From: a virus
Taxonomy: Duplodnaviria; Caudoviricetes
IMG/VR virus record: IMGVR_UViG_3300023235_001725
Length of the DNA stretch: 64,000 bases
Reading direction: 5' to 3' (one strand)
Positions 1 through 64,000 of the stretch are shown here, one piece after another (positions within the stretch are counted from its first letter, which is position 1; every line of letters starts with the position of its first letter). The notes below the pieces were generated by a model. It was not told where the DNA came from and made no database searches. It was given only the letters and a program-made list of their open reading frames with translations. A program made the translations under genes and the position numbers.

Positions 1-979
1 TCCATTTTTCAGTCATATTCTGGATGTTCTGCTTAGTGCTTCGCTCTTTATCGCGAAGTTTTGCTGCGACTTCATATTGCTGCTTCGCTACGGCTTTTTT
101 CTTATCTTGTTCAATCTCTTGAAGACCTTCTTCGGCATCTTTTAGGTCTTTAGGTATTTCTCTAAATCCAAGCTTTGCTTTTGAGCCGACTTCATCTAAG
201 ACATCTATTGCTTTATCTGGGAAATTCCTGTAGTTAATATATCTATCTGACAGCTCAACTATAAATTCTAATGTTTCGTCTGAAAATGATACGCCGTGAT
301 AATCTTCATAGCGTTCCTTTATTTGTTTTAGAATTTCAACCGTCTGCTTCGCAGTTGGAACCGACAGCATGACTTTCTGAAATCTTCTATCAAGCGCTGA
401 GTCATTAGCAATTGTTTTTTTGTGTTCCTCTAAAGTTGTTGCTCCAATAACACGCATTGTACCACGAGCTAGCTCTGGTTTAATGATTTGAGATGCATCC
501 ATTGAACCAGATGCACCACCAGCTCCCATGAGATTGTGAATTTCATCAATAAATATGATAACATCGTCATTTTTTACTGCTTCGTCAATAATAGCCTTCA
601 TTCGCTCTTCGAACTGGCCACGGTACTTTGTTCCTCCGACCAAGGAGGACAAATTTAATTCAATAATTCTTTTATTGAGTAACCATCTATCAGTTTTGCG
701 ATTTACGATTCGCAAAGCCAGCCCTTCGACTAATGCTGTTTTTCCTGTTCCAGCCTCTCCTACGATTATGGGGTTATTCTTCTTTCTTTTGTTGAGAATT
801 TGGACCATCATGTCGATTTCTTCTTCTCGCCCTATTACAGGGTCGAGTTCTCCTTTTGCTGCTAGCAGCGTTAGGTCTCTACCAAAATGTTCTAATACCT
901 GCGTGGAACCCTCTGTGAAAGAAGGGCCCATCCCTTTTTCATCGTCATCAGGGTCTTGAGAAAATGCTCGTCCTGCCAT
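1..979 (-). CDS. clpC: ClpC/ClpB-type AAA+ ATPase lacking the N-terminal Clp-repeat domain (3' end beyond window)
   Basis: Manual translation from ATG at 979: DPVIGREEEI, Walker A GEAGTGKT, GTKYRGQFEERMK, Walker B FIDEIH, RRFQ, FPDKAIDVLDE, UVR-like AVAKQQYEVAANFRDKE. Open to window edge; not in the ORF track. Confidence 0.92.
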   Translation of the reverse strand, partial: MAGRAFSQDPDDDEKGMGPSFTEGSTQVLEHFGRDLTLLAAKGELDPVIGREEEIDMMVQILNKRKKNNPIIVGEAGTGKTALVEGLALRIVNRKTDRWLLNKRIIELNLSSLVGGTKYRGQFEERMKAIIDEAVKNDDVIIFIDEIHNLMGAGGASGSMDASQIIKPELARGTMRVIGATTLEEHKKTIANDSALDRRFQKVMLSVPTAKQTVEILKQIKERYEDYHGVSFSDETLEFIVELSDRYINYRNFPDKAIDVLDEVGSKAKLGFREIPKDLKDAEEGLQEIEQDKKKAVAKQQYEVAAKLRDKERSTKQNIQNMTEKW

Positions 980-985
980 TTTTTT

Positions 986-1021
986 ATGTCTATTGTTATA
1001 TTGTAGTACAACAATAGACAT
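986..1021. promoter_or_regulatory. 12-bp perfect inverted repeat (ATGTCTATTGTT-N12-AACAATAGACAT) just upstream of the clpC start
   Basis: Read directly from the sequence; function inferred. Confidence 0.5.
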
Positions 1022-1087
1022 AAAATGGGACAAATTCAAATTTATTCATGATGCCCACAAATCGTTTTTACGTTTGTGGGTAGTTCA

Positions 1088-1276
1088 CTATACCACCAGT
1101 GACGGCTTTAATTCAAAATAAATGCTGTCTTCTTCTTCAATTGTATGAAGGTCAAATTTTTTTTCAGGATAGTTCTTTCGAATTTCATCCCACAAAGAAT
1201 CGAAACCTCTTCTTCTTAGCTCGTCTGCAGTTGCTTCAAAAACAATCTTCTTTACACTACGTGTTATAATTTTCAT
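1088..1276 (-). CDS. hypothetical protein
   Basis: ORF track; ATG at 1276 (MKIITRS) preferred because it removes the overlap with the upstream gene. Confidence 0.6.
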   Translation of the reverse strand: MKIITRSVKKIVFEATADELRRRGFDSLWDEIRKNYPEKKFDLHTIEEEDSIYFELKPSLVV

Positions 1277-1296
1277 AACCACCTTTTTAAAAGTTA

Positions 1297-1698
1297 TCAC
1301 CACTGAACTGGCTTTGTGCCAAAGCGGTATTTCTCCCTTAATTCAGAATAGAATTGAGGGTTGCCTTTCAGTTGTGAAATCACCTTGTCGGCCACTTCTA
1401 AGATGTTAAATTCTGGGTTTCTCTGTTTTTCGATTTTCAATCCGAGATTGAATTCCGTTGTTGGAAATTCATAAATCTCTTTATTGTCAGCTAGTTGAGC
1501 ATAGTCCCACAGATAATCTGCTACGGGGTCTACGTCTTGAGGAACCTGTGTCGCCTCCCTTCCTTCATAAGGAAACTTACCCTTGTCGTTTGTCGCATAC
1601 ACATGGGCTTGCCCATCATTTTCATGAATTGCGTATTTCTCAAAAAGAGCACTTCTTACTATGGAACGGATTAATTTCACGCCTATTTGGTTTCCCAT
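1297..1698 (-). CDS. hypothetical protein (possible true start GTG at 1680)
   Basis: ORF track; co-oriented with its neighbours. Confidence 0.7.
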   Translation of the reverse strand: MGNQIGVKLIRSIVRSALFEKYAIHENDGQAHVYATNDKGKFPYEGREATQVPQDVDPVADYLWDYAQLADNKEIYEFPTTEFNLGLKIEKQRNPEFNILEVADKVISQLKGNPQFYSELREKYRFGTKPVQW

Positions 1699-1714
1699 AA
1701 ATAGGCACGAAAAC

Positions 1715-1744
1715 CTATTTAGTCGCCTCTATTTAGTCGCCTCT
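1715..1744. repeat. tandem 14-bp direct repeat CTATTTAGTCGCCT x2
   Basis: Read directly in the intergenic region. Confidence 0.8.
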
Positions 1745-1761
1745 AGCCTGTCTATTTCAGC

Positions 1762-2388
1762 TTAGATAAAGTCAATCTTGTTTTGAGTAGTCTGCCCTTT
1801 ATATCCAACGTCTTTCAACATTTCCAAGAGTTTGACTCTAATTAGCTGCTCCCCGATGTTTTCAATCTTCATTTGGAGTGAGTTATACTCACCAATCTCA
1901 AATTGGTCCTTAGCTTCCTTTTTGTCATTGACAGATTTAATTAGGACGTTGATGGCGTCTCTCATTAAATCACGAAAACCTTCTGGTGGAGCAAACTCTT
2001 TGTTTCGGAGAATGTCATACTGAATAGTGTGGATGTTGGCCATCATTGTCTTACAAGGGCAATCGTGAAGCTCCCCTTTGTAGTCCATGACTCTCACACA
2101 GCCGTCAATCATATCTAAGATAATCGACTGTTCCTTAGTGAACACGATTGTTTCCTCTTGAGTATCTTGAGCCACAATCATAGATACAAATCCTCTGATT
2201 TGTTCCATATTCATTTCTCTCTCTGGAAATAAGAATGTCGTCTTGGTGATGGGAATCATCTTCTCTAGGTCGTTGTAAGAAGAGTATGGGACGATGATGA
2301 ATTTGATTATTTTACCATTGTAAAACATCTTTGACATTGATTCTTGCTCTGGTGTGAGGTCGAATATTCCTTTTTTAAACTGACTCAT
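1762..2388 (-). CDS. hypothetical protein
   Basis: 208-aa ORF in the minus-strand operon. Confidence 0.75.
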   Translation of the reverse strand: MSQFKKGIFDLTPEQESMSKMFYNGKIIKFIIVPYSSYNDLEKMIPITKTTFLFPEREMNMEQIRGFVSMIVAQDTQEETIVFTKEQSIILDMIDGCVRVMDYKGELHDCPCKTMMANIHTIQYDILRNKEFAPPEGFRDLMRDAINVLIKSVNDKKEAKDQFEIGEYNSLQMKIENIGEQLIRVKLLEMLKDVGYKGQTTQNKIDFI

Positions 2389-2399
2389 GTTCGCTTATG

Positions 2400-3014
2400 T
2401 TAGTTGTCAAACCAGAAAACAATTCGGTACTCCAAATCTTTTTTTTCATTTGACCTATTATCGTATCTAAAAACTTCTTCTTTTCTTTGCTCCATCGCCT
2501 CAATCAGGCCTTTGAGAGTATCTCTTTGAGATTCCCACTTTCTAAAAATTTGGCTTGGTGCGTTTCCACCGTGCCACCAAAATTTAGGCATTTCTCCCGC
2601 ATCTACTCGTGCTGCATCGTCTGGCGACATAAACCCAGAGTATTTAGTCTCTTTCTGGTTTTTTCTGTATTCTTTTAGCTCTGCCAAAGTTAACCAGGAA
2701 TGCGAATGACCATCACCGCCCCAATACTCTTGTTGTTCCATGATGTACGCACAACAATCGCTAGGAATGCCTTTGGGTTCGCATATAAAATTATTATCCC
2801 TTTCGTTTCTGACGTTGGCCAAGACTCCGAACAAATCGTAATTCCTTCCTCCGCAGACCTCGACAACATTAAACTGGCTTTCACCTTCTTCGTTATCTCT
2901 CTCGAAGTATTTATTCATCGTGAACAGGTCACAATTTTCCCAAACTTCTTTGTCTTCATCCATTGCTGGCCGTTGTGGCTTGCGCTCTGAAAACATGTGA
3001 ATATCACATCCCAT
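2400..3014 (-). CDS. phage hypothetical protein (MGCDIH...RNY.LF..LA.VRN...HSHSWLTL.EL...FWFDN type)
   Basis: Motif pattern recalled from phage proteins of unknown function. Confidence 0.75.
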   Translation of the reverse strand: MGCDIHMFSERKPQRPAMDEDKEVWENCDLFTMNKYFERDNEEGESQFNVVEVCGGRNYDLFGVLANVRNERDNNFICEPKGIPSDCCAYIMEQQEYWGGDGHSHSWLTLAELKEYRKNQKETKYSGFMSPDDAARVDAGEMPKFWWHGGNAPSQIFRKWESQRDTLKGLIEAMEQRKEEVFRYDNRSNEKKDLEYRIVFWFDN

Positions 3015-3059
3015 TGCTATTGTTTTTAATGCTCAATATACGCAAGAAATTGAATTAAG

Positions 3060-4025
3060 TTACATTCCAAAATGAGTCTCCATTGAAGATTGACAAATCA
3101 TAAGCAAACCACACTGGTATTCAACTTGGCTATCAAACCCTTCTTTCACTAGCTTGTTTTGACTAATAGTCATTTCAGCCTTGAAATCCTCGTAATTGTC
3201 ATGATTCCTCCACGCATCAATGTAGCCTTGCATTGCAGATTGAATCATATCAGCCAAAGTATATCCTCGTTTGTGCACCATCCATTCTGAGGGTGACCAA
3301 AACTGGACACCTTTTCTGTCTTCACGGAACGAGTAGTATAATCGCTTATAAACCTCTCCATCTCGGTTTTTTTGCTGGAATTCTAAGTAGCGTTCGTTTG
3401 CTTTCTTATCGAAAGTCAAGTGCAAGTGAGCATCAACCAATTGCATTGCTTCTTGAGAACCTGCAAAATCCTCTTCCTTGGTTACCATGCCAATAACGAA
3501 CACTGTTCCCCCAGTTTCTTTCGCCCATTTAAGAAGCATACGAACCGCCTCTACTTCGCGCTCTAATTTTCCGCCTGGAATATCAGATGCAGCAGTTTGA
3601 AGTGAGTCCACAATGATGAACTCTGTTTTGTTTTCTTTTGTCAATTCCAAAAAAGAGACAAGCGTAGGAATGCTTCTCTCGTCGTCCAAATGAGCATTAG
3701 CATGGAAGTCCATGTTTTGATTACGAGAGCGCACTTTACCTGCGCTAGACTCTCTTTGATATTGTGCGGACTTCATGCTTTTAAGCTCACATTGTAGTTG
3801 AGTAAATAGTGTGGTTTTGCCTGCCCCTGAGGAGCCAGTTACAAAATACACTTGCTCTTTAACGATTCCTCCATCAAACGAAAATAAATCATTAAGAAGA
3901 TTGTGTTCTGTGAGAAAAACTTGTAAAGGAATGTCTATCACTTTGGTAGACGGCGTCAACTGTGGTTTTAATTGGTCTGCTAAGTCTTGTTCTTCCATGA
4001 TTATATTTATATAGTGCTCATTCAC
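3060..4025 (-). CDS. RadA/Sms-like RecA-superfamily ATPase
   Basis: Walker A GSSGAGKTT, Walker B IIVDSLQT, GMVTKEEDFAGSQ and QLVDAHLHL resemble RadA; no Zn finger or Lon-like C-terminal domain. Confidence 0.75.
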   Translation of the reverse strand: MNEHYINIIMEEQDLADQLKPQLTPSTKVIDIPLQVFLTEHNLLNDLFSFDGGIVKEQVYFVTGSSGAGKTTLFTQLQCELKSMKSAQYQRESSAGKVRSRNQNMDFHANAHLDDERSIPTLVSFLELTKENKTEFIIVDSLQTAASDIPGGKLEREVEAVRMLLKWAKETGGTVFVIGMVTKEEDFAGSQEAMQLVDAHLHLTFDKKANERYLEFQQKNRDGEVYKRLYYSFREDRKGVQFWSPSEWMVHKRGYTLADMIQSAMQGYIDAWRNHDNYEDFKAEMTISQNKLVKEGFDSQVEYQCGLLMICQSSMETHFGM

Positions 4026-4055
4026 AGTATACGGTGAGAATTTAAAAAGGTTACA

Positions 4056-4607
4056 TTAGGCTTCTGTGATATGCTCTGTGGTGAATAAATATCTCACTTT
4101 CTGATTTTTCCAGTAGGCTAATTTTTCATCCTGGGCCTGGCGTGTGATGTTGATTTTCGTTAGGAATCCCATGCAATCATCCTCTAAGGCAAATCCTGCA
4201 TAGATAGACTTAGGGTGTTCGGGAAGGAATATACAAAACATATCGAATTCCAAAACGTCTGAGCCGTTGGCTCCTTTGGCTTCTTGAAGTTGCTCTGCTA
4301 CAATCTTTTCTCGGTCGTAATCGTTTACGTCATTGTTAGACATGTAATTCCAAGCAGTCTTTACACCTTCTGGGAGGTCTACTACTCTCGTTCCGTCTAC
4401 TCTGTACCAGATTATTCCGTAATCCGTTAACAGTCTCAACTGGTCCTTATCGACTCTATCCACGATTAGAATCCAGGTCTTCTTAGTTTTGTTTGGCGCT
4501 CCTCTTGTTGCTCTTATAACGGAGCCATCGGAAAACAACTTGCTTCGCTCTGGGCGAACTTTCTTCAGGGCCCTATCGCGCCACCATTTTGTTGAAAATA
4601 TCCGCAT
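4056..4607 (-). CDS. hypothetical protein
   Basis: ORF track; 1-nt stop/start overlap with the upstream gene. Confidence 0.7.
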   Translation of the reverse strand: MRIFSTKWWRDRALKKVRPERSKLFSDGSVIRATRGAPNKTKKTWILIVDRVDKDQLRLLTDYGIIWYRVDGTRVVDLPEGVKTAWNYMSNNDVNDYDREKIVAEQLQEAKGANGSDVLEFDMFCIFLPEHPKSIYAGFALEDDCMGFLTKINITRQAQDEKLAYWKNQKVRYLFTTEHITEA

Positions 4608-5389
4608 TATGCTTTCTGAGGTTTAGGGAGAACAATAGTTTGAATGAATTTAAATGGGGTGTTGGTTGTCGATTCCCAAGAGATAATGTCTCCTATGTCT
4701 CTGCTTCCTTCGTAAAGTGGGTAGTCAAACGCAGCATAGTTGGTTGCATCTTTAGGCTTCACCTCTTGACCAGTGTTCCATTTGTATTTTTTGATTCCAT
4801 GCTCAATCTTGAGCGAGATGGTGTCTAGCTTAGGGAACAGCTCGTCGAACTGCTTTTTGCTCAAGAATTCCTCCTGGCCTTCAATCCTAACTCCAACTAA
4901 CCCGTTGAAGTTATCATCCCAATCTTTATCTGATTTTCTCTCAAAAACAAAGTCCACTATTGGAACTTCTTGTTGATGCAGGTCCCAGTAGAGCCTAAAG
5001 GTTTTTTGAAATGAGTCGTTTTGGTCCAAGTGAATCATTGTCCAAATTAAGCTTTCGATGTGGCCGTCAATATGCTCGTCAATGACTGCTCTTGTTCTTC
5101 CTTTCTTTTTCCCTTCCACATCTGGAACTGGAACTTCTTTAGTTCGTACAAAACAGCTAAAAATATCTCCTTGGCGCAATCCTTTGTGGAAGCCTTGAAA
5201 TGCGTCTTCTGAGTTTTCCCAGTGCCCTGGTTCTGGTTTCATGTAACAGGAGAGCATCTTATTGAAATTGGCCTCACCCATCATTTTCATGAATGTGCCC
5301 CACACACCAATTATGTCATGCGCATGCGCATCTGAATGATGGTTCATTTCATCTTCTATGCGCTTTTGAAACTTTTTGTATAAACTCAT
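4607..5389 (-). CDS. hypothetical protein
   Basis: 260-aa ORF preceded by the CGTATATTG motif. Confidence 0.75.
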   Translation of the reverse strand: MSLYKKFQKRIEDEMNHHSDAHAHDIIGVWGTFMKMMGEANFNKMLSCYMKPEPGHWENSEDAFQGFHKGLRQGDIFSCFVRTKEVPVPDVEGKKKGRTRAVIDEHIDGHIESLIWTMIHLDQNDSFQKTFRLYWDLHQQEVPIVDFVFERKSDKDWDDNFNGLVGVRIEGQEEFLSKKQFDELFPKLDTISLKIEHGIKKYKWNTGQEVKPKDATNYAAFDYPLYEGSRDIGDIISWESTTNTPFKFIQTIVLPKPQKA

Positions 5390-5433
5390 AAGACTGATTT
5401 ATTATCAATATACGAGCCTCAGCTTAAAAAGTT

Positions 5434-5742
5434 TCACCTTTTCTTGTTAGCGTCCATCTCTTCCCATGTTATTAGCCTTTCTGTATCTGGCTGGTCCACC
5501 ATCTCAATCATATTAAGACGTTCTGAAATTCTAATCATCTGACTCACGTGCCCTAGGTCATCGTAGAACTTTTTGCAACAAACCCCTTCTTTTCCTTCCC
5601 CTGTCATGTCTTTATGGCAAGTGAAATACGTTTGCTCTTTTACACATGTTTGAATGATTTCACTAGCTCGTTCTGGAGAGACAATTCTGTTTTTTGTGAG
5701 CAAGCAGTTTTTGCACGGACGTTTGTATACTTTGAATCCCAT
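5434..5742 (-). CDS. small Cys/His-rich putative metal-binding protein
   Basis: PCKNC, FTCHK and VCC motifs. Confidence 0.65.
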   Translation of the reverse strand: MGFKVYKRPCKNCLLTKNRIVSPERASEIIQTCVKEQTYFTCHKDMTGEGKEGVCCKKFYDDLGHVSQMIRISERLNMIEMVDQPDTERLITWEEMDANKKR

Positions 5743-5746
5743 ATCC

Positions 5747-6181
5747 TTATTTTCCTTTTAGAATGGCCAATTCGTTTTCTAATTGTTTAATCCTGGATTC
5801 GTTTCGTGAAAGCTGATGCTTCTCTTCATGCAAATCTGCCGTGGCAATATCCTCTTGAGTAGATAATCGGAGCACTCCATAGTCAAACATATACCCACTG
5901 TGGTCGGAATGATGTTCAATTTTTACGTGGGTTGCTCCTTTGGATTTAAAGTCAGCAAGAAGCTTTTCTATTTGTTCAATAGAGACCCACGCCCCTCCTG
6001 CAGTTAGGTATCTATTGAGAATCTCACCATCTTTATCAAGGCGAATCTCACGCTTACAGTAAACGCAATCTGCGCCTGGCTCATTCCAGCCAGGGAGAGA
6101 CTCTCTGGTTTCGAAATCTAAGTCAGAAATCTCGGTGTCTCCGAAAATTTGAACTGTCAAACATTTTTCTATATCTCCCAT
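5747..6181 (-). CDS. hypothetical protein with C-terminal coiled coil
   Basis: ORF track; heptad-like tail RIKQLENELAILKGK. Confidence 0.7.
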   Translation of the reverse strand: MGDIEKCLTVQIFGDTEISDLDFETRESLPGWNEPGADCVYCKREIRLDKDGEILNRYLTAGGAWVSIEQIEKLLADFKSKGATHVKIEHHSDHSGYMFDYGVLRLSTQEDIATADLHEEKHQLSRNESRIKQLENELAILKGK

Positions 6182-7263
6182 TATGACATCTTGTATTTGA
6201 AGTCGTGGCCCGCTTTCAATTGAATTAAAAACTCGTACATTGATGCGATAACACTTTTTACATCTTCTTTATGTACAGTCTCAACTGTTGTGTGCATGTA
6301 TTTTAGCGGGAAAGACATTAGAACAGATGCTGTTCCTTCACCAGCATAAGCAATTGCGTCTGTATCTGTTCCAGTGTGGTTAGAAGACGCTGCTAACTGA
6401 TACGGGATGGCGTTGCTGTCACAAACCTCTCGAACCATTTTAAGAAGATTATTTTGAACCGCTGGAGCGATAGTCAACACACCGCCTTGCCCAGCCTCAA
6501 ACAAGCCTTGTTTTGACGAGTTGTATGCTGGTGACGTGGTTTCGTGACAAACATCCACTACGAACGCCACATCGGGCTCTATTCGCTTCGCAACCATACC
6601 TGCTCCACGCAAACCAATCTCCTCTTGTACGGCGTTCACCACACAAAGCTTAAATGGTAATTCCACATTGTTCTCCTTCAAGAGTCTTGCGACTTCCGCT
6701 ATTGCAAATCCGCCAATCTTGTTGTCGAGAGCTTTTGCGGTGAAGTAATCTTTTCCGAGCCTCATGAAGTCCGCTTGGAATGTGATGATGGTTCCTACTT
6801 CGATTCCCATTTTCTCGGCATCCTTCTTATTTTTTGCTCCGATGTCCACAAAGATGCTTTCCAATGTCGATTCTTTCGCTCGCCCTTTTACATGAATTGC
6901 TGGATGACCGAACACTCCTTGAATTTTTCCTTTGGTTCCCCATACATCTACTCGCATAGATGGGGCTATTTGAGTATCGCTTCCTCCGTTGCGAATCACT
7001 TTAAGATAACCTCGGCTGTCAACTTGTTGAACATACCAAGCAATCTCGTCAGCATGGGCCTCAATCATTACTGTGTAATCGGAATCCATATCTCCCATTT
7101 CGGCTATGGCGCTTCCATATGTGTCCAGGTAAACATTATCCACGTAATCTGAAATGTGTTTTACCCACACTTGCTGTCCACCCATCTGAACTTCAAACCC
7201 ACTAGGCGAGCATGTGTTCAGGTATTCTTTTAAAAATTTCTTTTGGAGTTTTATTTTCGTCAT
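6181..7263 (-). CDS. M42 family (TET/FrvX-like) metalloaminopeptidase
   Basis: SPSGFE, AHADEI, KALDNK, QEEIGLRGA, VVDV, GTDTDA, YMHTTVE; metal ligands appear intact. Confidence 0.92.
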   Translation of the reverse strand: MTKIKLQKKFLKEYLNTCSPSGFEVQMGGQQVWVKHISDYVDNVYLDTYGSAIAEMGDMDSDYTVMIEAHADEIAWYVQQVDSRGYLKVIRNGGSDTQIAPSMRVDVWGTKGKIQGVFGHPAIHVKGRAKESTLESIFVDIGAKNKKDAEKMGIEVGTIITFQADFMRLGKDYFTAKALDNKIGGFAIAEVARLLKENNVELPFKLCVVNAVQEEIGLRGAGMVAKRIEPDVAFVVDVCHETTSPAYNSSKQGLFEAGQGGVLTIAPAVQNNLLKMVREVCDSNAIPYQLAASSNHTGTDTDAIAYAGEGTASVLMSFPLKYMHTTVETVHKEDVKSVIASMYEFLIQLKAGHDFKYKMS

Positions 7264-7709
7264 TTAGTAAGGTTATTGTTGAGCTCCTTTAAACCATCAT
7301 CGATGGATTTGAGTAATTCTATATCTTTTGGAGTCTCCTCAGTCTTGTCGTCTGGGTCCTCTCGGCGAGCCTTATATAGGTTATATCCTTTTACTACAAA
7401 ATACATTACCAAAGCTACAATTAAAAAGTCAATTGCAACCTCTATAAACTGTCCATAATTTATCGACACCGCTTCTTTTATGACGTCTCCATTTAGTTTT
7501 GTTTCATTCCTTAATGTTAATTGCATATCAGCAAAATTTGCATAAGATGTAAACAAAGAGAAAGGAGGCATTATAATGTCTTTGACTAAAGAATTAATTA
7601 AGACACTGAATTTCATTCCGACTATGATTCCCACGACCATGTCTACGAAGTTCGCTTTGAGAGCAAACTTTTTAAATTCGGATACAAACTTTTTAACTGG
7701 GGCCATCAT
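7260..7709 (-). CDS. mscL: large-conductance mechanosensitive channel
   Basis: FKKFALKANFVDMVVGIIVG, SLVKDIIMPP, NYGQFI...DFLIVA, C-terminal ELLKSIDD bundle helix. Confidence 0.92.
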   Translation of the reverse strand: MMAPVKKFVSEFKKFALKANFVDMVVGIIVGMKFSVLINSLVKDIIMPPFSLFTSYANFADMQLTLRNETKLNGDVIKEAVSINYGQFIEVAIDFLIVALVMYFVVKGYNLYKARREDPDDKTEETPKDIELLKSIDDGLKELNNNLTK

Positions 7710-8053
7710 ACTGCGTATTCATCGCAGAAATCAAAAGTGAGTTCAAGCTCTGGGTCTTCCGCTGCTGCGTATTTTGCTTTGAACTGGTTTTCTTCGCAAA
7801 AATCAAGAAAGTTTTTGACCAGGTTTGCTGAATCAAACTCTTGGCCCTTGTCGAACAACCGTCGCACGATTGGGAACATCACCATTGCAGGATTAACTGT
7901 TATCGACTTCACCTGTTTAATCATTTTTTCATAGCCTGGAGATAGAAGAAAATTCTTCATCGCCTCCATCTTGCTTGTGCATGCTACTTTTTTCGAATCA
8001 TTGAGATGGTTAAGTAGTCCTGACTTCTCCCATAGCTCCATTATTTTATTCAT
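7706..8053 (-). CDS. small protein resembling the N-terminus of a gp23-like major capsid protein
   Basis: WEKSGLLNHL and MFPIVRRLF recall the N-terminal motifs of T4-like major capsid proteins; recognition by eye only. Confidence 0.45.
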   Translation of the reverse strand: MNKIMELWEKSGLLNHLNDSKKVACTSKMEAMKNFLLSPGYEKMIKQVKSITVNPAMVMFPIVRRLFDKGQEFDSANLVKNFLDFCEENQFKAKYAAAEDPELELTFDFCDEYAV

Positions 8054-8483
8054 TCCAAGGTGTTTTTTTACAAATTTCTATTACCTTCTTGCATCTATTT
8101 ACAGAAAACATGCCTATGTGACACAATGCTTTGGGGATTCCCATTTTCTTTCTAAGCCAACTGTAGGCTTCTCTTCTGTTCCAGTTCTTTCTCCTCTCGT
8201 AAGCAATGGGGTCGAAAGCCGCGTGGGCTTGCTTCCTCCAGTTGCGAAGCTCTCCTTTGGCAACACTGCCTAAGCTCTCCTTTGAGGTCTTATGGTGAAC
8301 CCCAACATAAGCATCACAGGGCTCGCATAAATACATCATCCCATAACTACGACCATACACAAGGGATGAATCCACGTATTTTGTTTCGCCTTTGCAGTAA
8401 GGACACTTCTTTCCTCGAAGTATTTCAAAGTCCGCCCCCAAATGTTCGCATGCACTCTTTAATTCTGCATCATCTATTTCCAT
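8046..8483 (-). CDS. zinc-finger protein (DUF3268-like)
   Basis: CPYC...YLCEPCDAYVGVH...RKQAHAAFDP...AYSWL...CHIGMF. Confidence 0.8.
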   Translation of the reverse strand: MEIDDAELKSACEHLGADFEILRGKKCPYCKGETKYVDSSLVYGRSYGMMYLCEPCDAYVGVHHKTSKESLGSVAKGELRNWRKQAHAAFDPIAYERRKNWNRREAYSWLRKKMGIPKALCHIGMFSVNRCKKVIEICKKTPWNE

Positions 8484-8500
8484 AAGTCTCTACTCTGTAT

Positions 8501-8962
8501 CTATGACGGGTCGCGCACTTCCGACCAAACTTTACTATTTAACCCTCTCTTGTATGTGGTCCCAAATCTGATTGGAGACGCCATGTTTGTTAATGCGATT
8601 TGCATCACAATCTTCGTCTCTTGAAATACTCGATACATTCGGAAATAATTCTCCTTGTACCAGGCTTTGTATTCCTCTAAATCCATTTTTGAAAACTCTT
8701 CCTGGGTCTTCTCTCCCATTTCTATTGCAATATCTTGGTCCCACGGTTTATTTCCGAACGGACGCTTATCGTCTGTACAGAATATACCTTCGTAGCAAAC
8801 GTCGTAGTCTGCTCCAAATGTGATATCTATTCTTGATGCTAATTGGATGTGGTGGGGTTCGATTCTAAACTCCTGCGCATTTTCGAGCTCTGCACTAATA
8901 GAATTCTTTTGTGCGTCTAATGTTATAAGCTCGTCTTCTTTCCAAATTTCTCTAAACCACAT
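8501..8962 (-). CDS. hypothetical protein
   Basis: ORF track; KRPFGN..DIA motif; upstream CGTATATTG. Confidence 0.7.
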   Translation of the reverse strand: MWFREIWKEDELITLDAQKNSISAELENAQEFRIEPHHIQLASRIDITFGADYDVCYEGIFCTDDKRPFGNKPWDQDIAIEMGEKTQEEFSKMDLEEYKAWYKENYFRMYRVFQETKIVMQIALTNMASPIRFGTTYKRGLNSKVWSEVRDPS

Positions 8963-9014
8963 AAGGGGACATTTTTAGTGTGCCTCCAATATACGGTAGA
9001 ATTCAGAAAAGGTT

Positions 9015-10400
9015 TCAGTCTTTTAACTTGGAAATCATTTCTCGTGCATCACGGTAGTTCATAATTGCTTTTCGATTATGCTTGTCTACGTTTATAATTT
9101 TAAGCATCACGCATACTTTGAGAAAATCTTTAATTGCTTCTGTAGTCATCTCTAAGCCTATTGACTCAACAGCTATCGTAAAATCACTAAACGTGTATAA
9201 ATTCCCGCCTGGTATAACCTGTCCTTGGATGTAAAGAACACCCAAAAGTCTCATGTACATTTGAGACGTTTCGTCAAGAGAAGAAATATCAATCGCATCT
9301 ACATTATTATTTATGTTTTCTAATACAATCAAATGTGAGTCTTCTGGGATATCCGTGTATACGGGCTCTTTCTTTTCTTCAGCTATCTCTTCTATCTTTA
9401 AAACGTCCGCTTTGGGAATGAAGTCTCCTGTAACGGTTTCTTTATAAACAATCTTATTAGTTCCTAAAGCAGGTTCGGGCTCAGTTGCTGGTCCAGGTTC
9501 TAGAAAAGGTTCGGGCTCAGTTGCTGGTCCAGGTTCTAGAAAAGGTTCGGGCTCAGTTGCTGGTCCAGGTGTTGGAATCTTCTTTAAATCTTCTTCTTCT
9601 TTCCTAACGACCGTCATTTCAACGTTAAAGAAAAGTACGAGCATGATAGCAAATGGGTCAAATATTAAAACAAAAAACCCAAAAAACCCTTTTGTTGCTG
9701 TATCCATCTCCACTCCAAGCATATCCGCAATCATTTTTAACGGAGCTGCTTCACCCTGAGAGAGTTCCCCGCTCATTACAACGATGGAACTGTCGACCAC
9801 TGCGATATTTTCTATCACTAATCCAATCTCATTATTTAGTGAGTCAATGTCGAAGTTAAGTAGAGATATCTCTGTATTTGTTTCTTGTAGAAGGTTTTTT
9901 GCTTCACGTGCACTTCTCCATGCTTGTCTATTTTGAAGTGAGTCCATCCTGTCCTCCTGCTGCTTTCTGAGGCTAGAAAGTCCGTCAGCTCTATTTTCTT
10001 TTCTGTTAATCTGGTCTTCGAATCGAACAACTTTTCCTTTAAGCGATTCTTTTTCTCTTTCTTTAAGTTGAATCTCTTGATTGCCTATTTGAAATTCAGC
10101 ACTCGTCTCGGCATAGCCCCCAATTAGTTGGCCAAATATACCTATAGATGTTAAGGCCATTGCTACGATAATTCCAAATATAGCTCCTGCTCTTTGCAAG
10201 ATTCCAATTTCATTCCATCGCCTGTGAACAAAAGATGCTATAACCAATTTCCCAACCTCTAGCGCTGCTACTAAAAGTATTGCTGCCGTTCCTGCTCCAG
10301 AGGCGAGTTTTCCCACACCTGTTACAGAGAAGAACGCAGCGCATCCTGCCATAAAAAGGGCTGTCAATGCAATTAGGTATGCTCGTAATCGTCTTTTCAT
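9015..10400 (-). CDS. membrane-anchored coiled-coil protein with Pro-rich repeat
   Basis: Three N-terminal hydrophobic segments (AAFFSVTG..KL..G, LEVGKLV), coiled coil, further TM (LIFDPFAIML), then PGPATEPEPFLE repeats. Confidence 0.8.
   Translation of the reverse strand: MKRRLRAYLIALTALFMAGCAAFFSVTGVGKLASGAGTAAILLVAALEVGKLVIASFVHRRWNEIGILQRAGAIFGIIVAMALTSIGIFGQLIGGYAETSAEFQIGNQEIQLKEREKESLKGKVVRFEDQINRKENRADGLSSLRKQQEDRMDSLQNRQAWRSAREAKNLLQETNTEISLLNFDIDSLNNEIGLVIENIAVVDSSIVVMSGELSQGEAAPLKMIADMLGVEMDTATKGFFGFFVLIFDPFAIMLVLFFNVEMTVVRKEEEDLKKIPTPGPATEPEPFLEPGPATEPEPFLEPGPATEPEPALGTNKIVYKETVTGDFIPKADVLKIEEIAEEKKEPVYTDIPEDSHLIVLENINNNVDAIDISSLDETSQMYMRLLGVLYIQGQVIPGGNLYTFSDFTIAVESIGLEMTTEAIKDFLKVCVMLKIINVDKHNRKAIMNYRDAREMISKLKD
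9472..9570 (-). repeat. 36-bp in-frame tandem repeat (about 2.75 copies)
   Basis: GGTTCGGGCTCAGTTGCTGGTCCAGGTTCTAGAAAA unit on the plus strand. Confidence 0.9.
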
Positions 10401-10446
10401 TTATTACAAAGTAACAAAATTATAGTTTAAAGCAAAGATATAATAA

Positions 10447-10881
10447 TTACTTTTCTCCTGGCTCAAGGTCAGTGTGTATGTTATCGCCAATGTTGTTTTT
10501 ATTTTTAAAGACTTTGATTTTTAAATCAATGAAATTTTTTGACTTTCCTATCGCGTGTTCATTGGGACGCAAATCTTTCAAGTGACGTCGAGTCCAGATA
10601 TTAATTTCCCCATCTGGAAGGTAATAGTCTTCATAGTTGTAGTACCACAAGCCTGTTCTACTGTCGTGAAGGTATAGAGGGTGTTGTTCTCCATAAGAAT
10701 AGGCTACATACATTTGCCCAAGCTCGCCTAAATCTTCCCCATAAGTGTGTGACCCAACAAAATTCTCTTGTCTATTTATAAAATCTGCTGCTTCTTTATT
10801 TGTAATTCTTTCTTCATCAAGCTGCTCTTCATCAATGAACTGCTGCAAGGACTCGCGTATTGTTTTCAGTAACCTTTTCAT
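10447..10881 (-). CDS. hypothetical protein, putative late gene
   Basis: ORF track; CTATTTAC upstream; N-terminal LLKTIRESL helix. Confidence 0.7.
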   Translation of the reverse strand: MKRLLKTIRESLQQFIDEEQLDEERITNKEAADFINRQENFVGSHTYGEDLGELGQMYVAYSYGEQHPLYLHDSRTGLWYYNYEDYYLPDGEINIWTRRHLKDLRPNEHAIGKSKNFIDLKIKVFKNKNNIGDNIHTDLEPGEK

Positions 10882-10980
10882 GAACAGTATCTTTTAGATG
10901 TAAATAGGTGATTATTTAAGAATGGAAACCTTTGATTGACTCTTACGTATCTTTTATAAAACTACAATAACAACACTGAC

Positions 10981-11754
10981 ATGAGGATAAAGCATTTATT
11001 CATTATTTTGACTGCCTTGTTAAGTTTTACAATTTTTGCCTTCAACAACCCTAGAGAAGTTGACGCCGATTTTTTTAAACACAGCTCAAGCGTGTCTGTT
11101 TTGGGGGCTCTAGTTCTATCAATGGAAGAAGCTAGATTTGACAAGCGAAAAGACTCTATTTACTCAAACTTGTTAGTTTACAATAAAGACGCTGTAAAGA
11201 CCACGGCAATAAACATTTTAAATGCCATCGAAGCATTCCATTTAGATGAGACTAAGCAAATGTATGAGTATTCTCTTTTTCAACTCTTATATGAATCTAG
11301 AGGAATACATATGAATGGCGGCTCTTTATTGAAATCATCCGCAGGCGCTCTGGGGATTTGTCAAATAAAATCTACTACAGCATTTCATTATTTAAAACTA
11401 GTAATGGGCGAGGATGACATGGATTTTCTAAGCAGTCTTGGTGCCACCCCTATTTCATTTACAGTAAATGATAAAGTCTCAAAAGTAGTTAATGGCGATG
11501 GTAAAGCTATTTGGATTACTCCTGTAAAAACTAAGAAAAAAGTTGCTAAATGGATGGAGAATGAAAAAAACTCTACTCTCTTGTGGGGTTTTATAATGAG
11601 GCGTAACACCGACAAATACGGTCACATAAATGCGCTCGTTATTTATAACACTGGAAAAGGTACTTGGGGTAAGCTTAGAAAGTCTGGATTCAATATGAAT
11701 TCCCATTCTTATCTTCGAGGGATTCGAAAAGTGGAAAAAGTATTAAACAACTAA
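10981..11754 (+). CDS. secreted lytic transglycosylase (SLT-like)
   Basis: N-terminal hydrophobic signal; catalytic LLYESRG, SSAGALGICQI, ALVIYNTG motifs. Confidence 0.8.
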   Translation: MRIKHLFIILTALLSFTIFAFNNPREVDADFFKHSSSVSVLGALVLSMEEARFDKRKDSIYSNLLVYNKDAVKTTAINILNAIEAFHLDETKQMYEYSLFQLLYESRGIHMNGGSLLKSSAGALGICQIKSTTAFHYLKLVMGEDDMDFLSSLGATPISFTVNDKVSKVVNGDGKAIWITPVKTKKKVAKWMENEKNSTLLWGFIMRRNTDKYGHINALVIYNTGKGTWGKLRKSGFNMNSHSYLRGIRKVEKVLNN

Positions 11755-11819
11755 AGAATATTCAACCTTTTGTCGTGAACAACCTATCTGATGAATGGGT
11801 TTTTCGCTTGGTCATATAA

Positions 11820-11856
11820 AAAAAGCGGTTGATGAATAATTCATCAACCGCTTTTT
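11820..11856. terminator. bidirectional intrinsic terminator
   Basis: AAAAAGCGGTTGATGAA-TAA-TTCATCAACCGCTTTTT between convergent genes. Confidence 0.85.
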
Positions 11857-11883
11857 AACATGTAATTTCAGCAGAGACTTCCT

Positions 11884-12456
11884 TTAGAAAGGAAGGTCGT
11901 CACTTGATTCGTTAAAATCATTTTGAGTAAAAGACTGACCTTGTGGTTGACCTTGTGGTTGACCTTGTGGTTGACCTTGTGGTTGACCTTGTGGTTGACC
12001 TTGTGGTTGACCTTGTGGTTGACCTTGTGGCTGACCCTGTGGCTGACCTTGTCCCGCATACTCGTTTACGTTTTGCTGCGCCTGACCTTGATTGCTTGAT
12101 TGCTCACGCTGATTAGGGAGAAGCGTTAGCTTCCTAGCATGTACATAAGCTTTTTCTTTTTTCTGGCCAGATTCTTTATCTACCCAGCTGTTGTAGCGAA
12201 GTTCTCCTTCTATTAGTAAGGAGTTTCCTTTTTTTGTGAAGTTTTTCACCACATCCGCTTGAGCACCCCACACCTCTATAGTATGCCAGTGCGAATCCTG
12301 TTGCTTGTTTCCACTCGCGTCCATGTAAGTGCGGTTTGTCACCATGTTTATTAAAGCTTTTGGCGTAGTCTTGCCTGAGGCTTTTGAAGTAATCTGGCTA
12401 TACTCTGGGTCACTACCTAAAGTTCCGCAAAGAGTTACACTGTTAAATCCGTCCAT
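11884..12456 (-). CDS. ssb: single-stranded DNA-binding protein
   Basis: NSVTLCGTLGSDPE, WHTIEVWG, IEGELRYNSW, acidic C-terminal tip DDLPF; start placed at MDGFN (12456). Confidence 0.93.
   Translation of the reverse strand: MDGFNSVTLCGTLGSDPEYSQITSKASGKTTPKALINMVTNRTYMDASGNKQQDSHWHTIEVWGAQADVVKNFTKKGNSLLIEGELRYNSWVDKESGQKKEKAYVHARKLTLLPNQREQSSNQGQAQQNVNEYAGQGQPQGQPQGQPQGQPQGQPQGQPQGQPQGQPQGQPQGQSFTQNDFNESSDDLPF
11936..12052 (-). repeat. 12-bp microsatellite encoding (GQPQ)n in the SSB linker, about 10 copies
   Basis: TGACCTTGTGGT tandem unit. Confidence 0.95.
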
Positions 12457-12658
12457 TTTGTTGTTTTTTGTTGTGTTTTTGTGAAGCCAAACATTAGCCT
12501 CCTGTCCAATTGTAAATTTATAATTTATCTTTATAATTATAATACATTTAGCAAGTATTTTAAAGGTTTTTTTAAACATTTGTTTAACTTTTTTTATATC
12601 AGACAAGATATAGGTGAAAAAGGGCTTTTTAGGCTTATTTATGTGAAAGCATAATCAA

Positions 12659-14164
12659 ATGAGTAAGAAGAAAATCTTTAGTCTGGTCGAGAACTTTGTA
12701 AAGGCCTTTGAGAAAAAATACAGTTTGATTTCAGAAGCCGACGAAGAGGCTCCGAAATCGGCTAGCCCTGAAGCTAGAGAAATGCGCAAACAAGTTATCA
12801 ACGCCTTGATAGCTCCTCAGCCTAATAGGGAAGGGAAAGTAAAACCTCCAGCTACCGCTCAGAAGGCGGAGGAAATGGCTAAGGCAATAGTTTCTAGGGG
12901 AGCTGCTGCACGAACCATGATTAAAGGAAAGAGTAGTTACATAAATTACCAAACAACAATTGGAGATGCTAATAAAGGAGATTTAGGGGCTTCTGCAGAG
13001 TCTCAAACATTGGATTTGGTAATTGAGCTTCTAGTCCAAGCATATAATACTCCGCTAGGTGAGGAAGGGCCACTTAGCCTTTCTGCTGTGACTCCTGAGA
13101 TGAAGAGAAACATTATAGATGGACTTCGTTTTATATTTTTTCCTCTTGATGCTGCTGGGAACCCGACGCCTTTCTTTTTCTGGACATGGTATGGGCCTCA
13201 GGTTGGGATGAGTGTTCAGCTTTATAAGCCGCGAAAAGTAAATCCTGACACAGGGCAAGATTACGTAAACAAAGAGGCTATGGTCGAATATTCTCTTGAA
13301 GCTTATGATTACATTGCTTCATACACCATTCCTACGGCTTTAGCGAGAGAAGTAGCTAGTTCTGGCGAAAAGACATCGAGTTACATAATTGGCTCCACTA
13401 GAAATAGAATTAGCAAGATTATGTCTAATGATTCAAAGTTTGGTGACGTTGGTTTTGGTGGGACTAAGGGTCAGAGGCAAGATAGAAGCGGCACACCAAG
13501 AGGGCGGTCAATGAATATAAGTACTGATGTAGACAAGGATTATGAAAAACTCCAAGGAGACGATGAAGCTTATTTTGACATCTCTAAATACGGTGACTTA
13601 GGTGCGAGTGCTGCTCAAGACATAGAAGCGGCTCTTTACGCTCTAGGCGGAACAAAGCCACCAATGCACCAAAAGCAAATGTATTCAGCCGTAATCTCTA
13701 ACAATGAGAAATTTGACAGCTTGAAAAGCTTTGCTGAATGGATGGTTGATAATGTGTCTCAATATCCAGCTATCTCTGAGTACTTCGGAAACTGGCCTGG
13801 AGAAGACTCTAAGTTCTATGTGAAAAAGACAATGAACGAAATTGCATCACTGTTTAAAAGTGGTAAGTTCCTAAAAGTTCGACAAGAAGTTTTTGATGAA
13901 AAGTATGCAAAAATAATCAATAAAAACCCAGAGTTAGGGGCGAGTTTTGCTGGCGACTTCTTTGGACTCGACGCAAATGCAGACGATAGCTCTAAAACAA
14001 TGGGTGGATACGACCCTGTCTCAGGAAAAGAGTGGGGAGCAGTTGGAGACGACGGCGAACGTTATGCTCAAGTTGATGACCCAGACGCTTTCTACGCAAA
14101 TCTTGAAGAGGCTGTGAACTTTAGATTGTTTGAATTAGCTTTGAACCGCGCTCTACTAATCTAA
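12659..14164 (+). CDS. hypothetical 501-aa protein, putative late/virion protein
   Basis: Long ORF; TATTTAT motif at 12636-12642. Confidence 0.8.
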   Translation: MSKKKIFSLVENFVKAFEKKYSLISEADEEAPKSASPEAREMRKQVINALIAPQPNREGKVKPPATAQKAEEMAKAIVSRGAAARTMIKGKSSYINYQTTIGDANKGDLGASAESQTLDLVIELLVQAYNTPLGEEGPLSLSAVTPEMKRNIIDGLRFIFFPLDAAGNPTPFFFWTWYGPQVGMSVQLYKPRKVNPDTGQDYVNKEAMVEYSLEAYDYIASYTIPTALAREVASSGEKTSSYIIGSTRNRISKIMSNDSKFGDVGFGGTKGQRQDRSGTPRGRSMNISTDVDKDYEKLQGDDEAYFDISKYGDLGASAAQDIEAALYALGGTKPPMHQKQMYSAVISNNEKFDSLKSFAEWMVDNVSQYPAISEYFGNWPGEDSKFYVKKTMNEIASLFKSGKFLKVRQEVFDEKYAKIINKNPELGASFAGDFFGLDANADDSSKTMGGYDPVSGKEWGAVGDDGERYAQVDDPDAFYANLEEAVNFRLFELALNRALLI

Positions 14165-14434
14165 TAAAATTTCTATCTCTCTCAAAAAATTCTCAAACTC
14201 GGAAGGGTTTGGGAATTTTTGCTTTAGAGAGATTGCTAATTTGCCCCAATCGTCGTCCCACATCGTTGTGTTGTTCGATTTAGTTACTCCATTTTCTCTA
14301 AGGAAAGCATTTCCCGCAGTTACTATTGAAGCAACTTCATTCGTTTTAAACCAGTTCTTAACGATTGCTCTTGTGATGTCTTCCTCTGTTATCTCAACAT
14401 CAACATTGATGCTCTTTTTTACGTACAATGCCAT
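14156..14434 (-). CDS. hypothetical protein
   Basis: ORF track. Confidence 0.65.
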   Translation of the reverse strand: MALYVKKSINVDVEITEEDITRAIVKNWFKTNEVASIVTAGNAFLRENGVTKSNNTTMWDDDWGKLAISLKQKFPNPSEFENFLREIEILLD

Positions 14435-14467
14435 TATAATTTGATTATTGTGTTATAGCAAAACTAT

Positions 14468-14502
14468 AAAAAAAAAAGGGTTGACATCGCACCGCCAACC
14501 CT
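14468..14502 (-). terminator. intrinsic terminator
   Basis: AAGGGTTG...CAACCCTT stem followed by a long U-tract on the minus strand. Confidence 0.75.
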
Positions 14503-14522
14503 TCCTTTTCAGACTAATGCTC

Positions 14523-14780
14523 TTAAAGAGCCTTTACCACTACGGTATCAAAGTCGTTGGATTCTACTTTTACAATAGTTCCAGCGTCAGTGATTTTATA
14601 TATAAGTCCTTTTGTGTCAAAAAACAGCTTATCATAGTTCATTGTTGCAGAGTGCTCTATAACTAGACCAGTTTTTTTGTTTCTTATCATAATTCGGGGC
14701 TTGACATCTGTTGCCAAATAGGATTCAAAAATCTTATTTGCGTCCGAATGAAATGATTCATTTTGTACTTGCTCTTGCAT
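14523..14780 (-). CDS. hypothetical protein
   Basis: ORF track. Confidence 0.65.
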   Translation of the reverse strand: MQEQVQNESFHSDANKIFESYLATDVKPRIMIRNKKTGLVIEHSATMNYDKLFFDTKGLIYKITDAGTIVKVESNDFDTVVVKAL

Positions 14781-14793
14781 GGGACAAATATAA

Positions 14794-15249
14794 TCACCTA
14801 TTCTTGAAAAATCTAATTAAGTTCTCTACAATTCGGACATCGTTTTCAAAAAACTCAGCCAAATCGTCTAACATGTTTTCTGGAAGGTCGTCTAGTTTAA
14901 ACCAGCCCCAACCAGAAGCTTCTTTTTCAGTTTCGATATCTGGAATCCATTCTGCATCAAACAAACCAGCATAAATGTAATATTTAAAATGATTAGTGTT
15001 TATGATATCGATTGGTCTATTTGATATTTTATAGTCGATTTTGCATCTAGTCTCTTCCCAAAACTCTCTTTTGGCACAGTCCTTTGGAGTTTTATCTTGA
15101 CCTTCCTCGAATCCTCCTCCCCAGGTTGCCCATTCAAGCGGATTGCTTTGGTGCTCGCCACGTTTACATAGCAAGACTCGTCCTGTTGTGTAACATATAG
15201 GAAGGATTCCTGCTCCAATTAGTTTGTGCTTTAGTTCGTGCTCTTTCAT
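14794..15249 (-). CDS. Nudix hydrolase
   Basis: Nudix box WGGGFEEGQDKTPKDCAKREFWEET; start placed at MKEHEL, directly after CTATTTAT (alternative ATG at 15285). Confidence 0.85.
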   Translation of the reverse strand: MKEHELKHKLIGAGILPICYTTGRVLLCKRGEHQSNPLEWATWGGGFEEGQDKTPKDCAKREFWEETRCKIDYKISNRPIDIINTNHFKYYIYAGLFDAEWIPDIETEKEASGWGWFKLDDLPENMLDDLAEFFENDVRIVENLIRFFKNR

Positions 15250-15546
15250 TACTAATAAATAGAGTTCTTTCTTTGTTTGTTCCATGTCTCCATAACTAAG
15301 ATTGGAACCGCAATAAACAAGAAGAAAGCCGATGTGAATAAGAAGACGGTTGGAATTATTAAACAATAAACAACTAAGAGCGCAAAGGTGTTTCGTAACA
15401 TGAAATAGTGCTTTGTTATAGGTAGTCTGAAATATTATGACTAATGTTTATGTTGTTAGCGGTTTCTAAAAATTTGTAGTGCTTTTCTGTCAAAGACATA
15501 AAAAAATTAATGTCATGAAAACTGTGCCACGTGGTTGCTTTTTTTT

Positions 15547-17010
15547 TCACATGATTCCCCATAACATATAAAAAAGCTTGTGCTTAGCTCTTGTTACTGC
15601 GACATAATGAATATTCTGTGCCTCTCTGTCTTTGGCATCATAATTGAAACTTACTTTCTTGAGCTCTTTTTTTGGAAGGACGAAGCCATTGTCTATTAAT
15701 ATCTCTGGTGCACATGAGTTAACCACTACTACGTCTTCAAACTCTCTTCCTTTTGATTTATGAATGGTAGTAATAAATTTTTTAGAATCTTCGTTGATTT
15801 TTATGAACGCTATAAGCTCTTGTGGAGAGTCAAAGTGACTTTGCATATCTTTCACTTTTCTATCTAAAACAGGATTTGATTTGTTTTTTTTCATATCATC
15901 CAAATCTTTTTTTGTGAGATAATTTTCATACCTCATTGGGTACCTTTCCACCAGTAGCTTCTTTTCTAATTGTCGAATCACTGCGTTAGTTCGAACCAGG
16001 ACGGCGCACTCTCTTGAATTATCAAGAATTGTTATCAATTCTTGAGTGCTAGTTCTAATGATGTAATCCACTTCTCCAGGCATTGGGGAATTGGGCTGTG
16101 CTTCTAATTCTGAATACGAGTTTGAATTATTAACGATTTCAATGTCACTTCTAAAGTTAACTGTCAGCGTCATTTCTTTTGATTTGCGCCTATCTGAGAG
16201 CATTTTAATCAATCGATTCGCGTTTGCTCCAGAGTATCCGTATATTGACTGAAATATGTCTCCAATTAAGTAGTAGTATCGAGCGTTTAAAGATAAAAGA
16301 ACCCTTAACTGCAAGGCAGATGTGTCTTGGAACTCGTCCACAAAAATATAATCATACTTACCTTTGAACATTTTAAGCCATTTATCATCCTTGAAAAGTT
16401 TATCAACCTCTATCAACATGTCTGAGAAATCGCGAGCGTAAGTTTCTCTCTGAAACCTTTCGTACTCCAAGAGAAAGTTTGGAAAAGCAGACTTTTCACC
16501 TTCGGCCTGCATAAGCTTGTAGGCAGCTATTTTAGACGAAATAACATCTGCACTGGTGTACATTTCACTGATATTTGTGTAAAACTCTTCTTTCTCTTCC
16601 GACGATGCGTGTCTTGGTGGAGAAAATTGTTCTTTATACCATTTGACAAAGTCAAACCAGCTTGTTACATCTTTCCATTTGCCAGCCTTATTAAGGATAT
16701 GGAAGCAGAATGAGTGAATTGTTGTTATTTTAATTTGGTCATTTCCAATTCTCGATTTTAATTCTTCGGTCGCAGCCTTTGTAAAAGAGAAAAAGATAAT
16801 TCTAGATGGGTCAACCCCGCGTCTAATTAAATTTTTTAGTCGTTCAACACAGGAAAAAGTTTTACCGCTTCCTGCAACTGCAGATAAGACAATAGACTCT
16901 TTTCCTTTGAACTCAATAAATGTCCTTTGCTCTTCTGTAAGTTGTCTGTCGTGAATCTCGTCGAAAATGTCAATTTGGCTAAGGTCTCTTCCTTTTTGCT
17001 TTTTTGCCAT
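15547..17010 (-). CDS. uvrD: UvrD/Rep/PcrA-family SF1 helicase
   Basis: AVAGSGKT, TIHSF, FVDEFQD, GDIFQSIYGY, NFRS, TIHKSKGREF, HYVAVTRAK. Confidence 0.92.
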   Translation of the reverse strand: MAKKQKGRDLSQIDIFDEIHDRQLTEEQRTFIEFKGKESIVLSAVAGSGKTFSCVERLKNLIRRGVDPSRIIFFSFTKAATEELKSRIGNDQIKITTIHSFCFHILNKAGKWKDVTSWFDFVKWYKEQFSPPRHASSEEKEEFYTNISEMYTSADVISSKIAAYKLMQAEGEKSAFPNFLLEYERFQRETYARDFSDMLIEVDKLFKDDKWLKMFKGKYDYIFVDEFQDTSALQLRVLLSLNARYYYLIGDIFQSIYGYSGANANRLIKMLSDRRKSKEMTLTVNFRSDIEIVNNSNSYSELEAQPNSPMPGEVDYIIRTSTQELITILDNSRECAVLVRTNAVIRQLEKKLLVERYPMRYENYLTKKDLDDMKKNKSNPVLDRKVKDMQSHFDSPQELIAFIKINEDSKKFITTIHKSKGREFEDVVVVNSCAPEILIDNGFVLPKKELKKVSFNYDAKDREAQNIHYVAVTRAKHKLFYMLWGIM

Positions 17011-17021
17011 TCTCTAGTTTG

Positions 17022-17852
17022 TTATTGAGGTTGAGGAGTGTTCATTTTTTTAATGAAACTCTCAATGATGTTTTTTGTGTCTCTAGGAGTTTTTTCTGAA
17101 TTTATCATCCACGTGATATACCCCATATCTGTTGTAACGATTTCATCCAATGGTCTTCCTTTATACTTTCCAAAGTTCAGGTTGATTTTTCCGCTGTCGT
17201 CTTTTACAAGCTGCCCTTTCATATCAACTGCGCCTTTTCCTTTTCCGAATGTCTCAGAAATAGATGATGTGTTGTTGTTGAATGACTTTTCAACTCCGTT
17301 TTTGTCTGTAATTATTTGACCTTGATGTTTATCAATCATCCCATTAAGGATTTTGACATAGTTCACGGTGTGGGCCTCGCTACCAATCGGAGCTCCTCTC
17401 ATGAAATCTTGATTCGCAAATTGCGCTGATGCCTGGATGAAGTCTCTTGGAGATATCTGGTGATACATAGACTGTAGGTCTACGATGTTTCGGTCTGAAC
17501 AAGAAAACGCAAGGCCTGCTCTTGCAAACTCTTCCATTAAAAAGTTGAGGTCGAATTCAACATTGAACCCCGCGATGTCTGCATCGCCAATAAAGCGGTG
17601 AAGATTTTGAGCTATGCTGAAAAATGTGGGTTGACTGCTCACTATATCATCGGTGATGCCGTTCCTACTTGATGCCTCCTCTGGGATGGGCATTTCGGGG
17701 TTAATTAGTCTTGTCCCTGTCTTTTGTGTGCCGTCTGGGTTGTATCGAGTGATTGTGAGTTGTACAATCCTATCCAAATTCGGCTTTAACCCTGTCGTAT
17801 GCGCCTTAATGAATACGATGGACTTTGTGAGCTGTAAATTCAATGTATCCAT
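17022..17852 (-). CDS. DnaQ/epsilon-like 3'-5' exonuclease fold with substituted catalytic residues
   Basis: Exo I reads FIKAHTTG (canonical D-x-E-T-T-G); Exo II GFNVEFDL retained; Exo III H/D not found; C-terminal LNFGKYKG..LDEI...GYITW domain. Confidence 0.85.
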   Translation of the reverse strand: MDTLNLQLTKSIVFIKAHTTGLKPNLDRIVQLTITRYNPDGTQKTGTRLINPEMPIPEEASSRNGITDDIVSSQPTFFSIAQNLHRFIGDADIAGFNVEFDLNFLMEEFARAGLAFSCSDRNIVDLQSMYHQISPRDFIQASAQFANQDFMRGAPIGSEAHTVNYVKILNGMIDKHQGQIITDKNGVEKSFNNNTSSISETFGKGKGAVDMKGQLVKDDSGKINLNFGKYKGRPLDEIVTTDMGYITWMINSEKTPRDTKNIIESFIKKMNTPQPQ

Positions 17853-17894
17853 GATTTTTGTATTTATAATCCAAAAGTATAACTTTTTTTGGAA

Positions 17895-18170
17895 TTATAA
17901 CCATGATTCTTCAATCATTTTTCTCCTCGCTTCTAAATCAAGAGGACTCCATAATTCAACTGTTTCTTCTTGAAAATCAACCTCTTCATCCTTTGCCCAA
18001 AACCATCGAACCTGACTCACATTCTCTACAGTGTTGTATAGAAAGTGCCCGTCCTCCTCCACGGAGCTTTTAATCAAAAGCTCCCCATTAGGGATGCAAT
18101 TCCCATTTGAAAATATTTTAACCTCTTTAAGTCGATAATAAGCTACCTGTGTTTCAACACACTTACTCAC
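17895..18170 (-). CDS. hypothetical protein
   Basis: ORF track. Confidence 0.6.
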   Translation of the reverse strand: MSKCVETQVAYYRLKEVKIFSNGNCIPNGELLIKSSVEEDGHFLYNTVENVSQVRWFWAKDEEVDFQEETVELWSPLDLEARRKMIEESWL

Positions 18171-19044
18171 CGCTTCCTAGGTTTGTATTCAAAAACTCTT
18201 TTAGGGCAGAACTTTTTTCAAAAACCCTAAGCCTTCTAAGTGTGTCTTCTTTTATTTGTCTAACTCTCTCGTTGGTTAATTCTAATCTCTCAGCGATGTC
18301 GCGAAGAGTCGTAGCCTCTTCATTGTTTAATCCGAAATACATGTTTAATATAACCTTTTCTCTTTCAGTTAAATTGTCAAACAACTCGTTTAACTCATCT
18401 TTCAATGCCTGGTGATTCATATCTTGTTCAAACCGTTGATAAGAGTCTCCAATTAAAAAGTCTTTTACCTCTGTTTGTGAGTCAGATTTTATCTGGTCAT
18501 CAATAGAAACTTCGAAGTTTCCATTGATGTTAAAGCTTTTAATATCGCTTTCTGTAATTTCATCTATCTCGGCTAAGATTTCTTCATCAGAAGGCTCTCG
18601 ACCTAAACGTTGGTAAAGCTTTTCTTTTGTTTTTACAATCTTGTTGATGGAGTTGATTCGATTTACAGGGAGCCTGATGTTCCCAGAGTGGTCGTTTACC
18701 GCTTTTATAAGTGCGTGGCGAATCCACCATACGGCGTAGGAAATAAACTTAAAACCCTTTGTCTCATCAAACCTGCTAACAGCTTCCATAAGGCCGATAT
18801 TACCCTCTGAAATTAAATCCTCCAGAGGAAGTCCGCTGTATAGATATTCTTTTGCCACAGAAATAACAAATCTCAAATTAGTCTTTGTTAAGTCATGAAA
18901 TGCTTTCTCGTCTCCAGCCTTAGCCTTGACAGCCAGTTTAACTTGGTCATCCCCACTAAGGACTTCTATCTTTTTAATGTCTTTGTAATAGCTTTTTACG
19001 GAAACTGATTCCTTATAATAGCTACTTTCTCTTTCTTTTTGCAT
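18163..19044 (-). CDS. sigma-70 family RNA polymerase sigma factor, Bacteroidota primary-sigma-like
   Basis: NLRFVISVAKEY, DLISEGNIGLMEAVSRFDETKGFKFISYAVWWIR, IRLPVN, region 4 LTNERVRQIKE; no region 1.1. Confidence 0.93.
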   Translation of the reverse strand: MQKERESSYYKESVSVKSYYKDIKKIEVLSGDDQVKLAVKAKAGDEKAFHDLTKTNLRFVISVAKEYLYSGLPLEDLISEGNIGLMEAVSRFDETKGFKFISYAVWWIRHALIKAVNDHSGNIRLPVNRINSINKIVKTKEKLYQRLGREPSDEEILAEIDEITESDIKSFNINGNFEVSIDDQIKSDSQTEVKDFLIGDSYQRFEQDMNHQALKDELNELFDNLTEREKVILNMYFGLNNEEATTLRDIAERLELTNERVRQIKEDTLRRLRVFEKSSALKEFLNTNLGSGE

Positions 19045-19074
19045 CGCCGCGAAGTTTGGTAAACACTATAAATC

Positions 19075-19521
19075 TTAATCGTTCCAATTAAGATTCGCAA
19101 AGAACTCTTTTAACTCTTCAAAGTCTTCTTTACTTGTTACATTCATTAGGCATTCCACAGCGCCTTCCTCTTTTTTGTCCATCCTCATCCCTTTGATGCG
19201 AACATTTAAATACCTCTTTTCCAACCCTCTCTGCCTATGCGAAACCAGGTCAAACTCAAGTTCCCCATGTTTCTCAGAACTTAAACTGTAATAAGTTTCA
19301 TCATAAGGCTTTGATTCAGCGGTGTCTGGAACGCTGTTAAATTGCTCCTCTGTTACTAACGATGGCTGAGACACAGGCTGTTGCTTATCGGCGACAATTG
19401 GTTCTTGAACAACTGGTTCTTGAACAGTTTGTGATTGAATAGTTTGTGATTGAATAGTTTCTCCCAAAGAAGGTAGTTGAACCTGAGGGGGAATTCTTGG
19501 TTTAATTCTGCGAGATGGCAT
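19075..19521 (-). CDS. hypothetical protein with Q/P/V low-complexity repeats
   Basis: ORF track; start placed at MPSRR to avoid overlap; QTIQSQTIQSQTVQEPVVQEPIV. Confidence 0.65.
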   Translation of the reverse strand: MPSRRIKPRIPPQVQLPSLGETIQSQTIQSQTVQEPVVQEPIVADKQQPVSQPSLVTEEQFNSVPDTAESKPYDETYYSLSSEKHGELEFDLVSHRQRGLEKRYLNVRIKGMRMDKKEEGAVECLMNVTSKEDFEELKEFFANLNWND

Positions 19522-19594
19522 ACCTGTACCTTTAATTTTTTGTTTCTTCTTCAAAGGTAGCACGATTATAATCAGAAAACAAATTATAATTATG

Positions 19595-20392
19595 TCAAAT
19601 AGTCCTAGAATCTCTAATGTTTGTAACATGATGTCCAAAGAAATTAACATTCGGGAAAACTTCCCTAACCTTGTCTTCAGTAGTTTTTAACCAATTGGCT
19701 TTGTCCTCATAAAAATGAACTTCGTCATATTGACCTTCTTCTATCTCTTTCAAGATGACAGTGGATTTCCACTCTGGGATTCCGATTTTTCCTGCTCCTG
19801 GAAAACAATGTAAACCTCTGTTTGGATATTCTAAATTAGCCCATCGCAGTGTAATGTCTATTGCTTTTTTTAATTTTTCATCTCGGCCCGTAACAATCAT
19901 CTTGTTTTGAGCGGCATTATAAGCAGAAATGAGTTTTTCGTTTACTTTTGACCCAATAGTTGAATCGTCCTTATGAAAGCCTTTAATTTCTTTTACGGTA
20001 AGATACCCTTGTTTTTCAGTGAAAGCCCCAGGAAAGTCTCTCATTTCACTCCGTCGGACACCGTGGCGTTGAGTAAACTCTTTCGCTGGAGTTGAATCAA
20101 CCACGTCATCTATTTTATCCTGTATAATACCCATCTGGGCGCCAGGAAGAGGGCGTCCGTTTCTAGCGTCAACGACAATAATAAAATCACCTTTCACTTG
20201 AAAAATAACATCCTTACCAAAAATCATATTGAATATATGCTTGGATTTTCGGAGTTGAGACTTATTATCAGCTCCGTCTCCAGAAACTCCAAGGTCTATG
20301 ACCCCTTTTTCGTCTGAGTCCATATACTCTGCGAATGTAGGTGTGTATGTCAGAGTGTCGTCGTAATCAAACACATCTAGTCTTTTGTTCAT
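19595..20392 (-). CDS. HAD-superfamily phosphatase-like protein
   Basis: Motif I VFDYDDTL, motif II IVTGR, motif IV FYEDK. Confidence 0.75.
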   Translation of the reverse strand: MNKRLDVFDYDDTLTYTPTFAEYMDSDEKGVIDLGVSGDGADNKSQLRKSKHIFNMIFGKDVIFQVKGDFIIVVDARNGRPLPGAQMGIIQDKIDDVVDSTPAKEFTQRHGVRRSEMRDFPGAFTEKQGYLTVKEIKGFHKDDSTIGSKVNEKLISAYNAAQNKMIVTGRDEKLKKAIDITLRWANLEYPNRGLHCFPGAGKIGIPEWKSTVILKEIEEGQYDEVHFYEDKANWLKTTEDKVREVFPNVNFFGHHVTNIRDSRTI

Positions 20393-20429
20393 GCGTAACT
20401 TTTTTTACTCATCTTCGTACATATATAAG

Positions 20430-20846
20430 ATGAAGCTATTTTTAATAAAATTTAAGAGTATAGACAACGAAAAAGAGGTCTATGATAAGCTTTTTGAGCT
20501 AGCTGACGGCAGGTCTTTTATACCGTTGGACTCTACTACTTTTATATTATTGGCTAATAGAACTAAAAAAACTGTCCTTCATACCTTAAAGTTTGAATTA
20601 GAGCCAGGATTTTTATTAGTTGACATCTCCGAAAATAACATAGAAGATTTCTTTGTCGATAACAGCTTTGACCAAACTCATCTCCATAATTTCATTGAAG
20701 AGTATCATAATGAGCGTGACAAATGTAGTTCAAATTCAAGCAAGACTCTATCTGAGCTTGATATTATTTTAGATAAAATCAGTGCCCATGGAATTGACGA
20801 GCTGACATGGAGAGAGAGAAAGCGCTTAGAAGAATTGTCTAATTAA
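20430..20846 (+). CDS. hypothetical protein with C-terminal DUF6576-like helical domain
   Basis: LDIILDKISAHGIDELTWRERKRLEELS; start placed at MKLFL. Confidence 0.65.
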   Translation: MKLFLIKFKSIDNEKEVYDKLFELADGRSFIPLDSTTFILLANRTKKTVLHTLKFELEPGFLLVDISENNIEDFFVDNSFDQTHLHNFIEEYHNERDKCSSNSSKTLSELDIILDKISAHGIDELTWRERKRLEELSN

Positions 20847-21247
20847 ACCTTTAACTTCATGTCTGGGGTGTGAAAGTTTTTCTTTCGCATGATTGTTTGA
20901 TTAACTAATTCATACTGGCCCTTCCCAGTTTTGTTTAATGCGAATGGGATATTGATATTGGAATTTAAATCAATAATAACCGCTTCTGTTCCTTTTTTAA
21001 AATTTGGAATCTTCTGCCCATATTTTCTATAAGTCTTTGTGAATAAATCTACTAGCTCTTGAGATTCAATCTCTTTACCATTCCTTGGGTCGTTGAGTCT
21101 ATCAACGAAGTGGTGGGTGAACTCTATGTCTACCCCAACATCTCTGAATAAGTCATCAGCATAATCCTCTACTTGGTTTAAGTCTTTCTGAGTCATAAAC
21201 TCCATTAAGTAACCTCTAACCGTGTGTCTCAAATGTTCTAAGTCCAT
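20843..21247 (-). CDS. putative late protein, possible RelE/BECR-like fold
   Basis: DIEFTHHFVDRLNDPRN followed by predicted beta strands and TIMRK. Confidence 0.6.
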   Translation of the reverse strand: MDLEHLRHTVRGYLMEFMTQKDLNQVEDYADDLFRDVGVDIEFTHHFVDRLNDPRNGKEIESQELVDLFTKTYRKYGQKIPNFKKGTEAVIIDLNSNINIPFALNKTGKGQYELVNQTIMRKKNFHTPDMKLKV

Positions 21248-21549
21248 TAGTAAAGTGTTTTGTATTTGAGTATCTTTTGCATCGCTACAGCGTCCAGCAC
21301 AAGGCCTTCTCCATTTTGCAGTGTAAGCGTGTATTGTTTGCTGATTGCATCCTCTAAAGTCTCAAAACTTAACCTGGTTCCATCGATGGAAAATCCTCTT
21401 TCTGAATATACCACTGCAAACGGTGATTCTGTTTGAGAATCAAACTGAACAACTGTCTCAGGTTTCCTAGCTTGCTGCTGTGGGACTTGTGGAGGCATTT
21501 GAGAAAGCGCCTCTTTCACCAACTTTAATATATGCGTTGCTTTGTCCAT
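21247..21549 (-). CDS. hypothetical protein, putative late gene
   Basis: CTATTTAT at 21564-21571; ILKLVKEAL N-terminal helix. Confidence 0.7.
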   Translation of the reverse strand: MDKATHILKLVKEALSQMPPQVPQQQARKPETVVQFDSQTESPFAVVYSERGFSIDGTRLSFETLEDAISKQYTLTLQNGEGLVLDAVAMQKILKYKTLY

Positions 21550-21575
21550 TTAATAGCTTTTCAATAAATAGGTAA

Positions 21576-21608
21576 AGAAAAACGCCTGGCGGTAGAGCTC
21601 AGGCGTCT
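21576..21608 (-). terminator. intrinsic terminator
   Basis: ACGCCTG...CAGGCGT stem with U-tract on the minus strand. Confidence 0.7.
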
Positions 21609-21652
21609 TCATTAATGAGAAACAAACAATAATTATGGCAACAAATATTGAT

Positions 21653-21892
21653 TTATTCTTTTTCTGGTTTATCAAAATCAGGAACAAACTCTTCTCCTCC
21701 AGTTTGCTGATTACGTGCTGATTTCATGAATTCAGAAAATTGCATGAATTCTTTCTCTTCTTTCCCTTTCTTTCTAGCAAGCTTATTAGAGTATCCAACG
21801 CTTCTTGCTTTTTGTTCAGCAACAGTTCTTTTTTTGCCAGCCTTCTTAGAGTGGTGTTTTTTGTACTTGGCTATGTTTTTCATCTTTTTCAT
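21653..21892 (-). CDS. small basic hypothetical protein
   Basis: Lys-rich; start placed at MKKMKN. Confidence 0.6.
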   Translation of the reverse strand: MKKMKNIAKYKKHHSKKAGKKRTVAEQKARSVGYSNKLARKKGKEEKEFMQFSEFMKSARNQQTGGEEFVPDFDKPEKE

Positions 21893-21959
21893 TGCTTCAT
21901 TGTTATGGAATAATATGAGAGCACTTAAATCAAATCCAAAGCATAAACCAAAATTATCC

Positions 21960-22304
21960 TTAACATACGCAATCTCCACCGCATCCTCCGTCTCCTAAAT
22001 CGTTGTTACAGGTGGATGGCGGTGTTGGGTTGTACGGGGTGCCTGTGTTGTTTGTGATGTACGAATTAGGGATGCTAAAGATGTGGGGAAGCTCTAGGCC
22101 CAAATCTTCAAGAAGCTTTACAGATTTTTGAGCAGCTAGAGTTTCTTTTAAAACCCAATCGACTCCTATTCCTTGTTCGTCAGAATAATCTGTGTTGTCT
22201 TGGATTTTGTAGGCAAACTTTGATATTTCAATAACCTTCCATTCTTGAATATCTCCTTCCTCTTCTATCACAAGGTATCTGTGATTTAATTTTAGGTTTT
22301 TCAT
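21960..22304 (-). CDS. hypothetical protein
   Basis: ORF track. Confidence 0.6.
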   Translation of the reverse strand: MKNLKLNHRYLVIEEEGDIQEWKVIEISKFAYKIQDNTDYSDEQGIGVDWVLKETLAAQKSVKLLEDLGLELPHIFSIPNSYITNNTGTPYNPTPPSTCNNDLGDGGCGGDCVC

Positions 22305-22401
22305 GTTTTTTTACTTTTAATTATATTGATATAATATTAATTCTTCTTGCAAATAACATCAAGATGTTATTTGCAGAGCATGGAGAATTTTTTTTAATTA
22401 T

Positions 22402-22433
22402 AAAAAAAGACCCCCACTAAGGAAGGTCTTTTT
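22402..22433. terminator. intrinsic terminator downstream of nrdA-C
   Basis: AAAAAAAGACC...GGTCTTTTT. Confidence 0.7.
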
Positions 22434-22444
22434 ATACATCAAAA

Positions 22445-23095
22445 TTATGCTCCACAGCCAAAGCAATCAAAATCGCTTTCTTCTGGTCTAGCAGGTAGGT
22501 CATCGTAATCAGCTGTTGGTTCGTCTAATTGTTCTTCTTGCGCTTTTTTTGTCACAGTAAACTGAATAGCATCTGCAGCAGGCTTTGTCCGTAAGTAATA
22601 CATTCCAGTCTTAAGTCCTTTGTTCCATCCATAGAAGTGCATTGAGGTTAATTTTTGAAAATCTGGTTCGTCAATAAACACATTCATAGACTGACTTTGA
22701 CAAATAAATGCACCTCTATCTGCTGCCATGTCAAGAATATTTTTCTGCTTAATCTCCCAAACAGTTTTGTAAACATCCTGGATATCTTCTGGAATCTCAT
22801 CGATTCCTTGGACAGAGCCTCTGTTAGCGATGATTTTATTTCTAAGATTAAAGTCCCAGATTTTCAATTCGATTAATCTTTCAACCAAGTGAGGGTTCAC
22901 CAATACAAAGTTTCCAGAAAGAACTTTACGCTCGTAAATGTTTGAAGTAAAAGGCTCAAAACATTCGTTGTTTCCTAGGATTTGTGCTGTGTTATGACTT
23001 ACGCATCCGTTCCCCATTATGTAATGCTCCTCTCCTGGTACCGCTAAATCCCATGTAGGCTTTACTTTGCTTGGTGTTATTTTTTTTACTTTCAT
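22445..23095 (-). CDS. nrdA: class I ribonucleotide reductase alpha, C-terminal fragment with a 35-aa split-intein C-half (IntC)
   Basis: MKVKK...TWDLAV...[12 protein letters not shown] then extein [34 protein letters not shown], terminal CFGCGA. Confidence 0.93.
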
Positions 23096-24360
23096 TTTAT
23101 ATTGTTTTTAAGAAGAAAGTCTTCTACTTTCTCGTTGTTTACCTCTTTAGTTGAGCTGCTCCAAAGCTCTAAATATTTATACCCTTTCTCTAAAGCTAAG
23201 TCCTTCTTTCTCTGGTCTATGTTGTGTATTTCATCTGCAGACATTTTAACTCTATTAATACCTGAGCCTTTTAATCTCCAAGATTCCCAATTTTTCCACT
23301 CCTCCTTACTTAGCCTTTCTGGGTTTGGATGATATCTTTCGCCATGATACTCAATTATGATTTTTCGCTCAGGAATAGAAAAATCATAAAACCTCATGCA
23401 AGCGGAGTATTCGTCGTAAATACCTAACTCCTTACTCTCATCTATACCCACAAGTACTTCGAGTTCGCTTGAAAACTTATCAAACAGCGGTTGAAAAAAC
23501 ACAAGACTCTCTTTAGAAGCTCTTCCGAAATGTACTTGTTTCTTTAAAAAAATCTGCTCCACTTTGTTAATCGATTCTTTCTTTGACAAGCCTTTTGATA
23601 TCCAATAATCCACTGAAGAGGTGTTTAAATTTTCTGTATGAAACTTTTTTCTCATCTCTTCCGCATCCTCCTTGCTATATCCTTTATTAATCCAGTGTTT
23701 AGAAGTGAATACGCTTGTTTCTTTTTTTGCATCAACGTACTTATCCCACATATCTTTACCTTTATCTTCTCCGTGCTGTTGAATATACTTTTCTTTCGTG
23801 TGCTTTGAAGAATCTTGAAACTCTTTAAACAAGCTCAACCCTTTCTTTTCTCCATGTCTTTCTATAAAACCTTTCTCAGACGTTGCTTTGGAAGATTTGA
23901 AATTATCAATCTCAACCAGTGCTTCTTTCTCTGAAAAGCCCTTCTCAACCCAGTACTCCACTTTATAAGGAGTAACCCTGCTGCTGTAGGCATTTTCTTT
24001 TTTAATATTACCTAGCTCTAAACCCCATTTTAAATGGTAAAACTTATCTGAGTTAGAATCTGTCTTATTGGTTAATCTATACTTTACATATTTTTTAAAC
24101 CTTTCTCCATCAAAACTCTCAGACAACTCTTTTATGTTATCCCTTACTTTATGGCCAGGCATTTCTTTGCTTTGAATTACTTCAAAAGCAGAAATAAAGT
24201 GACTCACATCTAAGGACTCATGCATTTTAATTAATGCATACCCTGCCTTGATGTTGTCAAATATTAATTTGTCCATTTCAATGTTTGAGTTTCTTCTGAA
24301 AAAATCAGATACCCCCTTTAAAGTTCTTATCTCTGTATTATTAATTTTAAACCTATCCAT
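23092..24360 (-). mobile_element. free-standing Vsr/DUF559-like homing endonuclease between the nrdA halves
   Basis: C-terminal FYDFSIPERKIIIEYHGERYHPNP; repeated (Y)W..KG.S.EEA and HGE.KG DNA-binding-type repeats; ATGA overlap with nrdA-C. Confidence 0.85.
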
Positions 24361-24390
24361 TCTGTGCTATTTATTAATAAATAGCACAGA
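24361..24390 (-). promoter_or_regulatory. 30-bp perfect palindrome containing the putative late-promoter motif and abutting the endonuclease ATG
   Basis: TCTGTGCTATTTATT|AATAAATAGCACAGA then ATG on the minus strand. Confidence 0.8.
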
Positions 24391-24417
24391 ACTTTAGGCT
24401 GTCATGCCAGACGCAAC

Positions 24418-26634
24418 TTAGTTTTCAATTAGTTCTTCACATTTAATAGTTAGAATATCATCGTCTTCTTTTAACTCATTTACATAAACCCACTCATCTC
24501 CTGTAGTTCGACTCACAAGAAATCTATGATTTCCCGTAGCCTCCATTGTAGACCCATCTTCCATTTCTATATGGTAGACCTGCTTATGCCCATTGTAGTA
24601 CATCTTATCAGTTTCAACCTCTCCATTCATCGTGTCAACAATAACTGACTCTTTAAGAGTAATCCAATGTGGAGCATCAACCGACTCAATAGTTTTCCAA
24701 TCAATTCCACTTTGTTCTAAAATAGATTTGAAATTATTCACTTTTCCTTGGCTAAAGAACTCAGTGTCAATTACTTGACAACTTGCTGTAGGCATTGGAG
24801 CCAACAGCAGAGAGTTTCTAGCTCCAAACTCTTTCACTTTGTCCTTTAGACCATTCCAGTCCAAATTTAGATTCGGTGAGAGCTGAGACTCTTCCCAGTA
24901 ATCAAACTGGAAAATGCCTTTGCTTAGGTCTGAGCCTGGGAACGTTTCATATGCTCCATCTTTCATAGCTTCCTCCATAGAGGCCTCCATAGAAGCGAAG
25001 TAAATCATTTCGAAGATTTCCCTATTAAGTTGCTTTGCTACCTCCGAATCGAATGCCACGTGCATCTTAGCGAACACATCGGCTAAACCTTGAACACCAA
25101 TGCCAATTGGTCTGTGACGTAGGTTTGATTTCTTAGCCTCCACAACTGGGTAGAAATTTCGGTCGATAACCTTGTTAAGGTTTTTTGTGACCACCTTTGT
25201 AACCTCATATAGCTTATCAAAATCAAACTCGTACACTTTCTTGCTTGGGGTCTTAGCTGTGTTTGTTTGCTTCAAATACATTGGCAACGCAATAGATGCA
25301 AGATTACAAACAGCTACTTCATCTGGAGAAGTGTACTCCATAATTTCTGTACAGAGATTAGAGGACTTGATTGTTCCCAAGTGCTTTTGATTAGATTTAT
25401 GGTTAGCGGCATCCTTGTAAAGCATGTATGGAGTTCCTGTTTCAATTTGAGATTCAAGAATCTTGAACCAAATGTCTTGAGCAGGGATTGTCTCACGCCC
25501 TTTGCCTTGCCTCTCATATTTGGTGTACAACTTCTCAAAGTCATCTCCATAGCAGTCTGAAAGCCCAGGGCACTCGTTAGGGTCCATTAAAGTCCAGCTT
25601 GCGCCTTCATCAACTCGTTTCATAAACAAGTCTGGAATCCACATCGCGTAAAACAAATCTCTCGCACGCATCTCTTCTTTTCCTGTGTTCTTTTTCAAAT
25701 TAAGAAACTCGCGTATGTCTGCATGCCAAGGCTCTAAGTAGATTGCAAAAGAACCTTTTCGTTTTCCTCCACCCTGGTCAACATAACGAGCTGTGTCGTT
25801 AAAGTTTCTAAGCATTGGAACAATTCCATTAGAGGTTCCGTTGGTTCCTTTAATATAAGAGCCTTTGGCTCTTATGTTGTGAATGCTCAACCCTATCCCT
25901 CCAGCTGATTGTGAAATCAATGCACACTGCTTTAAAGTGTCATATATTCCATCAATAGAATCATCTTTCATCGTTAACAGGAAACAGGAAGACATTTGCG
26001 GTTTTGGAGTCCCTGCATTAAACAATGTAGGTGTTGCATGAGTAAAATACTTCATGGATAATAAATCATAAGTCTCTATAGCTTTGTCAATATCATCCAT
26101 GTGAATACCTACTGCAACGCGCATAAAAAGATGTTGAGGCCTTTCTGCTGGTGTTCCATGAGTCTTAAGAAGATACGAGCGTTTCATTGTCATGAATCCA
26201 AAATAGTCAAGCTGAAAATCTCGGTCTTGAATGATTGCCCCATTAAGTCTTGCACTGTTTTTTTTCACCACCGCATAGGCTTCCTCGCTAATAAGCGGTG
26301 CTGGTGCTTTTGTGATTGGGTCGACATACTCGTAGAGGTCTTTTATTGTCTGAGAAAACAATTTCTTTGTTTCCTTGTGAAGTGAAGTAATGGCTATTCT
26401 GGCTGCCAACTTTGAGTAATCTGGATGTGTTGTAACAAGAACGGCTGCCTTCTGAGCTGCTAATTCATCTAATTGCGTTGTTGATACACCGTCGAATATT
26501 CCTTGAATAACTTTTTGGGCTACTTCTGAATAATTAACTGCCTCCGATAAATCATAGCATTGCTTTTTAATTCTAGCAGCTATCTTATCAAACCTAACTT
26601 CTTCCTTAGAGCCGTTGCGTTTAGTAACTTGCAT
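24418..26634 (-). CDS. nrdA: class I ribonucleotide reductase alpha, N-terminal fragment ending in a 120-aa split-intein N-half (IntN, 24780-24418)
   Basis: ATP cone [41 protein letters not shown] then intein CQVIDT...[10 protein letters not shown]. Confidence 0.95.
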
Positions 26635-26653
26635 GTTTTGATTGTTATGTTGT

Positions 26654-26712
26654 AAAAAAAAAGAATAAGAGCCCCTATCCGATACTGCCCATATCGGTTA
26701 AGTATAGGGGCT
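26654..26712 (-). terminator. long bulged hairpin plus U-tract between nrdB and nrdA
   Basis: AGCCCCTAT/ATAGGGGCT outer stem, CCGATA/TATCGG inner stem, followed by TTCTTTTTTTTT on the minus strand. Confidence 0.65.
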
Positions 26713-26718
26713 TTTACT

Positions 26719-27708
26719 TTAAAAATCTGCGTCTTTGCTGAATGTCCTGGAGGATTTCCCACTGGCAACTCCAGGCTTTGCGTATTCACCGACTCGCCCT
26801 TCGAAGAAATTTGTTTTTGTGTCCACAGAAATCTTTTCCATGAAGTCAAACGGATTGATTGCATTATATTGTTTTGGACAGTTGAACTCGACAAGTAATC
26901 GGTCTGCCACAAACTCAATATAACTTTGCATCTGAAGAGCATTCATCCCTAAAAGACTCACTGGTAATGCATCTGTCACGAATTCTTTCTCTATATTGAC
27001 AGCATCTTTAATGATTTCAATGATTTCATCTTTAGAAATCTTGTTCACTAAGTGTTTGTTGAAAATGTGTACAGCAAAATCACAGTGCAATCCTTCATCT
27101 CTGGAAATTAGCTCGTTTGAAAAAGCTAACCCTGGCATTAATCCTCGGTCTTTTAACCAAAAAATAGAGCAAAAGCTTCCTGAAAAGAAAATGCCCTCGA
27201 CTGCTGCAAACGCAACTAATCTTTGAGCAAATGTCCCTTCATCAATCCATTTTAAAGCCCATTCAGCTTTCTTGCGAACACAGTCAAGAGTTTCTATCGC
27301 TCTAAAGAGCTTGTCTTTCTCGTTGCCGTCTTTAACGTAGGTATCGATTAATAGGGAATATGTTTCCGAGTGTACGTTCTCCATTGCTATTTGGAATCCG
27401 TAGAAGAACTTAGCCTCTGGATATTGAACCTCTGAAAGGAAGTTCTCTGCCAAATTCTCGTTTACAATTCCATCACTAGCTGCAAAAAAAGCAAGAACAT
27501 GCTTAATGAAATGACGCTCATTATCGTTTAATTTATCATTCCAATCTACAAGGTCGGCCTCTAAATCAATTTCTTCAGCCGTCCATATACACGCCTGTTG
27601 TTGTTTATAGTGTTGCCAAATATCATTGTGTTGAATCGGAAAAATCACAAAGCGGTTTGGATTTTCTTGTAAAATAGGCTCTATCCTATCAAGCGTCTTT
27701 TCACTCAT
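26719..27708 (-). CDS. nrdB: class Ia ribonucleotide reductase beta subunit
   Basis: [53 protein letters not shown]. Confidence 0.96.
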
Positions 27709-27876
27709 AGTAATTAAATTTTAGTCTTTAAGAATTATTAATACTCAATCCGAAAACCAGTTGAGTTTTTGGGGGGCCTTTCTAAATATGGCTTCTTTTT
27801 ACTAAGTCGGGCTTAGTTTTTTCACATCGTCATTTAGCCCTTATAAACGACAATAAAAGCAGCTAAATAAGTTTTT

Positions 27877-30012
27877 TTATTCCTCACCAAAGGAATCATA
27901 GTCTTCAAAATCTTCTGGGTCCCAGTCGTTCGTGTCCAAACCGAGCTCGCCTTCTAGTTGTTGACTTTCTTTTTCGTTTCTCGCGGTCGATTCTGAGTCA
28001 CTTCTCTCTTCTTCTTGCTGTTGAAAAGCTGACCAATCATTCTCAGAAACTTTCGTCTCAGGGTTTGACATAGACTCGTGGTGAACATACTCTTTATCGA
28101 ACGGAGTGTAAATTTCCTTTGCATCAACACTTGAGTCCTCATAACTGTGGTCTAGCTTTTCTTCATGATACCTAGCTGTTTCAATATTGTAAATCAAATT
28201 TGCCGTACCTGGGCGACCAATGAGTTTCTGCTTCTTAATTTTTTGAGACACAAACTGTACAAGCCCAGGATGTCGGAACGTGTCGAAGTGTGCTTCATTT
28301 CCTTGGGTGCGTCTAGCTCTCAGTCTTGAGAGGTAATATGGCTGATACGTTGCAAGCAAGTTATCTACTTTATTGCTCCACATTGCTCCACCAGCCAAGT
28401 TGTACTGGTCAGGAAGCTGATGGTTTCCTGCGTTCATCAAATCGTCGGTCTGATTGCGGTCAGTAACTTTCTCAATGTTTCCTTTAGGGTGACAAACGAT
28501 AATTTTGTATATGTTGTGGTCCAGAGCGAATCTTTTTTCCTTGCTCAGGTACACTCCGATATATTGGTCGTCTCTACCTCCTGCTGATGCCCAGTCATTA
28601 TCCAACTGGTTAAATGGGTCAGTCATGCACCCCTTGATGTCATGCTTGATAATTAGTTCTTCAAACCTGTCATTAATGTATCGTGGAGTCGGAGTGTCGT
28701 CCTTTGGGTACACAAAGTAAAAGTGCTCCATCATAAAATCAATTCCACGGTTGTACTCCGCAAGTGTCATTTGATTAGGGTGATAATGCTCTGTGGACTG
28801 CCCTACATACATATGTATTAAGTCTTTATAGAAGTCAATAGGAGGGTTTTGCTCTGGTGAGAAAATGCCCCATTTTGTTCCTTCTTTAAAGCTTTTAATA
28901 AGCATTAGTTGGAGCATTAGTGTGGTTTTACCGTGATTAGGTATTCCGTGCATAATGTTCACCTCTCCTAGCTTCCACCTCCAGTGTGGGTCAATAGAAT
29001 TAAAGTAAGTGGTCTCTCCTTTCGCATCTCCTTTGATGTAGGACTGAACCATCGCCTCCCTGATATCTTTCAAGTATATTACGTCACGCGCTGGCGATTC
29101 TGGGTCAAAGTCGCTCATCTCACCTTCTTGGGTGAAAAAAGAGTTTTCGTGCTGATTAGCATACGTAATATAAACCCTCTTTACAATCTCTCTAAAGTCT
29201 CTTGAGTCAACAGAAGATGCCCTGGGTTGGTAATCCTCGATTAGGTTTTCGATGACAAAATCCATCTTTAACCCAAATCTATTACAGGCTGAAGCTATGT
29301 AAACTAAAAATTTATGCTTGTTTCCGTCTCCATAATCATTTGTCCTGTCTGCCCACGCTTTTACTCGACGATAAACTTCACGTCGGTCTGAAAGTTTTGT
29401 TCCGTCTTTAGAGAACTCAGTGACCACTGGTTTCTCTTTAATCATGATATCAAACACCTTACTATCTGGATTCACAAATAGATTTGGGTCATAGCTCTCA
29501 TAGCATAACCTCGAAATATCTTTCAAATCATCCCAACCTTCAAAGTCGTCCATCTTAAAGTACATTCGAAGTGCTTCGAAATACTTACTATAGTCGCTTA
29601 TTACTGCTGGGATTTTTATCAGCACTTTGATACCATCTCCACTTGGAGAGCGGAAATAGGCGTATGTATACGAATCCTTCTCTAATGCCCCTGTCCACTT
29701 CTCGTAGTGTTCTATGTGGTCAAAATCAAGGCAAATTAATCCTGCAGATTCCTGGATTGCATCGTTCGCTCTCCATTTAAACTTTCCCGAAAAAGAGTAC
29801 GCTGGCAGATTCTTTTTAAGAGTGCTTCGCTGCTCTTTAAATTCCTCAGTGATTGGAAGCGCTCTTAGACCTTCAATCCACTCTTTTGAATGACCAGACT
29901 TTATTCTCTCCAATGCTTTCGTTACATCAATGTGATGTGGGTTTTTCGAGTCGAAAGTGTTTTTGTAAATTGTTATAGTTCTTGTCCCTACTTCATGATT
30001 CTTCTTGTCCAT
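27877..30012 (-). CDS. primase-helicase (VirE-N-like prim-pol N-domain plus DnaB/Twinkle-like SF4 helicase)
   Basis: LPAYSFSG, LICLDFDH, FRSPSGDGIK; Walker A GIPNHGKTT, TDPFNQ, VCHPK; start placed at MDKKN. Confidence 0.85.
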   Translation of the reverse strand: MDKKNHEVGTRTITIYKNTFDSKNPHHIDVTKALERIKSGHSKEWIEGLRALPITEEFKEQRSTLKKNLPAYSFSGKFKWRANDAIQESAGLICLDFDHIEHYEKWTGALEKDSYTYAYFRSPSGDGIKVLIKIPAVISDYSKYFEALRMYFKMDDFEGWDDLKDISRLCYESYDPNLFVNPDSKVFDIMIKEKPVVTEFSKDGTKLSDRREVYRRVKAWADRTNDYGDGNKHKFLVYIASACNRFGLKMDFVIENLIEDYQPRASSVDSRDFREIVKRVYITYANQHENSFFTQEGEMSDFDPESPARDVIYLKDIREAMVQSYIKGDAKGETTYFNSIDPHWRWKLGEVNIMHGIPNHGKTTLMLQLMLIKSFKEGTKWGIFSPEQNPPIDFYKDLIHMYVGQSTEHYHPNQMTLAEYNRGIDFMMEHFYFVYPKDDTPTPRYINDRFEELIIKHDIKGCMTDPFNQLDNDWASAGGRDDQYIGVYLSKEKRFALDHNIYKIIVCHPKGNIEKVTDRNQTDDLMNAGNHQLPDQYNLAGGAMWSNKVDNLLATYQPYYLSRLRARRTQGNEAHFDTFRHPGLVQFVSQKIKKQKLIGRPGTANLIYNIETARYHEEKLDHSYEDSSVDAKEIYTPFDKEYVHHESMSNPETKVSENDWSAFQQQEEERSDSESTARNEKESQQLEGELGLDTNDWDPEDFEDYDSFGEE

Positions 30013-30694
30013 CTGTATCTTTTCGTTGCGTTGCTGTTCCATAATAGTTCCCGATTGTCCATTTTCGAGAACTGTGCCCATTTTGAAGCCTGTGATTTGG
30101 GTTCTGATTTAGATACTCTATAAACTTATCACCGTAAAGTGTGCGCGGTCGAATGAAGTTTGTCATCTTATCGTTGTCTTGCCACTCTAGCGTCTTTATT
30201 TCGTTTACTATTTTAAAGTCTTTTACTGTTTTCCCGTCTTTCAGCCATCTCTCTACAAACTCAAATGTCTCCAAACTGTCTGTGGGGAAGCTTCTTTTTG
30301 CAAACAAATTTAAGTGCTCTACAATTTCTTTCACCACTGGATAAGTTGGTGATTTAAGAAAGTCTGCAGACTTTATTTTGCTATTCTTGTGCTCTTGGAG
30401 CATGCGCTTGCTGAAGTAGGCTCCTGTTGATGAATCTTGAAGCAATACGCCTTTGTCAAAGAGCTCTCCAAATGCGTTGTTGAATACGTTTTCATTTGTT
30501 ACCCTCAACATTTTCTGTATATCAAACCTTGACATCACTTTGTTTCGAAAAACCATGTAACCATATGGGTCTCCTCTATGCATATGACATAGAAGGTCAA
30601 TCCACATCCCTTTCGCCGTTAAAGAGCAATGCTTTAACTTAGCATCATCCAACCAGTCTTCTGGGTAAAATGTAAATCCTTGTCTGTCTATCAT
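29993..30694 (-). CDS. replication initiator-like protein (DUF1376/YdaU-like N-terminus plus conserved phage C-terminal domain)
   Basis: FYPEDWL...SLTAKGMWIDLLCHMH; EIVEHLN...KTLEW...FIRPRTLYGDKFIEYLNQ. Confidence 0.7.
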   Translation of the reverse strand: MIDRQGFTFYPEDWLDDAKLKHCSLTAKGMWIDLLCHMHRGDPYGYMVFRNKVMSRFDIQKMLRVTNENVFNNAFGELFDKGVLLQDSSTGAYFSKRMLQEHKNSKIKSADFLKSPTYPVVKEIVEHLNLFAKRSFPTDSLETFEFVERWLKDGKTVKDFKIVNEIKTLEWQDNDKMTNFIRPRTLYGDKFIEYLNQNPNHRLQNGHSSRKWTIGNYYGTATQRKDTDGQEES

Positions 30695-31716
30695 AGTTGT
30701 ATATTGTTGTAGTTTCTTCCGTACTCTCTCTCGTTCACCATTAAGGAATAAAACACTGAAAAAAAGTCTTCTATAGTTCCACTAATGTAATCTTCGTACC
30801 CGTCTGAACGGAAATAACTGATTGTTGTTTGTATGTCTCTATCCTCGCTTAGTGGCAAATAAATAGTTTCACTAATTTGCTCGTAGTCTTCTAGTTGTAA
30901 AGAAGGGTTTTCTAAATTAAGCATACTTGCGTTTCTAATCAACAGGTCTCTTGACTCTAAGATTTGCCGATAAACAATTAAGCTTTTTTCTTCCTGGAGG
31001 ATTTCAGCTTCCTCACACATCTGTTGGTATGTATATTTCTCATCTTTAATAATTGGGAAGAATTTAATGATTTTATCTCTACTTAACCTGTCTACTCCAT
31101 CTACAAAACTGTTTCCCACGAAGCAATTAAGCATTAGTTCATTTTCAATATTGTAACCAAGCTTCTTCTGAAAATTTGCCTTGGTTATCAAATTCATTTT
31201 TGGAGTCATTACAGAAACGTTATCATCTATCAATTGATAGAATTCGTGCTCCCTAGAGAATATTATAATTCGCTCACCTTCTTTTGTTGATTGGTTAACA
31301 TATCCAGCTAGCATATCTGTGCCTTCGGTTTTTTTTGAAATCAACTGACGAACAGAGCAATTATCTAAAAGTCTCTGACATTTGTTTATTTGTCTCAATA
31401 TTGCCAAGTCATGTTCTTCACGTTCAGTTTCCACACCAAAATCCGTTTCAATATAGAGTCGCTTTCTCTTTTCCCATTCTTTTTGCTTTTCAAGATGATA
31501 GGGAGGGTAGTTTTTGTACTTTGTATCCCCAGCCTCCATACCATCCCATGCCACCACAACCCTTGACGGTCGAACGTGGTGAAGAAGGTAATTGAGTGCC
31601 TCGAAGAACCCAACAATTCCTCCACACTTTAACCTCTGCTCTTTGTTCTCATACTTCAAACGCTTAAAATGTTGGCGCTTAACCAACCAGTCTCCGTACA
31701 AGATTAAAGTCTGCAT
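30691..31716 (-). CDS. 5'-3' exonuclease/flap endonuclease (T4 RNase H or PolA-N-like) with degenerate acidic motifs
   Basis: VVAWDG, YKNYPPY, EGTDMLA, SREHEFYQLI, VGNS; start placed at MQTLIL. Confidence 0.78.
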   Translation of the reverse strand: MQTLILYGDWLVKRQHFKRLKYENKEQRLKCGGIVGFFEALNYLLHHVRPSRVVVAWDGMEAGDTKYKNYPPYHLEKQKEWEKRKRLYIETDFGVETEREEHDLAILRQINKCQRLLDNCSVRQLISKKTEGTDMLAGYVNQSTKEGERIIIFSREHEFYQLIDDNVSVMTPKMNLITKANFQKKLGYNIENELMLNCFVGNSFVDGVDRLSRDKIIKFFPIIKDEKYTYQQMCEEAEILQEEKSLIVYRQILESRDLLIRNASMLNLENPSLQLEDYEQISETIYLPLSEDRDIQTTISYFRSDGYEDYISGTIEDFFSVFYSLMVNEREYGRNYNNIQL

Positions 31717-31772
31717 GCTGAAATTATAATTTATTCTACAAATATAAAAAATATCTGTTACCATCAAAGCAG

Positions 31773-31815
31773 AAAACGCCTGAAACTCATGTCAACTCAT
31801 GAGTTTAGGCGTTTT
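31773..31815. terminator. long hairpin / intrinsic terminator after recA
   Basis: AAAACGCCTGAAACTCATG...CATGAGTTTAGGCGTTTT. Confidence 0.75.
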
Positions 31816-31860
31816 CGCTATTCTAAGAACTTATGTTTTCAGAGGTATTAGCAAAGAGTT

Positions 31861-32997
31861 CTAGTCCAAGCTAACATGGTCCCAATCGTTATCATATTCA
31901 AGACTCCACCCGTCTTTTGTCGACGCTTTGTAATCGTCAATTGCTTTCTTTTCGTCCATAATGAAGCCGTGGTCTGTGCAGAGAATTTTTCCCCTAGCAG
32001 ATACGTTATTTACGTGATTTTTAACGAGTCGAATGGCGCTTCGAATTGCAAAGGATACTTTTATTCCATCTTTTGTAGCTTCTACTTTAGATGACCTTGA
32101 TTGAACTCCACCCATTTGTATAACAAATGTTGATGCTAACCAAATACCTTCTCCTCCGTATGGTGCCAAAGATGACATCGTTGCTGGTGGTGTTGGTGGC
32201 TTAGTGTAAGCGTGATTTACAAAGAAGATAGAGTTTGTGTAAGGATAATCATCTCTTCTTGAACTGTTTATCTTTTTGCAGATGTGTCGTTTTATTCTCT
32301 GGTGAATTACTCTTGCTGTAGACATCATTCCACCACTACCTTTTCCTGCGTCAACAGCCTCACGCTCAGCGTTAGACTGTGCTTGGCCGATAGAATCCCA
32401 GATAAACACGATGTCCATTGGGAATTCTCCATTCTCTTGCATTTTGATATACCTATCAACAATGTCACAACCTTCCTCAATAGTATCTACATCATTATGG
32501 ATGTGACAATAGTTCTTGTCGGTGATTAGCCCCATAATCTCAGCTCTCTCTATGGAGAACTTGTTCTCGGTGATAATCAACACAGGGAATATTCCTTGTT
32601 TTTGAGCAAACGTGCCCAATTCGACCGCCATTGTTGTTTTACCGACATCTGAGTGCCCGTAAACCATCGATGCGTGACCCATTGGCAATCCAGGCTGCCT
32701 TAGCGTCTCTTTGAATGCAGTGGACATGTTAATCCATTCCTGCGGTTTCATTTTTACTTGTTTGAAATCAATTTTGTCTGTAATTGATTCCATTTTAGCG
32801 AATTTTTTAGATATTTCCATCTTTTTTTTATCCATTCGCTTTTTAAACTTTATCTGTTCAGTTAAAAGACCAACCATATGTTCGTTGTTCTCTTTTTTCG
32901 AAAATTCTAAAGCCGATTCCAGCTCAATAAGTGTCATCTTATCGAGCCCGTAGTCCTTAGGGTCATTTGATTTTATTTCTTCCGCTTTTCTTGCCAT
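31861..32997 (-). CDS. recA: RecA/UvsX-like recombinase
   Basis: GLPMGHASMVYGHSDVGKTT, FIWDSIG, FFVNH, PYGGEGIWLAS, VKNHVN. Confidence 0.88.
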   Translation of the reverse strand: MARKAEEIKSNDPKDYGLDKMTLIELESALEFSKKENNEHMVGLLTEQIKFKKRMDKKKMEISKKFAKMESITDKIDFKQVKMKPQEWINMSTAFKETLRQPGLPMGHASMVYGHSDVGKTTMAVELGTFAQKQGIFPVLIITENKFSIERAEIMGLITDKNYCHIHNDVDTIEEGCDIVDRYIKMQENGEFPMDIVFIWDSIGQAQSNAEREAVDAGKGSGGMMSTARVIHQRIKRHICKKINSSRRDDYPYTNSIFFVNHAYTKPPTPPATMSSLAPYGGEGIWLASTFVIQMGGVQSRSSKVEATKDGIKVSFAIRSAIRLVKNHVNNVSARGKILCTDHGFIMDEKKAIDDYKASTKDGWSLEYDNDWDHVSLD

Positions 32998-33143
32998 TGC
33001 TACTTTTATTGCTGTTAATTACTGCCTTGGTTCCAAAGCTACATGCTGGGTTGACCTAGTTATAGCAGTCGTTTTTTTCTATAAATAAGCGATAAAAAAC
33101 ACCTATCAATAAGCGTTTATATTGCTAAATAAATCCTTCGTGC

Positions 33144-33398
33144 TTAATCGTGCTCTACACTGATTCTTATCGTTAGTACGCCTTCTAGCCCACTTTCGTG
33201 AATAAACTCTAGCCCTACTAGCATGCCTTCTTTTGTAAGAAGCTCTGCCCCAACTCCATGACCAAACTCCGCACATCTGTCTATAAACTCGTAAAGAATA
33301 AGCTGTCTCGTTTCTTCTATGACTTGCTCAAAAGCGTATTTTTGAACTACGTGCTGAAAACACAGACTAAGAGCAGTCTTTATTTGCTCTTTTGTCAT
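33144..33398 (-). CDS. hypothetical protein
   Basis: ORF track. Confidence 0.6.
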   Translation of the reverse strand: MTKEQIKTALSLCFQHVVQKYAFEQVIEETRQLILYEFIDRCAEFGHGVGAELLTKEGMLVGLEFIHESGLEGVLTIRISVEHD

Positions 33399-33775
33399 CG
33401 TCTGTTATTCTGTGTGTCATCGGATTGAGGGACCCTCCAGTCATACACTGGCCATCCATCTGTTGTTTTTAATGGGCTTCCATCTGGGTTTTTTTTAGTT
33501 CTCAAAAAAACCACATCAGATTTCTTTTGCTGTCCAAAGTTTACTCTGGCTTTACAATCTTTACACGTGATGTGTGTGTACTGCAATTCATCCTCTTTAG
33601 TGATATGAGAACTAAGCGCAAGGTGGTCTCCCCCACAATTTCCACATTTATACACGTCAGGAAATGAGAACATTTTAGCTCCCTCGACAATTTCGAACAT
33701 AGTGTCTCCATTAACTATGAAAGCATGCATTTCTCTTCCTATTTTTTTCTTAATTATTCGCCCATATTTGGCCAT
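33395..33775 (-). CDS. Zn-ribbon hypothetical protein
   Basis: CGNC and CKDC pairs. Confidence 0.7.
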   Translation of the reverse strand: MAKYGRIIKKKIGREMHAFIVNGDTMFEIVEGAKMFSFPDVYKCGNCGGDHLALSSHITKEDELQYTHITCKDCKARVNFGQQKKSDVVFLRTKKNPDGSPLKTTDGWPVYDWRVPQSDDTQNNRR

Positions 33776-34065
33776 GACGTTTGGTTTTAAATATTATAAA
33801 ATGTTTATTAAAAGTGAACCCAAACTCTTGTAAAATCAAGTTGTTTTATAAGGAAAAAATGTTCAAGGGAAGCTTTTTATAAGGTAAATCTGTTTCGCTA
33901 CGATTAAATTTATCTAGCAATTCTGATGTGGTACCTTTCTTAATTGAAAACGTGGCTTATCTGTAAGGTTTTCCCAGTTACGCCCCATTTTAATCCTACT
34001 GTCTGTGTGCTGTAGCGTTTAAAAAAAATACGTTTAACGCAAACACATGCTTGCCTAATAAAAAA

Positions 34066-37000
34066 TTAGTTCAATAAACCTTGAGCTTTATCCCACAACT
34101 TCTGATAACGAAGTATATTCGTAGCCCTATCTGTAACTAAAATCTGTTCAACACTCGTTAAAGCAGGTGATAGCCATTTAAGAATATAATAATCCATTAT
34201 ATTATCTCTAGTAATAGGGCCTTTGAAACTGACTGATTTTCCATTTTCAAGTTGTGCAGTTCTAGGTTTTTTCGTTTTACTAGTTATAGTTTTTGCCATA
34301 AACAACAACCCTTTCTCATCGCTCTCGAAAGAAGCAAAAGCGCGATATTTAGTTGTTCTTACACCTTGCCCTCCTTTCCCTTCACTTGATAAAATGCTTC
34401 CATTAATTAATTCACTATTACCCCATCGACCAATGTCTGCCATAATGCCAAAATGGTTATAGTTAAACCCACCAATAACTTCGCCATTGTATTGTTCCTT
34501 AAGGGCAGTAAATAATATGGCTGTTTTTATATCAAGATTAGCGGTAACACTTGACTTAATTTTATTCGCTAATTCTTCAGGAGTGATAGCTGTCCAAAAA
34601 CGAGATTTATTTGTGTACACAGGAAAATACTTGATTTTATTACCAGGTAATTCTGATATAGGAATGATGTCTGCGTCACCTGTATATTCGCTTTGTGGTG
34701 CTGTTAAATTATCGCCTTCTGGCTTCAAATATTCTAACTCAACTCCTCTGTCTTCTGCTGTTTTAGCTAAGGTCTCTATGGTGATAGGAAATATTCCTCC
34801 GTAGTCGTTCTCTAAATAAAACCGCATTCGCATTCCCTCCATAGTCGTCTCAAAATTGTTCGGAGTGATTGAGTGCTTCACACTTAATATCTGATACAGT
34901 CCGTCAAACATTGGGAGATTTCTTAGAAAGAAAAATTGCATCGGAAATATTTGAGCATTTCCTAGTACATCAATTGTGGATGTGTACGAACGCCCAGCCA
35001 TCACGTTGAGCATCGAGCAATCAGTTGTGACTCGTTTGTTGGAGTTCTCATTGTTCACAAGACGCTCAAGGTTAATTACTGATTCCGCTGTTACCTTATT
35101 ATCTTGTGTCGAAACTTGAATATTCTTTACAATATTGTTTTCTGTAGAACCGTACTTCACCTCTAAAGCATCTACATCCAAATCCTCTTGGCTTCTAGAT
35201 AGCGCAGCTGGAGTCGTATACGTGTCTGATGGCTTCAGCGCTCTGGACTCTGGTGTCGGAATAAACATTACATGGAAAAAGTTGATGACTCTTTGAGCCC
35301 CGTCATAATTCTTAGGTGTGTAGATATCGTTTACGTCTAAATAGTTTGCGTATCCAGGAATTGGAATAAACATGAAATTGTTCTTGGAACATATCGCTTG
35401 AATGACATTCAATACAGTTGTATCTGAACGAGCCTCACTTAAAGCATCTGTGTTGATGAGTGCGTTTTCTACCTGTATAAACTGATTATTAGCCGTTGAG
35501 TTAGCTTGTTTAATCCTTTGAAGAGGAAAGTCATAAACAAACACCCCGCTCCTAGAAGACACTGTGTCACTAGCTGACGCCGTTGCTGCATAGTTTACGT
35601 CTGTCGTATTTAAACCTCTTCCAAGTGTTCCTAAACCACATGAACCATATTCTTTCATTAACTCCACAGCAAGTTGGCTGTGTCCTGGTGCTATAGTGTT
35701 TGTGATGTTTCCACCTGAATCGACATCATCTCTGAACACGATGGAATTCCACTGTTGGAATAGCGAGTGGAATTGCTTGTAGATTATATTTTCTCCTTCT
35801 TGTGCATTTCCTAGAATTTGAGTTATAACGTTATTATCCTCTGTTTCAATCTCTTGAATTAACTCTAAAATTTTAGAACACACTTTATAAATATATCTTC
35901 TTTGATATGTTCCTTCTATCGCACCATTATTGACTGCGCTATTTCTTTTTCCTGTGAATAAATCAAAAGAAATTCTTTCATTTAGTTCAACAAAATCAGC
36001 TGCTGCTGCCGAGTTCGATATTTCTACAGCGGGAGAAATAATAGCGGCAGCAGCATCACTCACTAAAGTTGAAGACGAATCTTCAGAAAAGATGCTTGTA
36101 ACAAGGTTTAGTCCTCCTTGAAAAAGGTTTGCTCCTACTTGAAAAATGCCTGTTACTATTTGAGCATAACCTTGAACAACGTCTGCTGTTGCGTCGGCGA
36201 TTATCCCATCTAGTATTTCGTCGGAATTCTTATAGGCATTATCGTTTAAGTAAAAAGCTTTTACGAATAAAATTGGATTTTGGCTTGATACTTCAACTCC
36301 ACCAGTATTATCCTCTGGGACGTTGGGGTTTTTTATTTTCCTTCGAAAAAGGAATGCTTCTTTATAGTCTTCTGTAGATGCAAACGAATTAATCCATGTA
36401 TTTGTTTGAAAGTTTCCGAGATTATCGTTTAATTCCGTGCTGCTATCATTGGAACGTATCTTTTGGTAATCAAACACTATATCTTTGGAGATAATCTTGT
36501 TAAAAAGCTCTACTGCTTCTGTTAAGTCCTCTCCGTCTTCTCCTAGAGCTTCCTCTATGTAATAAAAGTTTTCATTGGTGGCGGATGCATCGTTGTTATC
36601 ACCTGCTTCATAGCCTTGCCCAATTAAGACTTCTTTTGCTCTAATTGCATCTTCTCCTTCATAAGCTAGCCAGAAAGTTCGAAAATCTCTCTCCTTCTTG
36701 TGTACTCCTGTAAAATAAGGCACGCCGTTATTTATAAAGTGGTTTCCAGCCATGCTGGCTTGGTCTATAGACGCCAAGTCGCCCGTGAAAAGGCCTTCTA
36801 AGGCTTCTTTTACAGACATCGTTACAGGTCTCTTTTTGTCGTCGTTTATCCCAGCTACAAAAGTTTTCAACTCTTCTTGAGTTGTAATTTTTTCTATCTC
36901 AGTTGTTTGTCCATTATGTTCAATTACGACCTCATAATTCAAAATAACTGAATCCACAGCATCTTCTGAATCAGTTTTTAGAAAATCTTCTAAATCAAAC

Positions 37001-38778
37001 ACATTTTTGTCTAATGCTCCATTTGGAAGCTTAAAACCAGTTCCTTTTGGAGTGAGGAGGCGTGTCCAGAAGGTGCAAAAATTCTTTAGTTGCTGCTTAT
37101 GTAAATCTGAGCCTGAATTTGGCAATCTTCGTATGTCACTGGCTGATATGTTCTGAATATCTTTATCAGTAAGGGCGTCGATTCTATCTTCGTCTGCATC
37201 TCCTGGGTCAGTAATAACGTCGTTTTTAGTAAACCAAGCCGCTATAGCTGAACGTCCTAAAATGTCTTTAGCAAAGCTTGTATAACTTGAGCCATTATAT
37301 GGTTTTGGTGCAAATAGTTCCAGAACACTTATCGGGTGTGCAACGTTTTCGTTTACAGCGGTCGTGTCGATGTTTGCAATATTCTGAAATTCTAGAATAC
37401 CTTGGGTAATTGCGGCGGTAAATGTTCTTACAAAGTCTAGCTCGTTTCCCGCTTCTTCTATTCCAAATATTCCTTTTGCTGGAACTTCCTCTCCCTCCTC
37501 TGTAATCAGTAGAGGATAGTGACGAGCAATTAAATTATCCTGCTCGACTGCTGCTTTTCTTGTTAATTTGAATTCTGAATATCCTTTTATTCCAGCCTCT
37601 AAAATTCTTCCCATCACATAAGCAGAGTCTGATGCTATCTGGTTTAAAACTCTGCTAATTGTGAGCGCATTTAGTTTCCCATATGTTCTCGCATATCTTT
37701 TGGCAGAAATTTCTTTTTGTATCTCTTCCAGATTTGCATTTATAACCGAATAAACTCTGTCTCTTATCTCTTTTTTTTCGTCTCTAGAAATAATATTATT
37801 TTCTTGAACATCAGTTGCATCCTCTGAAGCAATAATGTCATCTCCTTGAAAATCGGTTATATCTCTGTCAAAAAAACGACCTTTCTTTGAGTCAATGAGA
37901 ACCTTCGATAAAACGAATTCTAAGCTACCCGTCAGGCTACCTTTAAGGTCTTCTTCGTCGACTTTTTCAACTGCTTCCCTATCTAGCTGTATCGTTTTAA
38001 AGCCTTGAACTTGTTCCCCATCTACACTTCCACTCAATATAGAAAATGCAGCTGAACCTTTATTTGTTGCATATGCTGTTGCATTCGACTTTAAATCCCC
38101 AAGTGCAGTAACCAGGTTGTCAAATGTTTCAGTAACCTGATTTGTTGTTATTTCTACCTCGTTTCCAATCTCCATAAGTTCTTGTATACTTGAGCTGTAC
38201 TCTGGAGCAGCGGCTAGGTCAGGGTTAGGGTTGTCTGGGTCTATTGTACCGTCCATCACTTTTAATGCGTTCGCTGCTAAAATAAAAGAGAATGGCAAGT
38301 CAGCAAAAAACCCCCATTGATGAGGAACAAATACACCTTTAATGGAGTATGATGCATCGTCTGAGTTAAAAGAAATATCATACTTCTTCATACTCAACAT
38401 GTAGGTTACTTGTCTGCCTAAATAACCTTTAAATGTAAACTTAAACTTTGGTGGTGGCCAAGCAAAAAATACACTGTAATCTATTCCTTGAGAGTTATTC
38501 CCACCAAACATCGTATTGCCATACAAGTCTTTAAACGTAATCTCAATAATGGGCTGTAAAGAGGTGCTAACATCGATACTGATGTCAGTTATACCAAATC
38601 CTATGCTTTGTGCTATATGCTTTGAAGTGTGAACTTCTGTCCCTTCTGGGCCATAAAGGTCCGCGTTAAAATATCTACGCCCCGTTAAGTCATATTGCTT
38701 TCCGTCTACTATAGCTTGCAGCGACGCACTTATATAAAGGTCTTTATGTCTGAAGTACTCTGGCGTTATTATCGACAT
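34066..38778 (-). CDS. large baseplate hub/tail protein with C-terminal putative muralytic domain
   Basis: 1570 aa in the tail module; FGITDISI...FKGYLG N-terminus; LGNAQIFPMQFFFL...YQILSVKHSITP hub-like segment; EQ...NYNHFGI...FASFES glucosaminidase-like tail. Confidence 0.7.
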   Translation of the reverse strand: MSIITPEYFRHKDLYISASLQAIVDGKQYDLTGRRYFNADLYGPEGTEVHTSKHIAQSIGFGITDISIDVSTSLQPIIEITFKDLYGNTMFGGNNSQGIDYSVFFAWPPPKFKFTFKGYLGRQVTYMLSMKKYDISFNSDDASYSIKGVFVPHQWGFFADLPFSFILAANALKVMDGTIDPDNPNPDLAAAPEYSSSIQELMEIGNEVEITTNQVTETFDNLVTALGDLKSNATAYATNKGSAAFSILSGSVDGEQVQGFKTIQLDREAVEKVDEEDLKGSLTGSLEFVLSKVLIDSKKGRFFDRDITDFQGDDIIASEDATDVQENNIISRDEKKEIRDRVYSVINANLEEIQKEISAKRYARTYGKLNALTISRVLNQIASDSAYVMGRILEAGIKGYSEFKLTRKAAVEQDNLIARHYPLLITEEGEEVPAKGIFGIEEAGNELDFVRTFTAAITQGILEFQNIANIDTTAVNENVAHPISVLELFAPKPYNGSSYTSFAKDILGRSAIAAWFTKNDVITDPGDADEDRIDALTDKDIQNISASDIRRLPNSGSDLHKQQLKNFCTFWTRLLTPKGTGFKLPNGALDKNVFDLEDFLKTDSEDAVDSVILNYEVVIEHNGQTTEIEKITTQEELKTFVAGINDDKKRPVTMSVKEALEGLFTGDLASIDQASMAGNHFINNGVPYFTGVHKKERDFRTFWLAYEGEDAIRAKEVLIGQGYEAGDNNDASATNENFYYIEEALGEDGEDLTEAVELFNKIISKDIVFDYQKIRSNDSSTELNDNLGNFQTNTWINSFASTEDYKEAFLFRRKIKNPNVPEDNTGGVEVSSQNPILFVKAFYLNDNAYKNSDEILDGIIADATADVVQGYAQIVTGIFQVGANLFQGGLNLVTSIFSEDSSSTLVSDAAAAIISPAVEISNSAAAADFVELNERISFDLFTGKRNSAVNNGAIEGTYQRRYIYKVCSKILELIQEIETEDNNVITQILGNAQEGENIIYKQFHSLFQQWNSIVFRDDVDSGGNITNTIAPGHSQLAVELMKEYGSCGLGTLGRGLNTTDVNYAATASASDTVSSRSGVFVYDFPLQRIKQANSTANNQFIQVENALINTDALSEARSDTTVLNVIQAICSKNNFMFIPIPGYANYLDVNDIYTPKNYDGAQRVINFFHVMFIPTPESRALKPSDTYTTPAALSRSQEDLDVDALEVKYGSTENNIVKNIQVSTQDNKVTAESVINLERLVNNENSNKRVTTDCSMLNVMAGRSYTSTIDVLGNAQIFPMQFFFLRNLPMFDGLYQILSVKHSITPNNFETTMEGMRMRFYLENDYGGIFPITIETLAKTAEDRGVELEYLKPEGDNLTAPQSEYTGDADIIPISELPGNKIKYFPVYTNKSRFWTAITPEELANKIKSSVTANLDIKTAILFTALKEQYNGEVIGGFNYNHFGIMADIGRWGNSELINGSILSSEGKGGQGVRTTKYRAFASFESDEKGLLFMAKTITSKTKKPRTAQLENGKSVSFKGPITRDNIMDYYILKWLSPALTSVEQILVTDRATNILRYQKLWDKAQGLLN

Positions 38779-39080
38779 TACTTGTTTTTATTTCTATTGA
38801 TTTGCTGAAAAATCTCTTGCTCTACTTCTTGAAGTGGAAAAGGAATTCTTATTACTGTTCTGTCTGGAATGTCAAACTCTAGAGAGTAGTCAGGGTTAGC
38901 CCATAAAATGATTCTCCAACATTCTTCTTCTCTGTAATAGTCTCCAGCAATTCTATCTAATCGATTTCGCTTTTTGTCGTAAACAATTCGCTTATCAGTT
39001 GACCTTTTTGAGATAGTAATGGGAGGCATATTGAGTTGCTTGTCTCCGTCTTGTAGGTATTGGTAAAAATTAACAGCCAT
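38778..39080 (-). CDS. LysM-like baseplate protein (P2 gpX / T4 gp53-like)
   Basis: RLDRIAGDYY...WRIILWANP...VIRIP; TATTTAT upstream. Confidence 0.75.
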   Translation of the reverse strand: MAVNFYQYLQDGDKQLNMPPITISKRSTDKRIVYDKKRNRLDRIAGDYYREEECWRIILWANPDYSLEFDIPDRTVIRIPFPLQEVEQEIFQQINRNKNK

Positions 39081-39136
39081 CAGTGTGTTTTACCATAAAT
39101 AGTAACGTGCAAATTTTCTATTATAAAGGAGCTAGG

Positions 39137-42100
39137 TTACCAAACCTTTCGTTGAGAGTAATATCCGCCAACATCTGTTGCAGTAAGTGGACGATAACTA
39201 TTGTTATCTCCCTTTTTATAGGTACCATAAGGCCCTATTATGGTAAAAGCCACTGTGACCAAAGCCCATAGCGGCTGGACTTTACCTCGTTGTAGGCACC
39301 AGACTGTGTCGGAATAATCCTTACTGATTGAGTTTACGATGCAGTCATGGTCTAGCCAATCTCCAAGTCGCAAGTGCGCAACAGGTGGTGTGGTGAATGA
39401 AAATCCAACTTTCTTATTTTGCCCATTATTTTCACGTGGACGAGTTAGCTTGCTTAAGAAACTCATTCTACGTCTAAAGTCAGCTTTATCTCCAGAGAAA
39501 AACGCTGGCTGGAAACCGAGGTTTTTTTTCATATCATCTAAAACAGATTCAACATTTCTAATACTAGTTATCTCACTGTCTGCATTTGGAGGCTGTGTAT
39601 AATTAAGAAGGTTAGATGGGTTATAGATATTTCCTCCGTCTTTATAATTCTCAGAAAATCTTGTTTTCTCAACAATATTTCCTTCTGCGTCTTTCCCAGC
39701 TGTTACACGCTTTTCTTCAATTGATTTAGAAATTTTTATGAGAATAAGTTTGTTCGACTCTATTCTTTCTCGAATTGGATTTATTTTAGTTTCCCTATCG
39801 ATTTGCATCATCAAATTCCCATTGAATAATGCCGAAGCCACACTAGCTTCTGGAGTGTCATAACTAGCTTCTATATCAGCTATAGACTGATTGTCTTTTG
39901 ATATCAATTTCTCTAACGCAGCTTGTGCAGCAACATCTTGGTCAACTCCTTTAATTTTTTCCCTATCGTCATCCGACAAATCTGTGAATATTCCTTCTTT
40001 TTCGAAATCATACTTTAATGTTCCCATCACTGGGTCTCCTCCTCCGTTTTGCAGACTTTGCAATAACTCAGAAACACTTGGTGTATCAGTAAGCCCTAAT
40101 TCTACTTCTTGAGCAAAGTCTGTCAACACAAAAAAGTTGATTGAACCGCTTCTACGAGCATTGTTATATGTGTAAATAGCTTCTGGGCGGCCAAGCATGT
40201 TTGTTTCATTCCAGTTTGCCTCTTCATTTTCTTGGAAAGACTTAATATAAGGAGGGAAGTACATAGTTCGAAGCTGGGTTTCTTGCCCTGCTTCATTTTC
40301 GATGGCATAATTTGTGATGCCAAACATTAGTTCCCCTGCTTCGGCTGGAGCATACAAGTTTGAGACTGAATATCTCTGCTTTCTTATTTTAGGGGCGCCG
40401 TTGGGCCTTACTCCTGTTATAAATTCTCTTTGACCAATTTTATAATTTTGAGCATATCGTACAGTTGAGTCGTTTGCAATCCTGTCGATTACTTTTTTAA
40501 TAGACCTTGGTCCAGAAGCAAACTCTTCTTCCCCGTCGCCTCTATCACCTAGAGGGTTTCCAGCATATGACTTAGCTAGTAAATCATCTGCCTGCGGTTC
40601 ATCTCCAATGTTATTTATTGTGCTACTTTTAAACTTCGCAGCAACATTAACAGAGCTCCCGTCTAAATCAAGCATTGAACCAGCAGGGTTGCCAGCTTGT
40701 AGCCAAGCTCTGTAACCTATTGAATTTTGTCCATTACGCAAGTGCATATCCTGGATTTTGCTTCTTGTGGTAGAAACTCCATCATCACTCACAAATAAAC
40801 TCTCTTCTATTTTATCTTTATCTGTCTCTCTATCTCTGTATTGCGTCCCTTCTGAACCAAACATCCCTGGCCTATAGTCATTACGAGCCAATAAGGCCGT
40901 GCGGACAAGTGCACCGAAAGCAAAATTTCGAGACACCCCAATGAATGCCTGAGTGCCAAAGCCTTCTACATTGACGCCAAAAAGGCCTCCTTGTAAGTTT
41001 TTTGATAACTGCTCCTTTCGGGCTTGCTCTGAGTCTGATAAAATGTTAGAAATCGAAGAAACATTGCTAGACATCTGCTCTAGTCGATAAGGGTCAGAGT
41101 CCCCTAATATATCACTTACAGCGCCAACGTTAAACGCCAATAAAGCTTCTCTGTATGGGCTTGAGTCCGTTTCCAGGTCTGATTCCGACGGAACATTGTT
41201 CGATAAGTCATCTTCTCGGAAAGGAACTGAGTCCGTTTCCAAGTCTGATTCCGACGGAACATTGTTCGATAAGTCATCTTCTCGGAAAGGAACTGAGTCC
41301 GTTTCCAGGTCTGATTCCGACGGAACATTGTTCGATAAATCATCTTCTCGGAAAGGAACTGAGTCCGTTTCCAGGTCTGATTCCGACGGAACATTGTTCG
41401 ATAAATCATCTTCTCGGAAGGGAATTGAGTCCGTTTCCAGGTCTGATTCTGATGGAACATTGTTCGATAAGCCGTCTTGTCGGAAGGGAATTGAGTCCGT
41501 TTCCAAGTCTGATTCCGACGGAACATTGTTCGATAAATCATCTTCTCGGAAGGGAATTGAGTCCGTTTCCAGGTCTGATTCTGATGGAACATTGTTCGAT
41601 AAGCCGTCTTGTCGGAAAGGAATTGAGTCCGTTTCCAAGTCTGATTCTGACGGAACATTGTTCGATAAGCCGTCTTGTCGGAAGGGAATTGAGTCCATTT
41701 CCAAGTCTGATTCTGACGGAACATTCTTAGCGAGTTGGTCATCTCGAAGTGATGCTGTGTCTGCTTCAAGGTCTGATTCTGACGGAACATTGTTTGATAA
41801 GCCGTCTTCTCGGAAGGGAGCTGAGTCCGTTTCCAAGTCTGATTCTGACGGAACATTGTTTGATAAGCCGTCTTCTCGGAAGGGAACTGAGTCCGTTTCC
41901 AAGTCTGATTCTGACGGAACATTCTTAGCGAGTTGGTCATCTCGAAGCGATGCTGTGTCTGCTTCAAGGTCTGATTCTGACGGAACATTCTTAGCGAGTT
42001 GGTCATCTCGAAGCGATGCTGTGTCTGCTTCAAGGTCTGATTCTGACGGAACATTGTTCGATAAGCCGTCTTCTCGGAAGGGAACTGAGTCCGTTTCTAG

Positions 42101-42700
42101 GTCTGATTCTGACGAAACATTTTTTGATAGCTGTCCATCTCTAAAGTCTTGAGTATCCTCGATTACATCTGATGTGTTCGACACATTCTTAGCAAGTTGG
42201 TCATCTCGAAGCGATGCTGTGTCTGCTTCTAAGTCTGATTCCAACGGAACATTTTTAGACAGCATTTGCTCTCTAAAGTCTTTTGATTTTTTTAAATGAG
42301 GTTCTGTGCTAATTGTTTCATTTTTAGCGAGTTGTTCAAGTCGATATTTTTTAGATATCTCTAAAACAGAGGTCTCGCTAATAATGTTCCTTGTAAGCTG
42401 AGCTGCTCGATATGTTTCAGACAACTCTTTAATATCGGAGATAGCTGGAACAATTTTAGCTAAAGCTGCTTGACGATAAACCTCAGTATCTTCAATGATA
42501 TCTGTGTTTTTTGGTACGTTTTTAGAAAGAAGATTTTCTCTCGCCTCTGGATACAAAACGTCATATACAGACGTTGGTATCTGCACATTTCTTGACTGCA
42601 TATCCTCGCGAACATCGTCTGAAAACTCACCATAGTACTTAGTGAATTTCTCGAATAATCTTTCCTTATCGTCGTTTGGGTCCCAAAGTGTGTTGTACAT
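39137..42700 (-). CDS. baseplate/tail-tube initiator-like protein (gp48/gp54-like C-domain) with a long 22-aa repeat region
   Basis: FPPYIKSFQENEEANWNETNMLGRPEAIYTY, PPVAHLRLGD...VNSISKDY; TATTTAT upstream. Confidence 0.7.
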   Translation of the reverse strand: MYNTLWDPNDDKERLFEKFTKYYGEFSDDVREDMQSRNVQIPTSVYDVLYPEARENLLSKNVPKNTDIIEDTEVYRQAALAKIVPAISDIKELSETYRAAQLTRNIISETSVLEISKKYRLEQLAKNETISTEPHLKKSKDFREQMLSKNVPLESDLEADTASLRDDQLAKNVSNTSDVIEDTQDFRDGQLSKNVSSESDLETDSVPFREDGLSNNVPSESDLEADTASLRDDQLAKNVPSESDLEADTASLRDDQLAKNVPSESDLETDSVPFREDGLSNNVPSESDLETDSAPFREDGLSNNVPSESDLEADTASLRDDQLAKNVPSESDLEMDSIPFRQDGLSNNVPSESDLETDSIPFRQDGLSNNVPSESDLETDSIPFREDDLSNNVPSESDLETDSIPFRQDGLSNNVPSESDLETDSIPFREDDLSNNVPSESDLETDSVPFREDDLSNNVPSESDLETDSVPFREDDLSNNVPSESDLETDSVPFREDDLSNNVPSESDLETDSSPYREALLAFNVGAVSDILGDSDPYRLEQMSSNVSSISNILSDSEQARKEQLSKNLQGGLFGVNVEGFGTQAFIGVSRNFAFGALVRTALLARNDYRPGMFGSEGTQYRDRETDKDKIEESLFVSDDGVSTTRSKIQDMHLRNGQNSIGYRAWLQAGNPAGSMLDLDGSSVNVAAKFKSSTINNIGDEPQADDLLAKSYAGNPLGDRGDGEEEFASGPRSIKKVIDRIANDSTVRYAQNYKIGQREFITGVRPNGAPKIRKQRYSVSNLYAPAEAGELMFGITNYAIENEAGQETQLRTMYFPPYIKSFQENEEANWNETNMLGRPEAIYTYNNARRSGSINFFVLTDFAQEVELGLTDTPSVSELLQSLQNGGGDPVMGTLKYDFEKEGIFTDLSDDDREKIKGVDQDVAAQAALEKLISKDNQSIADIEASYDTPEASVASALFNGNLMMQIDRETKINPIRERIESNKLILIKISKSIEEKRVTAGKDAEGNIVEKTRFSENYKDGGNIYNPSNLLNYTQPPNADSEITSIRNVESVLDDMKKNLGFQPAFFSGDKADFRRRMSFLSKLTRPRENNGQNKKVGFSFTTPPVAHLRLGDWLDHDCIVNSISKDYSDTVWCLQRGKVQPLWALVTVAFTIIGPYGTYKKGDNNSYRPLTATDVGGYYSQRKVW
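41000..42530 (-). repeat. 66-bp in-frame tandem repeat: 15 near-identical SESDLE units plus about 8 degenerate flanking units
   Basis: GAGTCC recurs at 41163 and 41229; units SESDLETDSVPFREDDLSNNVP and SESDLEADTASLRDDQLAKNVP. Boundaries approximate. Confidence 0.92.
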
Positions 42701-42741
42701 GCCTTGCTAATATCTTTCCCATAAATAACTGGGAGAAAAAA

Positions 42742-45700
42742 TCATCGACCACTTTGAGTAGCAGTGTCTTTAAGGATTTTGTGTTTAATTTCTCTACCAT
42801 TTTCTCCAATGAGTTTAATTTCGATTTTTCTAACATCTCCACTAGCTCCTCCAGAGCCTCCAGACACAGCACTACTAAGTGCTGCAGCTAAAGCGTTTAA
42901 AGAGTTTGCGCTAGACGATGTCGACATTGCATCTGCTATTTTCTGCATTTCCTCAAGCTTCTTTGTGTCAATTTGGCCCAAAGTGGCTTTTAATTCCTTC
43001 ATAGAATCTGCAAACTTACTCATTGCTTCGGCTGCTCTTTCTAGATTTGTAGCCAACGGGTCCAGCGCATGGCCCATCATTAATATACTACCTGCCATTG
43101 CCATCATACCTAATAACACTAATGGGTTAGCAAAAACTAAAGAAGCAAGACCAAACGCAGCTATTCCTGGGGCTGCACTCAATAATGCACCGCCCATTGC
43201 TGAGATGCCATCCCAATTTACATTTGCTAATCGCTCAAATGCTACCGCAGCTATCATTAAAGACACAGCCATAAGAACCATCATTCCGCCAATAGCGAGA
43301 ATCACCCCTATCCCTATTGCTAAAAGGATTGCTTGAGGACCTGCTAATAGAGCTCCTATGGCAAATACCATCCCTATTGATGCAGCCATAAAAACAAGAG
43401 ATGCTATCACAGCGGGCCATTTCACATCACTCATCATTTGTAGAGCAAATGCAAACGGTACCATAGCTGCGCCGATTATAAACATCGCCAAAGAACCTCT
43501 AACAACTCCTTTCATGTCAGTCTTTGCACCAATTGCAGCCATCGCAGCTACACCTCCCGCCAGTATCAAAAGAGATACAGCAGATGTAGCCATTTGGTCT
43601 GCAGATGCCTCCCCGCCCCATTGAGCCATTGCTGCTGAAAAACCAACAACAGCGCCGCCAATTAAGACTACAGCAAGAGCAAACCTCGCTACGCCTGGTA
43701 TACTAATTTTAACTTTTGAAAGTGCGCCAAGACTTTTAGCTAGCGCTGTTATACCTGAGCCAGCGCTTTTTGACATCTTGCCAGCAAACGCAATACTTAT
43801 ACCTCTTCCTATGATTAAGCCAATCAACGGCACTGCTACCACAAGAGCTGCTGTAATTGACTTTGTAAAAGTGCCACCTAAAGAGCTAAACCAGCTAATA
43901 GCTTGAGTCATCCATTCCAGCATTGGTTGAAACACGGTTATAGTGTTTGTCAGGCTTGCAATAAAAGCGTCCATTGACTGTCTGAAAGACATATTAGAAG
44001 CTGCTTGGGCGTCAATGTTTTTTTGGTCTTCTTTCTTTTGCTGGAAAGCCGCTGCTAAATTTGTAGAGTTTACATTAGCTAAGCTATTGATATCGTTCTT
44101 ATCCAAAAATGCTTGACCATCAGTTGTTAATTTAAACCCTCCTTTACCGTCTGATTCCATCATGTCGGCAAAAGAGCTTCTTAACGCTTCTGGGTCCATA
44201 TCTAAGCCTTTAGCCATTTCAGTAAAGTCTAATCCACCGTTAAACATTTTAAGCTTCTCCATATCAAGAGCGTTTCTTTCGATTATAGAAAACATTTCTT
44301 CATATTCTAAACCAACAGCCTGAGCTGCTATCCTTAGCCTGTCTCCATCAATTGGGTCAAGACTGAATTTACCATCGTTATTCACTCTTCCAATGTCCGC
44401 GCCCATTGTTGCAATAATTTTTTGCAACTCTTTTGGCCCTTTACGCGACGCAGCCAACAAGTCCATCGGGTTTAAATTTGAAAATGAGCCAGCAGCAAGT
44501 TGTAAGTCAGCCGCCATTTGCATCGCTCCCTCTATTGTTCTTGCTTTTTCTGCAACATTAAAAATGCTATCAACACTAATTCTTAATTGTTCAGCTCTTG
44601 CAGCCATTTTTGCAAGAGACTCTTCTCCGTCAGTAAAGCCAAAAGACTTCATTTTTGTGAGATTCTTATTAATAGACTGAAGCACGTTTTTTGAATTAAC
44701 CCCAAGCATCCTAGCTTCGCTGTTTGCTTCTTCAAAATATTCTTTTACCCCTTCTGTGCTATAACCCATTTTGATTAGGTTAGCTCCCAGCTCGGCTACT
44801 TCCTTTGTAGCTACTCCTGTAGCCATAGAGATTGCTCCCCAAGAAAGCGCCATGTCCTTAGTGGCCATGCTAGTGGTTTGAAGCTCCTCCCCGATTTCTC
44901 CAACCATTTGGCCTGCATCTGCTAAAGACATTCCAAACTCAGCCATACCTGATGTGAAATCAGCATTGGCTACTGAATCCATTTCAGAAAGCAGTATACC
45001 AGAATCTCTCTGGATGCCATTTGAGACTTTGTCCCACTCAAACAACCCTTTAATCATTGAGTTTCTGAAATTCTCAGACATCTCATTGAGTCCACCCATT
45101 ATGTCTAGCCCTTTCTCGCTGGTCTTGTTTGCCTCTAAAAGTGCTTCATTGTACTCAAGTTGAACGTTGATTAAGTTTTCGTGCCCATTACTCAAAGAAC
45201 TTAGTAGGCCCGTGTTTAAAAGTATGGACTCTCTTGTCTCTTCAGAATAACCTGCAATAGCTTCTCCATTTGAGCTAGCAAGGTCTTCAAGCACTCTAAA
45301 CTGCTCCTCTAGGGTGTTAAATCCTTCAAGAGTTTCCGCTAATGAGCCTCCGCTTCTAGATATTTTGTCAATCTCATCCTGAAGCTTAGTTAGGTTAACA
45401 TCTTCAAACTTTTCACCAAGCGCACCAGCGTCATATAAAAGACTAGCTGAGTTATCAGATATGACTTTTAGACTGCCTTGCAATTGAGCCGTAATATCCC
45501 TGCCTAGAGCTAGTTTAGCGTCTTCTAGGTTGCCTTTTAGTTTGTTAGACTCCTTTGCAAGTGTCTCCATCGTTTCAGCAGAGCGCTCTATTTCGCCAAA
45601 AAAAGCAGCCCCAGAAACACCGAACACCTCACTTGTAATCGACTTCCATACATTCAATAAAGCGTTAGAGTCCTGTTTCTGCTTTCGCTGAAACTCTTCA

Positions 45701-45750
45701 TACTTTTTGAAACTATCTTCGTTAAATACTTCTCCCGTGTTGTCGGCCAT
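42742..45750 (-). CDS. tail tape measure protein
   Basis: About 1000 aa, helical, with an Ala/Gly-rich hydrophobic C-terminal half; follows the tail chaperones; start placed at MADNTG after TATTTAT. Confidence 0.85.
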   Translation of the reverse strand: MADNTGEVFNEDSFKKYEEFQRKQKQDSNALLNVWKSITSEVFGVSGAAFFGEIERSAETMETLAKESNKLKGNLEDAKLALGRDITAQLQGSLKVISDNSASLLYDAGALGEKFEDVNLTKLQDEIDKISRSGGSLAETLEGFNTLEEQFRVLEDLASSNGEAIAGYSEETRESILLNTGLLSSLSNGHENLINVQLEYNEALLEANKTSEKGLDIMGGLNEMSENFRNSMIKGLFEWDKVSNGIQRDSGILLSEMDSVANADFTSGMAEFGMSLADAGQMVGEIGEELQTTSMATKDMALSWGAISMATGVATKEVAELGANLIKMGYSTEGVKEYFEEANSEARMLGVNSKNVLQSINKNLTKMKSFGFTDGEESLAKMAARAEQLRISVDSIFNVAEKARTIEGAMQMAADLQLAAGSFSNLNPMDLLAASRKGPKELQKIIATMGADIGRVNNDGKFSLDPIDGDRLRIAAQAVGLEYEEMFSIIERNALDMEKLKMFNGGLDFTEMAKGLDMDPEALRSSFADMMESDGKGGFKLTTDGQAFLDKNDINSLANVNSTNLAAAFQQKKEDQKNIDAQAASNMSFRQSMDAFIASLTNTITVFQPMLEWMTQAISWFSSLGGTFTKSITAALVVAVPLIGLIIGRGISIAFAGKMSKSAGSGITALAKSLGALSKVKISIPGVARFALAVVLIGGAVVGFSAAMAQWGGEASADQMATSAVSLLILAGGVAAMAAIGAKTDMKGVVRGSLAMFIIGAAMVPFAFALQMMSDVKWPAVIASLVFMAASIGMVFAIGALLAGPQAILLAIGIGVILAIGGMMVLMAVSLMIAAVAFERLANVNWDGISAMGGALLSAAPGIAAFGLASLVFANPLVLLGMMAMAGSILMMGHALDPLATNLERAAEAMSKFADSMKELKATLGQIDTKKLEEMQKIADAMSTSSSANSLNALAAALSSAVSGGSGGASGDVRKIEIKLIGENGREIKHKILKDTATQSGR

Positions 45751-45836
45751 TCTGTAGCTCTTTGCTATAAATAACCAATAAAGAAAAAAAGCCACCTTGG
45801 AGGGTAGCCTTTTTTCTTTTCACGTAAACATTTTCA

Positions 45837-46043
45837 CTAAGCGAATTCTATTTCTTTTAAAAACATAGCTTGTATAATAGCTTCCTTGCACTGTTTAAGT
45901 GTTCTGCAGGGCCACACAAGCTTTTGAGTATTCATCAAAATACTAACTCTGTATTTGTTGCCGTTTTTAAATTTACCACGGCGAAAAGCTAGCTCATTAT
46001 CAGCACATTCTTTTTTAATACAGTCTATCGTTAGTCGACTCAT
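45837..46043 (-). CDS. hypothetical protein
   Basis: ORF track. Confidence 0.55.
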   Translation of the reverse strand: MSRLTIDCIKKECADNELAFRRGKFKNGNKYRVSILMNTQKLVWPCRTLKQCKEAIIQAMFLKEIEFA

Positions 46044-46045
46044 GT

Positions 46046-46603
46046 TTAATCTTTTTGATTCATCAAGAACTTTAAACCATCGCTCTGCCCCATTGCTCCT
46101 AATCTAGAATTTAGATTTGAAGCAGCTCTCTTAGAATTATGCCCTTGATAAGCTCCAGATGATATAGCATCTAGCATTGATGTTTTAACTAATATTTCCG
46201 CAGCCTCACTTTGACTCACCGCACCCATTTTTGACTCTCTAAAAGCAATCACTCGATTAATGTTGTAATAAGAAGTTGGTCCTAAGTTTCTACCTGAGCC
46301 TTGTTGTAACATCATTGCCTGATTTCTTATAAAGTTTCCAAATGAGCCCTGATTAAAATAAATATGAAACTTACCTGTCAAAGCGTTATTTATATGTAGA
46401 AAAAAAATTACAATTTGCCAAACTACGTAAAGAGTTAAGCCATGACGAATCATTTCTCCTGCTAAGTCCCCGAATGTTCCAGTGAGCCATTTGTCTAGTT
46501 TGTAATGCTCAACAGGGCCCATCCAAAACAGCCAAATCCCGACTACGGCGGCATGCCACAGTGCGTAAATAAACTTTTCTATTCTCCAGCTTAAAGGCAT
46601 CAT
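46046..46603 (-). CDS. membrane protein with 2 predicted TM segments
   Basis: ALWHAAVVGIWLFW and LTLYVVWQIVIFFL; start placed at MMPLS. Confidence 0.65.
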   Translation of the reverse strand: MMPLSWRIEKFIYALWHAAVVGIWLFWMGPVEHYKLDKWLTGTFGDLAGEMIRHGLTLYVVWQIVIFFLHINNALTGKFHIYFNQGSFGNFIRNQAMMLQQGSGRNLGPTSYYNINRVIAFRESKMGAVSQSEAAEILVKTSMLDAISSGAYQGHNSKRAASNLNSRLGAMGQSDGLKFLMNQKD

Positions 46604-46604
46604 A

Positions 46605-47597
46605 TTAAAATTTGATTTTTTGTGGAACAAATCCTGACTCTTTGTCTACAGCTTTTAAAGTTGGCAACTCAGGCTTATCGTTTGATATAACAATCTCTTG
46701 GATATCATTCATAATGTTATCCTGAAACAGTTTTGGGATTCTCATCTCCGCTCCTATTCGGATGCTAGAGCGAGCTTCGAAGTCTATGGGGTTATAATCT
46801 GAAATCGTGCTTACTCTAAAATGATTCCAAGTCAACTTAACCTCATTCCCATCGTGCGTTAATTCTTTTAGAGCAATTGATTTCCCAGAGCTTTTATAAG
46901 ACTGTAGAACTCGAAAAGAAAACACTCTTTCTTCGGTGTCTTTAAATGTTACATACTGCCCTGAATTCAAGCTAAACATTGACACTATTAAGTTAGAAGA
47001 CCTATTGTCTACTTTCTTAACTCCAGATACTGGAATCCCAAATGTAGAGAGATTCATTTGACGATTGAGCATTTGAGCAACTCTTGACGCAGGGAATGAC
47101 TTTATGTTCTTGGCCTCATATGTCCCTTCAGTGAATGCTATTTCATCTTTCAATGAAAACATGCTAGGAGTTCCTAGAGTCCCTGAAACAGATGCTCCAG
47201 GACTGATTTTGTCAAATATAGAAGAATTATTAATCACTCCCTCAACAGTTCCTCCTTTGATTGTGTCGACAAAATTATCACAAACAAGATTTCCTTGCTC
47301 CCACACACCATTAAACATTTTAACTTTATATTCGGAAGAACCATGCTCAATAGGCGCAATAGTCATTCTATGTGCGGAGTATTTTCCGTTCTTTAGAAAA
47401 GCTAATGAACCGTTATCAAAGTCATGCGCTACAAAACCTTTTAAGTCCGCCCCATTTACAAAACGAACAGTTTTAGTTTGATTATCACCTATTGTTATAG
47501 AGTCTCCTTGAACAACCGCATTGGTATTGATTGGTTCAACTACTGGAGCTTCTGTATCGCTTAAAACCTTCTCTAATATACGTTGAATGAATCCCAT
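46605..47597 (-). CDS. hypothetical protein
   Basis: 330-aa ORF; both CGTATATTG and CTATTTATG motifs upstream. Confidence 0.75.
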   Translation of the reverse strand: MGFIQRILEKVLSDTEAPVVEPINTNAVVQGDSITIGDNQTKTVRFVNGADLKGFVAHDFDNGSLAFLKNGKYSAHRMTIAPIEHGSSEYKVKMFNGVWEQGNLVCDNFVDTIKGGTVEGVINNSSIFDKISPGASVSGTLGTPSMFSLKDEIAFTEGTYEAKNIKSFPASRVAQMLNRQMNLSTFGIPVSGVKKVDNRSSNLIVSMFSLNSGQYVTFKDTEERVFSFRVLQSYKSSGKSIALKELTHDGNEVKLTWNHFRVSTISDYNPIDFEARSSIRIGAEMRIPKLFQDNIMNDIQEIVISNDKPELPTLKAVDKESGFVPQKIKF

Positions 47598-47722
47598 AAT
47601 TTATGTTTGTCTTATTAACAATATACGGCAGAATCTGTATTTTGTTACAATACAAAGATTTTATAAGTTTATCATAAATAGTTTTGAATTGAAACCAACG
47701 AATTGTACGAATAAAACTAGCT

Positions 47723-48610
47723 CTAGCGATTGCTTTTGCTTGCAGCCTTTCTTTCTTGTGAATTTCTGTCATCAATTGCCTTTTTCAATCTATTCATCAG
47801 CCACATACGCTCAACTGTCGGCATTTTTACTGCCTCTGACCAAGAAACCCCGCCCTGGGAATGGTAGGAAATATTGAATATTTGCTCCATCATTCCTTGA
47901 CGATAACTGTTTGGTAATTTAAGGAAATTATGGTCTGTAGAAAATTTTTGTTTAAACTCGTGATGACAACTTTCACACTCATGGTCCACTTCTGTTTTTA
48001 CGCCTGGTGTGTTTTTCTCTAAAAAGTCTTTTAGAAACCTAGAATCCTTTATAGGCATGTTGGGAACCACTCCTTTTATTTCACGAGGGTCTTTGAGGCC
48101 TCCAATCTCCACTATAATTCGTCCGAGCTTATTAGTAAACCCTATTTTTCCTTCGCGCTCAGCCTCTACCTCTTCGACGTATGTTGGAACTCGAAGCTTT
48201 ACATTCTTTTTAGAAACGGGGAGCTCTAAATTGAAAATCTGACCTTTATCTGGAAATTGCTCAACCTCTTTCATTTTAAATTGAGAGATGTAAGCATTTG
48301 CCTCTTGTTCTTTTTTACATTTAGGGCAACGAATATTAAGGTCAAGCTTATCTCCAAAAGCTGTGGACCTTAAAAACATAGAAATGGCTTGCACATCTCC
48401 AGGGACAAGTTTGTTTATATCAAAATCATCTATTATTACCGCTTCAAGAACTTTTCTAAGACCATCTCCATTTTCCATGATGGTTTGGTCTGTAAGAATG
48501 TACTCTTCTTCATACGAAAGGTATCTGACGTAAAAGAATGATTTATTTTCTGGGTAATATAATCCTTGCGATGGAACATTCACCATAGAGTATGGTCGAT
48601 AATTTTCCAT
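47723..48610 (-). CDS. T4 gp26-like baseplate hub assembly chaperone with gp51-like C-terminal extension
   Basis: VPSQGLYYP, GDVQAISMFLRSTAFG, CPKC, CESC; EQIFNISYH...WSEAVKMPTVERMW. Confidence 0.75.
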   Translation of the reverse strand: MENYRPYSMVNVPSQGLYYPENKSFFYVRYLSYEEEYILTDQTIMENGDGLRKVLEAVIIDDFDINKLVPGDVQAISMFLRSTAFGDKLDLNIRCPKCKKEQEANAYISQFKMKEVEQFPDKGQIFNLELPVSKKNVKLRVPTYVEEVEAEREGKIGFTNKLGRIIVEIGGLKDPREIKGVVPNMPIKDSRFLKDFLEKNTPGVKTEVDHECESCHHEFKQKFSTDHNFLKLPNSYRQGMMEQIFNISYHSQGGVSWSEAVKMPTVERMWLMNRLKKAIDDRNSQERKAASKSNR

Positions 48611-48612
48611 CG

Positions 48613-49668
48613 TTAGAATTCTGCGTCTGGATAAAATAGTTTAAGAGTAATTGGGATTGGCTTGGTTTCTACTGTTCCACAACTTGGGCATTCGAAATCA
48701 TAATCCATATTTAGTCCTGGCTCAATTTTCTTGAGTTCATCTCGGAAATACTTAGAGTCTTGCATTGGCATAGCCTCCACATAGCTTTTGATATACACCT
48801 TGTCGCGCTTCCCATTTACTTCCATGATGTGAAGAAGATATTTGTGGGTAAGTGATTTTGAAATCTTAAATCTACCTTTTTTAAAATCCTGCTGTGCATA
48901 CTTGTTGATTATGGATTCATCTGCTCCTGTCAACAGTCTAAACTTGATTGGGACTTTAAGTTGCTTCATTTGAAGTGAAAACTCTCCCATATCATCTGGC
49001 TTATGTTTTACTTCGTTTGCTTTTAACTTTGATAAATCCACTATTGGAGCATGTGCCTTGCCGCAGCTGCCACATGCTCTTGGGCCTGGCTCATAATCGT
49101 CGCCAAGTCCAGTTCTTCTAAGTTGAATCAAAACATAATTGCGGTCGCCCGTTAGCATGTCTATTGGTCTGATGTCTTTATCTATGACAGATGCATCGAG
49201 GAGCGCATCTAATTGTTCGTTAGCTCGAATCAAACCTATATCATAAAGGATGTCATCTTCTGTTGCTGTAAGATGCTTTATTGTGACGGTAGATTTTCCT
49301 CCTTTGTAAAAGTATCCACGAGACGGGAGGTCAATTTCTTCGGTTGGTGCCTGGAAGAAATCCCCAACGTCTTCTGCTCGAATGTTGTTTCTAGTTGCGA
49401 CCTGTGCTTTTTCCGCCTCTTCCTCTTGTTTCTTATCTGCTGACTCCGCTTTTGAAATCATTAGATACTTTTCAGCTTGGTCTTTAGGGATTCCCATTTT
49501 GGTTAACAAAGTAGGAATGTCTTTGTCTTCTGTTCCTTGGTCTTTTAAAGCTTGAATTATAGCTCTAACCTCTCCTGGGTCAACATTTCTTTCAGAGAGA
49601 TTTTCAAATGTATCATCGGTCTTGACAGGGTTGTCTTTTCTTTTGCCAATTTCTATTTTCTCACTCAT
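48613..49668 (-). CDS. T4 gp26-like baseplate hub assembly chaperone (paralog)
   Basis: LPSRGYFY, GDRNYVLIQLRRTGLGDDY, CGSC, CPSC. Confidence 0.78.
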   Translation of the reverse strand: MSEKIEIGKRKDNPVKTDDTFENLSERNVDPGEVRAIIQALKDQGTEDKDIPTLLTKMGIPKDQAEKYLMISKAESADKKQEEEAEKAQVATRNNIRAEDVGDFFQAPTEEIDLPSRGYFYKGGKSTVTIKHLTATEDDILYDIGLIRANEQLDALLDASVIDKDIRPIDMLTGDRNYVLIQLRRTGLGDDYEPGPRACGSCGKAHAPIVDLSKLKANEVKHKPDDMGEFSLQMKQLKVPIKFRLLTGADESIINKYAQQDFKKGRFKISKSLTHKYLLHIMEVNGKRDKVYIKSYVEAMPMQDSKYFRDELKKIEPGLNMDYDFECPSCGTVETKPIPITLKLFYPDAEF

Positions 49669-49730
49669 TAATTGAATATTTATGTTCAGCTATAAATATG
49701 GAGTTCTAAAAAAAATAAAATAAAGGTTTT

Positions 49731-50153
49731 TTAAGTATTGGTTATACTTGAATCCAAATCTACTTGAGAAGATGTTTGTGACATCTGGTTGACCCTGTCT
49801 TTATAGTCTTTATTTTGCTGATTCATCTTCCCCATTGTGGCAAGAACTCTGCCAAGTTCTTCTTCCTGGTCATCAGTTGACTCAATTTCGTCTTCAATGC
49901 CATCCATTTTTGTTTTATCAGTTTTTTTCATCATTGTGTTGATTGACTTATCTGGATGCACTTGAATACCCTGCTGCTTCTTTAAGCTGTTGAGACTTTT
50001 TTCTTGGTCTTTTTTTCGCTGCTGAGCCACAGCAATTAAATCCTCAATTGATTCTGGAGAATATTCTAGCTCCTCGCCATTATCTGCCCCAATATTAGAA
50101 TACTCCAATAAGTATTTGCGAATTTCGCTTCGTATGTATGACTCGTTGTTCAT
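49731..50153 (-). CDS. hypothetical protein, putative late gene
   Basis: YIRSEIRKYLLEY N-terminal helix. Confidence 0.7.
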   Translation of the reverse strand: MNNESYIRSEIRKYLLEYSNIGADNGEELEYSPESIEDLIAVAQQRKKDQEKSLNSLKKQQGIQVHPDKSINTMMKKTDKTKMDGIEDEIESTDDQEEELGRVLATMGKMNQQNKDYKDRVNQMSQTSSQVDLDSSITNT

Positions 50154-50611
50154 TATTGTTCTTTATTGTATTGTTCAAAATGCTCACACACAGAACTGTA
50201 ATTTTCATTGATGTCTTTTTCCCATACTCTTTCCAGAACGTAACCCAACCCCCGTGCAAGGCTGTCTTTATAGAGGTCGTTCTTTTTGTTCTTAATTTGC
50301 ATATGATTTAGCTCCCCCTCGGTATAGACTTTTGGATTTCCATGGTAGTAATCTCCATCAATCTCCACTAAAACATTATAGTCTGGTAGGTAAAAATCAT
50401 AAATCACATCGTTAAGAATTCTTTGAGGTTCGCAATTCACACCCATCTTCTTCATCATCTTTTCAAATTTCTTTTCTGGGGCGGTCATCTTTTTGGTCAT
50501 TGCCGCAGCTTGCCCTTCCATATATTTTTTCTTGTTTATCTCATGCTGGTCTTTATACAAGTCTTTATACATCTGCTTCTTTAACCACGCGGCTTTCTTC
50601 TGCATGCTCAT
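50153..50611 (-). CDS. Vsr/DUF559-like endonuclease, minimal stand-alone form
   Basis: YDFYLPDYNVLVEIDGDYYHGNP...LERVWE. Confidence 0.8.
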   Translation of the reverse strand: MSMQKKAAWLKKQMYKDLYKDQHEINKKKYMEGQAAAMTKKMTAPEKKFEKMMKKMGVNCEPQRILNDVIYDFYLPDYNVLVEIDGDYYHGNPKVYTEGELNHMQIKNKKNDLYKDSLARGLGYVLERVWEKDINENYSSVCEHFEQYNKEQ

Positions 50612-50619
50612 CGTTCTGT

Positions 50620-50669
50620 GTTTATCATAAATAGGGCAAAATGGTTTCGTTTGCCTATTTATGATAAAC
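50620..50669. promoter_or_regulatory. inverted repeat carrying two divergent copies of CTATTTATGATAAAC
   Basis: GTTTATCATAAATAG-GGCAAA...TTTGC-CTATTTATGATAAAC between divergent genes; same 15-mer at 47667-47681. Confidence 0.75.
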
Positions 50670-50697
50670 CTTTAAATTAAAAAATAGTTTGCCGTTT

Positions 50698-51924
50698 ATG
50701 GAGAGCAATATTAACATAGAACTTCTTAAATCACTCACGGAAAAACTTAATCGACGCGACAAAGATATTCTTGATTCAGAAAAAATGTTTAGAGGTTTTT
50801 TTGAAAACTCTTCAGCTGGAATGTGTATAGCAAATGTTGAAGATGAAATGTTTATTAAAGTTAATTCTGTTTTTTGCAAGTGGTTAGGATACTCTGAAGA
50901 GGAATTGCTATCATCTCCTATATTGTCTTTTATTTCTCCGAACAGTGTTGATAAAACTAAAGCTGTTTTGACTAAGCTAAAAAAAGGTATTGAGAGTGTT
51001 ATTGAAGGATTTGTGAATGAATATCTCCATAAGGATGGTCATAGCGTTTGGTTAAAATGGAATTCTTCAATTCCTGATAATAATGGGATTAATTACAGCG
51101 TTTGTGCGAACATAACAACAGAAATTCAACAAGCTATAAAAATTAGTAAACAAGATAAAATTTACAAAGTTTTAACTGAAAGTAGTCACGAAGCTATTTG
51201 CTTGCATGACACCAAAGGAAATTATATATACGTTTCTCCTTCTTACGAAAAGCTTTTTGGATACAGTCAAAGTGACATGGTTGAAAAAAATGCTTATGAT
51301 TTTGTGTTGCCTGAAGATGTTGAAAGAATAAAAAAAGAATCACACAAACCTTTGATGAAAAATAAAGATTTTCAAATTGCAAGGTTTCGACTTCGACATA
51401 AAAAAGGGTATTATGTGTGGGTAGAGTCTTGTTCGAAGCCGATACTTGAAAATGGAGAAATTACTGAAATAAGGACTAGCACTAAGGTGATTACAGAAGT
51501 TATAAAATCTGAAAAAGAAGCTTTTATAAACAGGGAAATATATGAGAAAATTCTTCATAACACTCGTGAACTTGTGAAAGTGTATAAAATAAACGATGGC
51601 CCTCCGTCTTTGGTTTACATATCTCCCTCTTGTTTAGAATATACTGGATATGCTCCTGAAGAGCATGTAAAACAAAGTTTATCAGAATTGATTCATCCAG
51701 AAGATGAAGAAAAAACAATGAAAAAAATGTTAAGTGTTTTGAATACAAAAAAAACACTTATTGTAAAGTACAGAGGGAAGCATAAAACAAAAGGTTATAA
51801 GCTAGCAAGCAGCATAGTAAGTCCAATATTGAATGAAGAGGGAGAAGTGAGCTATATTGTTTTGTCTAGCAAGGTAATCCAAGAGTTAAATAACGATAAA
51901 CATAACAGTGAAGATGTCGGATAA
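50698..51924 (+). CDS. triple-PAS-domain protein with no output domain
   Basis: Three PAS-like repeats (VNSVFCKWLGYSEEEL; VSPSYEKLFGYS...VLPED; ISPSCLEYTGYAPEE...IHPED) with PAC motifs HKDG..VW and HKKG..VW. Confidence 0.88.
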   Translation: MESNINIELLKSLTEKLNRRDKDILDSEKMFRGFFENSSAGMCIANVEDEMFIKVNSVFCKWLGYSEEELLSSPILSFISPNSVDKTKAVLTKLKKGIESVIEGFVNEYLHKDGHSVWLKWNSSIPDNNGINYSVCANITTEIQQAIKISKQDKIYKVLTESSHEAICLHDTKGNYIYVSPSYEKLFGYSQSDMVEKNAYDFVLPEDVERIKKESHKPLMKNKDFQIARFRLRHKKGYYVWVESCSKPILENGEITEIRTSTKVITEVIKSEKEAFINREIYEKILHNTRELVKVYKINDGPPSLVYISPSCLEYTGYAPEEHVKQSLSELIHPEDEEKTMKKMLSVLNTKKTLIVKYRGKHKTKGYKLASSIVSPILNEEGEVSYIVLSSKVIQELNNDKHNSEDVG

Positions 51925-52345
51925 CCAAGAAAAAAATGGATGGAACGAATGGTCAAAGCACATCATTCGTGAATTAGAACGTTTAAATGAAAGCTCTGAA
52001 AAACTTCGTGAAGGCATTCAAGATAGTAATTTAGAGATAACAAAACTTAAAGGACTAGAGAAAGAAATTGTTGAGCTAAAATCAGGAGTAACGTCAATTA
52101 AAAATGAGATAGAAAAATCCTCTTACAAATTTCAAGCCCGTGTAGATGAAAGAATAAAGACTCTGATTAAAGAAATTAACGAAAATGTAGTTGAAGTTAA
52201 AAATTCAACAGACAGCCTCATTGAAAGAATTTCTAAACTTGAAGACTACAAAAGCTACATAGTAGGGATTGGAGTTGCTGTCGGTATAATAATAACCTTT
52301 ATTATATCAGTATTAGCGCTTTTTGACTGGGGTTCTATCACTTAA
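51914..52345 (+). CDS. coiled-coil protein with a C-terminal TM anchor
   Basis: WNEWSKHIIRELERL, heptads, IVGIGVAVGIIITFIISVLALF; overlaps the PAS gene stop. Confidence 0.75.
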   Translation: MSDNQEKNGWNEWSKHIIRELERLNESSEKLREGIQDSNLEITKLKGLEKEIVELKSGVTSIKNEIEKSSYKFQARVDERIKTLIKEINENVVEVKNSTDSLIERISKLEDYKSYIVGIGVAVGIIITFIISVLALFDWGSIT

Positions 52346-52395
52346 TATTTGTCGTCTTTGACTAAAACCACAGTGTGTTGAATAGCGTATGATTC

Positions 52396-53118
52396 TTAGC
52401 AACCAGGGCCGCTCTTTGCTTTGAGTGGAAATGAGAGGAATGCTAAAAAGTTTGGCTCAACGGTAATGAATAAGTTTTTCCACCAGTATCCGTATCCGAA
52501 TTTCTCTTTCATTATTTCTCCCACAACTTTCCTAGCTTTTTTAGGTACTATTACAGTCTTTACAGAAGTGCCCTCAATTATGTGTGCAGCTCTTTTTCGG
52601 CCTTTTATTCTTTCAATGTAATTCATCTTCTCCCACCATTGTATTAGCGTTTGAGATTGGGTTCTGCTAATTTCTAATTCATTGGAAATAAGCGTTACAG
52701 ACATGCTCACAAATTCTCCCTTAATTTCAGTACGATTTTCTTTATTCACTTCATTGAAGCGGTTGCTAATCTCGTTCTTAAGGCTAGAGTGGACGTGATG
52801 TATCTGTCTTGCTTTGTACTCAACTAATTTTAGAAGCAGCAGCTTCTTCATTTCAGACACAGTGGTGATATTTCTACCTTGTGTATCTATCGTGCATCGA
52901 TGTTTAACTATGAGCCCGTTAATTGGCTTTTCTACTTTGTTATGAGAGACCATTTGGAGGTTGCCGTGGTGAAATTTAGCAAGACCCCATTTAATCATCG
53001 TTGGAACACATCTCCTAAGGATTGAAACGGATATACCAAGCTTTTCCGAAGCAGACCTCCAGGAAAAATTATAAATTACAGGGGATTTTTTGAATCGCCC
53101 TCGAATTAGGTAATACAA
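52396..53118 (-). CDS. basic, putative HTH DNA-binding protein (start uncertain)
   Basis: WRSASEKLGISVSILRRCV and SVTLISNELEISRTQSQTLI are HTH-like. Confidence 0.55.
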   Translation of the reverse strand: MYYLIRGRFKKSPVIYNFSWRSASEKLGISVSILRRCVPTMIKWGLAKFHHGNLQMVSHNKVEKPINGLIVKHRCTIDTQGRNITTVSEMKKLLLLKLVEYKARQIHHVHSSLKNEISNRFNEVNKENRTEIKGEFVSMSVTLISNELEISRTQSQTLIQWWEKMNYIERIKGRKRAAHIIEGTSVKTVIVPKKARKVVGEIMKEKFGYGYWWKNLFITVEPNFLAFLSFPLKAKSGPGC

Positions 53119-53197
53119 AGCCAGAGCGTCTAAAGCATTCCTGTAATGGAAATGACCTATAACGCCTTCATTTGTCTTGATATAATATCTCGTTTTC

Positions 53198-53560
53198 CTA
53201 ATTGTCGTAAAATTGAGAGTTGTCCTCTTGTTGTTTTATATGTGGGCACACGACGATGGTCTGTTGTAAAACATTTAACACCCTCATCATAGCTCCTAAA
53301 TCGTACATCTTATATTCTCGACAAAGCTTATGAAAATCATTTTCACAAACGTATCTAAATGTTGGTTGTCCGTCGATTTCAAGTCGAAGAGGAAAATAAT
53401 CCCATCCGTCTTGCATCATGCTGTTTTTGTACAATAACGTGCCATTGGCTCGCATTCGCCGAGTTGTCCCTATTGATGCGATTATACCGCCTGATTCTTT
53501 TGATTCCTCCAAGTTATTCAAGAGGTGTTTGTCAAACCAATAATGTTTCTTCATATGCAT
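53198..53560 (-). CDS. hypothetical protein
   Basis: ORF track. Confidence 0.6.
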   Translation of the reverse strand: MHMKKHYWFDKHLLNNLEESKESGGIIASIGTTRRMRANGTLLYKNSMMQDGWDYFPLRLEIDGQPTFRYVCENDFHKLCREYKMYDLGAMMRVLNVLQQTIVVCPHIKQQEDNSQFYDN

Positions 53561-54623
53561 GCATTACTGTTGTTAATTTAACTCTTCCGTTAAAGTTTAA
53601 AAATCCTTTTTCGTTTCGTTTGAATTTGCCTACGTATACAGCTTGTTTCTGTAGCTGAGGAAGAAGTTTTTCACTAATTGGAGAAAATATATTGAACTTT
53701 ACAGTGTCAATACCATCGCTTCCATGTATAGAGATAAAGTCTTTTCCTTTTTTAGTTTTCTTAAATAAGATATCATTGATAATAAACCAGTAAAAACCTT
53801 CTTCAGCATAATGTGGTAGTGGAAGAATAGCTTCTTTCGACTTGTCACTCATTTCCCCCATTCGGGTGTGAATAATTGAAACTCGATTAATTTCTTCCAT
53901 ATCAAAACCACATACTCCCATAAATTCATCTTGCTTTTCAATATCGGAAGTTGCTGCGTATTTTAAATGGTCTATTCTATGAGTGTACTCGATATCATCC
54001 ATGTCGAACATTGCAAACTGCGAAGCGTCTTTAGGTTTTTTCTTCCTGTTTTTATCTCTTAGAAACATTAAATATTCTCTAGAAGTGCTCCAGTCATCAA
54101 ACATTCCCGCTTGTAAACAAGAACGAAAAGAAGTCTTGTTGAATTTAGTGAAGGGTATATCAAAAAAAGCAGCCATAGATATTTCGCTAAATTTCTTCCC
54201 TTTTATTGCTAAATTATCTTTCAACTCTTTATAAGCAATATCTCCCATCCCAGTCATGCTAGAGAAACCCATTGTGATTTCGTTGGGGCCAGTCATCGAC
54301 CATCTCCATATTGAGAATCTAGTCGGAGGTTTTATAGTGATTCCTCTAGATATTGCAGCGGTGATTGTCTGAGTCAGCCATTGTTTTTCTTTCTCCTTTC
54401 CAGCGTTTGAAGACTTTTGCTCGTTCAATAGCGCTGTATAAAAGTATACTGGGTAGTAATGCTTTAAGTATAAAGTTTGCATAGCGATGTATGCGTATGA
54501 AACCGAGTGACTATTTGAAACACAGATATCATTTGCATAGAAGTTGTGATGTTCATTATCGATTTCTAAATCGTAAGTATCTACCACTCCTATTTCTTCA
54601 ACTTCTATAATAGATTCAAACAT
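53532..54623 (-). CDS. dnaE: DNA polymerase III alpha, C-terminal fragment preceded by a 37-aa IntC-2
   Basis: MFESII...TYDLEID..HNFYANDICVSN then SHSVSYAYIAMQTLYLKHYYP; HhH-like GFSSMTGMG; OB-like C-terminus. Confidence 0.92.
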   Translation of the reverse strand: MFESIIEVEEIGVVDTYDLEIDNEHHNFYANDICVSNSHSVSYAYIAMQTLYLKHYYPVYFYTALLNEQKSSNAGKEKEKQWLTQTITAAISRGITIKPPTRFSIWRWSMTGPNEITMGFSSMTGMGDIAYKELKDNLAIKGKKFSEISMAAFFDIPFTKFNKTSFRSCLQAGMFDDWSTSREYLMFLRDKNRKKKPKDASQFAMFDMDDIEYTHRIDHLKYAATSDIEKQDEFMGVCGFDMEEINRVSIIHTRMGEMSDKSKEAILPLPHYAEEGFYWFIINDILFKKTKKGKDFISIHGSDGIDTVKFNIFSPISEKLLPQLQKQAVYVGKFKRNEKGFLNFNGRVKLTTVMHAYEETLLV

Positions 54624-55594
54624 TTTATTTTGTTTTTTATAATTGACTCGTTATTAATTATATCATTCTCCCACAATTCTATAAGCTGAAAACTCCCGTC
54701 ACTTTCAACTGCATGCCTTTTTTTTATATCTCTTTTCTTGTTCTTTATTTGAACATCATGAGTACACCCGCTATGTCTTGTATTTTGATTACTATGAAAA
54801 AAATCTCCCTGTACTTCTATTAAAATGCTTCCTATTCTAAAGTCAAAAGAATAACCATAACAAGAAAACTCTTCTTCCCATGTACCTTTGAATTCTTTAG
54901 CGTGATTTGATTCAGAATAAGTATCTTTTCCAAATCGTTCACTTAGCATTCTCTTTACCTCAAGATGAGGTTTTGATTGACCATGAGAATAGACACCACT
55001 TTTGTATCTAGCTATCGTTATATCTCTAAGGCGCTGTTTAGTTTCTTCTGAATGTTTAAATCCAGTATGACCATGTATTTCTCTTTTTTTAGCACTCTCT
55101 GACATGCGCTCAAGTGTTTCATTGCTGAATTCAACGCCTTTTCTGCGCTCAGAAAGCTTTTTCATGACTTCATTATTATCTTTAGTTTTTCCTTTGTTCC
55201 AAGCTTTTATACCGTACATAGGGTTTCCTTTTCCTTTGCGTTCTTCCTTCATTCTTTCGACGTGAAGTTTATATTCTTTATTATTTTCCGCCACGTACTT
55301 AGCAGTTTCTGTTGTAGTACAATTATTCGAAAATTTACCGAAAACAATAGAGCCTTGAAGTTTGTAACTAGGCTTATCTCCTGTAATCGGACACAAAGGA
55401 GTTGTAATGGATTCTGGAAGCAAATCTACCAAACTCTTCCCATAAACACTTTTGTGATAATAATTTGATATCTCAGAATTGTAGTAGTTGTTGTTTTGTC
55501 TAATTAAAACTAATGACAACTTTGCCCTCCATTTTTTCATATCAATATCTTCGCCATTCACTATATCCTTTTTGAAATCGATTTTTACTTTCAT
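54605..55594 (-). mobile_element. NUMOD3-repeat, Vsr-like homing endonuclease inside dnaE split site 2
   Basis: KGNPMYG..AWNKG, HSEETKQRLR repeats; FDFRIGSILIEVQGDFFHSN...IELWEND. Confidence 0.85.
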
Positions 55595-55627
55595 AATATA
55601 TAGTATATAGACTGAGATTTGTTAAAA

Positions 55628-57250
55628 CTAGTTTATTTTTACAGAAAGCTTTTGTTCAATAATATCTTTCAGAGGTAACATACCTTGTTCAGTCATTATT
55701 TTATGGTCCAAAGTGCATTCTAAAATTTTCCCACTACTTGTCTTAATTCGATAAACTTTCTTTTTACCGTTGTTATGACGAGCTTTCACTGGAACCCATT
55801 CATTTTTTTTCGTGTCTGGATTATAACCTAAAATCATATCTCCTGGCCTAGTTTTTAAAAGAGATATTTTTCCCTTTTCCTTTTCTGTGACTTCACAGTT
55901 TTCAGATAAACATTTGTTAAACGAATACCCTAGATAATCAGAAAGGTATAAAAGGATTTTATCAACCTCTTCTTTCGGAACACCATTTTCCTCTGCTCCA
56001 GATACAAACTTACTCCAATACTCTTCGTAAGCTTTATAGTTCTTACTTTCCTTTTCGTCCTGAGTGAGTTCTTCTCCTTGGTTTGTTTTTTTTATAAGCT
56101 TCGCAGCTTTATCAAGTGCACGACGCAAGTTATCACCCTCTCCTAAATCCATTCCCGCTATCTCTTTTGCGATAAATTGAATTTGCTCCTGAAACACCAG
56201 TACACCGTTAGTTTTTTCTAATATTGGCTTTATCAAATCAGATGGAAATTCAATCTGTCCTGGGAACCTCTTGTTATCAACGTATTGACGGTGGGCTCCA
56301 ATTCCCATTGGGCCTGGTCGATAAAGAGCATTACAAGCAGCCATTTCTTCAAAGTTCTCAACGTTGAGTCCTCGAATCAAAGCGTTCATGCCTGGCGATT
56401 CAAATTGGAATATACCGTGGTTCTGACCAAGCATTAACTCCTTGTAAAGGTTTTGGTCATCAAACTGCTCATCAATATTCATTATTGTATCGAACAAATC
56501 AATCTTTTCACCATCCTTAACCATCTTGATACAATCCATGATGATATTAATTGTTGACACTTTCAAACGGTCAAGCTTCAATATCCCAAGATAACTCAAG
56601 TCTTTTCCAGAGCGGTCCCCCTCTTGATATGCTGATACAATTGATTTATTAGAGACAATCATATTTGTTGGGAGGTAGTCCCAAGAAGGCCCAGGAGTAA
56701 TAACAACTCCAGCGGCGTGTTTACCAAAACCTCTCACTTGACCCTGAAGAGCCAGTGTTTGTTCTATAATTACTTTGTTGGATGAATCAGTAAGCCATCT
56801 TTGTACGAGTGGACTGCAATCATCTGACTGAGCATGGTTTTCTAACCACCAAGCCAAGTTGTATTCGACTTTGTCGAACTTCGGCATCTCTTTAGTGATT
56901 TGAGCTACATCCGATTCAGTTCCTGTTGCTTCTGGCCCACGGTGTGCACGAACAACGTCCTTCAAACATCCTCTTTCATTCCATTTAGAAAAAGTACCAA
57001 CACTCATTACTCGTTCTCTACCATATTTTTTGTAAAGGAAGTCATCAGTTTCATGGTCTGTTCCTGTTTGAAAATCAATATCTAAATCGGGAGGGCTATT
57101 GTGTATGATTATCAGTGAGTTACACTCTTTATTTAAAGCTTTACTAGAAGTAGATTTGACCATAAAATATGGGTCCCCTTCAAAAGATAAGTCATAAACT
57201 GGCCCGTCGTACTGTATCTTGCGTATTGACTTTATGCTGACTGTCTTCAT
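55628..57250 (-). CDS. dnaE: DNA polymerase III alpha, middle catalytic fragment flanked by a 51-aa IntC-1 and a 94-aa IntN-2
   Basis: MKTVSIK...VYDLSF...IIHN then SPPDLDIDF, GKHAAGVVI, KLDRL, GIFQFES, LYRPGPM, VFQEQ, YSFNK then CLSEN...CTLDHKI; start ATG at 57250 overlaps the endonuclease TGA. Confidence 0.93.
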   Translation of the reverse strand: MKTVSIKSIRKIQYDGPVYDLSFEGDPYFMVKSTSSKALNKECNSLIIIHNSPPDLDIDFQTGTDHETDDFLYKKYGRERVMSVGTFSKWNERGCLKDVVRAHRGPEATGTESDVAQITKEMPKFDKVEYNLAWWLENHAQSDDCSPLVQRWLTDSSNKVIIEQTLALQGQVRGFGKHAAGVVITPGPSWDYLPTNMIVSNKSIVSAYQEGDRSGKDLSYLGILKLDRLKVSTINIIMDCIKMVKDGEKIDLFDTIMNIDEQFDDQNLYKELMLGQNHGIFQFESPGMNALIRGLNVENFEEMAACNALYRPGPMGIGAHRQYVDNKRFPGQIEFPSDLIKPILEKTNGVLVFQEQIQFIAKEIAGMDLGEGDNLRRALDKAAKLIKKTNQGEELTQDEKESKNYKAYEEYWSKFVSGAEENGVPKEEVDKILLYLSDYLGYSFNKCLSENCEVTEKEKGKISLLKTRPGDMILGYNPDTKKNEWVPVKARHNNGKKKVYRIKTSSGKILECTLDHKIMTEQGMLPLKDIIEQKLSVKIN

Positions 57251-58311
57251 TGAATTGCTTTTTTTAAGGTAGCTTTTACTTCTTCTCTGTTTTTGTCCCA
57301 ATCATGTTCCCATATGATAAAAACACGATATCCTGTTATCTTTTTAATTTGCTTAATTCTCTGTTCGTCAATCTCCCAAAGTTGTCCTGCTGTTTTCTTT
57401 TTATGAGGATGAAAGTAATCTGCTTTAAACTTTAATGGATTACAGTGCCAATAGTCTCCATAAAATTCTACTATAATACGGTTTTTAGGATTATAAAAAT
57501 CTACATGATATGCTTTTTTGTTTTCAACATCAGCAACTATAATTTGTTGATTTTCACTTTCATCATAAAAACTCGAATCAATAAGCTTTAAATCAGAAAC
57601 AAGGTATTCAACGAGTTTTTGCTCTTTTTTAGAACTCCCACTTCCAAAGTTGACTTGGATTTCATGTTGCACATTATCACTGTGGAATATATTCTCAACT
57701 CCATATTTTTCCATCATTGTTTCAGTCACAGCACTATAATGACTTCCTCTGTTTAAAAACCAAGGCACCCCGTATTTGTCTTGAATGGATTTAGATATCT
57801 TATCTCTAACTTCTTGTATTTGTACTGGAGAAGTTAACCCTGTTGTTCCATAAGTTTCATTTAATCCTTTTTGATATTTTTCTCTATAACCTTTTGTTCG
57901 ATAGTATATTTTTTTGTAATCACCGTGCTTCATATAAAACCCATGCTCCCAAAAAAACTTTCCCCCTCTAGAAGGATGGAGTTTGTGACGTATTTTTTTG
58001 TTATAAATTTTTGTAAAATATTCAACTTGACTCCCAGTTAAAGGGTAGTTTTTAGTATCCACCTCCAATCTCATCTGCGTCTTACCACGGTCAATGATGT
58101 AATGAAAACCAGTGATGACACCAGTTTTTTTATTATCTCTAATTAACATAGCTCCAATAATGCAAGAAGGAGAAACAGCTAAACCACACTTATATGGCCA
58201 CTCTTTGATTTCTTTTTTTGTTGGAACAGCATGAATAAGAGAAGTCTCACGAAGTCTTTGGTCGAGTTCCGCTTTTGTAATATCTTCTATGCTTAATAAT
58301 AAATCTATCAT
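57247..58311 (-). mobile_element. Vsr-like homing endonuclease inside dnaE split site 1
   Basis: KYGV repeats; VDFYNPKNRIIVEFYGDYWHCNP...IIWEHDW; ATGA overlaps at both ends. Confidence 0.85.
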
Positions 58312-58640
58312 TTTAGAAAGTCTTTATCTATAGATAGGCTCGGATTTTTAAACTCCAGTTCATACAGCCCCCAAAGCGCTTCTGCAATCTCATTTCCTCT
58401 TTCATCAATATTGTCAAACCACCCCTTCTCATTAGAGGGTATTTTGTGGGTATCTCTCGCGTTAATTCTTCCAATATCATGAGAGCCTTTATTGGAAGAC
58501 ATTGACATTATAATGTGGTCTAAGAATATTCTCACCTGCTTATCCCATTCTGTTGGTTTTTGCCAAGCTGGAATTATAAGTTTAGAACCTTCTTGACACA
58601 TACCTTTAAAATTAATATCTCTACTTCCTTGTACTATCAT
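58308..58640 (-). CDS. hypothetical protein inserted within the split-intein locus
   Basis: 110-aa ORF with ATGA overlaps to both dnaE-N and the endonuclease. Confidence 0.65.
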   Translation of the reverse strand: MIVQGSRDINFKGMCQEGSKLIIPAWQKPTEWDKQVRIFLDHIIMSMSSNKGSHDIGRINARDTHKIPSNEKGWFDNIDERGNEIAEALWGLYELEFKNPSLSIDKDFLK

Positions 58641-60826
58641 AATTTTCGTATTAACATTTTATCTGTCTCTAATAACTCATCCACGCGAATATCAACACGC
58701 TCTCCTTTGCGCATCACAGGTACAATGTGATTCCCCGTCAATTTTACAATGATGGAATCTTCAGTTTCAATCTCAAACACCTCATCAGCTGGTGTGATAT
58801 CTCGCTTATGCACTTGAACCAAAACGCCGTTGCCTGATTCTGTTTCAACTGGGTCCCCAGGAACAATATCTCCGATAGGTTTCAGTGAGCCATCTTTCAT
58901 CAACACCAGCCCATCTTCAGTAACGCAATTACGTGCTGGATTCAAAAAACGCTCAAAATACAGCCCGAATTGAATAGGGTCAATCTTAGTGATGTCAAGA
59001 CACCATGCTAATAAAGAACCAGCTGCAGAGCCTCTTCCACTTCCAATTTCAAAACCTCTTTTCTTATAATCTCGAATAATTTCCCAGTTTACAAGGAAGT
59101 AGTCAAGCATCTTCTTGTCCTTAATTACTTTTAACTCGTAATGGAGTCTATTTGTGTACTCATCTACAACCTCTTGTGTTTGTTGTAATTTTCCTTTGGT
59201 AAACTTACGTCCGAGCTTTTGCTTGAGTTTCGCAAAAGCCATCTTTGTGATAATGGTTTCCGTGTCCTCTGCTCCTGCCCAATCTATAATGTCTTTCGTT
59301 GGTTCGTAACGAGGGTATTTTTCAACCCCTACTTCAAATTCAAAATTGCAACGCTCAGCCAGCTTCAAAGTGTTATCCATGAATATCTGTAGAATGTTGT
59401 GCGGGTAATTGTATCCAAATTTTGAATTCAGAACATAGTAGTCTTTTCTCGACAAATAATACAGATTTCTTCGTTCCTCTAAACGACACTTATCCATCCC
59501 TATTTGTTGTTTTATAGCGGAAACAGTGTCTTGCAAAGACGCTTCTTTTTGCTTAACATAATGAACATCATTATCTAAAATCACCATTGCCTTCGTGGCG
59601 GATGCCATTTTTAAAACAAAGTTGTTAAATCGCTTTTGCTCACCAATCTCTGAAAACTTAATTTCTGCGATATAATCTGGGCCAAATGCTTTTTGTAATC
59701 GTTCCCAATATTTAGAAGCTGCCGTCTTTTGTCCTTTAAAAAACAAACTTGCGAGATATCCTTGGTAGTTTCCAGTGGTAACAATCAAACCTTCTTTGTT
59801 CTCAATTAACCAATCAGTGTGAATACGAGAATACATCCCATCAAAACCTTCTGAATGAGATTTAAATATCAGCTTATTAAGGTTTACAAAACCCACTTGG
59901 TTTTTAACAATGATTTTTATTGGGTATCCACCTTTTTCTGACTCTTCGGAGCCAACAGTATCGTTGAGATAGATTTCAATTCCAAATATTGGCTTGATTC
60001 CGTATTTTTCAGCTTTCTGTGACAACTCTAGACTGCCTGACATGGTTTCGACATCAATAACAGCGAGAGATGTGTGCCCTAGTTCTTTAGCACGCTTAAG
60101 ATAATTATCAATACTACCTGAGCCACGAAGCAAGCTATAGTGAGTGTGACAAGAGAAATGAACTAACGGCTTAGCTTCCTCTTCTGGGGATACCGATACG
60201 TGGGCAACACTCTCAGAAGAAAACCCATTAGAGGAATCGGAAGGAAGTTCTTTAAATCCGAAAATGCCAAGCCGTTGAAGTTCAAAAAAACATTTAGCGG
60301 TTGCTTGCACATCGAAAAATGCGTTGTGAGCACCTAAAAAGTCTTTCCCAAAAAGCTTATTATGGAGCTCAATAAGTTTTGGAAATTTATAACCCCGACG
60401 ACCCCTTAATTTACAAAAGTCAATTGTAAGCTTCATCGTGTCAACGGGAAATATTGAAGCTAGATTGTGACTCATCGATGCTCGATGAAATTCACACCCC
60501 ATAATTCCAAGGTCAAAATTGATATTATGTGCTATGAGGTAATAGTTACGCTCTAGAGCAATTTTAAACTGATTTAAGGCATCAAGCATAGAAATTCCTT
60601 CTGCGTGCGCCTTTTCGTTTGATATGCCGTGTATTTGAACGACTTCGTGAGGAATGTTGTATCCTTCAGGTTTAATTATAAGGTCGTGCCTGGATATTTC
60701 GCTGCCGTCTTGTGCATATTCAACCCAGGCTAACTGTACTAGTCGAGGCCAGTTATCTGCATCTGTCCAAGGTGCGTTAAACCGTTTTGGCCTGCCAGTA
60801 GTCTCTGTATCGAAGACTATATACAT
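58637..60826 (-). CDS. dnaE: DNA polymerase III alpha, N-terminal fragment (DEDDh exonuclease, PHP, start of palm) ending in a 96-aa IntN-1
   Basis: FDTETTG, AHNINFD, AHNAFFD; HFSCHTHYSLL; GSGRGSAAGS; FERFLNPARN then CVTEDG...LTGNHIV. Confidence 0.94.
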   Translation of the reverse strand: MYIVFDTETTGRPKRFNAPWTDADNWPRLVQLAWVEYAQDGSEISRHDLIIKPEGYNIPHEVVQIHGISNEKAHAEGISMLDALNQFKIALERNYYLIAHNINFDLGIMGCEFHRASMSHNLASIFPVDTMKLTIDFCKLRGRRGYKFPKLIELHNKLFGKDFLGAHNAFFDVQATAKCFFELQRLGIFGFKELPSDSSNGFSSESVAHVSVSPEEEAKPLVHFSCHTHYSLLRGSGSIDNYLKRAKELGHTSLAVIDVETMSGSLELSQKAEKYGIKPIFGIEIYLNDTVGSEESEKGGYPIKIIVKNQVGFVNLNKLIFKSHSEGFDGMYSRIHTDWLIENKEGLIVTTGNYQGYLASLFFKGQKTAASKYWERLQKAFGPDYIAEIKFSEIGEQKRFNNFVLKMASATKAMVILDNDVHYVKQKEASLQDTVSAIKQQIGMDKCRLEERRNLYYLSRKDYYVLNSKFGYNYPHNILQIFMDNTLKLAERCNFEFEVGVEKYPRYEPTKDIIDWAGAEDTETIITKMAFAKLKQKLGRKFTKGKLQQTQEVVDEYTNRLHYELKVIKDKKMLDYFLVNWEIIRDYKKRGFEIGSGRGSAAGSLLAWCLDITKIDPIQFGLYFERFLNPARNCVTEDGLVLMKDGSLKPIGDIVPGDPVETESGNGVLVQVHKRDITPADEVFEIETEDSIIVKLTGNHIVPVMRKGERVDIRVDELLETDKMLIRKL

Positions 60827-60852
60827 GTTGTTGAATTAGTGTGTTGCCGAAG

Positions 60853-60860
60853 CAAATATA
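60853..60860 (-). promoter_or_regulatory. Bacteroidota-type -7 promoter box TATATTTG upstream of dnaE-N
   Basis: Exact TAnnTTTG match; TTG about 21 nt upstream. A similar TACTTTTG lies near 17872-17879. Confidence 0.6.
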
Positions 60861-61062
60861 ATTCAATTTTAAGTTATAATCCAACTTTAGTTTAAAACTA
60901 ATTCATTGAATCTATGAGGATTGAAGGGTTAATTATACTAATTAACAGCTGTTTAGCCTGTCGTGAGACTACTTAAATTTATTGTTGGATAGCCGTTGTA
61001 ATCCCAGTTTGGAGCTCGTGTTGTCATTCATCAACATAATCATACCGACGTTGATTGACAAG

Positions 61063-61317
61063 TTATTCGTAATCTGAGTCGTAGTCTTGTCGTTGCTTCA
61101 GAATGTCTCTAGATAAATCTTTTAAAGCAGCATGTATACGCCGAAGGCGGGAACGACTTCTCGTTCCCGCCGATTTCGTTTTTCGGTAGCTGTAAAATTT
61201 AGTTACATCAGTGGAATAAAGGTCCTCTAGTTCCTCTATAATCTTCGCTAGTTTACGCTTTACACTGTACGTGTCATTAACATTTGAGTGTTCATCAAAC
61301 TTACTCTTCCTCGTCAT
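61063..61317 (-). CDS. Hc1/histone-like small basic protein
   Basis: KTKSAGTRSRSRLRRIHAALKDL resembles the GNKAAGTRARK..L family motif. Confidence 0.6.
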   Translation of the reverse strand: MTRKSKFDEHSNVNDTYSVKRKLAKIIEELEDLYSTDVTKFYSYRKTKSAGTRSRSRLRRIHAALKDLSRDILKQRQDYDSDYE

Positions 61318-64000
61318 AGTCTTCTTCAATTATTTCCATATCAGAATTTTGCCCAGTTTCAGATATTATTTGGTCAATCTCATCCATTATATCTCTAGCT
61401 TTTCTTGCTAAATCATTACTGGTAGAGACAAGAGGGTTTCCTTGAACTCTTTCTTTTATTACTCCTTTTGGTATAATGTAATTTTCAATATTTTTCTCAG
61501 ATTCTTTTAAATTTCCCTTTATCTCACTAATCATTTTATCAGTCTGACTGATAAATTCTTCGTTTGATTTAAACAAAACGTTTTTTTCTCTGTCTTTCTT
61601 TTCTTCCTCGCTTTCTTCCGTAAATACTTCTTCATCGGTTTCCTCAAGCTCTTTAAGCAAGTCATCAATTGCACTATCAACACGCTTGTTGTGACCTTCC
61701 CAAATGCGTTCTCTTTTAGTTTCTGATATAGGCTCGCTATCACTTACTGGAGGCGCTCCTCCTGCATCGCCTCCAACTTCATCTCCACCTCCCATATCAA
61801 GGTCTCCAGATGGGTCTCCAGCCAGCGAGTCTCCTCCTCCGCCAAAGCCTCCGCCGCCGCCGCCGCCGTCATCTCCCATTAAATCTTCGTTCTCAGCGTT
61901 TTGGAGTGCTTCTGCTGCTCCTGGGATTTCAAATTTATCATCCAAATCTTTGAACAATCCAATCTTTTTGTATGTCTGCGGAGCAAATTCAATCTCCGTA
62001 AACAGTTTCCTTTCAACTTTTTTCTGACGAAGCATTTTCTTGATATCCTTTTCAGAAAATCCAAGAATGTATTTCATACCCCAAGTGTAAGAAGCAGGTG
62101 AGTAGATATCTTGTGACACAAACAATGTAAATACTTCAAGTCGAGATTTCATCGTCTCTAGCTTCAACAGCTCTTGTTGAGTAGAAGGGTTTGTGAGTTT
62201 TAAATCAAAATCATTAATCTCGTCTTCATGCCCAAGAAACGCTAAGTGAATTTTACCAATTCGACGAAGTTCCATTAGAACTTGCTCCTGGATTCTATTA
62301 ATGGTCCTAGCAAATCTTAAATCTGCTTGAGACAGTGTTGGCCCCCCAGGTAAATTCTCAGCATAATTCAAATAAGTTTTTGGAACCTTTAACGCCGCGA
62401 ATAGTTTATTTTCTAAATATTCAATATCTTGAATGTCACCTAGATTGCTATTTTGTGTAAAAACTCCGACAGAAAGTGCAAAATTATGGTGGTCATGTAG
62501 TTCATGATTTCCATCTACAGTTATTGTGCCTGTGTCTTGAGGTGTTTCTAGCCACTCAATCGATGCCACTTTATGATTAAATAATTCGGCTTTTTTCGTG
62601 AAATCTCTCCAGTTAGAATACCCAAATGACTTCATCATCTTCACTAAGTTATTGTGGGTGAAAGATGACATTTTCTTCAATTGCTTGTTCCCTTTGTTTA
62701 TGTTGTTAAATTCAGACATAAACCCAGAATTAGAGACATTAATGTCTCGTAGAATGTTGGTGGCACTCATGCCGTCTTGAAAACGAGAGACCACAAACTC
62801 CAACATTACATCGTTGTAATTTATTTCTTGTTTTTCTTGAATGGCTTCACGCAGAGAACCATCGGCCCATTGTTTAGAAGCGGCAATAGATGATTTTAGA
62901 CGAGAAGAAGATGTTTTTCTTGCTTTACGATATCCAGCTATTCGTTTCTTTTCAAAATCAGCTTTAAAATCTTCATCTTGCAGTAGCTCTTGAATTCGTT
63001 CTGTTGCTTTTTCTAAGTTGATTCGTGCTACTACTCTTTTAGATTCTAATTCTTTCTCAGAGATATTATCCCAATACTTATTTCTACCTTCTTTACGCTC
63101 TTTTTTATAAGAAGCATACATAGATTGATGAAGCATAACATGGTCATGGAAATTCATTAATTTTAAATTCTCTGGAGAATTATTGTATCGGTCAAAATCA
63201 TAATGATGAATCACGTTTTTGTTTTCCACATTTTTTTGATAAACATGTTCCTTGTGCAAATTGCGCTCATACATGTAATTATGAACCATACGATGTGTAT
63301 ACTCCCAGGATTTGCTTTGGTGGTCCCACACTTGTTCATATGTTTTAGCTTTAGGTTTGTTTTTGAAAATCTTCTGAAACCTCTTCTCAAAACTCCACAT
63401 AGAATCTCCTTCTTCAAGATTTTGTGCTTCTTGTATACCTTTAAAACGAGTAGGGAACTTGTGGTCAGGTGTAACAATAACAGACTCTCCGTTGTCAAAA
63501 GTCAATTTCATTACTTTAGCGTCTTTACGAGTAACTCCAGCCCATGTAATTTTTCCTGGAACTATTACTCCAGTTTCTGGATTTATACTGTAAGTCCAAA
63601 GCTGTTTTCCTTCATCACGCTCTTTAATGATTTCCTGAAGCTCAAGGCTTCGACCATCAAGAAGGTTGATTTTAGTATCTAGAGCCAAACAAGCTCCAGG
63701 AAGTGTGTCAATTTTTGTGCTCTTGTCACCACGAACTGGAATAAAATAATCTTCCGAGATATTCATTGGGTCATAACGATAACTCATATTGCCGTCGTTC
63801 TGATTCACAATAGGCTGTTTTTTAACTTGCTTTTGGATACGCTGCATGTATTGCTTAACATCAGCATCCTCCAAGTTGCCTACCTCAATGTAGAATATTC
63901 TACGCTCTGGAGCTCTTGTGATTCTATAGACCAACATTGAGTCCTCAGCGAGCTGTAGTTGCTTCCAAAGTTTTCTAGCAGGGTCTAAGATAGAGTTGTG
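61301..64000 (-). CDS. T4 gp20-like portal protein with intein (5' end beyond window)
   Basis: Frame open to the window edge: ILDPARKLWKQLQLAEDSMLVYRITRAPERRIFYIEVGN, EDYFIPVRG, DIEYLENKLFAALKVP, DLRFARTI. Confidence 0.92.
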   Translation of the reverse strand, partial: HNSILDPARKLWKQLQLAEDSMLVYRITRAPERRIFYIEVGNLEDADVKQYMQRIQKQVKKQPIVNQNDGNMSYRYDPMNISEDYFIPVRGDKSTKIDTLPGACLALDTKINLLDGRSLELQEIIKERDEGKQLWTYSINPETGVIVPGKITWAGVTRKDAKVMKLTFDNGESVIVTPDHKFPTRFKGIQEAQNLEEGDSMWSFEKRFQKIFKNKPKAKTYEQVWDHQSKSWEYTHRMVHNYMYERNLHKEHVYQKNVENKNVIHHYDFDRYNNSPENLKLMNFHDHVMLHQSMYASYKKERKEGRNKYWDNISEKELESKRVVARINLEKATERIQELLQDEDFKADFEKKRIAGYRKARKTSSSRLKSSIAASKQWADGSLREAIQEKQEINYNDVMLEFVVSRFQDGMSATNILRDINVSNSGFMSEFNNINKGNKQLKKMSSFTHNNLVKMMKSFGYSNWRDFTKKAELFNHKVASIEWLETPQDTGTITVDGNHELHDHHNFALSVGVFTQNSNLGDIQDIEYLENKLFAALKVPKTYLNYAENLPGGPTLSQADLRFARTINRIQEQVLMELRRIGKIHLAFLGHEDEINDFDLKLTNPSTQQELLKLETMKSRLEVFTLFVSQDIYSPASYTWGMKYILGFSEKDIKKMLRQKKVERKLFTEIEFAPQTYKKIGLFKDLDDKFEIPGAAEALQNAENEDLMGDDGGGGGGGFGGGGDSLAGDPSGDLDMGGGDEVGGDAGGAPPVSDSEPISETKRERIWEGHNKRVDSAIDDLLKELEETDEEVFTEESEEEKKDREKNVLFKSNEEFISQTDKMISEIKGNLKESEKNIENYIIPKGVIKERVQGNPLVSTSNDLARKARDIMDEIDQIISETGQNSDMEIIEEDYDEEE
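62450..63691 (-). mobile_element. contiguous intein (414 aa) with an HNH-type endonuclease in the portal
   Basis: LPGA|CLALDT...VTPDHKF...HRMV...VIHHYDFDRYNNSPENL...TITVDG..HNFAL..GVFTQN|SNLGDI. Confidence 0.9.

Follow-up and report, generated by a model that had tools for sequence, protein, structure and literature searches.

Gene organization of the nrdA locus

[quoted passage not shown] The upstream ORF (26634..24418) encodes a 738-aa protein, namely the N-terminal part of NrdA up to PMPTAS and a 120-aa tail, the N-intein (IntN), that begins with CQVIDT, contains TGNHRFL and ends with ELIEN. It is separated by a 57-nt spacer from a 422-aa ORF (24360..23092), which is in turn followed by a 216-aa ORF (23095..22445) encoding a 35-aa C-intein (IntC, beginning with MKVKK) and the remainder of NrdA. 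The original prediction had proposed this same arrangement from the sequence alone, and ORF analysis and Pfam searches confirmed it in every detail. IntN and the 422-aa ORF share a reading frame with TAA, TAA and TAG between them, and the end of the 422-aa ORF overlaps the start of the C-intein by 4 nt (ATGA) in a different frame. The in-frame stops and the frame-shifted overlap together indicate three genuinely separate products.

The four genes nrdB, nrdA-N::IntN, endonuclease and IntC::nrdA-C are arranged head to tail and are probably co-transcribed. A sigma-70 scan revealed no convincing promoter and the operon structure is therefore an assumption. The nrdB-nrdA run is closed by a terminator-like site, a 12-pair stem followed by TTTTT that was recognized by pattern match only. 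In the GenBank phage collection, megablast gave no match to the 4.2-kb locus.

Table 1. Features of the fractured nrdA locus, given as positions in the 64,000-nt window.
Feature	Position	Strand	Remarks
nrdB (RNR small subunit)	26719..27708	-	first in gene run; Pfam Ribonuc_red_sm, E 1.9e-110
nrdA N-extein, 618 aa, to PMPTAS	24781..26634	-	Pfam ATP-cone, all-alpha and barrel domains; carries SNLCTE
N-intein, 120 aa	24421..24780	-	Cys1, block B TGNH; net charge -15
TAA stop of N-intein ORF	24418-24420	-	
RNA hairpin within 57-nt spacer	24350..24400	-	15-bp stem 24392..24359 plus 6-bp outer stem
Endonuclease ATG inside hairpin	24360..24358	-	
Homing endonuclease gene, free-standing, 422 aa	23092..24360	-	model and fold matches, conserved residues
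Vsr-like (EDxHD family) nuclease domain, residues 282-421	23098..23517	-	
C-intein, 35 aa	22991..23095	-	block F Asp16, His34-Asn35; ATGA overlap with endonuclease stop
nrdA C-extein, 181 aa, from Thr+1 (TAQILGNNE)	22445..22990	-	Pfam barrel profile 392-523; MYYLR, CFGC
Terminator-like hairpin and T-run, directly 3' of nrdA-C	22404..22433	-	consensus scan

NrdA exteins and the insertion site

The two NrdA parts complement each other exactly, with positions 1-395 of the Pfam barrel profile in the N fragment, downstream of the ATP-cone and the RNR all-alpha domain, and positions 392-523 in the C fragment. The thiyl-radical motif (NLCTE at residue 426) is encoded by the N fragment, and MYYLR (165-169) and the C-terminal CxxC (CFGC, 211-214) by the C fragment, as had been predicted. 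The N-extein is 55-63% identical to uninterrupted viral nrdA. When IMG/VR was scanned with the C fragment only uninterrupted nrdA genes were recovered, and these served as a set of empty sites: in all of the 80 closest IMG/VR nrdA loci (80/80) the PTAS|TAQ site was empty and the exteins abutted. PTAS-TAQ is thus native to nrdA at this junction, and the break does not stem from ORFs that merely happen to end and begin here. It follows residue 618, which is equivalent to S606|T607 of human RRM1, and the C-extein aligns to RRM1 from Thr607 onwards. The insertion site lies about 190 residues downstream of the thiyl-radical Cys and does not adjoin it. None of the literature searched treats this position in nrdA as a site of split inteins, and as judged from that literature both the insertion site, between the equivalents of RRM1 Ser606 and Thr607, and the intein allele family are new, although a contiguous RIR1 intein may be catalogued at the homologous position.

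Sequence and fold of the split intein

By its sequence, the element in nrdA is a naturally split class-1 intein with its halves on separate polypeptides. Cys1 directly follows PMPTAS and is invariant in 11 aligned IntN as well as in 19/19 N-parts from databases. Block B (TGNH, IntN residues 82-85) is aligned with TANH in the DnaB intein from Ssp; T82, N84 and H85 are invariant across the 11 aligned IntN, and all 19 database N-parts contain [TS]xNH, with SxNH occurring in a more distant subclade. The C-intein carries the motifs WDL and SHN, and all 8 IntC compared have D16, H34 and N35. The relatives are only 27-57% (IntN) and 43-78% (IntC) identical, yet retain these splicing residues. The +1 residue is Thr here and either Thr or Ser in relatives, tracking the native nrdA residue. 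The original prediction was correct about this Thr, but its description as a less common nucleophile has to be tempered, as Thr is the native extein residue and inteins combining Cys1 with Thr+1 are well known (PMC10189870).

The Pfam Intein_splicing model matched IntN with an E-value of 3.5e-6 and 27.3 bits, i.e. below the gathering cutoff of 35.8, which is expected from half a domain. In phmmer searches the block B region of IntN matched inteins of DnaB and DnaE (E about 0.004 for DnaE). A structure model of IntN, comprising the N half only, had a pLDDT of 80, and inteins made up nearly all of the 33 top Foldseek ranks listed; the best match was the Npu DnaE N chain with a probability of 0.96, but it was weak (E 0.02, TM 0.3-0.4). 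Furthermore, the two halves carry complementary charges, with the net negative charge of IntN facing +5 over the first 15 aa of the C-intein. Dassa et al. have described such complementarity for NrdA-2, NrdJ-1 and IMPDH-1 (PMC2677866).

Distribution and states of the intein among relatives

Single-sequence scans of IMG/VR with IntN and with the endonuclease returned no relatives. A degenerate pattern recovered one IMG/VR contig, and a looser pattern applied to metagenome contigs yielded ten informative loci. The relatives present the same allele in four states, namely as a contiguous mini-intein, split without endonuclease (L087, L083, L085, L086), split with endonuclease, and split with an endonuclease remnant. 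Contiguous mini-inteins occupy the same nrdA site in two relatives (P0019, P0012) with an IntN that is 93-96% identical to that of split forms, which suggests that the two halves are parts of one working HINT domain. Together with the empty sites and the invariant residues, these contiguous relatives support the predicted split intein whose splicing would restore PTAS-TAQILGN. In the relative P0003/P0021 the three-gene layout is kept, with 74% identity in the N-intein region and 65% in the endonuclease; P0003 and P0021 apparently lie on one 44,269-bp contig.

Among the sampled N-parts 17/19 are split, and the split form persists after loss of the endonuclease. It is conceivable, albeit rather unlikely, that the intein at this site has changed frequently, and in recent times, from one piece to two or back and that the split state is kept by selection, for example by making active RNR conditional on both halves. 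Alternatively, the split might be a mere scar of endonuclease invasion. Should selection be at work, the family would provide naturally occurring cis and trans versions of a Cys1/Thr+1 intein as matched pairs, and thereby a direct test of the gene-breaking model of split-intein origin.

The endonuclease and its spacer hairpin

Searches of the 422-aa protein against Pfam (in which no model matches it), PHROGs and PDB sequences did not identify it, the only PHROGs hit being phrog_22677, a family of unknown function, and a plain Foldseek search gave E-values no better than 0.05. The structure model was predicted with a pLDDT of 89, and alignment of its C-terminal domain with VIA-align revealed matches to the homing endonuclease I-Bth0305I (3r3p_A; Z 9.3, rmsd 2.7, 95/97 aa) and to Vsr (1cw0_A, Z 9.2; 1vsr, Z 8.4). 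The score of 1vsr was equalled by that of a mitoribosomal chain (9i05_Xr, Z 8.4). The predicted Vsr/I-Bth0305I nuclease fold supports the earlier proposal that the middle ORF encodes an endonuclease and suggests that it belongs to the EDxHD homing endonucleases, a family that Dassa et al. 2009 (PMC2677866) encountered in half of their fractured genes. Residues E337, G340, H344, D382 and K385 are invariant, and D326 and E311 are conserved in at least 90% of 34 homologues. The motif YDF...IIEYHGxxxH resembles D51...FWH69 of Vsr by pattern, without superposition. The N-terminal region is helical with three YWxxKGxSxxEA repeats, for which a Pfam NUMOD search gave no match. Among relatives the endonuclease is present, absent or reduced to a remnant at the same site, which lends indirect support to homing into empty alleles.

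The spacer in front of the endonuclease gene contains a hairpin with a perfect 15-bp stem that buries the endonuclease start codon. Its folding energy is -28.5 kcal/mol (z -4.95), and 0/200 shuffled sequences folded as well. At three further loci (L090, L088 and L083) an equivalent hairpin precedes the endonuclease homologue; spacers that lack an endonuclease have none. Dassa et al. described hairpins in 15/16 endonuclease 5' UTRs (PMC2677866). Hairpins before other inter-fragment ORFs, in the DnaE region of the window, were not significant (z -0.7 to +0.5), which indicates that the spacer hairpin is specific to the endonuclease lineage and not a general phage signal.

Proposed mechanism and alternative explanations

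We consider it very probable that the locus represents a 'fractured' phage nrdA, in which NrdA halves are joined by a split intein and a selfish endonuclease gene resides between them. Two polypeptides of 738 aa and 216 aa would be made, and association of the acidic N-intein with the basic N-terminus of the C-intein would give the HINT fold. Class-1 chemistry would then proceed by an N-S acyl shift at Cys1, attack by Thr+1, cyclisation of Asn35 and an O-N shift. The exteins would thereby be ligated into a NrdA of 799 aa, and its substrate-binding barrel would contain the native PTAS-TAQ junction. The EDxHD/Vsr-like endonuclease would be a separate selfish passenger that is probably made sparingly or late, because its start codon is locked in the hairpin. 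It would probably cut intein-less nrdA alleles of co-infecting phages, and repair of the cut would copy in the cassette of IntN, endonuclease and IntC. Association of the halves, activity and target of the endonuclease, a regulatory role of the hairpin and co-transcription are all parts of this scheme that we infer. A point that counts against it is that the C-fragment ORF overlaps (ATGA) with an endonuclease gene that is repressed, which may affect translation of the C fragment.

Splicing of the NrdA halves is likewise suggested by their sequences, and intein halves might instead act as a non-splicing clasp that merely docks the NrdA fragments into a non-covalent (a/b)2 complex without ligation. 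Such a clasp has a precedent in Aeromonas phage Aeh1, where fragmented NrdA is fully active without splicing (PMC3045599), and for the present intein splicing is something that we infer. The residues that are required for chemistry only (Cys1, block B Thr/His, the terminal Asn, the penultimate His and the +1 nucleophile) are nevertheless invariant across divergent relatives, and the contiguous forms P0019 and P0012 would have to splice in order to release a working NrdA. Moreover, the break lies inside the conserved barrel loop PTAS|TAQ, where about 155 added residues would probably obstruct the site. Taken together, these observations render a mere clasp improbable.

Even less probable appears a scenario of decay, in which nrdA was broken by mobile DNA and is becoming a pseudogene while the phage uses a host RNR or another one. 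Some intein-riddled nrdA genes of Campylobacter phages are indeed thought to be degenerating (PMC3653736), and the RNR gene content is known for the 64,000-nt window only, but both parts of nrdA retain their full length, share 55-65% identity with intact nrdA and have all catalytic motifs, an intact nrdB lies directly upstream, and the three-gene layout is conserved in P0003/P0021. We also considered that UAA suppression past the IntN stop might produce a bifunctional intein fused to the endonuclease, as the frame shared by the two ORFs could suggest. This explanation is next to impossible and was rejected: one of the three intervening stops is TAG, and the out-of-frame junction with IntC makes a contiguous intein impossible, so that readthrough at UAA as well as UAG and, in addition, a frameshift would be needed.

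Comparison with previously described systems

The "fractured gene" layout of 2009 clearly recurs in this locus, which adds a new member and not a new kind of system. The loci NrdA-1 to NrdA-7 of Dassa et al. 2009 (PMC2677866) show the same one-strand order of extein-N::IntN, short spacer, free-standing endonuclease and IntC::extein-C. They share with the present locus the phage origin, the class I RNR large subunit as host gene, a hairpin over the endonuclease start, an endonuclease 3' end that overlaps the start of IntC, a Vsr-like endonuclease, and intein halves of opposite charge (IntN acidic, IntC basic). Even the endonuclease-less variants among our relatives have a counterpart in their gp41-7. 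The original prediction had missed that layout, nrdA examples, hairpin and endonuclease family were already contained in that paper. There are differences, in that the NrdA-1 to NrdA-7 site immediately precedes the thiyl-radical Cys, whereas ours lies well downstream of it and represents a different allele. The +1 Thr also distinguishes our locus, as do an IntN of 120 aa (88-105 in the loci of Dassa et al.), a spacer of 57 nt (27-51), an overlap of 4 nt (6-69), and a host nrdA that is eukaryote-like rather than cyanophage-like.

The endonuclease shares its architecture, an N-terminal helical, DNA-binding-like region and a C-terminal nuclease, with the EDxHD prototype I-Bth0305I (Taylor et al. 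2011, PMC3239194; PDB 3r3p), and it has conserved residues of the Asp/His/Asp type. Identity between the two is only about 17%, and I-Bth0305I sits in a group I intron in recA, whereas the endonuclease described here is free-standing between split-intein halves. Its N-terminal region is also far longer (about 280 aa), with three repeats and a first part of ~125 aa that is optional.

In the nrdA-a/mobE/nrdA-b locus of Aeh1 (Friedrich et al. 2007; Crona et al. 2011, PMC3045599) nrdA is likewise cut by a free-standing endonuclease gene that has a hairpin, which regulates in Aeh1, and overlaps the downstream fragment. There, however, the endonuclease is of the HNH type, neither intein nor splicing is involved, assembly proceeds via short tails, and the break lies between active-site cysteines. 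At our locus the tails consist of entire intein halves in which no catalytic residue is missing, which sets it apart from the Aeh1 type. The cyanobacterial DnaE split inteins (Ssp, Npu) resemble our intein in being class-1 with Cys1, an IntN of ~100-120 aa, an IntC of ~35 aa and electrostatic complementarity. They differ in that the genes for their halves are widely separated in the genome and come without an endonuclease, the +1 residue is Cys, the host protein is another one and sequence kinship is only distant.

Arrangement, endonuclease family and regulatory hairpin were all described between 2009 and 2011, and the concepts remain unchanged. What the locus adds is an nrdA insertion site and a split-intein allele family with natural contiguous, split and endonuclease-free states, which is useful material for the gene-breaking model and might supply protein engineering with orthogonal split inteins of the Cys1/Thr+1 type. 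The original prediction had counted the nrdA element as a third split intein, and this fits the window, where DnaE (60826..53532) is encoded in pieces with Hint/intein matches that were partly checked. As judged from the RNR genes of the 64,000-nt window alone, dNTP supply would depend on trans-splicing, and dNTP synthesis and seemingly also the DnaE polymerase would thus be placed behind this reaction, illustrating the extent to which selfish elements can colonise the replication genes of a huge phage without killing them.

Anatomy of the nrdA locus

The nrdA locus of the window is a fractured gene as defined by Dassa et al. 2009 (PMC2677866), a class in which a free-standing endonuclease gene lies between the halves of a split intein; this class already included seven nrdA loci. 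All parts of the locus are encoded on the minus strand. Residues 1-618 of the 738-aa ORF correspond to the large subunit of a class Ia ribonucleotide reductase (RNR), with Pfam matches to the ATP-cone, the all-alpha domain and barrel-profile positions 1-395 of 523. This N-extein ends in ...[10 protein letters not shown], just before the N-terminal intein half (IntN), which makes up the last 120 residues (CQVIDT...EATGNHRFL...ELIEN) and gave a sub-threshold match to Pfam Intein_splicing. The stop of the 422-aa ORF and the start of the 216-aa ORF overlap as ATGA. The first 35 residues of the latter, ending in ...NGCVSHN, form the C-terminal intein half (IntC), and the C-extein ([13 protein letters not shown]...) matches positions 392-523 of the Pfam barrel profile. 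NLCTE is located in the N-terminal fragment, MYYLR and the C-terminal CFGC in the C-terminal one. ORF coordinates, Pfam matches and motif positions thus bear out in every particular the original prediction of the order IntN, stop, 422-aa ORF and IntC, and of the distribution of the motifs.

Features of the nrdA locus and pieces of the DnaE-type polymerase in the window
Feature	Coordinates	Strand	Length or remarks
nrdB	27708..26719	-	just upstream of nrdA-N
nrdA-N::IntN ORF	26634..24418	-	738 aa
Spacer	between IntN TAA and 422-aa ORF	-	57 nt
Middle ORF	24360..23092	-	422 aa
IntC::nrdA-C ORF	23095..22445	-	216 aa
Terminator-like hairpin and T-run	22433..22404	-	after nrdA-C
DnaE piece	58637-60826	-	exonuclease, PHP and pol3-alpha domains; Hint match at C-terminus
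DnaE piece	55628-57301	-	pol3-alpha and finger domains; intein match at C-terminus
DnaE piece, probable	53532-54623	-	

The break in nrdA is more than a chance interruption of an ORF. In all of the best 80 nrdA loci of IMG/VR (80/80) the extein-matching sequences abut without an insert, and PTAS-TAQ is therefore the native uninterrupted sequence. Since the C-extein aligns to human RRM1 from Thr607 onward, the break corresponds to the Ser606/Thr607 boundary of that protein. The barrel loop that contains it is highly conserved and is taken to contact the substrate phosphates. Synthesis of a one-piece protein by read-through is ruled out: the IntN and 422-aa ORFs share one frame with TAA, TAA and TAG between them, and the IntC ORF is in a different frame.

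Intein identity and proposed splicing

A phmmer search against PDB sequences matched the IntN tail to the Ssp DnaB mini-intein and to DnaE split inteins, with alignments centred on block B (TGNHRFL versus TANHRFL). PDB structures retrieved with the AlphaFold model of IntN alone (pLDDT 80) were nearly all inteins, and the Npu DnaE N chain ranked first; the weak statistics (E 0.02) are expected because only half a domain is present. In a database search the tail matched 19 RNR proteins that have this element at the same insertion point, and the Cys start and [TS]xNH are kept in 19/19. In two of the database proteins, P0019 (980 aa) and P0012, IntN continues via a short linker into ...WDLEVPE..ENG.VSHN/TAQIMGNNE (slashes mark break points), so the same intein also exists as a contiguous mini-intein; over IntN these are 93-96% identical to forms that stop after it (P0015, P0011).

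Both halves were aligned using ten metagenome contigs retrieved by a degenerate pattern. C1, T82, N84 and H85 are among the residues invariant in 11/11 IntN, as are D16, H34 and N35 in 8/8 IntC, with Thr or Ser at +1 throughout, and the IntN relatives sharing these residues are only 27-57% identical. The chemistry of class-1 splicing is defined by these very residues. Native nrdA has Thr at the +1 position, and the pairing of Cys1 with Thr+1 is accepted for class-1 inteins (PMC10189870). The two halves differ in charge: IntN is strongly acidic (net charge -15, of which -7 in its last 30 aa) and the start of IntC is basic (+5 over 15 aa), a polarity shared with NrdA-2, NrdJ-1 and IMPDH-1 (PMC2677866).

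We propose that one transcript would be translated into two polypeptides, whose intein halves would associate electrostatically and then fold, and that class-1 splicing would join the exteins at a native junction into an NrdA of 799 aa. The main rival is a non-covalent clasp without splicing, like that of Aeh1 (PMC3045599). Such a clasp is unlikely, since residues needed only for the chemistry are invariant and splicing is a necessity for the contiguous forms of this intein.

A predicted Vsr-like endonuclease between the intein halves

The 422-aa protein had no Pfam match, no PDB match by sequence search and a single PHROGs family match, to a family of unknown function; its metagenomic relatives numbered 37 by word search and 1475 cluster representatives at E up to 0.001. 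AlphaFold modelled the protein with confidence (pLDDT 89), and the fold of residues 282-421 matches both the I-Bth0305I catalytic domain (3r3p_A, Z 9.3, rmsd 2.7 A, 95/97 residues) and Vsr (1cw0, Z 9.2; 1vsr, Z 8.4). I-Bth0305I is the prototype of the EDxHD homing endonucleases, a family first predicted from fractured genes (PMC3239194; PMC2677866). E337, G340, H344, D382 and K385 are invariant in 34 aligned homologues, and Y325, D326 and the SKES motif nearly so. The N-terminal ~280 residues are helical and contain three YWxxKGxSxxEA repeats which recall the NUMOD/HTH repeats of the family; no NUMOD profile match was obtained for this region. A 300-aa variant (P0020, on a 153.9-kb contig) is missing the first ~125 residues, shows 100% identity from residue 137 onward and matches the short form found on contigs L089 and L082. 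It appears that the N-terminal module can be dispensed with or is in the process of being lost.

In the spacer, a perfectly paired 15-bp hairpin with an outer 6-bp stem (dG -28.5 kcal/mol, z -4.95; 0/200 shuffles folded as well) surrounds the start codon of the endonuclease gene. The endonuclease homologues of L090, L088 and L083 are likewise preceded by hairpins that hold the ATG in their stem; spacers of split loci without an endonuclease are unstructured, and no such hairpin was found at the other inter-fragment ORFs of the window. This repeats the finding of hairpins in 15/16 endonuclease 5' UTRs, interpreted as translational repression as for Aeh1 mobE (PMC2677866). We propose that the endonuclease is a selfish passenger kept in check by the hairpin, and that it probably cuts intein-less nrdA alleles during co-infection.

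Allele states in relatives

The split allele with full endonuclease occurs in the window, in L090 and in P0003/P0021, which apparently lie on one 44,269-bp contig and are 74% (N-intein region) and 65% (endonuclease) identical to the window. Other split alleles have an endonuclease without the first ~125 aa (L089, L082), a 75-aa remnant with the hairpin kept (L088), or no endonuclease at all, just a spacer that is short and AT-rich (L087, L083, L085, L086); P0019 and P0012 represent the contiguous mini-intein. Together they resemble a cycle in which a mini-intein gains and loses a free-standing endonuclease cassette, as in the 'gene-breaking' model (PMC2677866).

On L083, where split nrdA is endonuclease-less, a 420-aa full-length homologue (5623-6885, +; 40% identity) lies directly downstream of nrdA-C, after a terminator-like hairpin and with its own ATG-burying hairpin. 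This position outside the intein indicates that the cassette is mobile independently of the intein. The class II (B12-dependent) RNR of L084 (2689-6170, -) is broken by a related split intein, KPAG/C...THN/TSS, whose IntC is 46% identical; between the halves lies a 392-aa Vsr-like endonuclease, which in the same gene of L091 (10689-13162, -) is reduced to a 36-aa in-frame remnant; the break looks to be at the loop homologous to the class I site. Besides the intein at the PTAS site, nrdA of L085 (11918-14943, -) and L082 (155-1150, -) is interrupted by a second split intein, one residue beyond the thiyl-radical Cys (SSNLC/...VHN/SEIM), and by sequence their NrdA would be made from three polypeptides. 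On L081 (2-5498, -) a D12-class (Dam-like) DNA methyltransferase ORF rather than an endonuclease follows nrdA-N::IntN, where the contig ends; its nrdA also has a large contiguous intein at GGG/KRKG, and the sequence of its nrdB neighbour (636 aa) suggests an intein as well.

Comparison with known fractured nrdA genes

The nrdA loci of Dassa et al. are interrupted next to the thiyl-radical Cys (PMC2677866), whereas the window locus is interrupted elsewhere, by a different intein allele, with Thr at +1, a somewhat longer IntN and a eukaryote-like host nrdA. A literature search, InBase catalogue aside, found no paper describing PTAS/TAQ as a split-intein site. The eukaryote-like character of the window NrdA is striking: in PDB sequence searches the C-extein matched human RRM1 best (E 6.7e-64), then yeast Rnr1, with bacterial chains far behind. 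Several of the nearest IMG/VR nrdA relatives are giant-virus MAG contigs.

Other apparent inteins in the window

A DnaE-type polymerase (53532-60826, -) is apparently encoded in at least three pieces with ORFs between them. In one of these ORFs (57247..58311), between two DnaE fragments, the nuclease domain is related to that of the nrdA endonuclease (hhalign probability 96%). The gene for a T4-like portal protein (61301-63937, -) has an apparent contiguous intein (Pfam Intein_splicing, residues 92-478).

Follow-up and report, generated by a model that had tools for sequence, protein, structure and literature searches.

Three split-intein pairs in the fractured NrdA and DnaE genes of one Caudoviricetes contig

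How can three split inteins operate in one cell without their halves being exchanged? The question is raised by the window analyzed here, a stretch of 64,000 nt of the virus record IMGVR_UViG_3300023235_001725 (Duplodnaviria; Caudoviricetes). A first-pass annotation had placed three split-intein pairs in this DNA, from the start of the NrdA IntC interval at 22991 to the end of the DnaE IntN1 interval at 58927, and this analysis bears out the description, including the +1 residues (Thr for NrdA, Ser for DnaE-1 and DnaE-2), the penultimate Ser of IntC2 (CVSN), the additional stretch of ~14 aa between blocks F and G of IntC1 and the charge polarity common to NrdA and DnaE-1. The explanation it gave for how the pairs are kept apart fares differently, as discussed below.

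Layout of the three breaks

At each break an IntN ends one ORF, an IntC begins the next intein-bearing ORF and an endonuclease gene lies between the two (Table 1). The Pfam families Intein_splicing or Hint were matched by all three IntN-bearing ORFs (E 3.5e-6, 1.9e-4 and 3.5e-7) with scores under the curated cut-offs, as expected for half domains. All three IntN begin with Cys1 and carry a recognizable block B (TGNH in NrdA and DnaE-1, TLDH in DnaE-2), and each IntC ends in Asn followed by the +1 residue (HN/T, HN/S and SN/S for NrdA, DnaE-1 and DnaE-2, the slash marking the junction). The block-F Asp is present in all three IntC (WDL in NrdA, YDL in both DnaE pairs), while the block-F His occurs in NrdA (EEHY) and DnaE-2 (HHNF) and is replaced in DnaE-1 (DPYF), at a position that is variable among relatives. 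Removal of the inteins restores the conserved host motifs exactly at all three junctions, as judged against uninterrupted homologues. The halves carry net charges of -15 (IntN) and +2 (IntC) in NrdA and -8 and +2 in DnaE-1, with the opposite polarity in DnaE-2 (+7 and -10), and across the three lineages pairwise identity is 21-30% for IntN and 23-39% for IntC.

Table 1. Features of the three split-intein loci
Feature	Coordinates	Strand	Length	Details	Pfam
NrdA N-extein	24781..26634	-	618 aa	ends PMPTAS	PF03477, PF00317, PF02867
NrdA IntN	24421..24780	-	120 aa	starts CQVID (Cys1), block B TGNH	
RNA hairpin	24359..24392	-	15 bp	at the start codon of NrdA-locus endonuclease gene	
NrdA-locus free-standing homing endonuclease gene	23092..24360	-	422 aa	Vsr-like C-terminal nuclease (putative)	
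NrdA IntC	22991..23095	-	35 aa	ends VSHN, +1 Thr	
NrdA C-extein	22445..22990	-	181 aa		PF02867 positions 392-523
DnaE piece a extein	58928..60826	-	633 aa	ends FLNPARN	PF00929, PF02811, PF07733
DnaE IntN1	58640..58927	-	96 aa	Cys1, TGNH	
Small ORF	58308..58640	-	110 aa	between IntN1 and endonuclease gene	
DnaE-1 free-standing homing endonuclease gene	57247..58311	-	354 aa		
DnaE IntC1	57098..57250	-	51 aa	ends IIIHN, +1 Ser	
DnaE middle extein	55913..57097	-	395 aa	SPPDLDIDF to YLGYSFNK	PF07733, PF17657
DnaE IntN2	55631..55912	-	94 aa	Cys1, TLDH	
DnaE-2 free-standing homing endonuclease gene	54605..55594	-	329 aa		
DnaE IntC2	54513..54623	-	37 aa	ends CVSN, penultimate Ser, +1 Ser	
DnaE C-extein	53532..54512	-	326 aa	starts SHSVSYAY	

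NrdA is broken once, at PMPTAS/T, after an N-extein that spans the ATP-cone, all-alpha and barrel domains, and the junction is seamless, with PMPTASTxQILGNNE read through in many uninterrupted NrdA fragments. The IntN ORF closes with a TAA stop (24418-24420), and the endonuclease start codon that follows has its first two bases in the 3' arm of a hairpin (-25.5 kcal/mol, z -5.5) that was equalled by none of 200 shuffles. The endonuclease (phrog_22677, E 1.2e-20) is joined to the IntC ORF by an ATGA overlap. C619, N702 and H703 are invariant in an alignment of 19 NrdA IntN sequences, and W15, D16, S33, H34, N35 and T36 in an alignment of 33 IntC sequences; the block-B residue T700 varies, being Cys in 12 and Thr in 6 of 18 relatives.

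The first DnaE break (site 1, FLNPARN/S) follows an extein spanning the exonuclease, PHP and the beginning of the Pol III alpha core. The 110-aa ORF found here has an ATGA overlap at each end and was without a match in Pfam, PHROG or 80 related loci, and IntC1 starts at the ATG within the ATGA overlap with the endonuclease stop. IntC1 is the longest of the three IntC by the surplus described above. C1, T64 and H67 of IntN1 (12 sequences) and H50, N51 and S52 at the end of IntC1 (23 sequences) are invariant in alignments, and the seamless junction FLNPxRNSPPDIDxD is read in nine proteins uninterrupted at site 1. At the second break (site 2, YSFNK/S), C447, T513 and H516 are invariant for IntN2 (23 sequences), the final 19 nt of the endonuclease gene overlap the IntC2 ORF and uninterrupted homologues run from the middle part into the C-extein without a break; FNKSHS is 'empty' at this site in 41 of 120 matches listed. 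The middle piece has the layout IntC-extein-IntN, which is also used in laboratory peptide cyclization. The window holds a fourth intein, contiguous and 414 aa long with an HNH-like insert, in a T4-type portal gene (62450-63691).

The three free-standing endonucleases have the conserved motif D...E..GD..H.N...D...W in common. For the 354-aa endonuclease, an AF2 model (pLDDT 80.6) matches 1cw0, 1vsr and 3r3p, and its C-terminal domain is predicted to adopt the Vsr / I-Bth0305I fold (Foldseek 1cw0 prob 1.00; 3r3p prob 1.00, TM-target 0.67). Against the PDB, the endonuclease profile returned Vsr-superfamily entries only, as weak matches (E 0.36-1.6), and the Vsr-like assignment of the 422-aa and 329-aa proteins combines the motif with such a weak profile match. 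No hairpin was found over the start codons of the two DnaE endonuclease genes (z +1.1 and -0.45).

The split arrangement is not an assembly artefact, since identical NrdA pieces are on record in 33 and 27 contigs and the DnaE stretch was found in 24 salt-lake metagenome runs; contigs from 4 of these 24 runs show 0-2 differences from it per listed piece.

Site occupancy among relatives and the origin of the breaks

Relatives of the DnaE pieces display the two sites in many combinations. Among the 120 proteins listed, for which occupancy was scored, an IntC of the RN/S type at site 1 is combined with IntN2 in 22, with an empty site 2 in 21 and with a contiguous site-2 mini-intein of 129-138 aa in 10, and five have an uninterrupted site 1 together with IntN2. 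At 86% identity P0002 is the closest relative among the matches listed, and its site 2 is empty. In 80 related viral loci, 56 are without an intein at either DnaE site; a split at site 1 is the only intein in 12 and one at site 2 in a single locus, two loci are split at both sites and two combine a split site 1 with a contiguous site-2 intein. One of these relatives, L001, has DnaE in four pieces; on its 164-aa piece, an IntC that is basic and an IntN that is acidic, from two different inteins, share one chain. Homologues of the DnaE-1 endonuclease occupy the equivalent place in 13 of 16 related loci split at site 1, with a remnant in L001, and homologues of the DnaE-2 endonuclease lie between the intein halves in L005 and L008. 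Together the two split halves span a contiguous allele from its first to its last residue, except for 0-12 residues at the point of division that match neither half, and the CVSN ending of IntC2 is also that of all five contiguous site-2 alleles among those listed. Relatives of the NrdA intein (n = 18) comprise 16 that are IntN-only, of 111-123 aa, and two contiguous mini-inteins of 152-155 aa.

The three loci are probably independent fractured genes of a large, myovirus-like salt-lake phage, assembled by trans-splicing through diverged intein lineages that would not cross-react. Each would have begun as a mini-intein lodged at a conserved motif, in an enzyme essential for replication or nucleotide metabolism, and a Vsr-like homing endonuclease gene would then have inserted at the usual position of the endonuclease domain, cutting the mini-intein in two. 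Because the pieces lie on one strand and are packed with ATGA overlaps, they probably share a single transcript. After translation each IntN would meet its own IntC and fold as a Hint domain, and trans-splicing, which we infer from the intact and conserved catalytic residues, would join two chains into an NrdA of 799 aa and three into a DnaE of 1354 aa. The proposed path from an intein to a permanently broken gene is cleanly recorded in nature by the series at the DnaE sites, from empty, through contiguous mini-intein and split with endonuclease, to split with decayed endonuclease.

What keeps the pairs apart

Because the three intein lineages are deeply diverged and their products essential, the pairs are likely, judging from sequence, to be mutually non-cross-reacting. 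Mispairing would give a DnaE without its middle, a cyclized middle piece or NrdA-DnaE chimeras, so that selection against cross-reaction may fairly be assumed. In the matrix reported by Pinto et al. (2020), 15 of 16 unrelated split inteins were without cross-reaction; given this and an identity of 21-39%, no special discriminating device is needed. The first-pass annotation had proposed such a device, with the IntC1 loop, the longer NrdA IntN or both acting as negative design against NrdA-DnaE chimeras. The two pairs do have a common polarity, the initial 14 residues are basic in both the NrdA and the DnaE-1 IntC (+5 and +4), and the loop and the long IntN are the most visible structural differences between them. 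However, all 59 of the IntC at the RN/S site (45-61 aa) have additional residues between blocks F and G, variable in length and sequence, and three phage records (G006, G009 and G010) carry the 51-aa loop form of IntC1, two of them with identical IntC1, alongside an NrdA uninterrupted at PMPTAS/TAQ. The long IntN likewise runs throughout the NrdA intein lineage, including IntN-only relatives of similar length and the contiguous mini-intein alleles. Negative design by these features is thus decidedly unlikely; both are lineage-wide traits, most probably inherited rather than evolved as devices for co-residence.

It is also unlikely that the set is only partly orthogonal, with some cross-splicing tolerated or held low by expression levels and kinetics. 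NrdA IntN and DnaE IntC1 are electrostatically compatible, but identity between the lineages is low and cross-reaction in published matrices is chiefly found, in the data given by Pinto et al. (2020) and Beyer et al. (2019), among close alleles or atypical split sites. Highly improbable is the idea that at least one pair has lost splicing and that its pieces join non-covalently through short tails, like Aeh1 NrdA-a/NrdA-b. A fragmented NrdA that functions without splicing has a precedent in the account of Crona (2010), IntC1 lacks the block-F His and IntC2 the penultimate His; yet the window retains Cys1 and TxxH of each IntN as well as the terminal Asn of each IntC with Ser/Thr at +1, these residues do not vary in the alignments of 12, 23 and 33 sequences, C619, N702 and H703 do not vary among the 19 NrdA IntN sequences, and the CVSN ending is that of contiguous alleles.

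Compatible with the preferred reading, and not exclusive of it, is a charge-coded order of assembly, in which the opposite polarities of the DnaE inteins were selected against cyclization of the middle piece and joining of the outer pieces. In the window, the two intein halves on the middle piece have net charges of +2 and +7 and those on the outer pieces -8 and -10; with acidic halves outside and basic halves in the middle, exon skipping and self-cyclization would pair like charges, a probable electrostatic bias within DnaE that the preferred reading also includes. In the family, IntN1 is acidic in all 12 members, IntC of the RN/S type average +3.0 (n = 59) and split IntN2 +5.2 (n = 40), and among double-split middle pieces IntN2 is at least zero in 22 of 22 (RN/S type) and positive in seven of eight (RG/S type), with IntC1 positive in 19 of 22. 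Engineered charge changes made a split NpuDnaB mini-intein orthogonal, as described by Beyer et al. (2019). Against this, contiguous site-2 inteins already bear -5 to -13 over their final 36 aa (n = 14), so that the N+/C- polarity is older than the split; the single chain of L001 tolerates halves of like-polarity inteins; and the counts come from related sequences, not independent events. Any two polarities would also be expected to match in half of all cases at random, and a strand-charge swap alone left Npu DnaE non-orthogonal in the experiments reported by Beyer et al. Selection for charge order is possible but less likely than not. Rather doubtful, too, is the fuller proposal that DnaE is built from three chains (four in L001) by natural orthogonal inteins whose charges attract only the correct neighbours. 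If true, the charge-arranged DnaE inteins would be a natural counterpart of the charge-swapped inteins that are engineered for one-pot ligation in a set order, and would supply ready-made, co-evolved pairs with Ser/Thr at +1. The four-piece DnaE of L001 and the middle-piece layout offer a direct way to study, in a natural system, why split inteins ignore one another.

Comparison with known systems

The arrangement is of the known fractured-gene type, first described by Dassa et al. 2009 (NAR 37:2560; PMC2677866), of which it is a genuine and orderly case. Their account covers fractured NrdA and DnaE genes, mainly of phage and of both charge polarities, with free-standing endonucleases of the GIY-YIG or Vsr-like families, IntN of 88-105 aa, IntC of 33-54 aa, one DnaE locus that includes the C-terminal portion of another intein and a hairpin at the start of 15 of 16 such endonuclease genes. 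The window agrees in its split inteins, in the free-standing endonuclease gene of a Vsr-like family between the halves on one strand and, at the NrdA locus, in the hairpin at the endonuclease start. It differs from what they describe in showing the whole three-piece DnaE, both of its endonuclease genes and the NrdA locus on one contig, in an NrdA IntN above the stated range and in the additional ORF of the DnaE-1 locus. Their NrdA-1 to NrdA-7 adjoin the thiyl-radical Cys with Cys at +1, whereas the window has an intein at an NrdA site absent from those loci, with Thr at +1. New here are the complete three-piece DnaE, this NrdA site and the metagenome family picture, in which each DnaE site is empty, filled by a contiguous mini-intein or split.

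The Aeh1 genes nrdA-a / mobE / nrdA-b similarly represent a phage NrdA interrupted by a free-standing endonuclease gene; the ORFs overlap and a hairpin controls the endonuclease. The published descriptions of that locus show it to lack an intein, the pieces associating non-covalently through tails. Its break falls between Cys439 and Cys462 (E. coli numbering) instead of at PMPTAS/T, and the endonuclease is of the HNH type, unlike the Vsr-like ones here. I-Bth0305I and the Vsr-like (EDxHD) enzymes resemble the window's endonucleases in the conserved motif and in the predicted C-terminal fold, but the resemblance in sequence is slight (profile E 0.43) and the N-terminal parts differ (DUF7487 and NUMOD3-like in Pfam).

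Like the DnaE inteins of the window, those of Npu and Ssp are split inteins in the Pol III alpha subunit, and the Npu DnaE intein is the nearest solved relative of IntN2 (E 1.4e-7). The Npu and Ssp inteins also have a penultimate residue other than His, as in DnaE-2. The cyanobacterial insertion site, which we take to be three residues upstream of FNK/SHS, has Cys rather than Ser at +1. Cyanobacterial halves lie at distant loci, whereas those of the window are adjacent, and polarity is reversed in IntC2 relative to the more positive Npu IntC reported by Beyer et al. In its basic IntN and acidic IntC, DnaE-2 is like gp41-1, described as another metagenomic, phage-like fractured gene, but the host protein and lineage differ and the gp41-1 structure (6qaz) is a weak match (E 0.01 against IntC2 and 0.31 against IntN2).

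Engineered orthogonal libraries place several split inteins side by side, and in the work presented by Pinto et al. (2020) and Beyer et al. (2019) such sets serve multi-fragment ligation, with charge networks as a design handle. With 15 orthogonal pairs already available as a library (Pinto et al. 2020), the gain for protein engineering is incremental. In contrast to those libraries the set described here is natural and co-resident and is known from sequence alone; it provides complete paired sequences for three uncharacterized split inteins that are required to work in one cell, two of them in one protein and all with Ser or Thr at +1.

Anatomy of the split loci and their endonuclease genes

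The details recorded in the first-pass annotation for the three pairs (+1 residues, the ~14-aa insertion in IntC1 and the penultimate Ser of DnaE-2) were all correct. The +1 residue is Thr in the NrdA pair and Ser in both DnaE pairs, IntC2 has Ser in the penultimate position, and IntC1 exceeds the other C-terminal halves by ~14 residues, the extra stretch separating block F from block G. All three pairs keep Cys1, TxxH, the terminal Asn and the +1 nucleophile, and the catalytic residues are conserved across relatives of 40-60% identity. Invariant positions include C1, T64 and H67 of IntN1 (12 sequences); H50, N51, S52, C447, T513 and H516 of the DnaE middle piece (23 sequences); C619, N702 and H703 of the NrdA IntN (19 sequences); and W15, D16, S33, H34, N35 and T36 of the NrdA IntC (33 sequences). 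The block-B Thr of the NrdA IntN varies, with Cys instead in 12 of the 18 relatives listed. Each of the three junctions is uninterrupted in intein-free homologues, and from sequence we infer that the halves of each pair would trans-splice. At the end of the NrdA IntN ORF, read-through of the first stop would append a short tail to the NrdA IntN.

Coordinates of the split-intein ORFs and neighboring features in the window
Feature	Position	Strand	Content
NrdA N-terminal ORF	24418-26634	-	618-aa N-extein to PMPTAS + 120-aa IntN
NrdA IntN ORF end	24394-24420	-	TAA stop; second in-frame TAA eight codons on
NrdA C-terminal ORF	22445-23095	-	35-aa IntC ending VSHN + 181-aa C-extein from TAQILGNNE
DnaE piece a	58637-60826	-	633-aa extein to FLNPARN + 96-aa IntN1
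DnaE piece b (middle)	true start ATG at 57250	-	51-aa IntC1 (IIIHN) + 395-aa extein SPPDLDIDF...YSFNK + 94-aa IntN2
DnaE piece c	53532-54623	-	37-aa IntC2 ending CVSN + 326-aa extein from SHSVSYAY
110-aa ORF	58308-58640	-	wedged between IntN1 and endonuclease gene, ATGA overlaps
152-aa DUF559 ORF	50153-50611	-	Vsr-like, ~3 kb downstream of dnaE
Portal intein	62450-63691	-	contiguous, 414 aa, HNH-like insert; LPGA|C ... TQN|S

One free-standing ORF lies between the halves of each pair (422 aa for NrdA, 354 aa for DnaE-1 and 329 aa for DnaE-2), with ATGA stop/start overlaps at four junctions and a 19-nt overlap at a fifth. All three intervening proteins share the C-terminal motif D...E..G(D/E)..H.N...D...W, which is also present in the separate 152-aa ORF. 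Full-length sequences of the three endonucleases gave no meaningful match in the PDB; a PDB profile search with their C-termini matched Vsr-superfamily structures only, and weakly (E 0.36-1.6; 3hrl, I-Bth0305I 3r3p and three Vsr entries), and Pfam gave a single sub-threshold DUF559 match for one of the three C-terminal parts. The AlphaFold2 model of the 354-aa endonuclease (pLDDT 80.6) had Vsr 1cw0 as its top Foldseek match (probability 1.00, E 1.1e-3) and also fits the catalytic domain of I-Bth0305I (3r3p, probability 1.00, TM-target 0.67). At the NrdA locus, the first two bases of the endonuclease start codon fall within a 15-bp hairpin (-25.5 kcal/mol, z -5.5), and an RNA-fold check found no comparable hairpin at either DnaE-locus endonuclease start. 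The T4-type late promoter TATAAATA has 11 matches against 4.1 expected, none of them at an endonuclease start.

Most of the 80 related loci, intein-free ones among them, have a homologue of the 152-aa ORF (36-55% identity) 1-5 kb downstream of dnaE, and the protein could be a resident relative of the nuclease domain carried by the mobile endonucleases, or its source. The 110-aa ORF has neither a family match nor a counterpart in the 80 related loci. A fourth intein interrupts the T4-type portal gene; its identity to the split inteins is just 21-28% over the N part and 23-26% over the C part.

Distribution of the stretch and occupancy of the insertion sites

The window otherwise resembles a large myovirus-like phage, encoding a DnaE-type polymerase, a T4-type portal, baseplate proteins, a sigma-70-type factor, SSB, a UvrD helicase, a RecA-like protein, NrdA/NrdB and a 5'-3' exonuclease; the intein-bearing and endonuclease genes all lie on the minus strand. 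Among deposited phages, megablast with the DnaE region gave no match and tblastn recovered only distant DnaE (<60% identity), with no close phage. Identical NrdA pieces occur on 33 and 27 contigs, the longest of 446,956 bases, and the DnaE stretch is present in 24 runs labelled salt lake metagenome, with no RNA run listed among them. In one metagenome run, X20, two joints skipping 1011 or 3222 bases were considered as an endonuclease-free variant; the first would delete most of the DnaE-1 endonuclease gene, but with one contig apiece and flanks of 30 and 21 letters that match at 85% the support is too weak to claim it.

Used as a query against proteins of 297-945 aa, the DnaE middle piece had 2171 matches at E <= 1e-5, of which 120 were listed and classed by regular expression, 36 of them not fully. 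Among those listed, the RN|S IntC of site 1 is combined with IntN2, the layout of the window, in 22, with an empty site 2 in 21 and with site 2 occupied by a contiguous mini-intein of 129-138 aa in 10; five have an uninterrupted site 1 and IntN2. The closest relative listed (P0002, 86% identity) has IntC1 and an empty site 2. The listed matches also revealed insertion at a third site, GRG|SAAG, where the IntC is canonical (35-36 aa) and occurs with IntN2 in 8, with a contiguous intein in 4 and with an empty site 2 in 14.

Viral loci were recovered by an alignment-based scan, a single-protein query of viral contigs having given no matches, and the best 80 of the 489 related stretches were read ORF by ORF with BLAST. 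Among these 80, 56 are intein-free at these sites (including one partial locus and one with an in-frame stop), 12 are split at site 1 only, two at sites 1 and 2 (L001 and L008), and in two a split at site 1 accompanies a contiguous intein at site 2. One is split at site 2 only, with a further truncated example, one has a contiguous intein at site 2 only, and five are split at GRG|SAAG, L002 of these also at site 2. All 12 loci split only at site 1 carry a homologue of the 354-aa endonuclease. Locus L001 (3227-10111, +) is split at all three sites: three split inteins divide its DnaE into four pieces, one of which, 164 aa long, consists of an IntC, a 34-aa extein and an IntN. The endonuclease genes between the halves in L001 have decayed to remnants of 48-75 aa. 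Joined end to end, the window halves cover the contiguous alleles, with 0-12 residues of the contiguous form unmatched. For NrdA, 16 of 18 intein relatives are IntN-only (111-123 aa, charge -6 to -16) and two are contiguous mini-inteins (152 and 155 aa), and the same IntC type opens at least 28 of the 120 C-fragments listed for NrdA.

In the gene-breaking model of Dassa et al., a mobile mini-intein would be invaded by an endonuclease gene, producing an irreversible split that would outlive the endonuclease. The range of occupancy states and the remnants in L001 are what this model predicts.

Two further observations concern the related loci. In L077, an otherwise uninterrupted dnaE is cut by one in-frame stop (7304-7306, +; between middle-part residues 100 and 102), for which an error in sequencing, a pseudogene and a recoded stop are possible explanations. 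Related viral records G001-G004 are intein-rich, with up to 9 Intein_splicing matches in a 95-kb fragment, several of them outside dnaE in frames of 1186-1973 aa.

Possible barriers to cross-splicing

The first-pass annotation had noted that NrdA and DnaE-1 share polarity and had looked to the IntC1 loop and the longer NrdA IntN for what prevents NrdA-DnaE chimeras. The three pairs are confirmed, and the net charges (NrdA N -15/C +2; DnaE-1 N -8/C +2; DnaE-2 N +7/C -10) bear out the polarity shared by NrdA and DnaE-1; the proposed mechanism is not supported. Both features are lineage traits: extra F-G residues, variable in length and sequence, are found in 59/59 RN|S-site IntC, and a long N part runs throughout the NrdA intein lineage, whose contiguous alleles are 152-155 aa. 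A 51-aa IntC1 is present in three viral records with an uninterrupted NrdA (two of them with identical IntC1). The three lineages of the window share just 21-30% (IntN) and 23-39% (IntC) identity; the nearest solved relative of IntN2 is Npu DnaE (E 1.4e-7), and IntN1 and the NrdA IntN have only weak matches, to a TFIIB intein and hedgehog and to DnaB and DnaE inteins, respectively. This deep divergence would be a sufficient explanation for non-cross-reaction, because unrelated split inteins seldom cross-react (15 of 16 did not in the data reported by Pinto 2020). Close DnaE alleles do cross-react in published work. A four-chain complex prediction (NrdA IntN, DnaE IntN1, NrdA IntC and DnaE IntC1 as partner; alignments supplied) scored 0.69 against 0.90 for a control with chain 1 replaced and is usable neither way.

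Within DnaE, both middle-piece halves are basic and both outer-piece halves acidic, a pattern kept across the family, and wrong pairings that skip or cyclise the middle piece would bring like charges together. A causal role for this pattern is possible but unproven, because the polarity predates the split, L001 holds halves of like-polarity inteins on one chain, and, as reported by Beyer et al. (2019), strand-charge swaps alone failed to make Npu DnaE orthogonal.

The F-G loop carries an (I/L/V)DxD(F/Y/L/S) motif, often NIDIDF, in 19 of the 59 RN|S-site IntC (including listed proteins P0007, P0010, P0014, P0035 and P0042-P0047), and the window's own loop lacks it. Shuffled loops gave a mean of 0.28 and a maximum of 3 against these 19, which come from related sequences and are not independent events. 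The motif resembles the polymerase motif PDIDIDF downstream of the splice junction and may be what remains of a junction that was duplicated.

Comparison with known fractured genes

In the full-text literature searched, of incomplete coverage, there was no description of a complete natural three-piece DnaE or of natural split inteins considered as a co-resident set, and nothing went beyond Dassa et al. (2009; PMC2677866). That paper reports 26-27 fractured loci from ocean metagenomes, seven of NrdA and three of DnaE among them. It already describes the family of Vsr-like endonucleases and the hairpins where their genes start, charge polarities of both kinds, IntC as long as 54 aa and, at one DnaE locus, the C part of a further intein. 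Loci of this kind are therefore already known, and a three-piece DnaE had been glimpsed before. The NrdA inteins that Dassa et al. describe lie beside the thiyl-radical Cys with Cys at +1, whereas that of the window, at PMPTAS|T, lies ~190 residues beyond this point, has Thr at +1 and belongs to a different lineage.

Follow-up and report, generated by a model that had tools for sequence, protein, structure and literature searches.

A phage dnaE gene divided among three open reading frames by two putative split inteins

Organization of the dnaE region

The window, a 64,000-nt stretch of DNA from a large uncultured salt-lake phage, encodes a DnaE-type replicative polymerase split over three collinear minus-strand ORFs with real stop codons. 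The dnaE region (53532-60826) consists of six tightly packed minus-strand ORFs (Table 1), in which the N gene is an extein followed by IntN1, the middle gene an extein enclosed between IntC1 and IntN2, and the C gene IntC2 followed by an extein. When the intein halves are taken out, the sequences ...FLNPARN-SPPDLDIDF... and ...YSFNK-SHSVSY... are reconstituted, and the joined exteins make up a 1,354-aa DnaQ-exonuclease/PHP/Pol III alpha protein. The ORF calls and these restored junction motifs bear out the original prediction in its claim of three collinear ORFs with genuine stops and inteins at both splits.

Table 1. Features of the three-gene polymerase and its two gaps; a slash marks an intein-extein boundary.
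Feature	Coordinates	Strand	Description
N gene	58637-60826	minus	729 aa; ends ...FLNPARN/CVTEDG..., stop TGA
N-extein	58928-60826	minus	633 aa; DEDDh DnaQ-like exonuclease aa 3-180, PHP domain aa 223-387, first part of Pol III alpha palm
GSGRGSAAGS motif	59015-59044	minus	in palm part of N-extein
IntN1	58640-58927	minus	96 aa; Cys1, block B TGNH; net charge -8; stop TGA 58637-58639
ORF110	58308-58640	minus	orphan 110-codon ORF in gap 1; ATGA overlaps with IntN1 upstream and HEG1 downstream
1,011-bp stretch	57364-58374		most of HEG1 and tail of ORF110; absent in coexisting allele
HEG1	57247-58311	minus	354 aa; free-standing homing endonuclease, DUF7487-type middle, C-terminal Vsr-like catalytic domain
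Middle gene		minus	IntC end ...IIIHN/SPPDLDIDF, extein end ...YSFNK/CLSENC...; stop TAG 55628-55630
IntC1	57098-57250	minus	51 aa; block F VYDLSF, block G IIIHN, +1 Ser; net charge +2
Middle extein	55913-57097	minus	395 aa; rest of palm, then thumb and fingers, ending at YSFNK
PDLDIDF, catalytic	57071-57091	minus	in middle extein
IntN2	55631-55912	minus	94 aa; Cys1, block B TLDH; net charge +7; stop TAG 55628-55630
Spacer	55595-55627	minus	33 nt, AT-rich; IntN2 stop to HEG2 start
HEG2	54605-55594	minus	329 aa; free-standing homing endonuclease, NUMOD3-type DNA-binding modules, Vsr/I-Bth0305I-like domain
C gene	53532-54623	minus	opens with 37-aa IntC ending ICVSN/SHSVSY
IntC2	54513-54623	minus	37 aa; block G ICVSN, +1 Ser; net charge -10; overlaps HEG2 end by 19 nt
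C-extein	53535-54512	minus	326 aa; finger end from SHSVSY; stop 53532-53534
QFAMF motif	54006-54020	minus	clamp-binding-like, in C-extein

In Pfam searches the N gene matched RNase_T (8.5e-13), PHP (2.8e-30) and positions 15-99 of the DNA_pol3_alpha profile, and the middle extein matched positions 99-259 of that profile together with DNA_pol3_finger (6.9e-40), so that coverage of the profile is exactly contiguous over split 1. In a PDB search the middle extein aligned with E. coli DnaE, beginning at residue 398, and with Taq, beginning at residue 460 (2.7e-41). When the middle gene was compared with other DnaE proteins (tblastn, PDB), the alignments start at S69 and stop at residues 463-466, the last extein residue being K463 in the numbering of the TTG-started ORF. 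The start of the middle gene is most likely not this upstream TTG but an ATG at 57250 that forms an ATGA overlap with the stop of HEG1. The C-extein contains a helix-hairpin-helix region (HHH_6, a weak match) ahead of its stop. No single fragment is complete: the N piece has the GS motif and the proofreading domains, the middle piece the catalytic aspartates and the C piece the clamp-binding-like motif; the earlier assignment of the GS motif and of the catalytic DIDF to separate pieces agrees with their positions.

The inserts measure 1,830 nt at site 1 and 1,400 nt at site 2. The six ORFs are packed as if in one operon, meeting in ATGA overlaps at three junctions, with a gap of 33 nt at another and an overlap of 19 nt at the last. 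The phage carries a T4-type portal and baseplate.

Intein halves at the two sites

Site 1 (RN/SPPDLDIDF) lies three residues ahead of the catalytic Asp pair, and is uninterrupted in relatives P0032 and P0034 (RFLNPTRN-SPPDID), while site 2 lies in the finger motif YSFNK/SHS. IntN1 matches Hint (Pfam, 1.9e-4), and IntN2 matches both Intein_splicing (Pfam, 3.5e-7) and the Npu DnaE IntN (PDB 4lx3, 1e-5). Both inteins hold Cys1, TxxH, the terminal Asn and the +1 Ser, all conserved in the five loci compared; IntN1 is kept in L001, L002, L005 and L006, and HN/S of IntC1 as well as Cys1 and TxxH of IntN2 occur in 22/22 three-piece relatives. The penultimate residue of intein 2 is Ser instead of His. 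Given that the CVSN/SH of IntC2 is kept in L002, L004 and L006, and that site 2 of L005 is occupied by an unsplit mini-intein of 137 aa, a homologue of intein 2 with the same CVSN/SHS end, this Ser is probably tolerated.

Measured against L001, dN/dS was 0.11 for IntN1, 0.21 for IntC1 and 0.03-0.04 for the exteins, rough values because dS in this comparison is close to saturation; as judged from these sequence comparisons, the intein halves are under purifying selection. In a complex prediction, for which pair 1 alone was modelled and no cross-pairs, IntN1/IntC1 scored 0.80 and the best control 0.02, with runs sharing at least 94% of contacts and a partner pLDDT of at least 75. Among solved complexes 51 of 78 attain this mark, and among mismatched pairs 2 of 108; the high score may stem from resemblance to solved split inteins. 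The complete and conserved catalytic residues, the dN/dS values and a prediction that passes its controls are consistent with the earlier view that the intein halves are functional.

The two pairs are only 22-24% identical to each other, and their charges are inverted (-8/+2 against +7/-10), a pattern followed by most relatives with the exception of L004 (IntN2 -8, IntC2 -1). With unlike sequences and opposite charge polarity, both skipping from the N to the C piece and cyclisation of the middle piece should be prevented.

Gap contents, alleles and relatives

Both gaps hold a homing-endonuclease gene. Residues 220-354 of HEG1 match DUF559 (0.002) and MTES_1575 (0.003), and the protein matches a PHROG homing endonuclease (2e-10); its model has Vsr (1cw0) as best fold match, with 1vsr and 3r3p also among the matches. 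For the HEG2 model (pLDDT 82.7) the top folds are 3r3p (I-Bth0305I, TM 0.72-0.76), 1cw0, 3hrl and 1vsr. The two catalytic domains are homologous to each other (hhalign probability 98%), we found 53 homologues of HEG1 and 43 of HEG2, and sequence searches of the endonucleases against the PDB gave nothing significant. The first folds of both models thus sustain the proposal of a Vsr-like endonuclease in each gap, although the original prediction overlooked ORF110, which shares gap 1 with HEG1. ORF110 had no match in Pfam or PHROG, gave a low-confidence structure model, and shows no relationship to the ORF that occupies this position in L001. No significant hairpin was found in the spacer before HEG2 (z = 0.49).

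HEG1 of the window and of L001 are 47% identical, and the exteins 87-90%. A coexisting allele of the same lake population lacks the 1,011-bp stretch of Table 1 and retains intein 1 in both its halves. In run X19 a 32.7-kb contig at depth 9.4 passes directly from 57363 to 58375, and the same run also has shorter contigs with HEG1 sequence.

At least 24 salt-lake runs contain the stretch, none of those listed being RNA, and contigs of four other salt-lake runs span all junctions with no indels and with the stop letters unchanged, which confirms the stops and contradicts an assembly error. An Rfam search over the region returned no match. In L001 (86% identical) site 2 is uninterrupted, with the middle extein and C-extein contiguous and the residues identical for 15 aa on each side; the insert in the window at this site is exactly 1,400 bp. 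The order N, endonuclease, middle, endonuclease, C recurs in L002 and L003 (58% identity, two samples) and in L006 (a 396-kb contig), and L004 has it too, but at sites 0 and 2. Among close relatives, site 2 may be vacant, split or occupied by an unsplit intein, and either site 0 or site 1 is used.

A search for other doubly split DnaEs did not bear out the implied rarity of the layout. Within the 120 best homologue clusters, from a search whose length filter left out unfractured full-length genes, 22 have an IntC at site 1 and a split IntN at site 2 and 8 more an IntC at site 0 and a split IntN at site 2, so that at least 30 are middle pieces between two split-intein halves; the double-split layout is common among related phages. 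On an extein tree of 92 sequences, a quick search confined to the best 120 clusters, 35 changes are needed to explain the state of site 2, and shuffled states need 36.3 on average.

Related systems and origin of the double fracture

Like those of Ssp and Npu DnaE, the inteins described here are naturally split class-1 inteins in a Pol III alpha subunit, and intein 2 is inserted in the same finger motif. The cyanobacterial intein lies at ...EY/CFNKSH, four residues upstream of site 2, with Cys+1 in place of the Ser+1 found here. Cyanobacterial DnaE is split a single time, with its halves at distant loci and no accompanying endonuclease gene. The metagenomic split inteins gp41-1, NrdJ-1 and IMPDH-1 share Cys1 with Ser+1 and similar half lengths with the present inteins, but occupy other host proteins and sites, and the inteins here are known from sequence. 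Intein 2, whose N-half is basic and whose C-half is acidic, has the polarity reported for gp41-1.

Engineered tandem trans-splicing for three-segment ligation (PMC7090010, PMC12707363) follows the same logic, with a middle segment bearing the IntC of one pair and the IntN of another, and a middle piece with two different halves requires, there as here, two non-cross-reacting pairs; those systems, however, are man-made mixes from different sources, whereas both pairs here are natural and in one gene. The predicted catalytic domains of HEG1 and HEG2 have 3r3p, 1cw0 and 1vsr among their best folds, a likeness to the I-Bth0305I/Vsr-like homing endonuclease family (Taylor et al. 2011, PMC3239194), but I-Bth0305I sits in a group I intron in recA, while HEG1 and HEG2 are free-standing inside split inteins and bear other N-terminal DNA-binding parts, of NUMOD3 or DUF7487 type.

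The locus is of the fractured-gene kind of Dassa, London, Stoddard, Schueler-Furman and Pietrokovski (2009; PMC2677866), twice in one gene. As described there, fractured genes are likewise replication genes from a metagenomic, phage-like source, cut into collinear ORFs with an IntN on the N part, an IntC on the C part and a free-standing Vsr-like (or GIY-YIG) homing-endonuclease gene in between. Its three DnaE loci have three different insertion points, a layout that the paper describes for DnaE is that of the middle piece here, and the partial DnaE-1 locus already hinted at a double fracture. Theirs were truncated reads, whereas here a single gene shows both fractures in full, its six ORFs all present, a doubled-up case of the known layout. 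Gap 1 differs further in its extra orphan ORF and ATGA overlaps without a spacer, and their hairpin upstream of the endonuclease gene has no detectable counterpart before HEG2. In the portion of the paper available to us we found no discussion of the three-piece consequence.

We consider it highly probable that dnaE is doubly fractured, is trans-spliced by two split inteins, and represents the footprint of tolerated selfish mobile elements. Two unrelated class-1 inteins would have settled at two conserved polymerase sites, and a free-standing Vsr-like homing-endonuclease gene would have cut each in two at the usual endonuclease-insertion point of inteins. The acidic IntN1 would then pair with the slightly basic IntC1 and the basic IntN2 with the acidic IntC2, each pair folding to an active intein and trans-splicing, so that the two reactions together would turn three pieces into one 1,354-aa polymerase. 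Computation, as far as it reaches, supports the proposal that three genes encode one DnaE whose pieces are rejoined through two split inteins; we infer the trans-splicing, its efficiency and its order from sequence, and nothing in the data places the two reactions in the succession originally envisaged.

Given the patchy site occupancy (site 2 being empty in L001) and the coexisting endonuclease-deleted allele, the arrangement appears to be a tolerated footprint of selfish elements and no regulatory device. It has been proposed instead that the split serves as an assembly checkpoint for replication, and it might be kept as useful by timing or gating phage replication in response to redox state, salt or fragment stoichiometry. 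Inteins do cluster in replication proteins, some being stress-responsive (PMC4760082, PMC6195587); Cys1 of both inteins is redox-sensitive, the charge-inverted pairs look tuned, and the arrangement persists in the lake over runs dated 2017-2019. Against this, occupancy is facultative, with site states dispersed over the extein phylogeny in a seemingly random way, a homing endonuclease in each gap would by itself account for both spread and persistence, and the endonucleases are fast-evolving and being lost. This is the signature of selfish elements, and we regard a checkpoint as improbable.

It is also quite improbable, in our judgement, that the polypeptides assemble noncovalently into a three-chain polymerase, as in intein-less T4-like genes-in-pieces, with the intein halves acting only as docking domains. 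Splicing-free genes-in-pieces are known, for example NrdA of Aeromonas phage Aeh1 (PMC3045599), intein 2 has no penultimate His, and splicing here is deduced. Docking by itself, however, would not demand the splicing residues that are kept in all five loci and, for HN/S of IntC1 and Cys1/TxxH of IntN2, across the 22 relatives. Moreover, the contiguous intein-2 homologue of L005, in a gene otherwise uninterrupted, must splice in cis for a working polymerase, and site 1, so close to the catalytic aspartates, would hardly have room for some 150 aa of intein left in place.

A split that is not biological, whether an assembly or sequencing artefact, a dead gene in a decaying genome or an RNA-level intron, is scarcely credible and already contradicted, since, for all the metagenomic origin of the window, independent contigs from several runs are identical base for base over all junctions, the layout recurs in divergent relatives from other samples, the extein dN/dS is low, Rfam shows no intron match, and the inserts are in-frame intein halves with full motifs.

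The polymerase gene and its junctions

The region from 53532 to 60826 is coded entirely on the minus strand by six nearly gapless ORFs, three of which (the N, middle and C genes) carry successive pieces of a DnaE-type polymerase gene, dnaE. The polymerase sequence of the N gene covers positions 15-99 of the Pfam DNA_pol3_alpha profile and runs up to ...FLNPARN/CVTEDG... (a slash marks a splice junction), where 96 further residues follow before a TGA stop. The middle gene begins with 51 residues ending in ...IIIHN, followed by SPPDLDIDF, and the Pfam polymerase match resumes at profile position 99, with the finger domain next; past YSFNK the sequence switches to CLSENC... and continues for 94 residues to the stop. 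The polymerase part of the C gene includes a clamp-binding-like QFAMF. When the four intein halves are removed (IntN1 and IntC1 at site 1, IntN2 and IntC2 at site 2), a 1,354-aa protein with restored conserved junctions is obtained. In alignments to solved structures, site 1 falls at residue 398 of E. coli DnaE, three residues ahead of the catalytic aspartates, and site 2 in the FNKSH finger motif. The original observation of three collinear ORFs with real stops, and of DnaE motifs that are restored across the breaks, was thus confirmed, the Pfam profile being contiguous at position 99. The six ORFs are coupled by three ATGA overlaps, one 33-nt spacer and one 19-nt overlap, an arrangement that suggests a single operon.

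Features of the dnaE locus and of other genes discussed in the text
Feature	Coordinates	Strand	Description
N gene	58637-60826	minus	729 aa; DEDDh exonuclease, PHP and start of Pol III alpha catalytic region
ORF110	58308-58640	minus	gap 1; orphan ORF of 110 codons between IntN1 and HEG1; ATGA overlaps at both ends
HEG1		minus	gap 1; 354 aa; weak DUF559 and MTES_1575 matches; PHROG homing-endonuclease families; mean pLDDT 80.2
Middle gene	start most likely ATG at 57250	minus	stop TAG
HEG2		minus	gap 2; 329 aa; NUMOD3-type modules; mean pLDDT 82.7
C gene	53532-54623	minus	37 residues ending ICVSN, then SHSVSY... and a 326-residue polymerase C-terminus
PAS protein gene	50689-51924	plus	411 aa; three PAS domains; between polymerase and baseplate genes
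nrdA, all parts	22445-26634	minus	fractured ribonucleotide reductase large-subunit gene
nrdA N part	24418-26634	minus	ends PTAS/C plus 120-aa IntN (24421-24780)
nrdA gap ORF	23092-24360	minus	422 aa; Vsr-like motif at C-terminus
nrdA C part	22445-23095	minus	35-aa IntC ending SHN/TAQILGNNE
Portal gene	61301-63937	minus	T4-type; directly upstream of dnaE; runs off the window end; large contiguous intein at about aa 92-478 of the ORF

Given that the stops had been put forward for checking against assembly error, we compared the locus with independent assemblies. At least 24 salt-lake metagenome runs contain the dnaE stretch, and in four runs not flagged as its source contigs span every junction with no indels and with the stop letters unchanged, so that the stop codons proved real. 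One relative (L001, 86% protein identity) shares the N gene, the endonuclease and IntC1 with the window; its site 2 is uninterrupted, the 15 flanking residues on each side are identical to those of the window, and the insert at site 2 in the window is exactly 1,400 bp by this comparison. Site 1 is uninterrupted in two other relatives, P0032 and P0034. The complete order of N gene, endonuclease, middle gene, endonuclease and C gene recurs in more distant relatives from other samples, two of them at 58% identity (L002 and L003) and one on a 396-kb contig (L006). A search of 53000-61300 against Rfam at lax thresholds returned no intron and no other RNA family, and scanning for promoters and terminators gave nothing informative in DNA so rich in AT. 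One contig from run X20 joins 56330 to 59553, a 3,222-nt skip that we discounted, since it has only 21 nt on one side and a depth unlike the rest; we attributed it to a different organism or to a short word of conserved sequence.

The two split inteins

The halves measure 96 and 51 aa (IntN1 and IntC1) and 94 and 37 aa (IntN2 and IntC2), and the splits have the canonical class-1 form: they are located at the endonuclease-insertion point, and the lengths fit the ranges usual for such halves (about 90-105 aa for IntN, about 33-54 aa for IntC), which make up one HINT fold between them. Both inteins possess Cys1, the block-B TxxH, a terminal Asn and a Ser at +1, with blocks F and G in the IntC. 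The sole departure is the penultimate residue of intein 2, which is Ser and not His, as it is in all intein 2 relatives. One relative (L005) carries a contiguous 137-aa mini-intein at site 2 that corresponds along its length to IntN2, then a short linker, then IntC2, and also has Ser before Asn; this mini-intein must splice in cis.

Among 22 related middle pieces there is no variation in HN/S, Cys1 or TxxH, and comparison with L001 gave dN/dS values of 0.11 for IntN1, 0.21 for IntC1 and 0.03-0.04 for the exteins (the polymerase parts), which are rough because dS is high. Structure prediction of IntN1 with IntC1 yielded a complex score of 0.80 (best control, 0.02), a mark that 51 of the 78 solved complexes attained, as did 2 of the 108 mismatched pairs. 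This supports binding of the two halves, although part of the score may come from similarity to split inteins of solved structure. Contact agreement between runs was at least 94%, partner pLDDT was at least 75, and three runs gave 227-235 confident contacts. Together, the conservation of intein residues, the dN/dS values and the predicted IntN1/IntC1 complex lend indirect support to the core interpretation, namely that one DnaE is encoded by three genes and that its pieces would be rejoined by two split inteins through trans-splicing. So read, the locus would be a complete example, from nature, of a protein whose existence requires two different trans-splicing reactions.

Inteins 1 and 2 share only 22-24% identity. 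Coexistence in one cell and in one polypeptide makes the two pairs candidates for split inteins with natural orthogonality, and the co-resident pairs are probably orthogonal; the many relatives provide a large panel of variants on which such orthogonality could be tested. The net charges are -8 for IntN1 and +2 for IntC1, and +7 for IntN2 and -10 for IntC2, an opposite polarity of the pairs that is seen in most relatives but not in L004. Both halves carried by the middle piece are therefore basic, and this would disfavour self-cyclisation of its IntC-extein-IntN arrangement.

Endonucleases, relatives and turnover of the elements

Sequence and profile searches of HEG1 and HEG2, the homing-endonuclease genes of gaps 1 and 2, found no significant match in the PDB, and a fold search was needed. 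The best folds for the HEG1 model were Vsr (1cw0), with 1vsr and 3r3p, and those for HEG2 were 3r3p (the I-Bth0305I catalytic domain), Vsr 1cw0, 3hrl and 1vsr; the E-values were weak (1.9e-3 to 0.16) because the queries were whole multi-domain models. Invariant residues with Vsr-like spacing (D251, H267 and D289 in HEG2; D271 and H289 in HEG1) are candidates for an Asp/His/Asp set. The C-terminal domains of the two proteins are mutually homologous (hhalign probability 98%), and their N-terminal parts are unlike. The fold matches to Vsr and I-Bth0305I bear out the proposal of a Vsr-like endonuclease gene in each split; that the split sites are filled by such genes is correct for both gaps, except that gap 1 holds ORF110 as well. 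ORF110 has no relatives in Pfam, PHROG or the atlas, and is unlike the 130-aa ORF found at that position in L001; the slot is occupied by a 521-aa HATPase_c_3 ORF in L005 and is empty in L002. This position has the appearance of a cargo hot-spot within the split intein.

The middle piece was searched against a large protein collection, and the best 120 clusters were sorted by their ends, the counts that follow being families with complete ends among these 120. The window's own layout, with an IntC at site 1 and a split IntN at site 2, accounts for 22 clusters. A third insertion point, site 0, lies in the GS motif (GRG/SAAGS), 34 residues upstream of site 1, and an IntC there is combined with a split IntN at site 2 in 8 clusters. 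Site 2 is empty in 21 clusters with an IntC at site 1 and in another 21 with an IntC at site 0; a contiguous mini-intein at site 2 accompanies an IntC at site 0 or 1 in 11; and in 5 the N and middle pieces are contiguous and a split IntN occupies site 2. L006 (3718-10660) combines a contiguous intein at site 0 with a split intein at each of sites 1 and 2, and L004 (4364-10672) is in three pieces through sites 0 and 2, with a TnsA-like/DUF7487 endonuclease at site 0. The halves of intein 0 resemble those of intein 1 (z = 7.6-8.3), and therefore one element may have moved 34 codons between the two sites.

A quick tree built from 92 middle exteins requires 35 changes in the state of site 2 (shuffled-label mean, 36.3), of which at least 17 are imposed by the well-supported branches alone. 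HEG1 of the window is only 47% identical to that of L001, the exteins being 87-90% identical. Moreover, the dominant contig of run X19 lacks 1,011 bp (57364-58374), a stretch with the greater part of HEG1 and the tail of ORF110, and keeps both intein 1 halves; HEG1-containing contigs occur in X19 at lower depth, and the deleted allele is also seen in X20. The layout counts, the tree, the divergence of HEG1 and its deletion point to mobile elements that are repeatedly gained and lost, with no fixed regulatory design, and they leave the earlier proposal of an assembly checkpoint unsupported.

A related reading, in which the two split inteins go beyond tolerated parasitism and form a co-adapted orthogonal pair and splicing gates replicase assembly according to infected-cell conditions, invokes the opposite polarity and the basic middle-piece halves that would bar cyclisation. 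We regard it as improbable; if true, it would, with the nrdA split intein as a third, mean that the phage has a natural replication system with several inteins and post-translational assembly. On the preferred reading of mobile elements, fractured genes appear as a dynamic population process: one gene has three insertion sites, relatives carry empty, contiguous-intein and split-intein alleles, an empty-site relative is 86% identical, and endonuclease loss is caught inside one lake population. The locus is chiefly of value because it offers split-intein pairs that occur together in nature, and because it illustrates clearly how inteins and endonucleases turn over.

The SHSVSY motif 3' of site 2 is the same in the window (54495-54512), where the site is occupied, and in L001 (9339-9356), where it is empty, but two Ser codons in it have changed family between the two sequences, AGY against TCN. 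The switch could reflect target-site immunity or co-conversion, this being a single comparison.

Known fractured genes and neighbouring genes

The cyanobacterial DnaE split intein lies at ...EY/CFNK..., with Cys at +1, whereas site 2 of the window is YSFNK/S, with Ser at +1, and is not that allele. Dassa et al. 2009 (PMC2677866) described three DnaE loci with differing insertion points, distinct from the cyanobacterial site, and with Vsr-like endonucleases; the endonuclease ORF of such genes is preceded by a 27-51-nt spacer with a late-promoter-like motif and an RNA hairpin that is conserved, and a remark on DnaE-1 already hints at a double fracture. Like those fractured genes, dnaE of the window is broken into collinear ORFs that share one strand and one locus, and taking out the inserts restores the host sequence; the N part ends in an IntN and the C part begins with an IntC, and a homing-endonuclease gene lies between pieces, with the difference that gap 1 has an extra ORF. 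The spacer hairpin was not found: the AT-rich 33-nt spacer of gap 2 gave no significant hairpin before HEG2 (fold z = 0.49), and gap 1 has ATGA overlaps only, without a spacer. This feature is accessory and not the core of the definition; the locus shows the layout in complete and doubly fractured form.

The double fracture is thus of a kind known since 2009, the window's variant is common in its phage clade, and the novelty is modest. Tandem trans-splicing has been built artificially for engineered three-segment ligation, of which the dnaE locus would be the natural counterpart. In a literature search with incomplete journal coverage, we found no description of a natural three-piece protein requiring two trans-splicing events beyond the DnaE-1 remark. 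The dnaE region had no megablast match among GenBank phages, and an IMG/VR scan with a degenerate pattern from the middle piece gave none.

The window's nrdA gene is fractured as well, and together with the two dnaE fractures this brings the split-intein pairs that the phage requires simultaneously to three or more. The portal genes of L001 and L005 have two intein matches each and that of L002 one faint match; the L001 portal gene also has a faint HNH match. A PAS protein occupies the equivalent position in L001 and a holin-PAS protein is found in L004; conservation of a protein of sensor type in the clade seems likely. Cluster records of the window's own proteins include contigs as long as 446,956 bp, and its source is probably a very large phage.
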